Positions 1 through 64,000 of a stretch of DNA of 64,000 nucleotides are shown piece by piece (position 1 is the first letter of the stretch; each line of letters begins with the position of its first letter). A model generated the notes under the pieces. It was not told where the DNA came from, did not search any database, and saw only the letters and a program-made list of their open reading frames with translations. The position numbers and the translations under genes are program-made. Source of the DNA: Moniliella sp. 'wahieum' (taxonomy: Eukaryota); the NCBI GenBank assembly GCA_003971905.1, contig RSEE01000006.1:1054001-1118000 (forward strand), given 5' to 3'.

Positions 1-1843
1 GGGTTTCTTGCTGCTGCGGGGTTTGAGATCGGCGAGCCATTCAGGGTGGCCGCGTTGAAAGCGCGGGTGGGCAAAGCAATTGTGCGGGCCATAGAGCGTG
101 GCGGCGGTCAAACCCGGTGTCAAGCCACCGCGCTAGCCAAGGCAGCGGTGGCATCGGCGTGCCGCTGAGCTGCTAGCGCCGGGTCGGTTTCTTGTTCGGC
201 CTTGGCTTGGGTGAGCAGCACAGCTTCCGCGGCCGCTTTGGCCTTGGGCGCAGCCGCAGCAGCCAGCAGGTTCTTGCTCACTGCTAGGTCCACCTCGGCA
301 GGATCAAGAGGCCGGGTGGGGGAGATGCGTTGGAAAGCGTACAACTGCGAATGCAACGGTAAGGTCAGTAAGTACTGTGGGTTGCTTTGCGCGCTGTTGG
401 TTTCAGCACGACGGGGAAGGGGGACGGACATTAAGTTGTCGGACAAAGGAGGCAATGTTGTTGTGACGATAGAGGGTGGGAAGGACAAGGGAAGCGAACT
501 CGTTGCTGGTCGCCGTATCCGCCGGCATGAGGATCTTGTCGCCGGCATGAGACCAGGAGATGTACTTGTGATACAAGGCAGGCGTGTCAAGCATGTACCA
601 CAACTTGGTCACAAACGCTGCACAATTTGCATTGCCCATTTGGGACCGGATGGCATACGCGGCCTTGACGGCCGACGAGGCAGTGGGGGACTCTTGAAGG
701 GTAGGAGGATGGGGAGTCGGGTGCCCAGTGGTTGCTGGAATCTGGGGGGCAATGTGTCGGCCGGCAAATCGGTATCGGTTAGGCTGTCAACGGAGATGGA
801 ATCAGTATCGGCCTCCTTGTTGGGTACCCGCGGCGGGGCAAAGAAGGTAGCTGAGGCGGCTGAGGGGCCAAGAGCGCGAAGAGAACGGGACAAGGCCGAA
901 GGTCCAGGTGGGGAAAGGGTGGGGCCCCTGATGGTGTGAGCTGAGGTAGGTCCACTGCGGTTCCTGCGGTACCCAAGTGGCGCGAGGGATGTGTGTCCAT
1001 CCTCGGGCCTGTTGCCATCGTCGGGATGCGATATGCACACCGGCACCTCTTCATCTGTCTCATCGCCATCGGCGGAGAGGGTATAGGATGCCGATCCGTA
1101 CGAGCCGACGAGAATGCTGGCGGCAGCGGCAGCCTCGGCGTCTTCGGCTGTTAGCTCTGCAGCCGAGGGCGAGGAAGGGAAAGGGGTGGGGCGGGCATGG
1201 GAGGAGTAGCGGCGACCGGCCAAAGCAGACGAGTAGGGTGCCGAGTGAGCAAACGTATGGCGCGGTGTCTTTGCGGTGGATCCAGGACGGAGGAGGCGCA
1301 AGCGATCCACGCTCGAGGGGGCGATCCGAAGTGGGGAGCGTAGGCTGCGCGACAGGGTGAGGGAGGTGCGGCGCGGAACGGAAGAGGCAAGAGGTGTTCC
1401 GATGCTGGAGGCAAAGTGTGCATGGTCCGGCGACATGGACAGAGACAAGCGTGGCGGTCCGCCCGACACGGAAGCGAAGGCGGGCGCTGGAGCCAAGGCT
1501 AACGCCGACATGGCCAGAGTCGGGGGGGAGCGGGGAGGAAGGAGTGGCGCGCGTCGTCCGTGTCGTCATCGGCAGCAAAGAAGCCGTCGTGGTCGTCGGG
1601 CTCGATCTGCATGCCCTCCATGCCATACTCGAGTGCATCGACGTCGTTGCCGCGGAGGGCAGGTTTCGAAGCGGCGGCCGAGGGGGGCGGCGGCGGGACG
1701 GGGCGGGGGCGGGGGGAGCGGGCAAAGATGGGGAGGAGGGCGAGGGGAGGGGACGGGCGCAGGGGCAGGGCCGGTGCTGCCGGCGGGCGGCGGAGGGTGG
1801 GGAGGGGGATGGCGGCGCTGGCGGGGGGGCTGGTGGCGTCCAT
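1..1843 (-). CDS. HSF-type DNA-binding domain transcription factor (3' end runs off window; frameshifted; intron 345-429)
   Basis: AFVTKLWYML..KYISWSHAG..EFASLVLPTLYRHNNIASFVRQLN|LYAFQRI, with a GTCCGT..TACTGAC..CAG intron at 345-429. The domain C-terminus FAHPRFQRGHPEWLADLKPRSSKK lies at about 75-1. A Pro/Ser-rich N-terminus starts at ATG 1843 (MDATSPPAS) and is joined across frameshifts. Confidence 0.85.
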
Positions 1844-2406
1844 GGTGGGTGGGTGGTGGTGGAGGAGGAGGCGGGGCGAGCTGCTACGCGCGGCCAGCAA
1901 GGAGCACAGCACGCAACGCACGCAGGCCCAAGCGAGGCGCCCAGCAATGCATGTCACTTCTTCGTGCCACGTGATGCCGTGACGCGTGGCGGCCGTGCGC
2001 GCCACACTGGCCCGTGGGAGCACCCGGGGCAGGGGAGCGAGGAGCGCGCCGCGCCGCTGCGAGCCGTCGCTTATCCGTGTCCGATGCCTCCATCATCCAT
2101 TACGGATTACCCATTATCGATCATCGATTATCGCCGCGTCGCCAACCCTACGCACCCTACCCCCGGTCATCGACCACCTCCCCCCCCTCATCCACCCGCG
2201 CCCGTCTCTCCCCTCTCGGGACGAAATCGAGCAGAGTCGAGGACGACGATGGGACCGATGAGGACGCTGACGGTGGGCTATGTGCTGCCGCGGCCCCTCC
2301 CAAGTGTGCTAAGAGATGGTTTGCAGTCAAGTGACAGTCACTAGTCAGGGAGTCAGCTAGTCAGCCCTCAGGCCCCTGAGCCTCAGGCCACAGGCCAGTC
2401 AGGCAA

Positions 2407-2449
2407 TCGGATCCCCCTTCGGATCCCCCTCGGATCCCCACTCGGACCC
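2407..2449. repeat. Short tandem repeat TCGGATCCCC(C/A), 3-4 copies, upstream of the HSF gene
   Basis: tcggatccccct tcggatccccc tcggatccccac tcggaccc. Confidence 0.8.
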
Positions 2450-2639
2450 AACCCAGCCTTGCACGTCCTCCGGCCTCACATTCACACGGCCGACGCCCTC
2501 AGGCCTCGCATGCTCACATGTCACACACCGCACATGTCACACGCCGCCCCCCCGCTGGAGGTAATGCGGCCCGGCACGCCCCGGCCGCCGGTCCGCCCAG
2601 CCGAGGCGACGCGCCACAGCTGCCGCATTCCCATTCCCA

Positions 2640-5600
2640 CTCGCATTCACATTCATCCATCCCCCCCCGCCCGACACCGGCATAGTTGCCCGCCAGGCCG
2701 TACGCGCCGTTGCTCGCATACCCGTACCCCCCGTGCGGCAGCGGCACCGGCCCAACGTAGCTGTGGCTGTGGTGTGGCTGTGTCCGCTGTGGGCCGGGTG
2801 CGAGGGCGCGACGAGCGTGCCCGGGACAAGCGTGCCTGGTACGAGCACCATCCCCGTCGGCGCGACGCCGCGCTGGCGGTTGCGTTTGCGCTTGCGTTTG
2901 CGTTGGCACTTGCACTCGTGCCCGTCGGCGTGATAGATATGTGGCTCTGCACCGAATGGCCGTGGGAGGAGATGGAGGAAGGACGGGGGGACTGGGTTCG
3001 CGGGCGGGCGACGGGGCTGGAGCTGCGGACGCGGTACCCTTCGCCCGGCTGGCTCAGTAGACCCGAACCCGACGATCCTTGGCGGGCGGAACGACGGGCA
3101 TGGGGGGGTACATGTACCCCGTCCCGCCGCGCTCGACCGAGCCGGGGCCATTGCCATTGCCATTGCCATTGCCATTGCCGCCATTGCCGTTGCCGTTGCC
3201 TGCCTCCGGCCCCTGGGCAATCCCAGTCATGGAGGAAGACGAACGGAGTTGACGCAGGTTGGGCGAGGAGAGACCACCTGGTGCATGGTAACGATGCTGG
3301 CAGCCAAACTGGCGCCAGCACTGGGGGCCCGGCCGAAGAAGAGAAGGAGGGTGCCATGTCGGGGTGGCTGGGAGGGGCCAAGGAATGTCCGCCCCGGTCG
3401 ATTGCGACCCAGAGTGTGCATCGGCGGGAAAAGGGTGGGGAAGACAGGGCATAGCCGGTTTGGCCAGAAGGAACAAGAGGTGGGTACGTGGGTTGATTGT
3501 GTGGTTGGCTCGGGACAAGCGAACCGGTCGACTGGTGGCCGACAGAGCGCCCGTGTAGCTCCCCTCAGGCGAGGCAATCGTCTTGCCTCGTATCCTGCCC
3601 GCGTTCGAAACCGACCGTCCAAGACCAGCCCCGGGTGGCGGCAGGGCCAAAGTAGAGGAGGAAGCCATGGCCACATGGCAATGCCACCGGGAGCCAGATA
3701 CTTTTCGGCGCATTTACGCAACAAGTCGCGTGCACTGCCCGTGCCCGCTAGACTCAGCAGCTCGGCATCCTCCAACGGTGCCGTAAACTCCTTGGGGACA
3801 ACCCAGAACAGCTCTTGTTGTTGCAAAATGGTGAGCACCACATCGTTCGCCGGCAGCCGTCGAACGGTCCTCGGGCGCGTGGCAGAGCGCCGAGAGTACA
3901 ACAGATTGGGTCCCAGTACCGTAGCCAAATTGATCAAATCCATCCGCGAGCCCGATTCGCCATCAATCTTTTCGAAATTGGCCACCCACTTGATGAACGT
4001 AAACAGCTCTTCCATCGTGTCCCGGTGCGAGACAGGGAGGAGTAAGCTCACATACGCAGGGCCCGGATTCGCTCTTGACGGTTTTCCATCTCTTGCGCGG
4101 CCATGTAGAGCGGGTAGAGTCGGAACGTGAGCAACGGATCCGGCAGCTCACGCAGGAATCGCTTCAAGAGTGCTGCCAGCTGGACAACGTTGTCGTCGAG
4201 CATCGAGGACTTAAACGAGCCCCCCCGGTCCACTAGATCAGCAACCTCCTTCAGTTTACGAATGTTGCCGTTTTTACGGAAGATGCCCTCCACACTCGGG
4301 TCTGTCATAGTACACCATTGGTCAGCCAATCGGATCCGACCCATCAAAAAGAAGAGGACCACGTACCCAAATAACGCATCGCGACCATCAGTTCATCCAG
4401 CAACGTGGGGACCTTGAGGTTAACTTGAGTTGACGTCGACAAATCTCCGTGCCATGGTTGGTAATGAGCGTCGAGAGAGGTACGCCAAAGATGGCCCCAC
4501 CACCGCGCTTGTGGGTTGCTTTGGGCTTCTGGAAAAACTTGCCCCAAAAGTTGCCTTTGCGTGGCTCGGACGAATCCAGCAAAAGTCCTCTGAACCCAAG
4601 AACTCCTCTACGTTGACCTGCGCCCGCAGTTCGGGCGTGCACACACCGCTCGGGAACGATTCCTGCCCACTCGTCTTTTCCCCGGCAGGCCAGTCCAGCT
4701 TGGGATCCGCCCCGTCGCCAGAGAATGACTTGGCGAGTTTGCCCGTGGCGCGAGGGAAACGCCCGTGTCGGTAAGAAGGCAAGCAAGGGCCATGCACTTG
4801 ACGACCAACCGCTGCTCCGAAGAGAGCGCGGCAATGGCATATTCCCATCTTGTTCCGAAACCACATCCAGCTGGTTCGTCACATCGTCCAAATTCATCGG
4901 TGGCTCGGGTGGCTCGATCCCAATAGGATCCCCCATATGTCATCTTGGATCTGCACTTGCGTCGCGCGGCCCCAGCCGGGTGCATGGACTGTGCCTCCAT
5001 CGTGGGGGGCGGGGGAGGACCTTTTCGGTTCGATCGGTCGAGTAGGAACGATCGCCCATCCCCATTCCCGAGCCCGGAGACACGCTCCTTCGTCCCATAC
5101 CCGCACCAGGAGGGGAAAGCAGCTTCTCTCTGCCCTGGGCCGAGGGATTCGGGGACCGGTTTTGGCCAGGTGGAATAGGTTGGGAGAAGTAATCTCCACC
5201 AGCACCGGCCATCCCTGTAGAAGAGGGTTGAGGGCTGGGAAAGGCTTGTGGCGTTCCGGTTGCCACCCCCGTGGTTTTACCCGTGGGGCCCCCGATAACC
5301 GTGGAAATGTGAGGCACCTTGGCCTTCGAGTCGACCTTGCGATCCAGCGAGAGGTTCGAGCGGGCCGTGCGCCGGCGCACGTGGCCCTCCATGGAATTGA
5401 TTGATGTTGCACTTGTCGCAGTGGCTGATCGAGTCAACCCCCCTGTGTCCGGTGCAAGCAGCTGCTCACCTGTTGGCTGATGGGCTCCAACTTCTACTGC
5501 AGCTGGCTGGCAGCGGATCTGGGGTCAGTCAAAGAAGCGGAAGCCGGAGGCCAGTAGATCATTGCACGCCGTTCAGCTGTAAAAACAGACGTGTCAGGGC

Positions 5601-8600
5601 CACCCGGAGCAGAATGTGTACTGTTCCAGACGGTATGCGGACCACTCCACGGAAGTGGGCGCACCCGTGGCGTGTTCGCACTCGGCACACAACGGTACAT
5701 AGCTCATTCCGTGAGACGGCTTGGACGAAGACGAGCTACCCTGCCCTGTAGGAGCAGGGGGCAGGATGGTGTCCCCCCGGGACGCGGAGTGGGATCCGAA
5801 GGTGCGTGGGTTTAGATGTCCACCGCCGAGTCTCAACCCCAAACCGGTCTACTGGCCACGCCTCCGGGCGCCGTCAATCGACTTGGTGAAGGCGACGATA
5901 CGTAGCTCTGCTGACTGATCTGCGGTCGGCTGCGTTGAGGTCGGGCCTGCGGCGGATGAGGCGGAGCGCTCGCCTCTGTCTTTCTTGGGCACCCAGCCTG
6001 TAGTGGGACGGGTGCACTTCTCACAGCGGAAGCACGACAGATGCCAACGAGTCTTGTTGTTAGCGCAAAGCACTCCTCCTCCACCGTTTGGTGGCAAAAA
6101 GCGCATAGGTCTGTAGCTCCCGCTCCCGAGCGCGACTTGGAGGAGGAAGCCATACCGGTGTAGGACGCCAAGGAGCATCACGCGGAATGGTGGTGTAGCC
6201 ACAGCCAATGTCCTTACCCTCACTTTCCTTGGGGGGGACACCCGTCCCATTGCCCAGTTCTTCGAGGCAGACGAGCTGATCAAGGAATTGTCAAACACGG
6301 CTTTGTCGTTGAGGCGTACTGCACCCATGAGCGCAAGACGGATCAGCATCTTGAGATATTGGGCCATACCCGTGATAAGCGGGATCAGTTCTTGAGTCAA
6401 GGCGATAGGATTCCGAAGTGGGGCGTCGCAGCGGAACCCCCAGCGGCAGGGTTAGGCGACGAGGTCGCTGCATCTGAGGAGGGCGGGGGCGGGCGAGAGA
6501 GAATACTGAAAAAGTTGACAATTTTCTTACAAAGCATACGAGCCTCCCGTAGCGGGATCAGACCCGTAGGTTTCCTCGGCGCTTGAGAGTCGTCACCAGG
6601 GGCGGGTAGAGCGCGTGGGGCACCATCAGATGGCTGGTACGAAGTCCTGTCCTCGTCTTGAGACGGAGGATTAAGCTCGCGCGAGCGCTCGTCCAGCTTG
6701 TCAATGGCAGCAAAGAGCACCTCAACGTGGAAGACAATCTTATCAGCCATGTTAATCCCACCCAGAAAATTGCCTGCGGCAACCATACGCTGCATGTTGG
6801 AGATGCAAGAGGCCGACGACTCCTCGAACCCGGACAACACAGTCCAAACCCGCAACACCCGTTCTTCCATCGCCTTTTGCTTCGCTTTGAGTGACTCGGG
6901 TGTCTCGGACTTCTCCAGTTTGAGCGCTCGCTGCATTACTACAGGGTTCATGCCGAAATCAGCCATGTCCTTGGGTTCGTCTTCACTAGACGTAATTGCC
7001 AAGACCGTCCCATCAGCCGACTCTCCCTCAAGTTCGAGCTGGCCAGCCACAGGGGAATCTAGGCCGTTGGGCGAAAGCTTGACGTTCCAAAACTGTGAAG
7101 AAGGGGATCAGTATCGGTAAACTAGCCGCTGGGTGTGGGGAGAAGGGATTGAAGAGGGAAGGCGTACCTTGTTGATCATGTAGCACGGGGTGCCACGTCT
7201 CGGTGTGGCCATTACGGACAAACTCGACAAACTGGCGTAGAATGGCGGTCTTGCACCCCTCACAGGCCACAGCAAAGCGTGTCGAGTAGTGAAGTGACAG
7301 TAGACCTTCTTGTCATGCTCGTAGTAGGCATCACGCGGACCAAAGACAACATCGCACAGCGAGCAAGTAAAGTGTTCAATGTGGAACTTTTGGTTCAGGG
7401 CAGTGATGTAGGACCCGCAGAGCGTTGCCACATTTGGCACAATCAACGAAGTCGGCGGAAATAATCGCGCTCGCACAAGCATACCTCTCTCCCGTCTTGT
7501 TGTCCGGGTCGTTGGGAAGAACTTGGAAGCCACATTCACACCGCAGTCACGGCAACAAAAACAGTCATAGTGGTACACTGTACCTAGTGCCCGCACAAAC
7601 TGCCCGCTCATTCGCTTGCCACAGCCGGCACAGTGGGTCACCCGGCTCGAGTTTTTGGGGCGCGACTTGTTACGGGAGGGGTCGCGACGATCCTGATCGT
7701 CCCGGTCCTCGCGACGCTCCCCGGATGAACCATTCCCAGTAGCGTCGCCCGAGTTGGAAGGAGGGAGACGGGAGCCCGAGCCGCTTTGGTCGCCAGTACC
7801 GCGGCTTCCGGTGGGATAGAAAGGGTCGCGCGAGGGAGGATACCGTTGCTTGTCGAAACAACTTGAACGGGGGGAAGCGCATCCAGGGCAGTGGAGCAAC
7901 AATCACCCAGGTGGTGTGTGAATACCCTGGACGACCCTGCGGCCAGAGAGGGCCAGGGATCTGCCGAGCAAGTGCGGCACTCGTAGGCGCAGCGGGCCTC
8001 TGGACCAGGCATTGAGACGAGGACTCGCGCCTGTTCTCACGGCTGGACTCGGATCGCCTGGCGGGCGCTCTGGGAAATGAAGCGGGCTGATAGGATGGGA
8101 CGGAAAGGTGCATGGCTGCTCAATTTCAGGCGATGAAGTGGTGAGCATGGGCACCAAAAATGTCGAACGCCCCGACGCAAATCAGTACGGTAGCTCTCGG
8201 CTGACGAGCAGGGTCCAAGCCATGGATGGTAGGGGTAAAAGACGGGGAGGAGAGCGGATTGGAAGGCGCCATCGAGGTGGGCGGCGAAAGGGGGCGTGAG
8301 TGATTGGGGGTTGAGGTCGTTGCAGCTCCAAGGGAAGGGGGTTGGACATGGGGTACGTAGTGGGTGAAGAAGGATGGGAATCAGCGGAATAGAGGTCGCA
8401 CGTGAGGGGGTGGTAAAGCGACACGGATCGGAGGCTGGTGTCGGACGGCAGCGGGCTACTGACCCTGCCGTGTTCTCCCCCAGGCTGCTGCTTCGACGGG
8501 CAGCACGTGGGGCATAGTCGAACGAAGACGCCTCCGAAGCACTGCTGGCACGATCGGGAGTCATAGCGGGTGTGGGAATAGGGGTGGCGGAGGGAGACGA

Positions 8601-8988
8601 GGAAGAGGTGTGAGTGTAAGCGCTGCCCATGGAAGGAGCACGGCTATGAGGGTAGAACAGTTGGGCGACTGGCGGGGAAGCCGCAGGCACCGCCGAGGGG
8701 GGCACCGATGCAGAGAACGTGGATGTCCCCGATGGCATCGGGGCCGATCTCAGAGATGGAGGGAGCTGTTTGAGTGCGGAGCCAAGGCCACGCTCAAGCT
8801 GACGGAGTAGACGTGCGGTCGAGGACGTGTGTGGTGCGCCCAATGGAGGGGGCGGGGGCTTGGCGAGGGGCGGGGGGAGGGGCGACACGGACGGCTGAGA
8901 TTCTGGGGCGCATGACCAGAAGGTGCGCGGCGAACGTGGGGGTAGTGACGGCGACGTGGCCAGAGAAGATGGGTGCGGGCGTCGCCAT
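2640..8988 (-). CDS. LRG1: LIM-domain Rho GTPase-activating protein (LRG1/Rga1-like); multi-exon, frameshifted, ends approximate
   Basis: LIM motifs CAGCGKRMSGQFVRALGTVYHYDCFCCRDC, YITALNQKFHIEHFTCSLC..YYEHDKKVYCHF and CAFCHQTVEEEC..WHLSCFRCEKC. RhoGAP motifs VEGIFRKNGNIRKLKE, DDNVVQLAALLKRFLRELPDPLLT and MDLINLATVLGPNLL. Introns near 4304-4365 and 7093-7167. Confidence 0.9.
3148..3200. repeat. (CCATTG/CCGTTG)n hexamer repeat encoding Gly-Asn in the LRG1 C-terminus
   Basis: ccattg x5 followed by variants; minus frame reads GNGNGNGGNGNGNGNGNG. Confidence 0.8.
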
Positions 8989-11563
8989 GGCGCGGGAGGA
9001 AGGCAGGGAGCAGGAGCGCAAGGGTGAATGCGCCGGGGGCCAGGCGGCTGCGGCAGCGACGGCAGCGGCGGCAGGACGAAGCGGCTGGGCGGGAGCAGCA
9101 GAGCGGTAGCGGAAGCAGCACCAGAGCCAGAGCCAGAGCCAGAACCAAACCCAAACCCAGCACCAGCACCAGCACCAGCAGCGAGAGTGCGGATGAGAGG
9201 ATGGCAACGATGACGATGACGATGGCGGCGGCGGCGACGACAAGGTTGGCGAGGCTGCGTGGCTCGGCGCCGGCATCGCGCTCGGGCACCAGAGCAGAGG
9301 CCAGCACACCCCGCCGACGCTGGGCACACACGGCGCCGTGCTGCCCCGGAGCGCGCAGCGGCAGCTCAGCGTCCGCAGCGTGAGCGCCCTGAGCGCCCCT
9401 CTGGCGCCCCAGGCCTCCCTGCAGCGGCCCAGCCGAGGGGCGCAGGCCCACAGGCGAGCAAGGCGGAAGCACGCACGCTGATCACGCATGGCGCTTCCCC
9501 TGCATCTGGCACCCGCACTCGCTCGCACCCGTCGCTCGGGGAACGATCGATGATGATGCACGCCATATCACTCATCCACCTCTGCCGCAGCAGGGGGGCA
9601 GCCACCGCCTCGCCAGAGTCCTAGTGCCCCAGCAAACCGTCCCAGCCGCCGTTGGCTGCCCGCGCTCACTCAGCCTTGCTCAGCCGGAGCGCTGAGCCTC
9701 AGCTCAACTCAACCTTGAAGCTCTTGAAGCTTGAAGCTTGACGCTTGACGCTTCCAGCGCTGCCAGTACCTAGCAGTGCCTCTCCAGGACCCAGTGCGCC
9801 TCTCCGTCTACCGCCCCGTGCGCTTGTCCAACCTACAGCGTGGCCAGCGGAAGCGCCGCAGGGCGGAGCTGCCGCCTCCCGCCCTGCCGCTTTGCCCCGC
9901 CCCCCTACGCCGGCACGAGGCAGCCACCCGGTGCACGCCCGTCCGCCCCCAGTGCCCAAGTGCCCACCGGTGCACGGCGACGGTGTGGCTGCGCAACCCA
10001 GCGCAACCCCCCCTCTCAGATGCCCACGCGTCGGATGCCCGCCGCCTGCCGCGCATACGCCTGCCTGCAAGCGCCTGCAAGCTGCAAGGCCTGCATCGGC
10101 TAGGATCTAGCATGCGCCTGCCACAGCAGCTGCTCCCTGCAGCTCCCCCACCCAGCGCCGGGGCTGTGTCGGGGCAGGGCGCATGCACGGTGCATGGTGC
10201 ATGATGCATGATGAATGATCGCCACTGGGCCTCGTGCTGGCCGGTGGGGCGCTGCGATTGAATGCTGCTAGTGCAGCAGAACGCGCCTGCCGCTGCTATG
10301 GCGGGCATCATGTGCATCATGCATCATCGATCATCTAGCACCGGTGATGACCACTGTGCTTGTGGGGTGGGGGGGTGGTGCCTTGGGGCCTGCCTGGCTT
10401 GCGGCCGCAGCTGCGGCTGCTGCTGTTCTGTGATGGATCCGGCTCATCGATCATCTGCCCGTAGATCGTGCGCGGATCGTGGGGCACCCCAGGAGCTCCG
10501 CTACCCACTCTGAGATCTGACAGGGAAACAGGCTCGGATCGACGTGCGTCCCCTTGGCCAACGACCGGTAGGCGCGGGGCAGGCAAGTACAGCGGCCGCG
10601 TGCTGGAATCAGGACTCAGTCGGGGTACTCCGTCATCGATCATCCTTCTTCAACGTTCCACCTCTCGCCCCTGCCTCTCTCTCGGTTCACAGCGAGCAGT
10701 CTCCCGAGGGGACTAGCGTCGCTCGCCGAAGAGTGGCCTGCACAACAAAGCCTAGTAACCCATCTGTGCAACCGCCTTGGTGGCTTGCCGGGCGCCGTCG
10801 ATCTCATCCTCAATATCCATCTCGTCCTGTCGGGGCGGAAGTATCAAGGCACAACAGAGACGGAGTAATAAGTAGAAGCGCTGGATAGGAAAATGCGTAG
10901 GCAATGTATATCAGCCCAGCCCCCACGGAGGATCGGCGTCGCCTGGCATAGCCGAGGGGAAACGGGGAAGGATGGTATGAACGATGTTAACTGTTGCGTC
11001 CACCGCATCAGCACTGGGCGGTGACAGGTGAGATCTGAGCGGGGGAACGGTTGGTACATCTGTCGAATGGAGAATGCACATAAGCTGGCAGAGAAGCTGA
11101 TCAAGATGGTGCAATGGAATATGTGGGTAGGACTACAGTGCAAAAAAGGATAGAAATAGAACAGACAGAGGACAAGCCTGCCGATCGGTCGGCAGCTACA
11201 AGTGTGCTGGGGCCTTGTGGAGAATCGGCAGGGGTTTTTTTCGCGACCCCGCCCCTACTTGAGCCTGAGCCTGAGCCTGAGTCATCGGCCCACAACAACC
11301 CACAACCGCCTTGTGTGGGTCCCCGTTCCTAGCGGGAAGATAGAGGGGAACTCAGCCCAGGGAGGCCAAGTAGAGAACGCTGGTCGGACGGCGGAATGCA
11401 TGTGATGCAAAAACGATGGATGGCCCTTGGGCGTCTAGCAAGCAGTAAATTGGAGAGAAGCACCGGCTGCCCTGTTCCGGCCCGAGGCAGGGTGCAGTAT
11501 ATACCGACTCCCCACAGGCGCCGGAATAACGCGCAACGTGGGAAGCTCCTCAGGCCTCGGGAC

Positions 11564-12718
11564 TCAACGGTTCTGGTGAGCTCGTTGGTTGAGGCCAAAG
11601 CGGAAGCCTTCGTAGCACTGCAGATCGAACAGAGAAAAGGGGCACAAAAGGGGGAGGAGGGGTTAGCAAGATCAGATAACAGCAAGTGACATCGGGAAGA
11701 TGCACTATCATCCATGACGATATCACGCGCGGTCCAGTCCACGGCAGGGGGGCCAAGGGAACCAGCCAAGGGGGGGACATGGGACACGTACCAGCCAGCA
11801 AAGCGCATTGGAAGGCATGAACGTCAGCACGCGCGGGGTCAGTCCTCGAGCAAATCCCTTCAATCCATCGCGCGCATTGATGAGCCGGAACGCCTGCATC
11901 ATTCCCGAGGCACGGCGAATGTCGGGATCGGTGGATGTGCCCCGGGTTTGGAGCAACGTCTTGGCCACATCCAGAGGCGTGGTGAGCGCGGCAGCTACCC
12001 CGCCAGCAAACGCGCCCGACATGGCATGCGTCATCGGCGAGTAGGTACCGGTGGGATTGAGCACTTTCTTGGCCGACTCGTACGCAGAGAATTGGATCGC
12101 AGTAAATGGAACGGTCATGGTGAGGGTGGTGGGGTAGGACACGTAAAACGCGCGCACACCCTCCTTGGCGTAGATGGCGCTTGCACACGCCAGAATGGTT
12201 CGGTAGGTAGAGCCGTGCATTTGCATACGCTGCTTGATCACTGGAAAGACACGACAAAAGCGTTAGCGGTGTGGGTCTGGCCTCTCGGGAGTCAGCAGCG
12301 TACCATCAAACGGATTCATAAACGCGTCCGACACAATCGTGGCCGATGCGCCGGCGACAGCGGTAGACGCAAGATGAATGCCATCTTGGTTGCCGCCCGT
12401 CGCCTCCTTGACGGCTTCGTACGTGCCAAAGTAAAGGGCGTGGGCGGGGCCAGCACCGAGGATGACGCTCGACACACCCCGCCACAGGGTTCGAGCCCCC
12501 TCGAGCGTGGAGATGCGGGTGAACGCCTCCCCTATGCCGGAATAGGTCGCAGCAGGGGACGCTGCAATGACCTGCATACGAGTGCGAACCAAGTCGACCG
12601 GAAACATGCATGCGTGCTCAGCAATGCCCGCTGCGGCACCAGCGATCATGTTGATGTGGTAGGGAACATGGTCTCCCAGCCCCTCGTAGTCGACCTCAGT
12701 CTCCGAGAGGACAGACAT
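11564..12718 (-). CDS. MRS3: Mitochondrial iron carrier (mitoferrin, MRS3/MRS4 family), 3 exons
   Basis: EVDYEGL..NMIAGAAAGIAEHACMFPVDLVRTRMQV; LWRGVSSVILGAGPAHALYFGTYE; FYVSYPTTLTMTVPFTAIQFSAYE; TTPLDVAKTLLQTRG. Introns about 12242-12303 and 11618-11791. Last exon reads CYEGFRFGLNQRAHQNR*. Confidence 0.95.
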
Positions 12719-15700
12719 CGGTGGAGTGAGAACGCGGCGTGGCGCGGGCGGAGTCGTTGGCGCTGGCGGTGTCGGTGGGGTAGAGGCGGGGCAGCGCCGC
12801 CAGCAACGGAAGGGGGTGGGGTTACCAGCAGGTTACTAACCAGGCTGGGGCAGCGCCAGAAGCTTTTAAAATTCACAGCACCCGGCCTATCGGCGTGCTT
12901 AATCGCCGCCATGGGTGGCGGTCGGGCATTATTACATTCATCGATCATCGACATCCATCATGATCGCGATCAAGCTTCAAGCTGCAAGATTCATTCAATT
13001 GCAACGTCGAACTCAACTGAAATTCTTTGGCCGTATTGAGCAACTGGTGATACTACGGCGTTCTTCTCTCCTTCGTGCATATACCGAGAGGACTCCGTCG
13101 CTTTGCTGGTTGGCACGGCAGGTTTAGCACATCCAAAGCAACTCCCCTCCACGCGCAAATGGGGGGTTGTACAACTAGTGTCCTCCCCTTTTTTTATAAC
13201 GGGGCCAGTACGTTGCCCCGCTGTGACGCACAATGTGGGGGCAAGAAGGATTATTTCTTTCAACTGTGCCTCTGTTGTGACTGAGAGAGGTTGACAGTCC
13301 GACGTCTCTCTTGTGCCCCTACCGTGTCCCCTACAGCGGAAGCGGGACTTTGCGAGCTTGTGGCACACCACGCTGTATACACTCCTCACGATGTATCCCT
13401 CTGAGCAGGACCGAGAGAAGGTACTTGTCTGCAGTACTCTGTGAGCTATCTCCCCTCGCTCATTTTGGGCCTGCTGGTATTAATGTTCTCCCCCAAAACG
13501 AGATTCCTATGCAGCTTTTCCAACGATCCCTGGTCCCCCGTCCAAAGCACTTGAGGTGTTCTCGTGGTTACATTCCGGCAGGATCCAACACCACTGTGTA
13601 CCTATCTCGGCGGACCGCAACGAATTTTTCGGCTACATTCGGGCGATGCCAGTTGTCGGAGGCGTCCGTCGATCAGCGCACCCGCCTTTGGTTTTTACCT
13701 CTTTTTTACCTACGAAGGGCCGCATTCTGTGACAGAGGGAGGTCGTCGTCAGACGCTTCTCTTTGTCTCTCGGTAGGCGCCCCTGAATTGTGTCGCCGCG
13801 CGGGCCTGTAAGAAGTCCCCATTACCACCCAAATCTCGTCTTGCCATCATTCCCACTTCTGCTCGGTATCGTGCCGCTCCGAAAAGTTCGCTCATATTCA
13901 TCTTGGACCGGACAGCCAAAAGATGCATGTATGCAAAAACGGATTGTGGCAAGATCAGCTCTCTGGGTCAATGTTGGCCTGGCATTCTCTTGGGATCCCA
14001 ACAATGGGGCCCTTACGAGAAAAGACAATACTGGACACTGGAAACCCGGGAATGTTCCACAGCAGGCGGGAACGCCGGTCTGCCCGTCTCGAAAGATGAT
14101 TTTGGGGGCAAAACTGGACTGCGGTGGTTATAGATTTCCGGTCGACAGGAAAAGCTGAAATAGTAAGAAGAGGTCGTTGGAAGTGGACTGATGAGATGGC
14201 TGGCAAGGTGCAGGAAGAGCTGACGATGAGAGATTTGCCTGATGGTGAGGGGCAAGTGTCGTAGTTTGGCTGATCACGCTCCCATTTCCAATTTCTTCGT
14301 CCCGAGCGTCTCGCTCTTTCCCTGTTTCTTCCACTTCGCACGACGTCCTCTGCTCTTGCTTCTTCCCCACGAACGATTGCTACACTCCTTGGCCTATAGT
14401 CCCGATTCTGGTCTCCCTCGCCTTAGTCCCGACTGTGATAGCAAGGATGAAGAAGAGACTAACCCTAACCCGCAGCCAACCCTATTATGATCTCCATCCC
14501 GTCGCGAACGAGCGGTGGCGCATCTCAATCACAGTCTTCTGGGTTCGACGTTCGTAGTATCTGTCCACTCCTGTCCATTGTCCTAGTACTCAAATCCAAT
14601 CCAATCCATACCAGTGTTCTACAAGGGCTCTTGCAGGGAGAGAGAAAACTCGGTTCAAGCACCATATCCAGGTGGAACTATAACCAGTGGACAAGGCGCA
14701 ACCTAGAATGGGACCAAGCGTACGAAGGAGCGAATCGCTTCTCAGTATGGAACACGGACGAAGGGGTGACATGTGACAACGCCCTATTCCCTCAGCTCAG
14801 GCACGCTCAACCAGAGACAAAATAAGGATATACCTAGTGTGTATGACGAGAGCCAACCGGGCGAGCTTCTCAGCAAGAACGAAAAGCACACATCATCGAC
14901 ATCATCAACCAGGACGCTCAAACTCTGATCGATCAGAGCTCGTTCTTGTTTTTGGGTACCGGGTCTTCGAAATGGAAGAACACGACAAAACAAGATGGCT
15001 GCTGGGACCAAACAAAAGCAACGCACGGACCACCTCAGCTAAATCGAAGGGACTCGATCTCGTTGCCCACTGAGAACTGAGATGGAAGGGAACATGCTTC
15101 ATCTGGACTACAGTGGACTGAAGATGGAATATACATGGGTTGTCTAAGCGAGTCACTTGCCTCTGACTGCTGAGCTAGTCAGCCCGGTATTGAGGGATAT
15201 ATATAGCGTCCAACCCAGGCAAGAGAGACAAGGGGAGCCAGTGCGCTCCCACATGACATCACAGAACGTGGGTTGGACCCTTGGACTGTTTTCGATCCTG
15301 TTTGCCCCTGTTTGTACACACACTCTTTTTCATGTGTGGCTTGAAGCTCGAAGCTTGACCCAGCTCGCATGATGCGCATATGTTGCGCTTAGAGGTATAA
15401 CAAATCCCTCGCATCTCCTATTAGATGAATACGCCCCCTCTTTTCTCTTCTAAGCGGCTACCAAAACCACTCCCGACGTATTTTCGCCCAGACTCATAGG
15501 AAGCAGGAGCTCCGGATAGCAGCACATGGTATAGTAGAGTGGGCAGGACAGATAATAGGTATGGATCCTCTGGCAGCCGGGTTGTCCCTGATGTTATACT
15601 GGGGAGACGAAAAAGGGAGTCGGGTCTGGGCTTGGTCGATTGGGGCGAGCTACAGGTAGGCCGCGGGTGGGGGCAGGACGGGGGGGCAAGGGCAGCCAGG

Positions 15701-15758
15701 TCGGTCAGTTACTAGGTGGGTGCGGGGTAGGGGGGGCATGCAACATGGGGTCATTCGG

Positions 15759-17217
15759 TCATTCGACCAATTGAACGGGGACCATGCCCCGCACCGCGTT
15801 GCACAGAAACAGTCGCCACTGTTCGGGGTGCCGCACCACCTCCGACACCCGCACGTCGCCCTCGACAACCCAGCCGCGGGCCAGGAGCTCGCTGCGCATC
15901 AGGCCAGGCAAGGGCCCGTCGCGGGGACGTACGATCGGGGTAACGAAGCGATCGGGTTTCTCCGGCGCTTGCGTAAGGTCTTCCAGGACCAAGTTGGCAA
16001 TGCCCGACTCGAGCAGTCGGGTGTGCCCCATCGCATCCCTCGACCAGAGCAGCACGTCAAACACCGGCGGTGGACTTGCACTGAGGGGAGGATGGCAAGT
16101 GAGGTGGGCAGGGTCATGGAGAAAGGCGAGTTGGTCCCGCGAAGCAGAGGGATCGGATGCGACCAGTCGTTGAGCCAGGTCGGCTGTCGAGCCACGACGC
16201 GGTGCATCGACAGGGGGCTGATGCCCCAGTGGCGTGGGAAGAGAACCTGAGCCCGGGGCAGGGCTGGGGTTGTACGTGGGGGTCAAGGTGGCGTTGACCC
16301 GGCGCTGTGCGTCCACGTATCGTTCCCGAATAGACGTTTTGTGCGTCACGCTAAAAGCAACGGGGGCGTCCGAAGAGGATGGATGGGCGGGGAAGCGACG
16401 AGCTGGTTCGGTGTCCAGCCGCACCGCTGGCATTGACTCGCCCATCTCGGGGGCGGATGAAACGTGGGCTGAGATGCACCAAGGGGCATGGATCGAAAAA
16501 TTGGACGAGGCCGAGGAGGCCGAGCGAGATCGACAGACCGAAGTGGGCGTGATGGGGGACGAAGGCGCAGAGGAGTTGTGCAAACTTTGTTGGGGGGACA
16601 AGGAAGCGCCAGGAACAAAAGGGGTACGAACAGAGAGGCAACGAGTAGTGTGTGCCATCGTCCAGGGGAAGATGAGCGTGAAGCTTGAGCAAAAGTTGCC
16701 GCCCCAACTCATCTGGTGGTGCAGGGGCGAGGGGATGCTCGAGCGCCCAATCGGCAGCGGCGTCAACGAGACGCTGGATGTGCCTATCAGCCAGGGGATG
16801 CGTGCGTAAAGGGCGCGGAGCGCAGCATTCTCTTCCTCTTCGAGCGTGATGGCATAGGGTGTAGCCTGCCCAGAGCCAAAGGAGAAATGGGAAAAGGCCG
16901 CGGGCCCACTGGCATTCTTGGCGACCGTACTGGATGTGGGTAACGATGTGTGGTGGAAATGATGATGAAGTTGATTATGCTGATGGGGTGGACGATAATC
17001 GTCGTGAGGGTGATGAAGGAAGTGAGGATGCAGATGGGCATTTGCGTTGAGTTTGGGAATCGGCATTGCTGCTGCTAGTAGCTGAGCTGCTGAGAAGGTT
17101 ATCGCGGTGGGCGGTAAGTTGGGGCGGGAGGGGGAGGCCAAGCAGCGGGTCGTCTGGTGCCGAGGCGCGCACCGCCGCAGGCACCACCCGCATAGTCGTC
17201 ACCAGGTAGAATCCCAT
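15759..17217 (-). CDS. PLP-dependent aminotransferase class IV / 4-amino-4-deoxychorismate lyase (ABZ2-like)
   Basis: N-terminal MGFYLVTTMR; VRLDTEP..THKTSIRERY (Schiff-base Lys); DVLLWS..LLESGIANL; FVTP..LPGLMRSELLARGWVVEGDV; LFLCNAVRG. Confidence 0.8.
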
Positions 17218-18572
17218 ATGGAGTCGAAAAGGTGTTAGGATGGATCGAAGGCGGGATGGTGGTGGTCCAGACGATGGAGTAAAAAGAAAAATAAGGCAGG
17301 CGGAGCCGAGAATAGGGCGAAAACAAAAGACCGACTGCAACACTACAGTGAACTCTGGAACAGGAGAGCGGAGCGGTGGGACACTCGGCAGAAAGCGCTG
17401 ACGCTGAGAGTACGTGAATACTGAAGATATCCCTGCTGTTTGATAAATCACCCCACCACACTGCTGAGGGGAAGATGCGGATGAGTTGGGTGAAATATGA
17501 GAGCTCGCTCTGAGTCTGAGATCTGAGGATCTGAGAAGCTGCGATATCCTTTGCTCTTGAAGCTAGCTAGCTAGCTTGAAGCCTGGCTTGAAGCTTGTAC
17601 AAACAGTTCGTCGGCTCACACTACATCAGGAGTGACTTTTGCATTGCCTTGCCTTACCGGCTTAGCGGTTCCCATCATCGACATCATCGATCATCGACCA
17701 TCAATATTCAATCATCAACATCAATCGAACGCTTTGACACTCGTCTGCGGAGGGGCGTCAGCGTTAGCGCCGTTACGCGTTACGCGTTACACGTTAACGT
17801 TTAACGCTTGTAGTCTTGGCGTTGCCTCAGGCCCCCAGGGTCTCAGGCCTCGTGCGTCATGTGGCGTGGCCGGTTGGAGGCGCCGATGGATGATGCCTGT
17901 GCGCTTGAAGCTTGAAGTTTGAAGCTTGAATTCAAGCTGGAAGCTGGACAGCATGGGCCAGGCCACAGAGCACAGCCTCCGACTCTGCCCGACGATGCGT
18001 CTAATGTGGGCGCGCAAGGGATGGTGAGCTGATATAGAAACGGGGCGCTGCCTCTGATCTGCTCCCAACCAGGCGAGACCAAGAGTAGCCCCACCGTGCA
18101 AGGCGCAGCGCTACAAGTCTGTACACAGGTCTGTACAGGTCGGTACCCCACAGTCCGTACGGCGCCGGCCTCCTCCGTCTCAGGAGGCAGAGAGGGGGGC
18201 TAGCCCAAGGCTGCCCAAGGGCCGGACGCGCACCACCAGCACGCTGTCCGATGCGCCACCGCGTCATGACGCGCAGGACGCCCCGCCCGACGCCTGTCCA
18301 TCCCGGCGCCAATGCCCGAGGGAGAGAGTCGCATGTTCTTGCCAGACGGCAGAATGACAGGGCACATGTGACACTGCCTCAGCCTCCTCCTGGGCCCTGT
18401 GCGACACGTGCTGCCACATCACGTGATGCATGGCAGCCGCTGTGCACCGCCCAGCGACCAGCACGTGACCCTATTGGCAGCCGCACTGGGCACCCACCAG
18501 GGCTACTTTGTTTTTTCTTCGCCCTGCGACATCCGACAACATTGGGCGCGACCACCGCCCCTGTGCCGGTCC

Positions 18573-21090
18573 ATGTCATCCGACTCGAGCCTCACCCCCT
18601 CGCCGCCCCCTCCGCCGTTCCCGCCGCCTTCCCACGGCCCCCCTCTTCGCCCTCCCCTGCTCGGTCCCAGCACTCCGCCTCCCGCCTCCCCCGCCCCCGC
18701 TCCGCATCCCTCGTCCTCGGCAGCCTCGCCTGCCGGATCCGAGGCGGAGCAAGCGCTGGACTGGGATGCAGCCGTCCTTCCTACCACTGCCTCTCGAAAT
18801 CTCAATCCTGCCCCCGTCTCACCCTTTTCTCCCCCCTCACCCGACGCACGAGCCCCGATAGAAGGCCAAGTGCATCCTATGGCGAGGCGTCGAGCGGCGC
18901 CGAAGCGTCAGAGGACGAGGTGTTGACTGACCCCCCTTCTTCTCCTGCACCGGGCCGGAGCCGCAGCAGGCCGACCAACGCCTCCCTCCCACACGCATGC
19001 GCAAACGCAAACGTACGCCGCCGGGAAAAGCCAAGCTGCAACAGCGGCAGGAAGCATGCTGTGCCGCCTGGGCGGCCGAGGCACGTGCGTGGGCCCAATG
19101 GCCCCTAGCGGATGCGCGGGAGGCGAGGCGGGATGACTTGTATGTAAGACAACATCAACATGTACCTGCGCAACTGCCTGCGTCCGGGCTGCTCGTCGCG
19201 CTCCGCACCCATGCGGCGCAATACTTTCGCGCACACAACCAACTGCAGCCATCGCAACTGGCCGCACGGGCGCGCGGCACGTTCCTCGATGGTGGTACGG
19301 CGCACGAGGCGGCATGCACAGCAGAAGCAGTACATGTATGGCAAAACCTTGTCACACAGTCTTTCCACGTCCCCCATCAACCGGAGGACCCACCTCTCCC
19401 TCTTGCCCCTTTCCCCGTCGTACCAAGCGGATCAACCCTTCCGGGACGTATTACAGCGAGTACTTGGCCGGCGGACAACTTCCACCCATCTATCGCCAAC
19501 AGGCAATTGACTTGCACCGCCAGGCCCAGCGGGTCAACCAGTACCTCTTCCGGTGCCGCCGTTGGGTGCGCAAGCTGCGCAGCGACATTGCGGAGGTTCA
19601 GGACAGACTGAACAAGTTTGCTGCCGTGAAAGTGGCGACGAGAGCAGCAGCAGCAGCAGCAGCACCGGCAGCAGCAGCACCGGCAGCAGCAGCACCGGAA
19701 GCAGCAGCACTGGAGGCAGCAGCAGCAGCAGCAGCAGCACTGGAAGCAGCACTGGAAGCAGCAGCACTGGAAGCAGCAGCACACCTGAAGCAGCAGCACC
19801 GGCAGCAGCAGCAGCACCGGAAGCAGCACTGGAAGCAGCACCGGCAGCAGCACCGGAAGCAGCAGCACTGGAAGCAGCACCGGCAGCAGCACCGGCAGCA
19901 GCAGCAGCCGTCGCAGCAGTCGCCGCGGACAGGACTTGAAGCGGGGTGTATCGTCCCAATAATGCCGGTGCCCAAACGCAAGCGGGAGTTATCCACGGTA
20001 CGGAGCTAGAACAGAAGCTCAAGGAATTACAACAGTCGCTGGAGGAACATCTGCTCCGTATACCGCAATTGAGAGAGGAGGAGTCGCGCTGCGCAACGAG
20101 GAGAGCCTGCTGTTACGTCGATACGAGGCCTATGGGGGCTGATGGAACCTGCCGAAGAAGATGTGGATGTGGACAAGGCGTTGGAAGAGGGCCAAGTGGC
20201 TGCGTCGGCCTTGTCGCTGGAAGAGCAGATGGCCCAGTCGCTTGGCGTGCTGCATCCCTGGGAACAAATGGAGGAGGAGGAGGAGTTGCGGCCCTTTGGG
20301 ATACACGCTGCCGTGCAAGCGCAGCGCGAGGCTGAAGTGGAACAGCGGGCGCAGCAGGGCCATTCTACGCATTTTGGCCAGTCGGCCCAGTCGTTTGACC
20401 GGATGCTCCAGCTCCTTCGACCCAACATGTCATATGCGTTGGATGCAAGCGCACTCGTTGCTTTGGGTAAGATGGCTTCCTCTTTTCGTTGAGGGCCCAA
20501 GCTAATCGTTGAGTTGTCTAGGGATCTATGTAGAAAGTGCCTGGCCGAGCACCTGTCGGCCTGGCCTGCTGTCACCCACAGCCCTCTGCGCACGACGAGG
20601 AGACGAATGTCGCGGATGTTTTAGGATTCCCTTTGGACGCACCGGCCTGGTCGCTCTATGCGGCGCCTGATACCGAGGGCACCGGCCTTGCGCCCCGCTC
20701 AGCGTACAGTGTCATATCCAACAAGCTGTTGCGCCCGACCTGGCCTTGGTGCGAGGCGCGTGTGGCCCACAAGGTGTCTGGAGGAGCGCTGCCGGCGACC
20801 GAATGGGCTGGCGTGCCCGCGGCACTGTTACCTGTGTGACACGAGCGATGTCTCCAGGGGATCGAGGGGAGCGGGTCGGAAGCTGTCGGACGAGGTGCGG
20901 CGCAAGAACTTTACGGCCGCCTGGTAACAGTGCGCCAGGCCGGGTCTATCGCTTGGCGGGGCTCGAGTCGACGAAGCGGTGGACCAGCAGATGGGCCGGA
21001 TCGTCCAGGCGACGGACCTGCCCAACAGCTCGGATGCTTGAGGGGCAGGCGGACGCAGATCTGTCAGGCATCCGTCACACCAACCAGTAA
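18573..21090 (+). CDS. Putative RNA polymerase I upstream activation factor subunit Rrn10-like protein with a long Ala-rich insertion (frameshifted; intron 20467-20521)
   Basis: LPASGLLVALRTHAAQYF and, after splicing, MSYALDASALVALG|IYVE resemble the two conserved blocks of the UAF_Rrn10 family as I recall them. An upstream WAQWPL motif is present. The GTAAGA..GCTAAT..TAG intron shows the locus is a real gene. Confidence 0.5.
19643..19920. repeat. GCA-based coding minisatellite (AAAP / EAAAL / EAAP units)
   Basis: Runs of gcagcagca interrupted by ccg, ctg and gaa codons. Confidence 0.9.
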
Positions 21091-21491
21091 TCCGCCAGCT
21101 ACAGCGCCGGCTACCCTGCGTCAGTCAGGCAGTCGTCGTTGGTCGTAGTCATATCTAAATGGGACAACCGACTTGCCCCAACGAGTGCGCGCAGGCCAGG
21201 CCAGCGGAGGTTATATTTGCTGCGGCGGCGCGTCTGTGTTGCAGCGGGCGGAATGCCAGCTGGTTCCGCGCGGAGGCACCTGGCCGCTGCGTGGCGGCGT
21301 GTGCGGCACAAATGGCCCTGGGACGGACCAGTTCCGATGGCAGCCGCCTTGAGAACTGAGAGGTTGCGATGTGAGTTGGGAGGATCGAACATCGCAATCC
21401 CACGCGGCCGCTGGTTGTGTTGGCCGCCGCGCTTCTGCTCAGCACACACGACACCCACCACCGCCTCCTGCTTGTGCCCTGCCTGCCTGCC

Positions 21492-22550
21492 ATGCCCAAC
21501 GCTCTTATCGCCCCCTCTGTCCTCGCGTCCGACATGGGCGCCCTCACCGCCGAGTGCAAGCGCATGATCGACTGCGGCGCCGACTGGCTCCACATGGGTG
21601 CGTGCCTTGCTAGCGTTGCTTCCCCCCCTCTTCATGTGTATGCATGCTAACGTTTTGCTTTTGCCGTTTCGCTCGCCCCGTTCCCAGACATTATGGATGG
21701 GTGCGTAGACCCGCCCCCCCCCTCCTGCGCCCGCCCTCTGAGCGAATACTGACCCGTTTCCACAGTCATTTTGTGCCCAACATTGTCCTCGGCGCGCCCA
21801 TCCTCGCTTCGATCAGCAAGACCTTGCCCGACGCTGAGCTCGACTGCCACATGATGGTCGCTGCCCCGGAAAAGGTGAGTAGGCCTGGGTTGCATTGCAC
21901 GTGCGCTTGCAATTGCATCGCATCGCCAATCTCATTCCATTCCCTCGTGCCGTTTCCCTTGTTATGATCTGCATGGCTGACCGAGTACCTCCAGTGGATC
22001 AAGGATATTGCTGCAGCCGGCGGAAAGTCGTACACCTTCCATCTTGAAGCGACCCGTACGTAGTTGTTATTGTTTTTTTCTTTCTCTCTTCCCACCTTGT
22101 CCTTTCCCTCGTTGCTCTCTTACTCACTCACCTGCCCTTGGAAAGACGATCCGTTGGAGGTTGTGCGGCAGATCAAAGCGGCGGGCATGCGGGCTGCTGT
22201 GGCCATCAACCCGGGCACGCCTGCCAGCGAAATTTCCGATGAACTGGCAGCGGCACTGGACATGATTCTCGTCATGACTGTCTGGCCGGGCGCAGGTGGC
22301 CAGAAGTTCATTGGGGAGTGCATGCCCAAGGTGCGTCAACTGCGGCATCGCTTCCCTCTCTTCACATTGAGGTCGACGGCGGTGTGGGGCCGGCGACAAT
22401 CGACAAGTGTGCCCAGGCGGGGCGAATGTGATCGTGGCAGGCACGGCTATCTTTAATGCCGAACGCCCCCGCGACGTCATCCAGTTCCTCCGTACGCAGG
22501 TCAACGAAGCCCAGGCGCAGCTGAAGGAAGAATGGGCCAAAAGCGCCTAA
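21492..22550 (+). CDS. RPE1: D-ribulose-5-phosphate 3-epimerase; 5 exons including a 13-nt microexon at 21688-21700
   Basis: IAPSVLASD; DWLHM|DIMDG|HFVPN; LDCHMMV; YTFHLEA; AVAINPGTP; MILVMTVWPGAGGQKF; IEVDGG; VIVAGTAIF. Confidence 0.97.
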
Positions 22551-23015
22551 GTTCGTCCTCTTGCCCCCCACCCGTTCTTCTTGGGGAAAGGGGTCAGGCG
22601 GGGAAGGGGTGATTGTGTGAAATCTACCTCCCTGCCAAAGGTCTGGCTACTGCCCATTGGCTCGTCTCCTCAGCCTTAGTTGCGGTCCCCGCTTTAATCG
22701 TCCGCTTCTGCAACGGGTTCACCAACGATGGTGAAAACCATGGTCGGCTGCACACGAAGCATAAGGGATGGACGTACATGAAGATGACTACGTTTGCAGG
22801 GTCAATAGAAGGCAGACGTTGAAGTACGTAGATAAATGGCGCACGCCTGCCAAGATTGAGCAAGTCAAATTAGGTGGCAATGGACAGTAGATGGAAAGTA
22901 AGGTAACATTATACTGATGCTAGACAAGATATATGTTGGAGAAAAGGTTGCCAAAACACAGAGGGGTCCGATCAGGATCTCCTAGAGGGGAACCCGAACC
23001 AGCATCGAGCGCAGA

Positions 23016-24074
23016 TTAGTCCTTGCGTGTCAAGTCGCCAGCCGGCAAGACAAAAAGGGAGGAGTCGGCGGTGATGATGCCCGTGGAGGCAGTATAAAAG
23101 GCACAGGCGGCGCAAAGAATACCAAATGCGCCGCCCGCCGTTCCAAGGTGGTCGTTGCCGGAAAAGTAGTGGCAGAATAGCAAGAGGAAAGTGATGGTAA
23201 GAGTGAAGATGACAGAAAAGAGGGCGAGCGATGCGCGCAGGGTGGCAAAGAGCAAGATAAACGTCACGATGAACCACGCGGCCAGGAAAATGCCATGCTC
23301 TGATCCAGCTCGGCGGCCGGAACAGCTTGGATGCCGAACCAGGGGATAAAGATGATGGCAAACCCAATCCAAAAGCTCCCGTACTAGTCAACGAAAGTGT
23401 TAGTATATCGCTGCTCCAGATCGTATGCGATAGGGGAGAGGGACAACGTACCATGCAGAAGGCAGTGGCACCAAATGTGTTGCCTGCAGATAAGACGAGA
23501 AAAGGTAGAGAAGAATTAGTCAGGGTCGTCGCGGCGAATAGCGATGAGAAAAAACGAGATGATCAGATGAACATACCAGATGCAAACTCCCAGACACCTG
23601 CAATCAGCTGTGCCAGTCCTCCAGTTGCCAAAGCAGGTGCGACAATCAGGTTCGGGTGGCTGATGCCCCTGGCTCCGACATTAAAGAGCGAGAGGATGAA
23701 GGTAGTGGCGGCAAAGGAGAGAAGTCCCAGAGGCGAGGGCGAGGCGAACTTCCTGTGGGCCGGGGGGGGGCACAGCAGTCAGTATTCGGGACTTGCTTGA
23801 GGGGCGCAGGGGGGAGGGTACTTACCGGTGGTACACCGGGAACGCCGGTTGGGATGTGTCGACCGCGTGGCCGCCAGCTGTCGAAGTGTTAGCAATGCGA
23901 ACACTTGATAAGGAGCCTCGCCGCTGAGCTCAGCTCAGCTCAGCAGAAGGTGAGATACGTACGAGTGACAGCGCGGACGATGGAGGGAAATGCAGGCTTT
24001 CCCTCTCCATTTTCGGACGACCTTTCCATGCCAGACTCGGCGTCCTTTGAGCGGTGGAAGGAGAACTGGGTCAT
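23016..24074 (-). CDS. GPR1/FUN34/YaaH family acetate/ammonia transporter (ADY2/ATO-like), multi-exon
   Basis: RKFASPSPLGLFSFAATTFILSLFN; GGLAQLIAGVWEFAS|GNTFGATAF; YGSFW; GIFLAAWFIVTFILLFATLRAS; AGGAFGILCAACAFY. Confidence 0.93.
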
Positions 24075-26000
24075 GGCGGTGGAGGTGGGGAGGTGGTGGG
24101 GCGGTTGGTGGTGAAGCAGAAATCTCCTGGCGCGCGCAGACACGGCACAGCCGTCGATCCCGGCGGCTTTTATTACGGGCGTTGGAGCAGGGTGGAACTG
24201 CAGCGCAGAGTGGAGACCACGTGGGGCCGGCCGGGGCACCAGACGGCAGGCGGATTAGTGATGTCTTTTTTTCGTGGCCAGTGGGTGACCAGTGACCGGT
24301 GACCGGGCCAGAGGGGCCAGCCCCGCACAGCACGGCACGGCTGTGGACGCTCTTGGTTCGAACAGAATCGCCGCCCCGTCCCGCCGGGAATGCACCCCGG
24401 CGCGCCGGCAGCCTGGCGCCAGTGTGCCCCGCGCTTGCCTGCCCCAACCGAACAGACGCGTGGCTCAGACTGCCCCCCCGCCGCGTGCAGGCACACCTCG
24501 GTCGCTGTAGGCACAATGGCCTCAAAGAAGCCCCCTGGGCCCGCGACTCCTAACCACCACCCTCTTCCGGCACTGGGGAGACGGGTTTCCAGAACCCAGA
24601 GGTCGCTGACTAGCTGACTGCTGACGTGCTGATGCGTCACCGTAACGGCGCTGATGCTGCGCTGAGTACTGAGTGCCTGAGTGCGGAGCGCGGACTCCTC
24701 TCCCCTCGAGCCTCCTAGGGCCTCCACAGGCCGCCCAGCCACCCCGGTCCCCGCGCATTGTTGACGCTGTCACCGCATCACCAGTCGCTACAGGAACGTG
24801 GCCGCGACGCTATGCCCGCCACGCAGGCCGTTGAACCCCCCCCCGTCCGTTCCAGTACACATGGACCCCTCGGCCCAAGGCTGCTTGCAACGTTTTCTTG
24901 CTCTTTTTGAGGCGTCTCGTTCTTCCTCCCCGCACACTCGAAGGCCCCACGACCCCACATTCTCGTTCTCCAGATGCAACAGCAGGCAACGACACAACCA
25001 CAGAAGGCAGTCCATGGTATCATCGGCATCCTATAGCCTATTGATTGTCTTCAAAAGAGGTCTAGCCCATTGTTCCTCCAAGCCTTGTGTCGGGCTTTTG
25101 GTAATCGGTGAGGGCTAAAAAGCGTGCTGAGTACGCCCTCAGCCCAAGCGATACCACAGGCGATACCAGATGTTCAGTCAGCGCTCAGCCTGCTCCAGCC
25201 TCGCTCTCACCGAGTCCATCGCACTAGCGCCACTGAGCAAGTGTAAGTGCGACGTATGAGTTCACGCTGTACGTCACTAGTTCACTAGTCACTCTAGTCA
25301 CTAGTCACTGCCAGAGGCTTTTCAGGGACCGCAGCGATAGCTCCTTTGGCGTGTATCAGTGTGGAATTGGAAACACTCGACTGCCTCGCTAGGTACGACA
25401 AAGCAGTCTCCACGCTCAACGTACGTTCAACATCCAACGTTCAACCAGAGGCCCTGACCCCAAAGCAAACAAAGAAACTACAGAGGTGCCCCACGGCCGC
25501 AGGCTAGCACGACCGGCGTATACCATGCATACGAAAACATGGTACGACTGGCCTCCCATTGCAAAACGTGGTGCAAAACGTGGTATTCATATATCGTTTG
25601 CTGGCCACCGGTAACCGGTAATAGATGGTAGCCGACCTAACTTTGGCTTGCCAACCCGAGTTGGCCGGGGAATGGAGGGAAAGGGAATTGGGGGGTTGGT
25701 GCGAATGTCCGCTTGGGCCGCTGCCATGAGGTGCCTGAGGGACGCTCAGGGCAGGAGTGTAGCAAAGTAGACAAATGTGTTGCAGGACTGGACTTTTGCG
25801 CTCAGTCATGAATTCGGTCTTCGTCCAGGAGGGATAGAAGGCAGTCCAGAGAGAGCTGGGCACAGTGGAGACCAGATGTATGGGGAAAGACCATCGCCGT
25901 ACATCACTCGCTTGGGGTCTGAAAACCCAAGGCAGGAGAGGGAGTTGCCAGGCCAGTACTTTGGTTTGCACTCAGGCCCTCAAGTCTCGGATCTCAAGTC

Positions 26001-26990
26001 TCAAGCGTCATCTTGGAGGAACCAGCCATACTTCTCCATTGCGCCCAATGACGTGAGAGCAGGTGGATAACCAAACGACGAGTGGCGCAGCGACCCGACC
26101 TGCGCCCAACGTTGGGCCAACGCGGAAATGTCATTGAAGAGGCGCCTGACGGGCTTGGGCATATGGTCCATGTGCTTGGAGGAAGGTCGCCAATCCCGAG
26201 AGGCAGTAAAGCGGCACGCCGAGCGAAACGTCCACCGCTGGTACGGATTTTGCACTACCCGGTAAACCTCGAGCCAATGGGTGCCCCCAGCCAAACACGC
26301 CTTCCCCATCCGGAGCAGGATGCGTCCATTCGTCCAGCGCAGGCGCAGCTGTCTCAATGATGGCAGCAAGTGCCAAGTAGCCTCCTGTAGAGTGACTGCC
26401 CGGGTCATGCCTACCCGACGAATGATGTCCTCTACCACTTCCCACGCCTGAGCACGGAACAGATCCATGGTGAACAGGTAGCCAAGAAAAAGAGTAGGTC
26501 CCAAAATGAGCCGTGCTTGTGCCAGTCGCTTACTGGGACCTTCGGCACTGGAGTCCCAGTCAACTGGCTCGGAGGTGACATGGTCCAGGTCATCCCAAAT
26601 GGTCTTGTATCGGGCCAGCAAATGCTCTACAATGTAGGCCTGTCGACCATTGCTCGGACGAAGGTGCGAGGGAGAAGCACCTTGCCAAGCAGGACCAATG
26701 TACGAGTCGTGGGCCCAGCCATTCAGACTCTCCGGCCCACCGTGATGAGGACCCGAAGTGGCCGCCAATAGCCAGTCCAGGATCTCATCCGCCTTACCTG
26801 GATCGGCCTGGACAGCAAGGATGATCTTGTCGGCAAGCTGAAGGGCGAGGTGGTACCCGGGCGGCTGCTGGCCAGCCGGGTGGGTGGAGTCGGCAAATGT
26901 ATCAGCAACGAGCTTGGCTAGGGCGTCTGGCTCCTGTCCAATTTCGCCCAATTGCTGAGAAAAGTCGGGCCCGAGGGTGAGGTTGGCCAT
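26001..26990 (-). CDS. Hypothetical protein (about 330 aa, helical-looking)
   Basis: Uninterrupted ORF from MANLTLGPDF with globular composition (LALQLADKIILAVQADPGKADEILDWLL). No family recognised. Confidence 0.6.
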   Translation of the reverse strand: MANLTLGPDFSQQLGEIGQEPDALAKLVADTFADSTHPAGQQPPGYHLALQLADKIILAVQADPGKADEILDWLLAATSGPHHGGPESLNGWAHDSYIGPAWQGASPSHLRPSNGRQAYIVEHLLARYKTIWDDLDHVTSEPVDWDSSAEGPSKRLAQARLILGPTLFLGYLFTMDLFRAQAWEVVEDIIRRVGMTRAVTLQEATWHLLPSLRQLRLRWTNGRILLRMGKACLAGGTHWLEVYRVVQNPYQRWTFRSACRFTASRDWRPSSKHMDHMPKPVRRLFNDISALAQRWAQVGSLRHSSFGYPPALTSLGAMEKYGWFLQDDA

Positions 26991-27883
26991 AGAGGAGGCG
27001 GATGAGGGAAGGGGAGTCGTGGTGGCGCGTTCAGAAAATGTGCGACGCCCAAGCTGCTTCCTGAGCAAAAACAAGCTGGGAGAGCAGGGGAAGACGCAAA
27101 GGACGTAGGTTTGAAAGGCCAGCTGAAGATAATCAGACCGATTACATCGACCAGCCAGCCGTTGAACGCGCGACTCGCTTGCGCCTACGAGAGGCACGGC
27201 GCCGGTGAGAGGGTGGTCCGTGCATAAGCTTGTACCCCTTTGGCCCCTGTCTCGGCCTCTTTGGTACGTGGCGAAGCAAAATCCCTCTATTAATCCAAGC
27301 ACCACCATATCCGGCCAGTATGGTGGTCTCCTCAGGCCTCACTTGTAGCTGGCCCTCGGCAAAAACACACCATCGTTGCTGTCACCGTCTGCGGTCTACA
27401 TGGAAAGCCAGCGCCCCGCGCCTCGTTACGCGTTATGGTTCGCACAGAACTGGAACGTGGGAGGGTCATTGTGTCGATCGTCCTTGTGCTGAATCATACT
27501 GAGACGAGAGTTTCGGGCGGAGTGTGGGCGCGGGCGTTGGTAGCAGCGCAACTCCGCAATCCAGTCCCCCTTCCATGCGCACATCTGCCCCTGCCTCTGG
27601 GGGGATGGCCCTTGAGCTAGCTTAGCTCCTTACCCCCTAATGGGTGCTGTACGGCGTGTCACCATTCTCCTCAGTCTTCTTAAAAGGAACCTTTAAAGCG
27701 CCTTCCCATGCTGGGTGTTGCCGGTGGTGAATACGTTGCTCATTCCACGGGGTAGATCGCAAGAAGATTGAATGTATGTACATTGATGCAAGGGTCTGGC
27801 AGGAAAACAAGATCAGACGAAAACAGTGGTCAGGATCACCACAGTCAAGCGAGTGGTCGTTGTTGACTGTGTTGCCGCCTCAA

Positions 27884-31931
<4,048 letters not shown>

Positions 31932-32236
31932 TGCAGGAGTCATGGGTGGTCTACAGCGCCCATGGGTTGAACGTTCTGCTTTTCGGCAGGAACACGCTTT
32001 CCGCCTTTAGTGCTGATTAAAACAAAAGGACCATCGCATTAAGCAGCGCCATCACTCGATCCAGCATAACTCAGACTATGGTGCCCAGTTCAGTAGGCAT
32101 ACCCGTTGAATAGGGTGGGGGGGGGAGGTGGAAACGCAGCTGGCAGGTGGTGGTGCGATAGAGACAATGGCATGCCATTGTCCGGCAGCCACGCCTGGTA
32201 GCCAATTGGCCCATGCGCAGGGCTTGGCCAGTATCG

Positions 32237-33034
32237 TTACTGGGTCAGTTCGGGGATCTCCTCGCCCTCCTGCTCCGCCCGCCATTCACGCAATGCCTCA
32301 ATCGTGATGGCGTGCAGTCCGTGTTCCTTGGCAAAAGCAAGGCAAGCGTCCCGAGCTGCAATCCCGCCATTCTCATCGGACGGATCGACCAATTCGCACA
32401 GCAAAGCGGCGGGCGGCTGACCCGTCGCAAGGCACAGATCTACCAGAGAGCGAAGAAGTCAGTAGGCACAAACGGCAGGATAAGGAAAACGACCTAAACG
32501 GGGTCAAACGCACCAATCGAGGCCTCGGTATGACCTTGGCGCACACGAGTGCCACCAGGGCGGTAGTAGAGCGGAACAAGGTGGCCCGGCCGGGTGAAGG
32601 CTTCAGGGCTGGGTTGCTCGGGCGCAGGAGGCAAGGAAGCGTGGGCGCCCTGGGCAAATCCCTTGGGTGGGTTGGGGTAAACATGCGCAGCTGTGGCGGC
32701 AAGCATTCGGGCGGTCAAGGCACGGTCATGGGCCGAGATACCGGTGGTGGTACCCTGGGCATAGTCGACCGTGACAGCGTAGGCAGTCTTGTTGCGATCG
32801 TGTGTTGTTGGTGACCATCGGCGGGATCTGGAGGGCATCAAGCACAGAGGGATGGCAGGGAGCGCAGATGTAGCCCGAAGTATGCTTGACAAAGAAGGCC
32901 ATTTGGGCCTGGGTAATGGTGGAGCCGGAGATGATAAGGTCGCCCTCGTTCTCACGGTCCTCGCGGTCGAGGACAACGAGGAACTCGCCACGGGCGAAAG
33001 CCTGGAGAGCGTCGGGGATGGAACTGAAGGACAT
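32237..33034 (-). CDS. RIB3: 3,4-dihydroxy-2-butanone-4-phosphate synthase (riboflavin synthesis)
   Basis: [84 protein letters not shown]. Confidence 0.96.
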
Positions 33035-35677
33035 GGGGAGGGATGGGGGAGGGAGCAGCGGGTGGAGGAGGGAGGAAGAAAAACAACGACAACGAAGGGA
33101 ACGTGTGATGGGCTGAGAGCGGGAAGTGGAGATGTGGATGGCCAGGGGTTAAATGGAGCAGCCAGGAGCAGGCAGAAGCGTCCAGGAGCGTCCCAGAGCG
33201 GCAGAAACCAGGAGTTGGCGGCGGTGGGTTGGCGTCCAAAATTGCGTGCCTAGCTGGGATGGGGGCTGGCAGAGCGCTGGCCTGGTGCGGGCCTGGGCCC
33301 AGCGCGAACACGGGGCCGGTGTACCCTGGTGTCGGTGTATTCGGATCGGGTGGCTGTCACCCAGCGGGAAATGATGCAAATGATTGATGATGATCGATTG
33401 GATGAGATCCCATCTTGTCGACGAACGCCGCAGGCCCTCCTCAGGCCTCAGCCTCAGCCCAGACCGACTCCCCCTGGTGCCCGAAACCCAGGACTCAGGC
33501 GCCAGGGCCTGCGACCCGGTCAGTTCTGAGTCTCAGTACTGCGAAACGCAGTACTCGGGTACTCGGGCCCAGTGACGCAGACGGTGAATACCGGATGGGC
33601 CAAGAAGACGACCAGAAGAAGATTTGTGGTGTCGCGTGTGATGAGAAACACTGCCCATGCATATCACCTCGGCACGCGGCCGCACCCAGCCGTCCTCACG
33701 CGGGACGTCACGCGTGGGCTACTGGTCTGCTCCCGTTTGCACCGATCCGCGCTCAGTGTGGGCCTGGCATGCATGACAGGTCGCAGGCGGGCGGTAGCAT
33801 TGAAAGTTTGATTTCCATGCCGGCAGCCTGCTTGGCCAGTCCGTCACGCGTCACGCATCATGCATCATGCTCGCTATACGCCTTGAAAAACGACCCCCAG
33901 GGACAAAGTGATGCGCGCTCGGTTGCTCGCATTGCCTCTGTCAGCTGCCACCATCTGATACAATGTTGCCACGGACGAGACTGGAGTGTGGGGTGCTCTC
34001 CTCCCCTGGTAGGTGATGAGCCTCATCGCATAGGCGCTGCCCTGCTCGCGGAAGCAGCGTTGATTCGGTGACGCGAGCGACAGATGTGGTGCATGCTGCC
34101 CTGTTGATCGTCATGATATTGAAGATCTCTCACTCTGGAGATCAAAAGAGGCATCATGCATCACGCGGGGTTGTGAAGAAGGTAGACGGGGGGAATGGCA
34201 AAACTACATTCGGCTTTGATCAGTTTATGGCACGGCTCCTATGTCGCACGTCCAGCCCTCAGTAGTATACCTCAGCAAAGCCTTGATCACCATTGCACTC
34301 AGCATGCGTGTGGCTGTGGACGACTACCTCCGTTGACCTGTCCGCCCATGTATACGCGGAGACGAGACTCTCGATGCCGTGACGGTATTATCTTACTTTA
34401 TCGGACCGTCTCCTCAAAGTGGGCGCTACCGTGGGGTCAAAGAGCCCTTCAGTGAGATGTAGATATTAAGCTGTGGGACCCGCGGGGCGCATCATCCCCG
34501 CTCCCGGCTGGTGGCCACAATAGTGAGAGCGCAACTGTTGGCATGCATGCACTGTCAAGAAGCACCGGGTGAGTGGATCGGTAACCCAAGAATATAAAAT
34601 GTGACCCCCTGTTCATCACCAACTCAACAAGAAGACGAGAAACATACTGGGTGGTCATTCGGGTTGTTTCGTGGGTGGCGAACGTGTTCGAGCCGTCAGC
34701 AGTGGATTTGACCCTATCCTCCCTCAAAGGGCGTGGAGGATGACTCCGTCCTGTGATCTTCAGTACCTCCTCCGAGCGGGGGGACACTTTGCTCTCCGGG
34801 TGCTGAGCAAGACATTTTTGCCTCTCAGCACAACGCTGACACTGCGGCGGGTGTCGCGCCTGGTGTTGTAGACACCGGTAAGCCCAATTGTCCCTCGTGG
34901 CATAGCGGGGCTTCGAGTGGCTGTTGAGCACGACGAAGGCATCTGGAGCGACGCAGAGGGCAACACGATTGTTGAGACACCAAGTCTCAAGAACGACTGA
35001 CCAATCACTGAGTGAGTATTGATTCTAGTATCAAGTCGAACGAAAGAGAAACGGAAAAGGGCGAAGTGGTAGCGATGAGAAAAGGAAAGGACACACGCGG
35101 GAAAGCGAGAGGGAGAGAACTGATTGCGGCGCGCGCGGGAGGGTGGCTTGGCTATAACTATCCTCTATCACGCCTCGCGTGGCAACACATCCCTTGTCTG
35201 TCTGGTGCGACCGTTACTCTTTGCGCCGAGGAAGAAAAAAGGTCCTCAGGCTGAGGCCTCTCAGATCTCAGGCCTCATCGATCGTTGAGATAATCGCCCC
35301 CTCTCAATCAGATGGCCCCGACTGTCAGAAAAAATAGCTAGGGACGAGCTAATCTACGGAGAGGAGGCTGTCAGTGAAAACGTCGAAGAGGGCGGTGTAG
35401 GATGTGAAGTCATGCATCATATGTGCATCATCATGTGTGAGGGTTGATTTAGGTTCATTCATGAGCATCATGAACTTCGTGCTCGCGATCAGCGCGCTGA
35501 CTAGCTCTTTCCGTCAGTCGGGGCTATCTGATTCAGTTGCTCACGGTGCAGTAGTGTGGCTTGCCCAGCGAAAAAATGGGAGATGATGATCTCGATCATC
35601 TCGATCATCGATCGAGAGTTATATTCACCGCAATATTGTACAACTTCTCTAGTATACTATCTTCATGCTTCATAAAA

Positions 35678-35744
35678 AGTAATAGTAATAGCACTAACAG
35701 CAGCAGCAGAAGCAGCAGCATCAGTAGCATCAGTAGCATCAGTG
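35678..35744. repeat. AGT/AGC trinucleotide and AGCATCAGT microsatellite
   Basis: agtaatagtaatagcactaacagcagcagcagaagcagcagcatcagtagcatcagtagcatcagt. Confidence 0.7.
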
Positions 35745-36280
35745 GCTTTGGAGAACAGATCAACGAGATGGGGCAGCTTATACTATCTAGGATCGCTACA
35801 CACCGGGCCGGATTCCCGGTGCTGAAGAGAAAGGGGGGGGGGGCGTCGTACATATTTGACTCCGCGCGGGCCGCCTCAGGCCTGTGATGCGTGCCGTTAT
35901 TTTCCCGCTTCTGCTTTCCTTGCTTCGTCCGCAGTCTATGTGGTGCCGACTGGCTGCTTGAGGTCCCTCTTGTCGGTTTAGGCGCAGCGTTTCTTTGTCC
36001 CAGCCTTAAGCTCGGTCAATGATATGGTTGCAGTATAGAGACAACCGAGTAACCACACACTGCCTACTGTTGGGTATTGTGCTATGTGATAACAATAAAA
36101 ACGCTCACGCTTCCCCATCACAACGGTAGGAGCGCGTTTGCACAGTATTGTTGGCACGTATTAAAGTCTCGGATGGAGACTGGCTTCCACTCCCTTACCA
36201 ATTGAAGAGATGAGGCACTATAGCGGTTGTCTGAACCAATGGGAGACATGATGGAGACGATGGCACGTGCTATGCGATAT

Positions 36281-36690
36281 GATAAAATGCGGTTTCGAAG
36301 GGGGAGGATTCATACGGTGGGGGTGGGGGGTGGGGGGGTAGCGGGACCGGTTTCAGAGAAGGGGAGATAGAGGGTAGCCACAAAAAACGGGACGCATGGG
36401 AAAAGGGGTAGAATAATGCGGTTTCGAAGAGAGACAGAGGACACGGGAGGGGGGGGCGTAGCGGGGGACCGGCTCCAGAGAATAAGGGGTGGGGATGGAG
36501 GGTCGTAGGGGGCGTCATGGAGCCACAAAACACGGGGAAGAAGGGAAAAGGGTCGGATAATGCAGCGTCGAGGGGGACACGCGGAGGGAGGGGGGTGGCG
36601 GGGCCGGCTCCTGAAGGGGAGAGATGGAGAGTCGTAGAGAAAATCTTGGAGCCGCATAAAACAGGTAATAATAAGGGAAAGAAAGAAACG
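36281..36690. repeat. Degenerate purine-rich tandem repeat, 3 units of about 130-145 bp
   Basis: Anchors recur in order: ATAATGCGGTTTCGAAG-like at 36281, 36411 and 36555; GCGGGACCGGYTYCAGAGAA-like at 36341, 36461 and 36598; AGCCACAAAA.ACGGG-like at 36376, 36521 and 36650. Confidence 0.75.
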
Positions 36691-36864
36691 CGCGAACAGT
36701 TCGAGATATGCCCCAAAGACAAAACAGGAATCGAAAATGCATCCACTCCTTCTCGGCTGTGATGGAGCAGCTAAGAAGGAGGAAGGGGAGGAGCAGCATT
36801 CGAGGAATGCGCTCCCAGGCCACCATTTAGTCCCCAAAAAATAAAAAGCTGCCATTGTTGACGG

Positions 36865-39205
36865 TCATTGTTGTAGGTCCACTCTTCTCCAGGCGAACCT
36901 AGAGCCGTCTTGGTATAGCGGGCGAACACAGTCTTGTCGTAAGAAAGGCACCAAACGTCGTGTGTTGGTGACCTCTTCGTCGGCGAGTTCGTGGTGGCCA
37001 CACGTTTGTCCCACCATTTCCTTAGGGATAAATACGCAGAGGTGTACGACTGATGCCGGGGCCATGAGCCCGGCTAACTTGTGGTTTGGGGTATTGTGTT
37101 GGGTTTGCAGCCAGCAGCTGTGGCCTTCTCCATTCGGAAGAACTGCTTGATATGAACTGGCGCAGGGATTGGTGAGATGCAGGTGTCGTATGGGGAGACA
37201 AGAATCGATCCGAATCAGTGGTGAAGGACCACCACGGGCGTGAATGCAAAAGGAGAGGCAAGGCGAGGTGCAAACCGAAGCCGTATGAAACAGAGGGTCA
37301 AAAGTGGCGGGATGTGGGGTGACATCGATCGACAAAGAAAAGCATGGAAAGCACATATACTGGAAACTTCAGGTAACCAACGAAACAAGTTGCCGGTGGC
37401 GCTGCACTAAAACGCGGGGAAGAGTAGAGTGTTAGTGCAATCCAGAAGGTGAGAGAAACCGGCACAAGTAGAAGGCACGTACCATATTCACCTCGGTGAA
37501 AGGGGAGGGAGCGGGAGGGGGGGGGGGCGACTGGAGAGGGGAGAGGGGTCTCATTCGCGGCCAAAAACGGCGACAAAACATTCGTTCCATTCACTCTCCG
37601 TAAGGGGATCAGGGGAAGGAGGTCTGTTCCCTCTCCAGTAGCATCCCAGCCTTCAGCCTCTGTTCCAAGGCCAACACTGCTGAGGTCACAGTACGGGAGG
37701 GAGAAATATGGTGACTGGCTAGAACAAGTCCGACCGCTTAAGCAGTGAGGTGGGACGAGGATGGTGGGAGGTGATGCGACCCAGAGATGTAACCAACGGG
37801 GGAGGAGCGGATTCGTCATCCCGTGGAACCTCGGTGATGGTTTCGAGGCTCCTCATTACATATCGGCAGTCGGATTGCTAACCACGGGTGCCTGGGGCCC
37901 GTATGAGGCCAAGGGGGGGAAGTTGGAGTCTCTTGAGGTGACATGGGGGCAGCGAGCACCTCCTTCGTCGTCGCTGCGTTCTTCCTCCGGTCGGACGTGC
38001 CGTGGTTGTAGCACGCTTGGGGCGAGGGGGGTGTGCTAGTGGCCCGGGGGTACTGGCTGGAGTTGCTTTTTTGCGAGGACCGAGGAGTCCGAGGTTGGGT
38101 GTATTGGGTTGCAGTTGACTTGGAGGGGGGGAGAGAGTCATCTGAACCGACGACGTACACGTGGGGTGCCTACGACCACGCGCCCTCTTGGCTGGTGCAT
38201 GCAACTCATCCCCATCCTCGACCGCGGTAGCTGGACGTTTCTTGGTGGCGCAGGTGGGCGGGGGAGGAGCCGCGGTAGTGCTCCTGTTTTGGGTACCCAC
38301 TTGCACAGGAGCTGGACCCGCATCGGCAGCAGCAGCCATTGACGGGGAGCCATCAGAAATGGCTTGGCCTGGTTCCTGCTGGACATGTGCTGCCGTAGTG
38401 GGTGCTCCAGTGCTCGCAACACCTCCAAATTGGTATTGCTGGGCTACCGGACCATCGCGGGGAGGCATATGCTGGCAGTCGGACGCCATCGGGCGGTAGG
38501 CAGTTGCCATCGGCTGCGACGCGCTGGGTGCATCCTGGAGGAGAAGGGGCGTTGCCAGCCCGCAGTGGGCATACCACGCACCGGATCCGTTAGAGCATGT
38601 TTGGGATTGTACCCCGTTTTGCCGCCCCAAACGGAGGCGCCTCTTTTGCTGGGTCACAGTGGGGACGGGAAGACGGTCCAGAACGCCGGAAAGAAAATCG
38701 CGGAGGAGGATCAAGCCGGCCATATCTTCGGTAATCTCGCGGATGGTCATCACATCTTTGATGACGTCCACCAGCATCTCTTCGAAGCCGCTTAGCATAA
38801 AGTAACCATCACCGACGTGAGCGATGGACTAGCACCACTAAGAGGGTTTGGCCCGTGTTGGACGGTAGTGATGATGTAGGACCAGCAGTAAGAAACCGTG
38901 GACGACAAGCAATCCGCCGTGGCACCGAATACGCGTAATCGAGAGCCGACGTGAGCTGAGGAACGCTAGTGGAGGCGTAGGGCTGCTGCGCCAGCGGCGG
39001 CCCATGCTGCAGAGGGGATGAGTGGGTGGCGTAATAGTAGGGCTCCTGCTGTGATGATTCTTGCGCTAGCGGCGGGCCGCGCTGCTGGTGGGCGGCCATG
39101 GCGGGAGCAGCAGGATGCTGGAGGTGAGGTCCGGCGTGGTTCATAGCGCGAGGTGGTGGAGGGAGGGTAGGGGCGAGGCGAGGAGGGCGGCCACGAGGGG
39201 GGCAT
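36865..39205 (-). CDS. Hypothetical spliced gene (lineage-specific; frameshifted; ends uncertain)
   Basis: Successive minus-strand ORFs: MPPSWPP.., MNHAGPHLQ.., FMLSGFEEMLVDVIKDVMTIREITEDMAGLILLRDFLSGVLDRL, and an NLS-like KKRP..PAKRARGRR. Canonical intron GTACGT..CACTAAC..TTTAG at 37407-37482. Confidence 0.5.
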
Positions 39206-39276
39206 TTGTATGAACAAAGCGAGCTATAAGTAAAACGAGGGGGGCATTTGTATGAACAAGCGAGCTATAAGTAAAA
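39193..39276. repeat. Near-perfect 42-bp tandem duplication
   Basis: ACGAGGGGGGCATTTGTATGAACAA(A)GCGAGCTATAAGTAAA x2. Confidence 0.9.
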
Positions 39277-40916
39277 ATGGCCAAGGCAAGAGAAATGCAA
39301 AATGATTTCCGAGAGACGACCCCAGGTGCTATGTCTCATCTCCGGTGATGGATACTGGATAAGACAGTAAAATGGATGATGCAGCGTCGATGGCCACACT
39401 TGCAGGATGCTGGCAAAGCGGCTGCAGCCGGGGGGGAGTATTTCTCGTTAAAATACCGCTTGATACGAGCAGACGTGCCACACCAGAGCCCCCACTTCGC
39501 GTTGAACGTCTAAGCACGCTCGTTCCTCTCCGCACGCTCGTCTAATCTCCGCACGCTCGTAGTCTTTGATTGCTCCGAAGGGTGTGCCATTATGCCATGG
39601 GCCTAGCTAGCGATGTTGGCGATGGGGAATGGAAAAAGGCCCAGAGCTTTAAAAGGAGAGCTAGACTATAATATGGGCCGCGATAGATTACAATATGACT
39701 GCTGCCTCTCTTTTTCGGGGTTCTCCATGTGGACGGACAAGGCGCTCGTTTCAGGAAGGCCTTCCCCGGTGTGAAGGAAAGAATTGTTACAGCCCTCTGT
39801 ACTATATATACTGCTTTGTGGCTATAACATTCTGGAGAGGAGACACCGGGAGATGAAGTTCATCTGTCCGCCTTTTTGTCCTAGCAAAGGAGATGCTTAC
39901 CTGCCTGTTACTCATGCGTCACACTGGATGATGCGGTGTGGATGGCTCCTAGGGCACCCTCCGGCCGCAGATCACGACTCACACTGACATGTGACGGAGG
40001 GGTGATGGCGCTTCAGGATGGACGACCTGGCCACGTGATCACGCTGACACAGCGGGGTACAACCACCTATGGGTCGGCCACGGCCGGCCATCGCCAGCGG
40101 TAACGGTAACTATAAAATGCACTCCGAGCAAGGGGTGCGACATGTGACGTCATGTGCTGCGCGTGCCTCGACCAGCGGGGGGGACCTGACATGGTGCTGC
40201 GCCTGGGCTACCGGTTACGCCTCAACCTCATCCTCAACGTTCCAGTTGGGAGTCTCAACGTTCAACCAACGCTGAGCTCCGATGGGGCGTAGAGTGCTGG
40301 GGTGTGCGGGTAGGTGCTGGCTCGTCTCCCCTCTTCTGGCCCTTCGCTACGTCTTGCAGACGCGGCCACTCGATCTTGCGTCCCACCTGTGCGTGCTTGG
40401 GTGGGGGCAGTCCACAGCTCCTCTTAGCCCTTTCTGTCACCATGTCATCTGGTAGTGCGCCGAGGCAGTCGCCTGAGGCCTGACGGCCTGACCTTCCAGC
40501 CAGGCTGATCTCTGATCTCCGATGTCTAGCTCAATACTCAGTAACTCAGTACCAATCCAGGCGGAAGCCCCTGCAGCTAGTGTCGCGGTCCGAGATCCTG
40601 TGCTGGCCGCGGCTACGTACCCTCCACGGGGCGGACCCTGGCGTCTGCCTGTGGCGCCCCACGCCGACCTACGCCGACGCCGTGCCCACGACACAGCGAT
40701 AGCCATCGCACGAGCGCAAGCGCGCCCCCCACTCTCTGTATAAGCTTTGTCTGTTGTCTGGTACAGCGCCCGTCGGCCACCAGGTTCAGTCAGCCCCCCC
40801 TCTTAGTCTCTCGCGCCCCGTCCGTCCACCAGCACCATCTCCATTCTCACCTTCACCATCTTATTCGCCTGTCTGCCTCGCTTTCCACCAATCCGCGCGT
40901 CTCCCTCGACGACGTC

Positions 40917-42638
40917 ATGGCCCACCACCGCCTCTTGCACCGTCTCTCCCGCGACTTGTCCCAGGCACAGACGCCCTTGGGCACTCTTACCCCCGCCGAC
41001 AGCACCCATGTCGCCGAGGAGGGCGATCGGCCTTTGCTCTCCTCGTCCACCAGCTCTCCTGCGTTGCATCGTGGTGTTCTGAGCAGGAGCACGAGCCGCG
41101 AGTCCGTTGCCAGTTCCCTCTATTCGGGCAAGCAGTCGCCCTTGCCCCATAGCCCCATGCCCCGCTCCAAACCGCTCCGTCCGGTCATTCACTTTCCGCC
41201 GGGATTTGAGCTGGTCAACAACTCCTACACCCCCTCCCCCTCGGTCCTGAGCCTGGCCACATCTAGTTCACGCAACCAATCGGCCGAGACGCTGGTCCCC
41301 CCCACCTCGTCACCTACGGGACTACCTGCTGCGCTGCCCGATGTCCCAGACGCCCCAGCTACCTCTCCTCCCGTCCGTGCTCACCTTCTACCCTCCGGGG
41401 AAGCGGCTGCACCGACAGGGAAAAGAGACATCCGGCCTCGGTTTTGGAACAAGTCGCGCGGCCTTTGACGCCAGTCCCGGTCGGTGGGAGTGCACTGGGG
41501 CGGGTGGAAGAGACAGTGCCCACTACGCCGAGCTTGAATCTGGATCTATCTTCTGCTCCTGATTTCCTCTCGGCTGCTGTGCCGGCGGGGGGAGCAGGCC
41601 AAGGAGCACAAGCAACGCGACCGCATCGGCCCTTGTCGCCTTCCACCAGCACACCCTGCACGGAGGATGCGCCCCCACCCTGGGACGGTGCGCAAATGCA
41701 CCCCGCCGATGCATATCCCATTGTTGGGGGCGAGACTGGTCCATCTACAGCCCTTCCCTGCGTTCACGAAACGGGTCTCCTACCCGCTCCGGCCCCGGCT
41801 CCCGCGCCAGTTCCCGAGGCCGGAATCGCAGTGGCAGCGACGCCTCTGCCATCGCGCCCGGGGCCAACGTGCTAAGGAAGGCGAGCCGGAAAGCGTCGCG
41901 CTTTGTCAGGCGCCACACTGCCTCCTCTTCCACCAGCCCACCACTTCGACGAGGGCAAACAACTGGGACGCTGCAGTTGGGTTTGATACCATGCCGGACG
42001 GTCTGAATACGGTGAGCGAGACGTTTTCGTTTACGTTGCAGTGCAAGACCAAGCAGTCCCGACGTAGCAAAATTCGCGTCTGTTCATGTGTGGCTGTGAC
42101 GCGACGCCTCACTCGTACTCGGCGTTATCTTGGCTTATGGACCATCTCGTCGAAGATGGGGATGAGGTGGTGGCGGTCCGTGTGATTGGGGGGAGAAGGA
42201 GGAGCTGGACCAGGATGCGATCCGGGAGCAAGCGTACGATCTGTTGGAACATATTGCCGACTTGAACGACGATGTTCCTGGACGAAACGTGCGTACCGAG
42301 CTTGGGCTCCTTTGTACTCCTAACCCTTTTGTTCGCCCGCCCAATCAGGCAGAGATGCGTTCCTGCACTGACGATCAACTAACGCCAAAACCCTTCTCTT
42401 TTCCCTCCAGATTTCGATTGTGGTCGAGATTATTCATGGCCACCCGACCTCGACCATCTTGCGCATGATCCAAACCTACCGCCCCAACAGTTTGGTCGTG
42501 GGTACTCGCGGTAAGCCGTCGCATCGCCTCCAACGTCTCTTTGGCTCTTCGCCCATGATCAGCCATGTTTCCCGCGACACGCTGCAGCGCTCTCCTGTGC
42601 CCGTTGTCGTGGTCCGACCAGAGATGATGGCGCAATAA
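40917..42638 (+). CDS. Universal stress protein (Usp) domain protein with a long disordered N-terminus
   Basis: VGFDTM..FSFTLQCK; FMCGCD..SYSALSWLMDHLVEDGDEVVAVRV; ISIVVEIIHG..IQTYRPNSLVVGTRG..VSRDTLQRSPVPVVVVRP; one intron at about 42289-42410. Confidence 0.88.
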
Positions 42639-43343
42639 CCACCAAGAAAGCCCCTTTGCATCACCATCGTGCCACAGGACACACTGGCCCCTCCTCAGCT
42701 CAGGCAGAGTTCACGAGGTCTCTTTGCCCGGCCCTCCCCTTCTGTCTGCTGCCACACGCCAACGACGCGATTGGAATCAAGGGCCCAATGTTCCAATGCA
42801 GGCCGGGGGTGACCGGTGAAGCTTCATGAGGTTGAAGCTAGGCTAGTAGTGAGCAGATGTGCGGGGCCAAATCCGCGGAATCAGTTGCCTCGTCTCTTCC
42901 CGACGATCTCCTCTCTCTCCTCCAGTCTCCTGCGGATGATCGATGAGGTCCAAGACCTAGGATGCCAGTGTTCCATGTGCCCATGGCGAGGCATCGTTCC
43001 CAACACTGGCCGGGTGCGTGCCGGGCGGAGGGCGTGTGGATCCACGCGAGGGATCCAGGCACGGCGCCCAGGCGGGTTAGGTAGGTGGACCCTAGGAGGA
43101 AGGAGACAAGCGTGGAGAGAGGCGTGGTTACGTAATCCAACTCGTGTGCGCCCGACACGCCACACTGCCCTTCTGCTTGCGCGGCCCCCTGCAAACCAAG
43201 GCCAAGAACCCGCCCGAGTGCCACTGGCGCCGACAGTAAAGGCCGCGCATTCTTCTGCACCACCATCCTCGCTTCTGCCCTCGGCCCTCGGCCCGCCTCC
43301 CCATCCCCCACCCGTTCGTCTCTCCTTTCCAGTTCTCTCCAAC

Positions 43344-44110
43344 ATGTCCGCCGCCGTCACCAATGTGCGTTCTTTCTCTTTTCTTCTTTTCATACGCCGC
43401 TATGTGTGCTGGCGCTGGCCAGTTGCTACGCCTGCCCCTCTGCCCTTTTGCGGCACCTCGTGCGTGCTTCGCTTGGGAGATGGGATGCACCATGCCACGT
43501 CTTCCCTTGTCCGGTGGCGATGTATGACTGACATTGGCTCGTTTTTTTTGTTGGATAGATGGCCCTGATGTTTGGGGCCATGCAGGTTGCCAAGAAGATT
43601 CCGTTTGAGGAGCAGCCGGAACTGGTCAACTATGCGCGGATTGCGTATGTGTCGGTGCAGCTCTTCACGCTTGCTCTGTTCTATTACTGCACACTCAAGG
43701 TCAAGGCCAAGAACGACTTGACGGTGCTCAAATACGTGCAGCCCAAGAGCCCGCTGTCGCAGGAGGGCGGGGAGCTGATCACGACGACGCACCGCGAATA
43801 CGACCTGGGCGAACTGCAAAAGTCGATCCGGGGCGTGTTTACCGGGTTCATTTTCATGGCGGTCATGCACCTCTACCTCGGCTACACCCAGCCTTTGGTG
43901 ATGCAGTCGATTATGCCGCTCAAGAACACGCTCGAGTCGAAAGAGGTGCAGATTTGGGTATGGGGCAAGGCCGCGGCCGGTGAGCTCAAGCGTCCGTTTG
44001 TTGCCGCTCCTGGCTTGTTTGGTGCAGCTACCGGGGCTGCGCAGCACAACCCGACCGACAAGGCCGCCATCAAGCAGGCCGAGGCGGCAGCCACCAAGAA
44101 GAGCGAGTAA
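43344..44110 (+). CDS. PHO88: Pho88/Snd3 ER membrane protein (exon 1 43344-43364, exon 2 43559-44110)
   Basis: MSAAVTN|MALMFGAMQVAKKIPFE; KNDLTVLKYVQP; TTTHREYDL; MHLYLGYTQPLVMQSIMPLK; WGKAAAGELKRPF. Confidence 0.95.
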
Positions 44111-44552
44111 GCTCAAGTGCGATGCCCACCCAGCCTTTTTCTCGGCTCGGGCAGGATCGGATCCCCAGACGGTCCTTGGACATTGTGAGTTGATGCATTG
44201 GGGTTTGAGCCGCGTGTTCTTGGCGCAGCAATAGTCCAATTGCCATGATAACCTTGTCCTGCCTCTCTGCCCTGAGCGTCCCTGACGTAGATAGCTAGCT
44301 CCTCGGATCGATGGCTCCACAAGGCGACTGGGGCGTGGCGGGCATTTAATCCAATACTCGCCGCCGTTTCCGCAGGCCGTCCGATGCCTGACGTTGTGAG
44401 AGCCTCAGAGCGTTGTCTATTTCCCAGTGGCTCGGGCGTCCTTGGAGCTGGACTAAGCTTGGATCTTCTGTATTTTGCACGGCTGCAAGATGGTACAGAT
44501 AAAGAAAAGTGTATCTCATTTCCTGTATCAAAGCCCAAAAGTGTAAGAAAAG

Positions 44553-44638
44553 GGTTCCATATTGTAGTTGGTTAGCAAGTAGGATTCTGACACTTTCGTC
44601 GTATTCCTGAAACCTGGGTTCGAATCCCAGTGGGACCT
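44553..44638 (+). tRNA. tRNA-Gln(CTG) with 13-nt intron (44591-44603)
   Basis: Acceptor stem GGTTCCA/TGGGACC; anticodon arm TAGGA-TTCTGA|T-TCCTG; T arm CTGGG-TTCGAAT-CCCAG; downstream TTTTT Pol III terminator. Confidence 0.93.
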
Positions 44639-45792
44639 ACTTTTTGGGATTTTGGCCTTTATTCTTCATCGCATGCGTTTCCGCACCCGCTCCTGAGGCA
44701 ACTGGCGGCGGCGACAGGACCAGTACCTAGTATGAGTGGCTCTGGCAAACTAGGCGACAGGCCAGGCAGGCCCACGTGGGCGTCCCACGCAAGATTTGGA
44801 CTAGGATCGGGAGGTGGCGGCACCGCAACCTTCTGGAGGGGGCGGGACGGGATGCGTCGCTGGGGTTGGCCACTGCTGTCGCCGCCACGCCTCCCGCCGT
44901 GGTCCGGGGGCAGGTGAGCGCACGCGACCGGCCGGCGGAGGGACTAGGGAGCATTGAACATTGCACATTGCACGCTGCACATTGAACATTGAACACGTGC
45001 GCATTGGTATGGGCACGCGGCACGCGACCCCGCGGTGGCTTGTCGATCGTGCGGGGGTACCCGGAACCCGCCCACACGACGCCATCCCATGTCGCCCGAC
45101 CCGACTCGGCTTGTGCTGAGTCCTGGCGGCGCTGGGACGCAGCATGGCCTGCCTCAGGCTCAGGCCCCATCGAATCCCTCATCGACCTCATCGATCATCG
45201 CAGGCCGACGCTGTCTGGGAGCATCCGCCGCGGGCGGCTGGGCTTCCGACCTCAGAGCGCCTCAGCGCCAGTGACTAGTGACAAGTGCCTAGCCACGGGC
45301 TGCGGCAGCTGGGAGGCGTCTGTACGGCAGGCATCAGGCGCCTGCCTGGGGCCTGAGGCTCGTGTGATCACACTTGGGACAATGCGCAAGACGGGGAAAG
45401 TGGCTGGGCGAAAGAGGGCGGGGGAGCAGGATGGGGTACGGGGACTCTGTGTGGTATATGTGCTGCGTGTAGGCGCTTGTCGACCTCTGCTTCCCCCCGT
45501 GGCGCACGTGGCATGCCCTCCCCGCCAACTGCTCGCGACGCACAGACCTCCGCGCCCGACCCTCTGATCTGAGCTTCTGGAGCCGTCTGTAACCCTGCGC
45601 CCTGCTGGGGCCGGTCTGAATCAGCCACGAGTAGGAGCGCTCGGGAGATGGTGCCGGGCCAAAGAAAAGCGGCTCGGACGAGCGCAGCTTCAATCCTGTC
45701 CTCTCCTACCCTCTCAACCACTCTCCATCCTCGCCCCCGCTTTCTGCTTCTCCCCCATCACCCTCCCAACTCCAATCGGCGTTGCTTCCAGT

Positions 45793-47272
45793 ATGGCTCC
45801 TCCGACGCTACCCTCCCCTGCCTCTCCGGCCCCTGCCCCGGCCCCTCGAGGTCGTAGAGACGGGGCACGCCGGGCGCTGCATTCCCAAATCGAGCGAAGA
45901 AGGAGAGAAAAGATCAATGACCGTCTGATCGCACTGCGAAACACTGTGCCGTCATGCGCACTCCTCATGGCCGACCGGCTCGGGTACAAGGTACCCCTTA
46001 CGGGGCCTCTTGCGGAGCGCTATACCGTGGCTCCACCCCCTCTCACCTCGACGCCAAGCCAAGAGGCGGACGTCCCCCCTCCTCGCTCTCGACGTCGCGG
46101 GCCGCCCCCTCCTCCTCCCAATTACGAGGAGGAACTGGGTTTGCACAAACTCGATGTACTCACGCATACTGTTGGTCCGTATTCCCCCCTCCCCACGCAG
46201 CTCTCTCTTCCGGGCGGACTGGCTAACCTGAGCCACACCGACAGATTATATCACCGAACTGCACGCCTACATTGACACTCTGCTGGCAAAGCAGGCCACC
46301 GCCGTCGCCCACCAACCGTCCTCGTCCGAGTGTGGCACGGTCCCCGTGTCCTCCTCCAGTCCGCTCAAACGCACATTTAGTTCTTCTTCCACCGATGAGA
46401 CCGTGTCGGAGCCGGACCTGGTCAATCCCAGGGGCATGTCGGCGGACATGTCTGCTGCGCACCGACGTGCCTTGCCCCTTCTGCACCGTTGGCACCCTCT
46501 GGGCGCACAAGCTCGAGCAAGCCGCATTACCCTGCCCATCTCTCCCGTCTTCCTGCGGCCGAGCGGGCTAGCTCGCACACCGAGACGAGCTTGCACCACT
46601 ACAGCCTCTCCAGCCCTTCTTCCCAACCGCCCGAACCGCGGTGGTGGCCCACTTCCTTCTCGCCTTCCATGCAAGGGAACCACCCGAGCGAAGTACGGGG
46701 GCTGGATACGCCGGGCCTTGTAGGCGGCCTGGGAGCTCCGGCGCGGGGAAGTGTGGCATCCGGTCCGTCCGAAGCGGCTTCCAGTGTCGCATCACCTCGC
46801 AGCGGCGAGCTGGGCAGTTGCGCCAACCGCGCTGACCCCCCACTGCGTCTGCCGAGCCCGTTGAGTTTACCCTTGGCGGCTGCGCCGCTCTACTCGGCGT
46901 TGCCGCCACTGTGTCTGCCGCCTGGACCGGGCCAGCGAAAGGGCCGAGGCGAGGCGGGCGAGACAGAGCTACGTCGGCCCGATGCCCAGTAAGCCCGGGC
47001 CGGCCTTGGCTGGTCTCGGGCCCCGTTCGGCCGCGCATACCCATGCCCATGCCCATGCCCATGCCCGTTCGTCCTCGACGGTAGAGGACGATGCGCAGCT
47101 GTTGCTCCTCCTCCGTACTTCCCCGCCGCATGCGCTGGGAGCCCAGGCCGTGCCCTTACGTGCCCCGTCTCGCCCTGGCTATCCGGAACCCCGTGCTACC
47201 CCCTTGCGCTCAGCTCCTCACCCTGCCGACCTGGGCCCGGCCAAACGGCCGCGACTTGGATCGCTGTATTGA
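45793..47272 (+). CDS. bHLH transcription factor (one intron at about 46174-46244; frameshifted)
   Basis: RRALHSQIERRRREKINDRLIALRNTVPSC ... LHKLDVLTHTV|DYITELHAYIDTL; C-terminal AQLLLLLRTSP and PAKRPRL. Confidence 0.9.
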
Positions 47273-47933
47273 TGCATCTGCCTGCCCCCTTTCCCGCTCC
47301 GAAACGACCCGACGGTGTTCGGTGCCTACGTAGAAGTAGACTGGACAATAGAAGGGACGTTTGCGTTTGCGTTTGCCTTCTTGTGCGTGGGGGCTCCCGG
47401 CCCGACCCTCCTACTGATGCATGTTATTGGTCTCCCTGCCTGTGCTGGTTCGTAGCTGCCCCGCAACGCACCGCCGATCTGAAGGCTGCAACTATCATAC
47501 TTGGGCCCAGGCACCTGCACCACTAGCGTTCCGCACCACCGAATTTCAGGAGACAGACGAGGTTCGGCAGAGGTTCTGGGCTTGGGGGGTACCGAGGCGG
47601 GCAGCCAAACGCGAGATATAAAGGGGGGGCAGGGTAAAGTCCGAGTCCAATCCGCGTCGCGGCACCTGTTTCGACCGCCATCGAACCCAAACCACCTTGG
47701 GAGAAGAGGGGTGCGAACCCAGGGCCGGTGCCAGCTGCGGCGGGACAAACGAGGGGCCAAAATGGAACTAGACGGACGACCAAGGGTGATGAAAGCAGTC
47801 GGGTGGCAGCAAGGCAAACTAAAGTAATGCGAGCAAAGGAGGAGGCAGAGCGGCCCAACGGCAGGTAGGCGATGGACCAAGGTAGGAGGAATGTGCCGTT
47901 TGTAGCAACGAGCTTCGTCAGGTCCCAACGCAG

Positions 47934-49189
47934 CTAGGCTACCGCCGCCACAGTGGGCGTTCCTCCGACGCAGTGGCGAGTCTGGGCCGGCGGGGGGGTC
48001 GAGGCGGTTGAAACGGACAAGGCCGGGACGGCAGGGACGGTACGTTGGGTTAGTGGCCGGGCTGCCACGGCGTCATGTGCGGTGGAACGAGCGTGCTCGG
48101 GAGCGGCGGGCCGCTTTGCTTGGTGCACTTGTCGCTTCCACGTCTTCTTTGCGGCCTGGTCACGCAATTTGGCCAGCTTGGCGCCGGTCATGCGCGTACC
48201 GAGGAGCACGTCAAAGTGGATGAAAAACGGCTGGGAATAGTTGCACCGCAGACCTTGGAGTTGGTGATGAATGTCATGGTACTCGGCCGTGTTGGGGAAG
48301 ACGAGGTGCAGGGGATCGATCCACCAGGGGAACGCGTACCCGCCATGATCGTCCACCGTTTTGAGCGTGGAGAAGAAAAAGAGCAAGATGCCTTGGCGGA
48401 TGGTCATGAGACTTAGGGTGTAGGACACGGCGGCACCTAAGCTATCCAGCACCAAGCCTTCCACAGGATGGTTGTAGAGCGCGCCAAACGAATAGGGAAC
48501 ATAGAGCCGGTGGTGATGGCTGTGCAAGTGGCGGTACTGGAACCGGGACTCGTGCGCGGCACGGTGCCAAAAGTACTGCCACGTGTCCATGACCAAGAAC
48601 GCGCACCAGTACTGGGCAAGTGGGATGCCCCACCAGTAGAACGAGCTCGCTGCCGCCGGCCCCCACTGGGCCGAAGGCACTGGCACGCTCCTGTCCCAGT
48701 ATGCAGGCCACAATGCGGCTCACATAGTGGCCCACCACGCCCATCGCGGCGCGGTGGTCTATGGTCGCTTGAGCATGGATCACTTCCTCCGACTCGAGGA
48801 CAACGATCCCCAGCAGGGTCTGGACGAGCTGTTGGACAGCGACCATTTTGATGACCTGGGTCTTGGACACCTTGTTGCGTGCCTTGATCTCCTCGGGCTC
48901 GTGGATGCGGTAGCGCTCGAAAGGGCCATTGCAACCAGTCGATCAGCTGGTAGACCATGCTGTAGACCCAGTAGACCAGGACCGGGGCTGCGAGGGAGAG
49001 GTACTTGTCGCTGAGCCCAGGCCACAGACTCTCGCGCTGTGTGTGGTAGATGGGATAGACCAGCTGAGCTGGGGCGAGGTCGAGGGAGGCAAGCGGATGG
49101 GAGGACGGCAAGGGCGGGATGAACGTGTCGGCCACCCGGAGCGCATATGGCAGCAGCGGCAGCGGCAGCACCGCTGTCGTCTCGTTCAT
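47934..49189 (-). CDS. SUR2: Sphinganine C4-hydroxylase (fatty acid hydroxylase superfamily)
   Basis: SDKYLSLAAPVLVYWVYS; RYRIHEPEEIKARNKVS; MDTWQYFWHRAAH; HLHSHHHRLYVPYSFGALYNHPVEG; KTVDDHGGY; YHDIHHQ..NYSQPFF. Confidence 0.96.
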
Positions 49190-50421
49190 TGCGGACACCC
49201 TCGCAGGAGAGGAGAGTGGACGCAGAGGAGGTGGAAGGCAGGTCTCGGAAATGGGACGCGGAGCTCTCCAACTGTGCTCACGCGCCCTGAGGGTAAGGGC
49301 TAGGACGATCAAGCACGATTGGCTGCGGTTCTCGAGTGGAAGAGAGACGTCGTTTGAAGCTTGCTAGTTGTAATAAGCATCGCCCTTTAGTGTCTGACGC
49401 TTGAACTTCAAGTGAAGCTTGACATGGAAAATGGACACTTGACGAGATGATCATCAATCGACATCAATCACTTCACACACGTACAAGGGTTTGGTTGGCG
49501 TAGCAACCTGTAGCAAGAACCCAGTAGCACACCAACCAGTCGCCGTTCGTCCCTAGCCACATCCCACGTCACACACATTGTACCTCCGCCTCACATGGCT
49601 GATGGCTACGTGGCGGGACACTGCGCTCCTGCCGCGTCGCCCAAACCAACTGTAACTAGGTAACTTGTGATCGATACCCGATCTAAGAGATCTAATCCTT
49701 TTCTCTCCCCAATCATTAATCAAGCTTCAAGCGAATCCATCCGAGGCGATCAGACTGGCGCTGATCGAGATCGCGCATCAAAAGTCAATCGCAACGCGTT
49801 TTGCCAAGACCGTTCCGGCAGGTTCCGACCTGTTCCGACTATAGTATAGCTTGAAGCTTGAAGCTCTTGAAGCTTGGGCTTGACGGGTGGAAGGAAGGGA
49901 AAAGCCGTGATCTGTGTCCAGCTGGTCACCAGTGTCACCCACCTGTTGTCGACGCTACGACGGCAGTGGGGAGCTGAGTTGGGCGTTCAGCGGAATCGGA
50001 GGCGGAGCCAAGGGAAATGACTCGGAGTGAAAAGGGAATGTCACTAAGTTCGAATCAATCCCCTTAACCACTCGGCACGTTGCCTTTGGGCTAGGTGCCC
50101 GGTTCAAAAAAGAACCCATTTATGGGTGCCGTCGTTGAATTGTATAGGCCGGTGGGAAGCTCCATCATCATCGCTCATGTTCCCATCCAGTTAGCACGGC
50201 ACGACTAAGAACCTGTTCCTGGCAACCAAGCCTCTGATCTTATCCTCGCCTGACCAGCCTGACCCACGTTTCCCCGCCCTTCGAATGGTGTGGGAAGGAG
50301 ACTATACCCGATGCATCACCCGACCTGCTGCAGAGTCCTCAGCTGAGCCATGGTATTCGCTCCTCCTTGGCATACGCACTTAGCACAGTCTGGCCCAGTC
50401 CACACACATATGTCCTCCCAC

Positions 50422-51148
50422 TCAGGCGTCGGGGAAGAAGTTGACGAGGCCATTGGTCTTGAAAGACTTCTTGCGCAAGCGCTCGCGTTGCACCTGGTCC
50501 CACACGCGCGATCAGTCTCGTGGTCTCGGTGCGGGGCGAAGGCACAAAAGGAAGGGGACGAGGACGTACCAATTGAACCTTCTCGCGGACCGCCTGGGCA
50601 AATTTACGGTAATGACGTTCTTTCTTGATGCGGCGACGGGCGGGCGGTAGGGCGTTCAAAGTACGCTTGGTTGCGGAACTGGCGACGGACATTGTTGTCG
50701 CGCAGGATCTCGTTGAGGTTGCGCAGGGCGGATTGGACATTGCCATACTTGACCGGGACCGTACGACCAGTGTAGGGCGTAAAGTTGTTGGTGTACCCAC
50801 GCAACGGGCGGATGCGGAAGGCGGCCTCAAACTCAGCCTCCGTCAGCGGCGTCCCGCCGTGCCGCTCGATCCCGTACTTGGGCTTCTCCGCTGCCACGCG
50901 CATCGGCTTCATCACCCTTCCGGGCGACGCGGCAAACAGCTTTTGCAGCGGAGCCGCCAGCTCCTCGTTGCTGGAACCAGGGGGGAAGGGTCGTGGGCAC
51001 TCTTGTGCCGGCCCACCGGTTTGCTCGCACACGCCGACGTGTGGAGCGCACGCGCCGACACGCACGCCGAAACCGATGCAGGCGACAGGGCAGGAAGCGC
51101 CGCACGCAGCTGGCCCAAGCTCGCAAACGTACTGCGGACCAACGACAT
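50422..51148 (-). CDS. MRP21: Mitochondrial ribosomal protein bS21m (MRP21-like), one intron near the 3' end
   Basis: Presequence MSLVRSTFASLGQLR; TGRTVPV..NVQSALRNLNEILRDNNVRRQFRNQAYFERPT..RRRIKKERHYRKFAQAVREKVQL. Confidence 0.85.
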
Positions 51149-51841
51149 GCTCGTTCGTTCGTCCTCGCCCGCAGATGGTAGGGGTAGCTCGTGGCCAGGT
51201 CGACCGTTGCATCGCCCAACTTGCTTCGCCCGCCGCCAGCCTTCTGCCTTCCTATTCCGCCCGTGCCTGTTCCGCTCCGCCCCCGCCCACGTGACTCGGG
51301 TGCCAACGGGGGCCTTGCCCTTGCGTCTCCGCGTGGGGTTTTCAAATTTCAAGGCGAGTCCTGACCTGCGCATTACCCACTCGGGACCATGGCCACCCGC
51401 CTCTGCAGGCTTGGGGCAGGTGGCACCGCCTGGGCGGGCGAGGCTTTGGCCGTCTTCGGTCGTGCGCACCGCGTCCCTTCTCTACGTCGACCACGACTTA
51501 ACTCCACGTTCAGTTTCAGCTGGGACGCTCAACGTCCTGCCAGCGCGAGCCTAGCGCCTAGGAAGGGGGAGGCGAGCTACAGGGGGTTCAGGACACCGGA
51601 CCCGGGACAAGAACCAAGCTCATCAAGAACAAAAGTACATGTGGCGCGCAAGATCATGGGTCGAGAGATGGAGGGCGGCAGGGCAGGAGGGAGAGACGGA
51701 TCGATACGACAAAGCTGCAGTTTGTGGCTACACGACAGCGGGCAACCGGGGTTGGGGGGGGGGGGGGGCAAGGCAGCAGGATCCAGACAAGGGAAACGAG
51801 TGTGGGTGCGGGAGCAGAGCGTGGCAGAGCAGGGAAGGGTA

Positions 51842-53650
51842 TCAAAAGACAGATGGCGGAGGAAAGGGGGGGGGGGTAAGGGCGTGGGTAGACATGGGGG
51901 TGCGAGGCACAGAAACTAGGATACCGACTGGCGGGGGAAGACGAACGCGTCCAGTTCCTGTTGCGCGGCGGTGCGGCGGCGTGTTGTGTAGGTGCCCCTG
52001 GTGCGGAGAGGAGTGGGAGTAGGAGCAAGGGGGGAGCGGGTTAGGATTGGAGTCAGGCACAGAGGTAGAGGAAAGGACGCGGGGCAAGACCGTGGAAGTC
52101 ATGGTCGTAGTAGAACTTTGGCTGGACAGGTCGGGGCCTTGAGACTGGGACTGGGATTGGGATTGGGATTGGGATTGGGATTGGGATTGGGATTGGGATT
52201 GGGATTGGGATTGGGATTGGGATTGGGATTGGGATTGGGACTGGGACTGGGGATCGGGAGGGGAGAGAGGAGCTGTGGTCTCGTCTGCTGCACCCTCACC
52301 CGGTCCCTCGTCCGCCTCGTTCCCCTCTGGCACCACATCCGGATGCTCTTCGATCCATTCATCCCCTTCCTCGGGGGTGAGGTGGCGCGAGGTTCGGTTG
52401 AGCCCCGAGCTAAGCCGCGGCTTGGACCGAGCGGAGCGGTTGGATCGGGTAGATGTGCGGCGCGCCAGGAAGGTGGCACCTCCTTTGCCAGATGCACTGG
52501 GCACTCTTCGAACGGAGCGGCTGGAGGACCGCGAAAGCGGGCGGACGGGGGCGGACTTGTCCCGAGATTGAGATACGGGAGCCGGCGTGTCGGAGGACAG
52601 GGTGGGCAAGGGAAGCGGTTCACTGACCGGACTGGAGAGGAAGTTGGGATGAAGGGTCTTGCGCTTGCTCCACAACTTGGCCAAACCATTCGGCTTGCCC
52701 TTGCCCTTACCTTTGCCCTTGCCCGTGCCCTTGCCGGTGGATGCAGCCTCTTGGTCCGGGGATGGGCTCAGAATGGCCGACTTGGCCCCCGCCGAGGTGG
52801 GAAGGGGAGGGACGGGGGATGGGAAATTTGCGGGGCTTTGGCTGTGTTGATTGCTGGGCTTGCTTTTGCTGCTTGGCCTGCTTGGCATCATGCGCGCGAA
52901 CCATACGATCGACCTTGTGGAGGTCCTTGAGCATCGCTGCCTCAGCTTTGAGCTTGGCCTTTTCCGCTTTGGCAGCCTGCTTGGACGCTTGCACGCCGCC
53001 CGACGTTCCGCCAAGCTCCGTCTGCGGGTGCGCAGCTTGCTCGTCGCCTGGGGCTTCTCTCTCGGTGCCCGCAGAGGCAGAGACGCGCATAGGCTCAGTC
53101 TGGCGCGAAGCCACCGCAGGCGACGAGACGACCGAAGTCGAACCACGCTCCTCTTCAACCACAGGCGCAGGGCAGGCAACCTCGGCGTCTGACGTGCCCG
53201 CCATGTTGTCGACTGAGCTCGAGTGGGAATTGGCCATCCAGGAAGCATGAGTTGTCCCCGATCCTGAACCCGAGCCTGACCCGAGCCTGATCCGGACCCC
53301 GACCCGGACCCAGAGGCAAAGCGAGAAGCAAGGGGGCGCGAGGAGGCCGGACGGGCGGAGCAGGCGGGTGGTCTGACGTCTCTGGGCTGGGCTGGGACAC
53401 GGGCGCGGTTGCCGCCCCAGGACAAGCAGCAACCATTTCGGGTGAGAGGGGAGATGAGACCGCGCGTGTTCGTGTTCTTCCCTTCGGGGCCGAGAGCGGG
53501 ATCTGGCGCGGCAGTGTCACCGGGGGCGGCCAGTCTGCCCCGGCTTCGGCATGGCCAGACTTGCGGAGTGGAAGAAGGATCCAATACTGCAGGTGGGGGG
53601 TCGCGCTGGCGCGGGGCAGGCGCAGTCGGGGTGCTGGCCCCCTCCCTCAT
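51842..53650 (-). CDS. Hypothetical low-complexity protein (may be the 3' part of a gene starting at about 55323)
   Basis: Coding-like segments QASKQAAKAEKAKLKAEAAMLKDLHKVDRMVRAHD and GLAKLWSKRKTL..EEGDEWIEEHPDV; in-frame (QS)n tract. Confidence 0.5.
   Translation of the reverse strand: MREGASTPTAPAPRQRDPPPAVLDPSSTPQVWPCRSRGRLAAPGDTAAPDPALGPEGKNTNTRGLISPLTRNGCCLSWGGNRARVPAQPRDVRPPACSARPASSRPLASRFASGSGSGSGSGSGQARVQDRGQLMLPGWPIPTRAQSTTWRARQTPRLPALRLWLKRSVVRLRSSRRLRWLRARLSLCASLPLRAPREKPQATSKLRTRRRSLAERRAACKRPSRLPKRKRPSSKLRQRCSRTSTRSIVWFARMMPSRPSSKSKPSNQHSQSPANFPSPVPPLPTSAGAKSAILSPSPDQEAASTGKGTGKGKGKGKGKPNGLAKLWSKRKTLHPNFLSSPVSEPLPLPTLSSDTPAPVSQSRDKSAPVRPLSRSSSRSVRRVPSASGKGGATFLARRTSTRSNRSARSKPRLSSGLNRTSRHLTPEEGDEWIEEHPDVVPEGNEADEGPGEGAADETTAPLSPPDPQSQSQSQSQSQSQSQSQSQSQSQSQSQSQSQSQSQSQGPDLSSQSSTTTMTSTVLPRVLSSTSVPDSNPNPLPPCSYSHSSPHQGHLHNTPPHRRATGTGRVRLPPPVGILVSVPRTPMSTHALTPPPFPPPSVF
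52145..52251. repeat. (TTGGGA)14 flanked by CTGGGA units; encodes (Gln-Ser)n on the minus strand
   Basis: 14 perfect TTGGGA units at 52157-52240. Confidence 0.95.
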
Positions 53651-53749
53651 TCAGCTCGTTGGACTCGGGACGTGGGGTTGCAGGCATCGTGTCGGCCGCA
53701 TGGAGGTAGGAGGGACAGGGTCGGGGGTAGGGAGGTGGGGCGGTTCATC

Positions 53750-55323
53750 TAATACGGGCACCGCGGCCGGGTGCTCCTTTTTCTTGCGCAAGCCCAGGCC
53801 AAAAAAGGAAACGTTGCACGGCGCTGTCTCTTCTCGGAGGAAGGTGAAGGGTGGGGTGGATTAGCAGCCGTAGGAGCTGGGGACAGGGGAGGGGCAGGGC
53901 CGGTAGGCACTGGAGCCTGGGACGGTGCCGAATTCAGCACGACAGCATGTTGGAGTTTGACCTGGGCCTTGCCTGCCGAAGCAAGAACGGCGCGTGCGGT
54001 GGTACTAAGACGAGAGGTGGGCGTCCCCGACGCGGTGGCTGGCATCTCGGGCGCTGATGAGCGGGTGTGGCATCGGGGCTCGGGCCCGGGTCGGTAGAGG
54101 GCACAGGGACTGGGGTAGAGCCAGCATGCAATGCTTCGCCCTCCATTCCTTCTTCTCGCCTTGCAGTATGATCTGGCCCGTGAGCCTGGTCAAGTGGATG
54201 ACAGCTCCGCAGGAGGGGACGCAGGAGCATCCGAGTGGCCCCCTGGCCCCGGAAAAGGAGAGGCTTGAGGAGTTGCCCATACTTCGGATTGCGAGCTGAA
54301 GGAGTATCGTTCCCCAGTGGGGGTAGGCGGTGCGATTGGTGCTGCTTGGGGGACCCGAAAGAGGAGGGGAGGAAAGGTGGCCTGTGTACACTGTGGGTTG
54401 GACGAGCGGCACTGTCCTCCATCCCCGGCGGAACGGCGGAAGGACGACATGTTCAACGTGTTGCTCGTCCGAGGAGGTTGCTGGCGAGAAGAGCGAATGG
54501 AGACATGGTCCACCTCTGCCCACTGGGCGAACAGGTCGGCGGGCTGAGGCTCGGCGGGCGGCATCCAGTCCTGGAGCCAGGAAGAGGAAGGGGCAGATTG
54601 CTCCGAGCCTGGCGAATCGAGTGGCCGATTGAATACCATGGAGCGGCGCTTGGATGGCGGGACAGTGACCTCGGCTGTGGTCGCCCCGCCTTCATCCAAG
54701 TCGGAGGTGACGGTCACGTCAGGGATGGAAAGTGGCTGCGGCGCTTGTGGGAGCGCACACAGCGTCCGTCGACGCTTGCAGCTGGGCGCGTGAAGAACAA
54801 TAGAGGCCTCGGCTGCCATTTCACAGGGCAAGCTGAGCTGCTGTACGCCGGCCACGACGGCGCACCAAGGATCCATTGATCGGGAGCTTGCATTCCATCG
54901 GGCAGAAGGCCATCCGGCGACCAGCGCATCGGCCAGCAAGGCAGCGCCATGCTCAGGCGGTACGGGATGGGACCGACCGCGCCCTGGGCCTGAGGCGGGA
55001 CGTAGGGCCAAGGCTCTTCAAACGCCGTAGGTGTCGTAGCCGTAATCGTCTTCGTCTTCCGTCGTCGTCTCGCTGCATCCTCCTCCTCTTGCGCGTCAAA
55101 CGGGTGGGGGGCGGCGGAGGATAGGTGGCGGAGGATAGGTCGGGCAGATGGGGCGAGTGGGTCAGGTCTTCCGACTCGGCAGGCTCCTGGCCGTTGAGAC
55201 TGTCGGGAGGAGAGACAGTGGCGGTGGTGGAGTCGCTGTATCGCGAGAGCCGGCGAGGTCTGGGCGACTGGGAAGCGGCCCGGGGGCGGGGCGGGGTGGG
55301 CAGCAGAGACAGCCGCCATTGCG
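53750..55323 (-). CDS. Hypothetical disordered protein (frameshifted)
   Basis: Minus-strand ORFs MAAVSAAHP.., RRLSRYSDSTTATVS.., LSIPDVTVTSDLDE..PSKRRSMVFNRP..SEVWATPQASP. Confidence 0.45.
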
Positions 55324-56096
55324 GACGCACCAGGGGGCGGAGGCAAAAGAAGGTGGGGGAGAAGGGCGACGGGCGGGGGAGGGGGGGAGGGGGGGTGGTG
55401 GTGGCGAGGATGGAGGAGGTGGTGGTGCGGGTGCGGCGGGGTAAGCAGCAGCTGGCACGCCGAACACTCCAGCTACGCCCAGGGCCCCAGGGCGCACCTG
55501 CGCCGACACAGGCGCTGCGCCGGGCAGCACGCCAGCCACATGCGGGCAGCGCGGAGGCGGTGTGGGCGCACACTGGGGGCTGCGGGGGCACTGGCCGATC
55601 ATCGATCACATCCCGGGGTGCTGCTGCCGCAGAGTCGTCGTCGTCTGGCGCCAGCACTGGCGCCCAGCGTGTGGCGCACTGCGTTCTATCCTCAACGCGT
55701 GCGTCAATTGAACATTCAACCACTGCATGCTCCGCTCCGGACAGCCCCACGCACCACGCCGCCCTGGGCCGCACAACCCTAGTGCTCCAACCAGGCGGTG
55801 GGGGTGCGGATCCGCTCGCATGGCACACGAGCAGCAACCACCCCAGCTCACTCAGCTCAGTCAGCCCGTCCATCCAGTAGTCGCCCCTCGACACCCACCA
55901 CCATAGGCAGATGTCGACGCCCAACACCACACCCATCGTGTCTACACGCTCCGCGGGCTAAATTCAGAGGCCTAAGCTGTGTATGCTTCATATGCAGCCC
56001 AAGAGGATGAACAGGGCAGGGAGAAACAGTAACATGGCGTGCGAAAGGAAAGGAAGGGATGGAATAGGGGGCCAAATTGGCCACGCGCAGACTGGC

Positions 56097-59000
56097 TTAG
56101 AGGTCGTCCAGCTCGTCGGCCGAGTCGTACGTGCCAGCCTTCTTCTTGGCCAGACGGTCCTTCTTGGTCTTGCGCGCCTCCTTGGAGCTGAGCGCCTTCT
56201 TCTTCTTGACCACCTCAATCTTGTTGCCCATCGCATCAAACTTCTCCTCCTCCTCGTCCTTCTTCTTGTCGATCCGCGGGCCCGAGCCCTGGCCCTCGAC
56301 CCAGTTGTGGCCCGACGCACGCAGCGCAGCACACCGCCGTCCATCGCCCAGACCTCCGAGCACACCCCCTCCGACACCTCGATCGAGTGGGTGATCAGGC
56401 ACACACCACCGTCGAATACCTTGAGCGCGTTAATGAGCGCAGCAAGCGACTCACGGTCCAAGAAGTTGGAAGGCTCATCCAGAATGATAATGTGAGGACG
56501 ACGCCAGGTAGCCCGCCAGGACCACCTTGACCTTTTGGCCACCGGACAGACCGCGCATCGTGTTGTGCGACGTAAACTCGCGCTCCAGACCAAAGTCCTC
56601 AAAGTGCTGTCAATCTCCTTGCGGACCAGCGGGCGGTTCATACCGAGGCGCTGCGCCTCCTTCGAGTCAAACTCGAGCACCTTCTTCTCAACCCACCACG
56701 CTTGATCACTCGTCACGCGGAATCCACACATTGTCGGCCGATGACATGTTCTTGAACACCTCGTATTGGAACGAGTTCTTCAACTTCTTACGACCGACAA
56801 TCGACTCAATCAGGCGCTTGACACCCTCAACAATGTACACCTCACCCTGCTTCTGCATCTTCTTCTCCTCCTCCGAGAGCTCCTTGGACGAGTTCTTGAG
56901 GAACTCTTCCAGGTCCTCACCGGTCTGGTACCGCCACCGCATGCATGTACTCCAGAGGCGTCTTGTCCAGGTGCTGGTCATATGGTGAAGGCGTGTTGGG
57001 CAACATAGCCAATGACCAAGTTGGGGTTCTCACACCTCACCCGTCGCAGCCTCCGTGTCACCACCATGAGCTTGACCAGCGTCGACTTGCCCGAACCGTT
57101 GGGGCCGAGAATAGCCACCCGGACGAGAGCGAGACCTGCATTGAGATACCGAGCAGCTGGGGCTTGGGCGTGCCGGGGTACTGGAACGTCACGTCACGCA
57201 TCTTGAGCAGACTTTTCCTTCGTCTTGACACCGTCCAGCAGCGGGGGCTCGGGGAACTTGAACGAGTAGTCCTCGCCCGAGTTGATCTCGACGTACGACC
57301 GCGCCTCGGGGACACGCTTGACAAACGCGTCGAGGTTGCCGGGATAGCGCTTGATCTTGAAGCGGTTGAGATGGAGAATGTCCGTGGTGACATTGTTGAG
57401 GAACTTGGAGTCGTGCGAGACAATGATCGAGGTGGTCTGGGTGAGGCTGTTGAGGTAGTCGGTGATCCACTTGACGTTGACCACGTCCAAGTGGTTCGTC
57501 GGCTCGTCGAGCAGCAGAATGTCAGCCTTGAAGAGGATAGCACGCGCCAGCGCCAGCTTCATCTTCCAACCACCCGACAAACCGGCCACAGGCGAGTCCT
57601 GGCGCTCCTGGTCAAAGCCCATCTCGTTGAGCGTCTTGGACGCCTCCTCCTTGGTGATCTGTAGGCGCTGGTCGGCAACAATGAAATCGACCACCGAGAT
57701 GGTACCCTCGGAACCGTCAAGGTCGTGCTCGACGTACCACGTCTTGACCTCCTCGGGCGAGGGGAAGCCCTCCACCTGGCCGTTCTGGATGGCGCGCATC
57801 AGCGTCGACTTTCCGGAACCGTTGCGGCCCAGCAGACCGTAGCGGTGGCCGCGCTTCAGACGAGGGTGGCCGTGTTGAGCAGAATCTTGGCACCGTAGGC
57901 AAGCGAGAACTGGCAGTTCAAAGGTCGACACCCTCCTCCTCATCGTCAAAGACCTCAACCTCGCCGCCGAACGACTTGGCGAGAGCCTTGAGGAGCGACA
58001 TGATAATCTCGTGCGACGTCGTCTTGGTAGCCTTCTTGTCGAGTTGGATGTACGAGTGAGGGCTGCCTCCCATCGGACGGCTCAAACTCACGTGCATTGG
58101 TCAGGTTGGCCGTGAGGGTGGCAACGTAGGCAATCAGTGCCTTGTCCGAGTCGAGCTTCTTCTCGGCAAACTGCTCCGTGACCAACTTGAGCACGGTCGG
58201 GAAGTCCACATCCTCCAGCGGCTTGATGTCCGAGCCGTCGCCCGAAACGTGGCCAATGTCACGCAACGTCTTGATGGCGCGCTGCACGACGGAGCGAGCC
58301 TCGGGGTCAGCCATCGTCGACTCGACCTTAATCAAGCCGGGGAGAAGTTGGGCAAGAAGGGGCGGACGTACGCTCGTTGTCGACGAGCTTGGCCATGTTG
58401 TCAATGATCACGGCCACCTTACGCTTGATGGGCGTAGGGCGCTCGTTCAACCCACGCTGGAAGAGGCGCCATGAGAGCAAGCGTGGGCGAGTCGACCTCC
58501 TGGACAAAGGTGGTGGCCGAAAGCACGCCAATGGTCTTTGGCACCTCCTCGACGGGGAAGATGAGCGACTTGATCAAGCAGGGATGAAACGCTCAATGTC
58601 CTTGTTGGAGATGAGCGAGCAAAGGTCCGTCAGCGCAGCGCGCGACGCCTTCTGCACGTCGGGCTTGGTGTCCCAAATGACCTCCGACATGACGGGGATA
58701 ATGTCGGGCATGGCGGCAGCAATGCGGTCCGGGCTCGACTTGACGAGCTGAAGGAGGACCTTGACGAGACCCGTCTTGACTTGCCACTTGCCAGCGGTGC
58801 GGATCTGGTCGAGAGACGTTCAGAGCCTGAGGAACGGCCCAGGAGCTGTGGACGGAGGAGAAGGCGATGAGGGCGTTGGTGGCCGCCTCGCGGACGGCCT
58901 TGTCCTTGTCGCCCATAGCGTCCACCAGCGCACGGTAGGTCGCCGGGAACATGTACACCTCCGCGTCCTTGCCTGCGCCATCGTCGCAGATGGCCTTGAC

Positions 59001-59164
59001 GAGAGCAGCGGCACCAGCACGCTTGGCCGCGTCCTTCTTGTCGGCCAGGCCCTTCTGGACCAGGTCAGGGAGACCAGCCAGCGCCTTGGGGCCCTCGGCC
59101 TTGGCGGCAGCGACGAGCGCCTGCACAGCAGACGAGTCGGAAAAGCGCCTCGTTGACGGACGAT
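56097..59164 (-). CDS. YEF3: Fungal translation elongation factor 3 (ABCF, HEAT domain plus two ABC domains), many frameshifts
   Basis: HEAT region [115 protein letters not shown]. Confidence 0.97.
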
Positions 59165-60760
59165 GATGGTCTGGGCAGAGGAGGTCAGCGCGGGAGGCGA
59201 AGGAGGGGCTGGGGGCATGCACGTACAGACGGTACGAACGGCTCCAACTGACGGAGCAGCGGTGGTGGCGGGAAGAGCAACGGTGGCAGCGACGCGGACA
59301 CTTTTATTCGTAACCTGCCGCAGCGGGGGGCAGACACTTGCGCGGTGCAGGGAGGGAAAAAAACCTCGGCGCCACCACACACTCGCCCCGTGCCGCCCCA
59401 CTTTCCACGGCCAATGTTCAATGTTCAGCCTGCAACATTTCACTTTCACGGCCCGCTTCGCCCGCCGCCGGCTTCCGCCCCAGCCGCCGGGACAGTGGGG
59501 CGCAGGCGCAGGCAAGGGCAGCCTCGTTTCGAGCATACTAGGGTGGCCTTAGATGGCCCTGTCGGCCGCAAGCTTGCACCGATCGCTGCCCCCCATCCAT
59601 CTCTGCCACCCGCACGTCCCTCCTCACGCTGGACCCATAGTTAGTGGCTGGATTGAACAGAAGCAGTAACCCTCCCAAGGTGGGCCTTATCCTGAGCAGC
59701 TGGGAAACGCACCCTGTTGTGCTTGTTGAAGTGGGAGCATCATGCAGTCAGGGTGCAAGAAAACTTGTTTCCACACCGCAACCATCCCCCGCGCCACGTG
59801 CAGCGTTGCGTCGTCCTTAACTGAGATGCGCCATACTCAGTCGCCAGCCGTAGACGACGAGAATGTCCCCCACATCGTCCTCGTCCCGGACCTCTCACCG
59901 GGAACCCAGCCCGGGTGTCTGGGTCACAGGGCAGCTTCGACCGTGGTGGAAACGTCATCGCTGTATCGACCACTACATTCAACAGATAGTCGGCCTTATC
60001 CTGGCACTCCGGTGGCCACCCTATTATACTCCCCCTTTACAGCTGCTTGCAGGACAAACCATGCGTCAAACCTGTAGATGACACCATGGCAAAGAGGTGC
60101 TAGCCTCACATGCCTTCGCCTCAACCACGGAAGCAAGGGACACAGGTGCAGTGAAAGTGGAGTTACTAGAGTTGGGTTAAGGCACGGGGGCTTCGCTGGA
60201 TTGACAGCATTACGTACCGCGAGAGCGGCGAAAGGCATGCTTGACATGGTGGGTTGGTACGGATGCAGAAAAGTACGAAGGCATCACAAACGATGGCAAA
60301 TATAAGCGCAGGCTTCGTGTGTGCAATCATTGATTCCTTGGTATCTATTATTGAAGCGAAGATGGAGACCATTGCAGCAATGACTTCGAGATGGCGTGCA
60401 CGGCTCGTACCCGCAGCTACGGCAACTTTGCACTTCGGGAGAAATTACGAGAGAGCGCACTCGAGCAACGAGCGCATCTCCACATCATGAGACGTTCATC
60501 CGTGTGTATATAATCCTCTACTATAGGCGCACTCATCGGTAACCGATTCGGACCCGAGTGACATGTGGTGCCAGAAACTCCTGACCTACTGTGAGGTTGC
60601 CATTGGGGCCTCTTTAGGAGGTGCACAAGCTGAAGGAAACGCCGCAGGTGAGCGAAGCGTCCCCTTTTGACGCTGTCTTTAAACTTTGTAGACGGCATGC
60701 TCTGGGGAAATAGGGGAAGCAACAGGCTGTGGGATGTAGTTGTGTGGCCCAATCAAAAAA

Positions 60761-60858
60761 GGGGTCCGCCCGGGATCGAACCGAGGACCACCTCTACGAG
60801 TCTTTCCTCCTAAAGAGGAACACCCTAAAGAGGCATGATACCACTACACCACGAACCC
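60761..60858 (-). tRNA. tRNA-Pro(AGG) with 26-nt intron (60797-60822)
   Basis: Acceptor stem GGGTTCG/CGGACCC; anticodon arm CCTCT-TTAGGG|T-AGAGG; T arm CTCGG-TTCGATC-CCGGG; TTTTTT terminator. Confidence 0.93.
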
Positions 60859-61143
60859 TCGATGCTGAAAGGTAGAGTCATTCTACATCAGAAGGGTGCC
60901 CACAAAACAGACCCTTCTGTACAGCTCCCAATGGTCCTGAAAATGATACACTGGATCTTGTTCCAATGCAGACATACGACCCTTGGAAGAACTCCAGGGG
61001 GGTTATCGGTATCGATTATCGATTTCTCGCTCTACTCAACGAGCCCAAGAGCGCTTGGGTCTGCTTTTGTTGGGCTCATCGATACTCACTTGCATATGCA
61101 CGCAGTACTCACTAGCTCACTTACAGCTTGCACTCACAACACA

Positions 61144-61370
61144 TTAGACATCAGATCTCAGACATCAGATCTCAGATCTCAGATCTCAGACCGAGATCTC
61201 AGTCTCAGATGAATATACCCCTTTTTGCCTCCTGTGTCTTCAAGCTCCAATCGTCACATATGGACGTTTCAGGCCTATCAGGCCCAGGCCGGTCGGGTCC
61301 ATATCGCGTACCTTGTGCTTCAAGTCAAGCTTCAAACTTCAAGGTTCAAGGTTCAAGGTTCAAGGTTCAA
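61144..61370. repeat. 7-bp-period arrays (TCAGATC)n and (TCAAGGT/TCAAGCT)n
   Basis: TCAGATC TCAGACA TCAGATC x3 from 61151; TCAAGCT TCAAACT TCAAGGT x4 at 61325-61366. Confidence 0.9.
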
Positions 61371-62070
61371 AACGATATGCACGTTATGCAGTTACTATAG
61401 TTGCTAGGTTTGGCGTTCCTGCGGTTTTCAGAGACCCCATGAGGAGGGCCGCACGTTACGCGTTATGCGTCCCCCTGTCGGACGTTCCGCACCCGACTCA
61501 TGCATCCTGGCGGAGAGCAAAAGGGGTGAGCCGGTGAGGCCTGAGACCGGTGAGGTGCGTTGGAGAGCGTGTGCCCAGCCTCGCTCGCACCGGCACCAAG
61601 CAAAGGGCCACCCAAGGCCACGCACCCAAACAGGCCGGAGGGGGTTGAACACGTTGAACACGTTGAACGGTGAACGTTCGCTGATCGAGTGTGGAGATGG
61701 ATGGATTGATCGATCGCAGTCATCGCAGTCGCACCCCACACAGCCTTGGCCTATCGCAGAACAATAGGGGGCAATCGCACTGACCGTCCCTTGTTGCACG
61801 AGTCACGCGCCCCCCCCCCCCCCCCCCTGTTTATTGGCATCTCCTAGAGCAGCCTGCCGCTCGCCCTTCCCCTCTTCTCCTCCTCCACACCGACAGAGAT
61901 GCTCAACCTCCGGACCAAGACGGCGACACTGGGCTCCGGCTGAGCTGAGCGTCATCGTCAGGCTGAGCGCTGACTAGCTGGCTCCAAACAAATCGGCCTT
62001 GCTGTATGTACTGACGTTTACCGGAGTACTGACTCCGTCCTCCGTCCCAGTGTGGAAGACGATCATTAAT

Positions 62071-62112
62071 TCAGGCATCATGCATCATGCATCATGCATC
62101 ACTAGTCACTGA
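62071..62112. promoter_or_regulatory. Mixed TCA-N4 heptamer array, candidate cis element
   Basis: TCAGGCA TCATGCA TCATGCA TCATGCA TCACTAG TCACTGA upstream of a gene. The array is seen directly; regulatory function is inferred. Confidence 0.5.
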
Positions 62113-62576
62113 TTGTTGAGCGTTAAACGTTAAGTACGTTATAAGCATTGCGGATCACCGATGGTATCGTCGCTCATGCATCGTCAGGGCTTGAGGCGTC
62201 CGTTTGGGCTGCTCGTGGCGTCTGATATACATACCCCCGGCCTATCGCAACACCAGACCAGTGCCTCTCTGTGTGAGATCACTCGCAAACGTGCATACCT
62301 CGATAGTCGATAACCGCATCGCCAGAGTAATCCACCGTTCCTGGCACACCAGAATTCTTCGGGCAGCCCACCACCATCTGTCCCCCCTCCACGGCCATCG
62401 ACCAGCCATCTATCGATCCTCTGTTGGCCGCCGAGCCCCGCGCCCCACCACACCCCCCTGTTGTGGCTGTCTTATCCTCCGAAGTTCTCGCTGAGGCTGT
62501 GGGTGCACCCACCATCATCATATTGTTCTGCAGTATTACAAGTACCCGGCGTGTCACCTCAGCTCAGCACTCTGCC

Positions 62577-63937
62577 ATGTCTCGTGCGTATCCCCAGCTC
62601 CCAGCCCAACAGAGCTACCACCTCACTCCACCTGCTTACCATCTTGTTGTGTCTCTTCCGCCTGCCCTGCCATCGCCCTTCCCTGGTTGATTCGCCATCA
62701 CCGCCATCATGCTCTCCCTCACCCACCTGCTCTTGCATCAACCCACAGGCGCGCAGCTGGCCCATCCAGCCCCCTTCTCGTCTGCCCCCCGTGCCTGTTT
62801 CCGCCCCAGCTTTCATACCTACTCTGCCTCGTCCGACCTCAACAGCGCCGCACTTGACAGCGTTGCCCTCGACAACCTCTGGAGCGATGGCGACGAAGAT
62901 GAGGACGACGATGATGACGACTGGCTCCCTTCTCCGGCATCCACCTTACCCTCCGTGTCCTCTCACAGGCCTTACCGCCTCGACAATGGCTCCATCCGCC
63001 ACCTTCCCATCCCACTTGAACAGGATGCCCGCGTCCTCCTCGGCCAACCAATCTTCCTCCCCGATAAGGATGGATTGATCAAGCGACGCATTGTGGTTGG
63101 CCTCGCCGACTCGGATGCGGAAGAAGAGAGAGAAGCGGGTACGAAGCCTTGCCCAAAGCCACCCAATCCCTTGCACTGTACTGACCTTACTTTTCTGTAT
63201 CCAGAACTGTCGAGCGACGACGGTGAGTCAATCAACAAGAGTCCTGTTCCTGTGTATACGCACCAACGCCGACTCCATACCCTCGATGCTCTCTTTGTGC
63301 AGACCAACCAGACTACAGATGAGTCGACGTGGTGCGCCAGCGCACCGCGAAACGAGGATCAGCTCTTTTCCCTTGCTGTGCCGGTCTTCAATATGACCAG
63401 TCTCACCGAGTCGGATTTGGCGGATGGGATCCGCACCCAGCTGGAGCAAGACCAGCTGGAAGATGGCGAAGAGGAAAAGACGTTTGTCTACATCCAAGCC
63501 CGCAGTCCACGTCCTGTCGCCGGGAATGTGGACAGTGCTTCCGTTGCCGGCGGCTGGCCTCCGACCTTGCGCCACCACATGATCCAGTCCATCATGGGCT
63601 TCGTGAACGACTTCCCCAGCCCGAATCGGCCAACTTGGCCATCATCATCGATCCCGATACGCCGAGGGATGGGTTTGTAACTCTTCTCTACCTGTGCTCG
63701 GACGACGATCCTCACGTGGCCGAAGAAAGCGGGCGTCTAGCCAGCTTGGGCATTACCGAGGGCCTCGACGCGTTTGTACGAGAAGGGGTGCGGGTCAAGG
63801 CGGACGAGGCATGGGTAGCAATCAGTACGGCGGGTTTCAATGGCACGATGGACGAGGCTGTGGAGCCACATGCGCAGCAACTGGCTCCTTGGGCGTCTCC
63901 CTTTGGAGTACAGGATGTGCACCAGCACCTGCCTTAA
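62577..63937 (+). CDS. Hypothetical protein (acidic tract; frameshifts at about 62690 and 63625)
   Basis: ORF 62709-63680 continues into 63329-63937 (FVNDFPSP|ESANLAIIIDPDTPRDGFVTLLYL..GVRVKADEAWVAIS). Globular composition; no family recognised. Confidence 0.65.
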
Positions 63938-64000
63938 TTCCTCTCTCTCCTCTCCTCTTCTCGCCTTCCCTTTATTTCTTTCGCGCCTCCAATCTCTTGG

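Follow-up and report, generated by a model that had tools for sequence, protein, structure and literature searches.

Gene-upstream DNA of the window, the whole 64,000-nucleotide stretch that was analysed, carries arrays in which a T-N-A anchor recurs every 7 bp with the same N and encloses a palindromic 4-base spacer; an earlier description of such repeats was not found in the literature. The arrays resemble scars left by a highly specific error of copying more than docking sites for a protein. We assign a probability of about 0.55 to the reading that they arose by templated strand-switch micro-duplication in gene-upstream DNA and were later amplified by slippage.

The same T-N-A was present on both sides of a 4-base spacer in 112 cases (23.6 expected), and with a perfectly palindromic spacer in 64 (1.7 expected; 37-fold). 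These 64 pairs, hereafter composites, were anchored by TCA (36), TGA (21), TTA (5) and TAA (2). The first-pass annotation had described TCA at a 7-bp period as the conserved element. Based on 100 order-3 Markov simulations, TCA-N4-TCA occurred 59 times versus 10.6 expected (z 14.2) and TGA-N4-TGA 40 times versus 11.5 (z 8.7), and the autocorrelation of TCA peaked at lags 7 (5.5x), 14 (3.1x) and 21 (3.1x). The period was thus confirmed, and TCA holds for the TCA/TGA anchors but not as the full rule, which is T-N-A with any N. Inverted pairs stayed at chance level (TCA-N4-TGA, 14 vs 10.5; TGA-N4-TCA, 7 vs 11.3).

The spacer is usually self-complementary, as had been proposed: palindromes made up 57 of the 99 phased TCA/TGA spacers, compared to 6.0% of all 4-mers and 157 of 2003 spacers over all 64 anchors. 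The earlier count of "at least nine" cores is correct, with 15 of the 16 palindromic tetramers present. The excess survived correction for composition; against a background trained on the 26,784 bp called non-coding, the 57 TCA/TGA composites compare with 0.60 (order 3) or 3.85 (order 5) expected. Other anchor classes, periods and geometries gave no comparable signal. Palindromic pairs with other closing anchors were close to expectation (G.C, 8 vs 7.5; C.G, 6 vs 6.9; A.T, 1 vs 1.4), as were palindromes in general in the window. Among direct-inverted-direct arrangements (S-S'-gap-S), only a segment of 3 nt with a gap of 1 was enriched (61 vs 17.9), and 41 of these 61 began with A. Some places listed in the first-pass annotation depart from this pattern: 44955-44996 and 59410-59450 carry the non-palindromic core ATGT/ACAT, the period at 61645-61735 is 9, and the arrangement at 29617-29652 is inverted rather than direct.

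The location of composites was judged on a Pfam-anchored gene map of the window (456 ORFs of at least 80 aa scanned). The host is a smut-related fungus; the nearest named relatives of its Pho88 are Ustilaginomycotina (identity 68% in Tilletiaria, 64% in Ceraceosorus, 60% in Ustilago). The assembly contains indel errors: in an alignment with a related EF3, the EF3 of the window changes frame without gaps on at least 6 occasions, several of which coincide with insertions of 1-2 bases in contigs of another organism. On this map, 63 of the 64 composites lie outside gene spans, all of them in gaps holding a gene 5' end or in DNA beyond EF3, in agreement with the promoter location claimed before. 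The three 3'-3' gaps contain none (Poisson P(0) = 0.013, clustering ignored). At a score threshold of 4, TCA/TGA composites reached a density of 1.40 per kb where DNA was called non-coding, and of 0.08 per kb (2 of the 57) where it was called coding. Hit strands read against the gene map, rather than computed, showed no consistent orientation of the TCA strand relative to downstream genes.

Table 1. Composites and arrays in the window (anchors and cores in brackets; strand "." as recorded).
Position	Strand	Content	Location
2338-2347, 2514-2523	+	Two composites, TCACTAGTCA and TCACATGTCA, respectively	Gap between HSF ORF piece and LIM-RhoGAP 3' end
9725..9748	-	4-anchor array, TGAAGCT TGAAGCT TGACGCT TGA (+ strand reading)	~160 bp upstream of LIM-RhoGAP ORFs
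10202..11038	.	Six composites: 10202-10218 (TGA; TGCA); 10317-10333 (TCA; TGCA then TCGA, in phase); TCATCGATCA at 10444-10453, 10633-10642; TGAGATCTGA at 10511-10520, 11022-11038	Gap shared with the 9725..9748 array
12938-12947, 12970-12979	+	TCATCGATCA and TCAAGCTTCA, respectively	~100-150 bp upstream of mitochondrial-carrier ORF
14767..14776	-	Single TGACATGTGA	Gap between mitochondrial-carrier and class-IV aminotransferase genes
16679..16688	-	TGAAGCTTGA	Sole composite of 64 within a Pfam-anchored gene span (Aminotran_4)
17517..17929	.	Dense cluster: 17517-17526 (GATC); 17684-17693 (TCGA); 17701-17717 (ATAT); 17773-17803 (TTA anchors; CGCG CGCG CACG ACGT); 17906-17929 (TGA; AGCT AGTT AGCT)	Gap upstream of aminotransferase gene; other border, + strand ORF at 18089
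24286..25621	.	Six composites: 24286-24302 (CCGG); 24663-24672 (GTAC); 25178-25187 (GCGC); 25282-25291 and 25298-25307 (CTAG); 25612-25621 (TAA anchors; CCGG)	Upstream of Gpr1/Fun34 gene
27332..27435	+	TCAGGCCTCA at 27332-27341; TTACGCGTTA at 27426-27435	
33441..35419	+	Five loci, all TCA on + strand: 33441-33450 (GGCC); 33844-33867 (CGCG CGCA TGCA); 34154-34163 (TGCA); 35261-35277 (GATC then GGCC, in phase); 35410-35419 (TGCA)	Upstream of DHBP-synthase gene
39985..40483	.	Three composites: 39985-39994 (CATG); 40255-40264 (ACGT); 40474-40483 (GGCC)	Upstream of ORFs ending in Usp domain
42810..42946	-	TGACCGGTGA, TGATCGATGA	Between Usp and Pho88 genes
45188..45281	.	TCATCGATCA, TGACTAGTGA	Between tRNA-Gln and HLH gene
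49413..49861	.	TGAAGCTTGA at 49413-49422 and 49852-49861; 49713-49729 (TCA; TTAA then AGCT)	Upstream of fatty-acid hydroxylase gene
51342..51351	+	TCAAATTTCA	~90 bp upstream of mitochondrial S21 ORF
55599..55608	+	TCATCGATCA	Stretch without annotation between S21 and EF3 genes
61151..62133	.	Richest region: 61151-61188 (6 anchors, GATC); 61325-61369 (7 anchors, AGCT/AGGT); 61456-61465 (TTA; CGCG); 61535-61544 (GGCC); 61964-61973 (GCGC); 62071-62108 (6 anchors; TGCA x3 then CTAG in phase); 62124-62133 (TAA; ACGT)	~2-3 kb upstream of EF3 start; also upstream of + strand ORFs from 62314

Each repeat consists of the 6-bp palindrome A-xy-y'x'-T and a single free base; all 18 exact two-copy period-7 loci with a palindrome-plus-one rotation are of the A....T type. 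Neighbouring anchors of palindromic pairs shared N in 64 cases and differed in about 6 (TCA..TGA 1, TGA..TCA 3, TCA..TTA 1, TTA..TCA 1; the first two counts were halved because these pairs are self-complementary and would otherwise be counted twice). Isolated TCA plus a palindromic 4-mer plus T was barely above chance (34 vs 23.6 +/- 5.4), and isolated odd palindromes y'x'TNAxy were near expectation (150 vs 144.5 +/- 10.7). It is the composite that is enriched, rather than the single unit.

Composites typically extend to one side only. The four bases 3' of the last TCA matched the core in 78%, 71%, 32% and 24% of 41 chains, and positions -4 to -1 before the first TCA in 29%, 29%, 43% and 52% of 42 chains. 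A 2-nt extension was found in 33 of 38 TCA/TGA chains (4.6 expected by chance), on one side only in 28 and on both sides in 5, with 5 having neither; left and right extensions were anti-correlated (Fisher p 0.014). The commonest maximal period-7 tract was TCAxy-y'x'-TCAxy (13 of 46). The typical tract is therefore a one-sided 12-mer, TNAxy-y'x'-TNAxy, i.e. a 7-nt direct-inverted-direct insertion. The core xy at 56 loci did not differ from the dinucleotides found 3' of other T-N-A in the non-coding DNA (chi-square 22.6, Monte-Carlo p 0.093), so the sites look randomly pre-existing, and core identity did not cluster by promoter. In-phase neighbours had different palindromic cores in 8 of 47 cases (p 0.006); by eye, 4 of these 8 differ by a symmetric double change.

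The shared N, the weak enrichment of isolated units, the background-like xy and the one-sided 12-mer argue for copying rather than for independently selected sites. We infer an error with two strand switches that would begin at an existing 5'-T-N-A-x-y-3' and add 7 nt. First, 2-3 nt would be copied as the reverse complement (y' x' T); synthesis would then return, through a microhomology of 1 nt, sometimes more, to the upstream T of the original template, and N-A-x-y would be copied again. In the resulting 12-mer, Axy would stand in direct, inverted and direct order, a "micro inverted triplication" from which the 6-bp palindrome, the 7-bp period and another T-N-A with unchanged N would all follow automatically. 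Its 5-nt direct repeat at 7-nt spacing could be extended by slippage or microhomology-mediated tandem duplication into arrays of up to 7 anchors, and a fresh event at the regenerated T-N-A would produce in-phase neighbours with different cores. Such scars would build up in gene-upstream non-coding DNA, probably tolerated rather than selected. Of the two origins offered by the first-pass annotation, the local templated process (slippage plus strand switching) fits the tract anatomy, whereas an origin as sites for an abundant factor is not supported.

Some observations run counter to the copying model. From a generic template switch one would expect segments of various sizes, closed by whichever complementary pair, but only the 3-nt segment with gap 1, period 7 and T..A closure was enriched; so exclusive a closure and geometry suggests that a particular enzyme or lesion is involved. 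Symmetric double changes in neighbours with different cores could be symmetry kept by selection, and empty 3'-3' gaps are not predicted by mere tolerance in non-coding DNA. Because the tracts it explains are also those it was built on, the fit of the model is not an independent test.

We consider a functional promoter element unlikely. On this reading, T-N-A anchors set 7 bp apart around a dyad-symmetric spacer would be recognised by a protein or by chromatin machinery, and the arrays would be kept by selection; duplication may still create them, with function explaining their abundance near 5' ends. The 5'-end location, the fixed geometry and exclusive T..A pair that a protein would impose, the different yet perfect palindromes in phase and the persistence of perfect symmetry in over half of the phased spacers all agree with it. 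The factor proposed earlier, reading TCA half-sites and spacer shape, does not predict the same-N rule; by our own arithmetic, a reader indifferent to N predicts same-N and different-N pairs at roughly 1:2, versus 64 to about 6. Nor would single units stay near expectation or core dinucleotides be drawn from background (p 0.09), and a binding-site model does not accommodate the one-sided 2-nt extension. Strand orientation is inconsistent on the uncomputed reading given above, cores are not promoter-specific, and a single protein cannot demand two-position complementarity without specifying bases.

It is rather improbable that the composites are footprints left by the excision of Harbinger or Tc4-like DNA transposons, which duplicate a T-N-A target. 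Such a footprint would retain the duplicated 3 bp of target together with the final 2 nt of both inverted terminal repeats, giving TNA-xy-y'x'-TNA and a 7-bp step; the Tc1 excision footprint, TA-CA-TG-TA, is parallel. mPing prefers gene 5' flanks, which would suit the location. Such footprints account for the 3 + 4 geometry, the same-N rule, palindromy, composite-level enrichment and repeated in-phase events. Harbinger elements classically duplicate T-N-A targets of any N (PMC12477816), and Tc4 duplicates the TNA of CTNAG (10.1101/2023.11.06.565293), according to the available parts of these sources. However, the distribution of the 15 cores is that of the local background, not that of a handful of element termini, and repetition of x and y after the second TNA (78% and 71% of chains) is not predicted. 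mPing excision, moreover, is precise. The Pfam scan revealed no transposase domain among the 456 ORFs, and a T-N-A duplication is missing from the ends of the best pair of inverted repeats (35303/35508).

Very improbable is ordinary microsatellite slippage biased to units folding into hairpins (TCA triloop, 4-5-bp stem) that would evade flap removal and mismatch repair. Hairpin-forming repeats are expansion-prone, and full two-unit tracts fold with a TCA triloop, in that TCA forms 9 of 22 predicted hairpin loops. The predicted DNA hairpin energy is nevertheless negligible (mean -0.72 kcal/mol vs -0.47 for shuffles; 35 tracts), 13 of the 35 tracts have no predicted structure, and the more stable G.C-closed palindromes are not enriched. 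Most loci measure just 1.7 units, so palindromy was present at birth rather than gained by expansion; by eye, copy numbers are similar in palindromic and other exact period-7 loci. An artefact of error-prone assembly is extremely improbable: the EF3 frame changes attest indel errors, but a T-N-A plus palindrome grammar that is intergenic-confined and 37-fold enriched cannot come from random indels, which would at most blur the spacing of some units.

Among known systems, the promoter tandem repeats of yeast, reportedly described by Vinces et al. in 2009, are likewise short, unstable and concentrated upstream of genes; they are AT-rich and not palindromic. Every locus here has its own core. Tc1/mariner, Harbinger and Tc4 footprints share the T-N-A target duplication around a short palindromic remnant, the fixed increment and gene-near insertion, but the tracts have cores as varied as the background and flanks repeating x and y, and neither the Pfam ORF scan nor an inverted-repeat check detected a DNA-transposon element within the window. 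Template-switch mutations at quasi-palindromes (PMC7202029, PMC7954356; PMC8604942), as far as these reports are available, also make or perfect short inverted repeats in one multi-nucleotide event. They perfect existing imperfect repeats and thus predict TCA-core-TGA palindromes, which are not enriched here (see the inverted pairs above), whereas our tracts also gain a direct repeat.

Small inverted triplications arising from replication errors and linked to FEN1/rad27 (PMC13334657) have, in the available portion of that report, the same direct-inverted-direct order, short junction microhomology and replicative template-switch logic. Their DUP-INV-DUP segments average 148/160/148 bp with a 30-bp spacer, compared to a 3-nt segment and 1-nt spacer here, and the tracts differ in having a fixed sequence anchor and a frequency of ~1 per kb of intergenic DNA. 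Microhomology-mediated tandem duplication (MTD), first described in S. pombe (PMC8639346), is an origin of tandem repeats (PMC13167724; 10.64898/2026.02.28.708716). In the accessible parts of these sources, MTD resembles the arrays in its short microhomology-flanked segments, depletion from coding DNA and growth from one to two to more copies, but has no inverted component, palindromic unit, T-N-A requirement or preferred unit length; "palindrom" and "hairpin" do not occur in the available text of the preprint (10.64898/2026.02.28.708716). MTD as described there is a completed duplication, whereas most of our tracts are arm-spacer-arm (12 nt). With 5-nt arms 7 nt apart, they make an ideal MTD substrate, and the longer arrays look like products of MTD or slippage.

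The 7-bp period and the palindromic spacers claimed in the first-pass annotation proved to be real. Against an order-3 Markov background, TCA-N4-TCA occurred 59 times (10.6 expected, z 14.2) and TGA-N4-TGA 40 times (11.5 expected, z 8.7); the second-best spacer, 11, corresponds to two units (33 versus 10.3 expected), and when the 64 trinucleotides were compared for excess at lag 7, TCA stood above all other abundant words. Inverted TCA/TGA pairs at spacer 4 were at chance level (14 versus 10.5 and 7 versus 11.3). The excess of palindromic cores (4-base spacers) that had been claimed was also confirmed: 57 of the 99 spacers between phased TCAs were palindromic, compared with 6.0% of all 4-mers and 157 of 2003 for all anchors, and 15 of the 16 palindromic tetramers are in use as cores. 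When only non-coding-called DNA was used to train the background, the expectation for these 57 palindromic pairs was 0.60 (order 3) or 3.85 (order 5). Palindromes overall were not enriched, which rules out a general palindrome excess as the explanation.

TCA, held in that annotation to be one of the conserved features, is indeed the commonest anchor, though not the only one. Composites, in which a palindromic core lies between two identical T-N-A anchors, numbered 64 in the window versus 1.7 expected (TCA 36, TGA 21, TTA 5, TAA 2). The anchor rule is T-N-A with all four N represented; G-N-C, C-N-G and A-N-T anchors showed no excess (8 versus 7.5, 6 versus 6.9 and 1 versus 1.4, respectively). 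Equivalently, the unit (T-N-A plus the core xyy'x') can be described as one free base joined to the 6-bp palindrome A-x-y-y'-x'-T. Exact two-copy period-7 loci amounted to 38 (3.5 expected), and 18 of them contained the palindrome-plus-one rotation, with A....T in 18/18; the extra base was a C or G at 15 of these loci and a T or A at the other 3. Palindromic units were in excess at period 7 (55 versus 5.7; fraction 0.30 versus 0.09), and at periods 5, 6 and 8-12 the palindromic fraction was either no higher than expected or based on just 3-6 loci. The pattern was listed at 50 loci, and the longest chains (anchors in 7-bp phase) comprised 7 anchors.

The ends of the chains revealed a more precise form. 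The first four bases following the last TCA agreed with the core in 78%, 71%, 32% and 24% of chains, agreement ending abruptly beyond the second base; the four positions preceding the first TCA (-4 to -1) agreed in 29%, 29%, 43% and 52% of chains. Among 38 TCA/TGA chains in which the terminal cores were palindromic, a 2-base extension was found on one side in 28, on both sides in 5 and on neither side in 5, where 4.6 of 38 with any extension were expected by chance. Left and right extensions were anti-correlated (Fisher p 0.014), a relation that decaying full two-unit arrays would not produce; the strand bias of one-sided extension (19 versus 9) was not significant (p 0.087). The most frequent maximal period-7 tract was exactly TCAxy-y'x'-TCAxy (13/46). 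This 12-mer, TNAxy-y'x'-TNAxy in general form, is a 5-nt direct repeat whose copies enclose the reverse complement of the final two repeat bases; described otherwise, it consists of Axy, the reverse complement of Axy, one base and a second Axy. We scanned for S-S'-gap-S (a word, its reverse complement, a gap and the word again) with |S| = 2-5 and gaps of 0-4. Beyond a handful of cases, the only clear excess was at |S| = 3 and gap 1 (61 versus 17.9), with S beginning with A in 41 of the 61. Two other combinations, both of period 12, were above expectation: 4-nt S with gap 4 (8 versus 1.65) and 5-nt S with gap 2 (3 versus 0.2).

Neighbouring anchors shared the same N in 64 palindromic pairs and differed in about 6 (after halving the self-complementary classes, which had been counted double), whereas free, independent N would give about one third same-N by arithmetic from trinucleotide counts. 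Units standing alone showed hardly any enrichment: TCA plus a palindromic 4-mer plus T without a phased neighbour occurred 34 times versus 23.6 +/- 5.4, and the odd palindrome y'x'TNAxy, where no half adjoined it, 150 times versus 144.5. The enriched entity is the composite, not the single unit. The xy dinucleotide of 56 loci did not differ from post-T-N-A dinucleotides in other non-coding DNA (p 0.09). Core identity showed no clustering by region, and promoter-specific core 'dialects' were ruled out on that ground. These results provide evidence that the composites are copies rather than independent sites.

The window has a G+C content of 60.1%. Pfam scanning of every stop-to-stop ORF of at least 80 aa (n=456) identified genes for HSF, LIM-RhoGAP, a mitochondrial carrier, a class-IV aminotransferase, ribulose-phosphate epimerase, Gpr1/Fun34, Snf7, methionyl-tRNA synthetase, DHBP synthase, a Usp domain, Pho88, an HLH protein, a fatty-acid hydroxylase, mitochondrial S21 and elongation factor 3 (EF3). 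The presence of EF3 and Pho88 indicates a fungus. Among named relatives, the Pho88 ORF was 68% identical to that of Tilletiaria anomala, 64% to Ceraceosorus and 60% to Ustilago, with further matches at 77-84%; the organism is therefore a member of Ustilaginomycotina or a close relative. The length of the only tRNA gene makes an intron probable, and the stop between the two mitochondrial-carrier pieces may be genuine, an error of sequencing or the sign of a short intron.

Positions of individual features in the window
Feature	Position	Strand	Remark
Mitochondrial-carrier ORF pieces	11726-12262 and 12266-12832	-	one frame, single stop codon between
Perfect palindrome, 18 bp	17560-17577		AAGCTAGCTAGCTAGCTT; at a junction of oppositely oriented arrays
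Perfect palindrome, 16 bp	17923-17938		AGCTTGAATTCAAGCT; at a junction of oppositely oriented arrays
(AGC)n tract, ~277 bp	19643-19919	+	within unnamed ORF
Inverted repeat	35303-35331/35508-35536		29 nt, 86% complementary, 176 nt apart, MITE-like size
Tandem repeat	39193-39276		42-bp unit x2, 97% identity; unannotated, AT-richer stretch
tRNA-Gln (anticodon CTG)	44552-44640	+	89 nt; flanked by Pho88 and HLH genes
G run	51754-51768		15 bases
(TGGGAT) repeat	52146-52251	-	17.7 copies, within long Pro-rich ORF
EF3 gene	56133-59135	-	end-to-end alignment with related EF3
EF3 aligned residues 111-1008	58813-56133	-	frame order -1, -2, -1, -3, -1, -3; extra N-terminal piece in frame -3
C run	61808-61828		~20 bases, EF3-upstream gap

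The EF3 gene shows at least six frame changes and no gaps relative to its relative, and the residues aligned in the table, which come from the EF3 ORF on a related contig of metagenomic origin (L001), likewise run gap-free. EF3 being essential and the frame changes gap-free, these look like single-base assembly errors, not introns or signs of a pseudogene; contigs from another organism carry 1-2-base insertions at several of the same places. ORFs are probably fragmented by the same indel errors throughout the window. The codon-based coding score was weak because of assembly frameshifts, and Pfam-anchored gene spans were therefore added; introns were unusable as a non-coding control because the ORF breaks in EF3, the one gene checked, are frameshifts. 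For the same reason of indel errors, the lengths of the C and G runs are unreliable. The contigs of the sequencing run that match EF3 (X1) cover EF3 only, with 78 of 146 pieces less than 90% alike, and the intergenic arrays lie outside their coverage.

Only 1 of the 64 composites fell within the 20,075 bp of Pfam-anchored gene spans, and coding DNA did not show the equal density that would have spoken against the first-pass annotation. The other 63 were in gaps holding one or more gene 5' ends, or beyond EF3, and the three 3'-3' gaps (565, 588 and 1,664 bp) contained none. Were the 3'-3' gaps as rich in composites as the other gaps (1.55 per kb), 4.4 would be expected there, with a Poisson P(0) of 0.013 that ignores clustering and unannotated genes and depends on an approximate gene map. 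By inspection, composites in several same-strand gaps concentrate toward the 5' end of the downstream gene; in the gap 9568-11725, 8 of 9 lie in the half closer to the LIM-RhoGAP start. Arrays usually start 100-300 bp ahead of the first ORF piece, and no consistent strand orientation was seen when hit strands were read against the gene map. The location upstream of genes, as first annotated, is supported.

We consider, with a probability of roughly 0.55, that the 12-mer arises by a templated strand-switch micro-duplication, with slippage acting later. The simplest single event giving the 12-mer, which we infer from the very tracts that it explains, would be a two-switch event adding 7 nt. Starting from a pre-existing TNAxy, the growing strand would copy three bases (y' x' T) from the strand of its own sense, return to the template at the upstream T and copy N-A-x-y again. 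Such an event would produce a palindrome whose core is arbitrary, an identical N at the two anchors, a 7-bp step, a sharp right boundary with partial left microhomology, background-like xy and no enriched single units. The 5-nt arms would then feed microhomology-mediated tandem duplication (MTD) or slippage into arrays of 3-7 anchors; arms of this kind are a good substrate for both (PMC13167724; 10.64898/2026.02.28.708716). Fresh events at regenerated T-N-A sites would give in-phase neighbours with different cores (8/47 observed, p 0.006). One feature fits poorly: a generic switching error predicts any closing pair and many lengths, but the sole combination seen was T..A with three bases and a gap of one. 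This exclusivity suggests a specific enzyme or lesion. A bolder proposal, which we regard as rather unlikely, is that a lineage-specific enzyme machine writes 7-nt strand-symmetric insertions at T-N-A upstream of genes in these fungi, continually generating promoter sequence that slippage then tunes. Candidates for such a machine would be a DDE nuclease that targets T-N-A (a Harbinger/Tc4-type transposase, domesticated or still active) or a repair polymerase whose strand-switch step is fixed at 3 nt.

Excision footprints of a transposon are rated lower than templated strand switching. A T-N-A target duplication with two plus two terminal bases would leave TNA-xy-y'x'-TNA, and the composites do have a T-N-A direct repeat, with any of the four N, around a short palindromic remnant. 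Harbinger elements classically duplicate T-N-A at their targets (PMC12477816), as does Tc4 (10.1101/2023.11.06.565293). Footprints, however, should reflect a few element termini and be joined to unrelated flanks, whereas the cores here match background with nearly every palindromic tetramer present, and the flank repeats x and y in most chains. Neither a transposase domain nor an element with T-N-A ends was found within the 64-kb window. The ends of the best inverted pair in a MITE search (35303/35508) showed neither a T-N-A duplication nor any other clear duplication of a target.

A purely functional reading, with the arrays as sites for a transcription factor or general regulatory factor, leaves the same-N rule and the one-sided tract unexplained; single sites are not over-represented with a base preference, and the cores follow background. 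Selection may nevertheless act on the arrays after their birth, as would be allowed by the empty 3'-3' gaps and by four neighbour pairs that, on inspection, carry a symmetric double change (GATC/GGCC, GTAC/GCGC, TGCA/CGCG and TGCA/TCGA). In L001, the sole locus (77% identity) in a metagenome scan with an EF3 exon, the 139 nt upstream of the EF3 start contained no composite. Hairpin-assisted slippage appears a weak candidate, and hairpin stability as the cause was ruled out, the predicted means being -0.72 kcal/mol for the tracts versus -0.47 for shuffled sequence, with 13/35 tracts predicted to be unstructured.

Within a library of open-access papers, no prior description of the pattern was found by sequence strings or topic; the two-unit 14-mers had no match, and matches to the 12-mer were primers carrying restriction sites. 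If strand-switch micro-duplication is correct, a single small copying error of high specificity has shaped a visible part of a fungal lineage's regulatory DNA. It would add a defined sequence signature (T-N-A, 3-nt inversion, 7-nt step) to the few known templated mutational processes, provide a direct handle on the enzyme behind it and explain the 'restriction-site-like' heptamers that motif finders report in these promoters. Should an enzyme machine exist, the arrays would represent a new mutational signature and at the same time an inbuilt supply of regulatory variation; if they are instead conserved and protein-bound, they would constitute a promoter code of an undescribed kind. Both outcomes are testable with data routine for a sequenced fungus.

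Judged by its features, the pattern appears to fall outside the plain microsatellite, the generic template-switch event and the transposon footprint. Unlike a plain microsatellite, most of its tracts are not completed duplications: 28/38 chains have just the 12-nt arm-spacer-arm form with 5-nt arms, and 5/38 reach two full units. As in MTD or slippage repeats, there are head-to-tail copies of one unit with the same N, seen at the two-copy loci. The proposed event would be a miniature of the direct-inverted-direct rearrangements that PMC13334657 attributes to replication template switching. As in template-switch inverted triplication, the order is S, reverse complement, S with junction microhomology; the T that the second junction shares belongs to T-N-A itself, and the core is matched at bases -1/-2 ahead of the first T in 52%/43% of chains. 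Such triplications span a size range and have no anchor, whereas here only |S| = 3 with gap 1 and an A-initial S is enriched. Taken together, the pattern works like template-switch micro-duplication followed by MTD or slippage.
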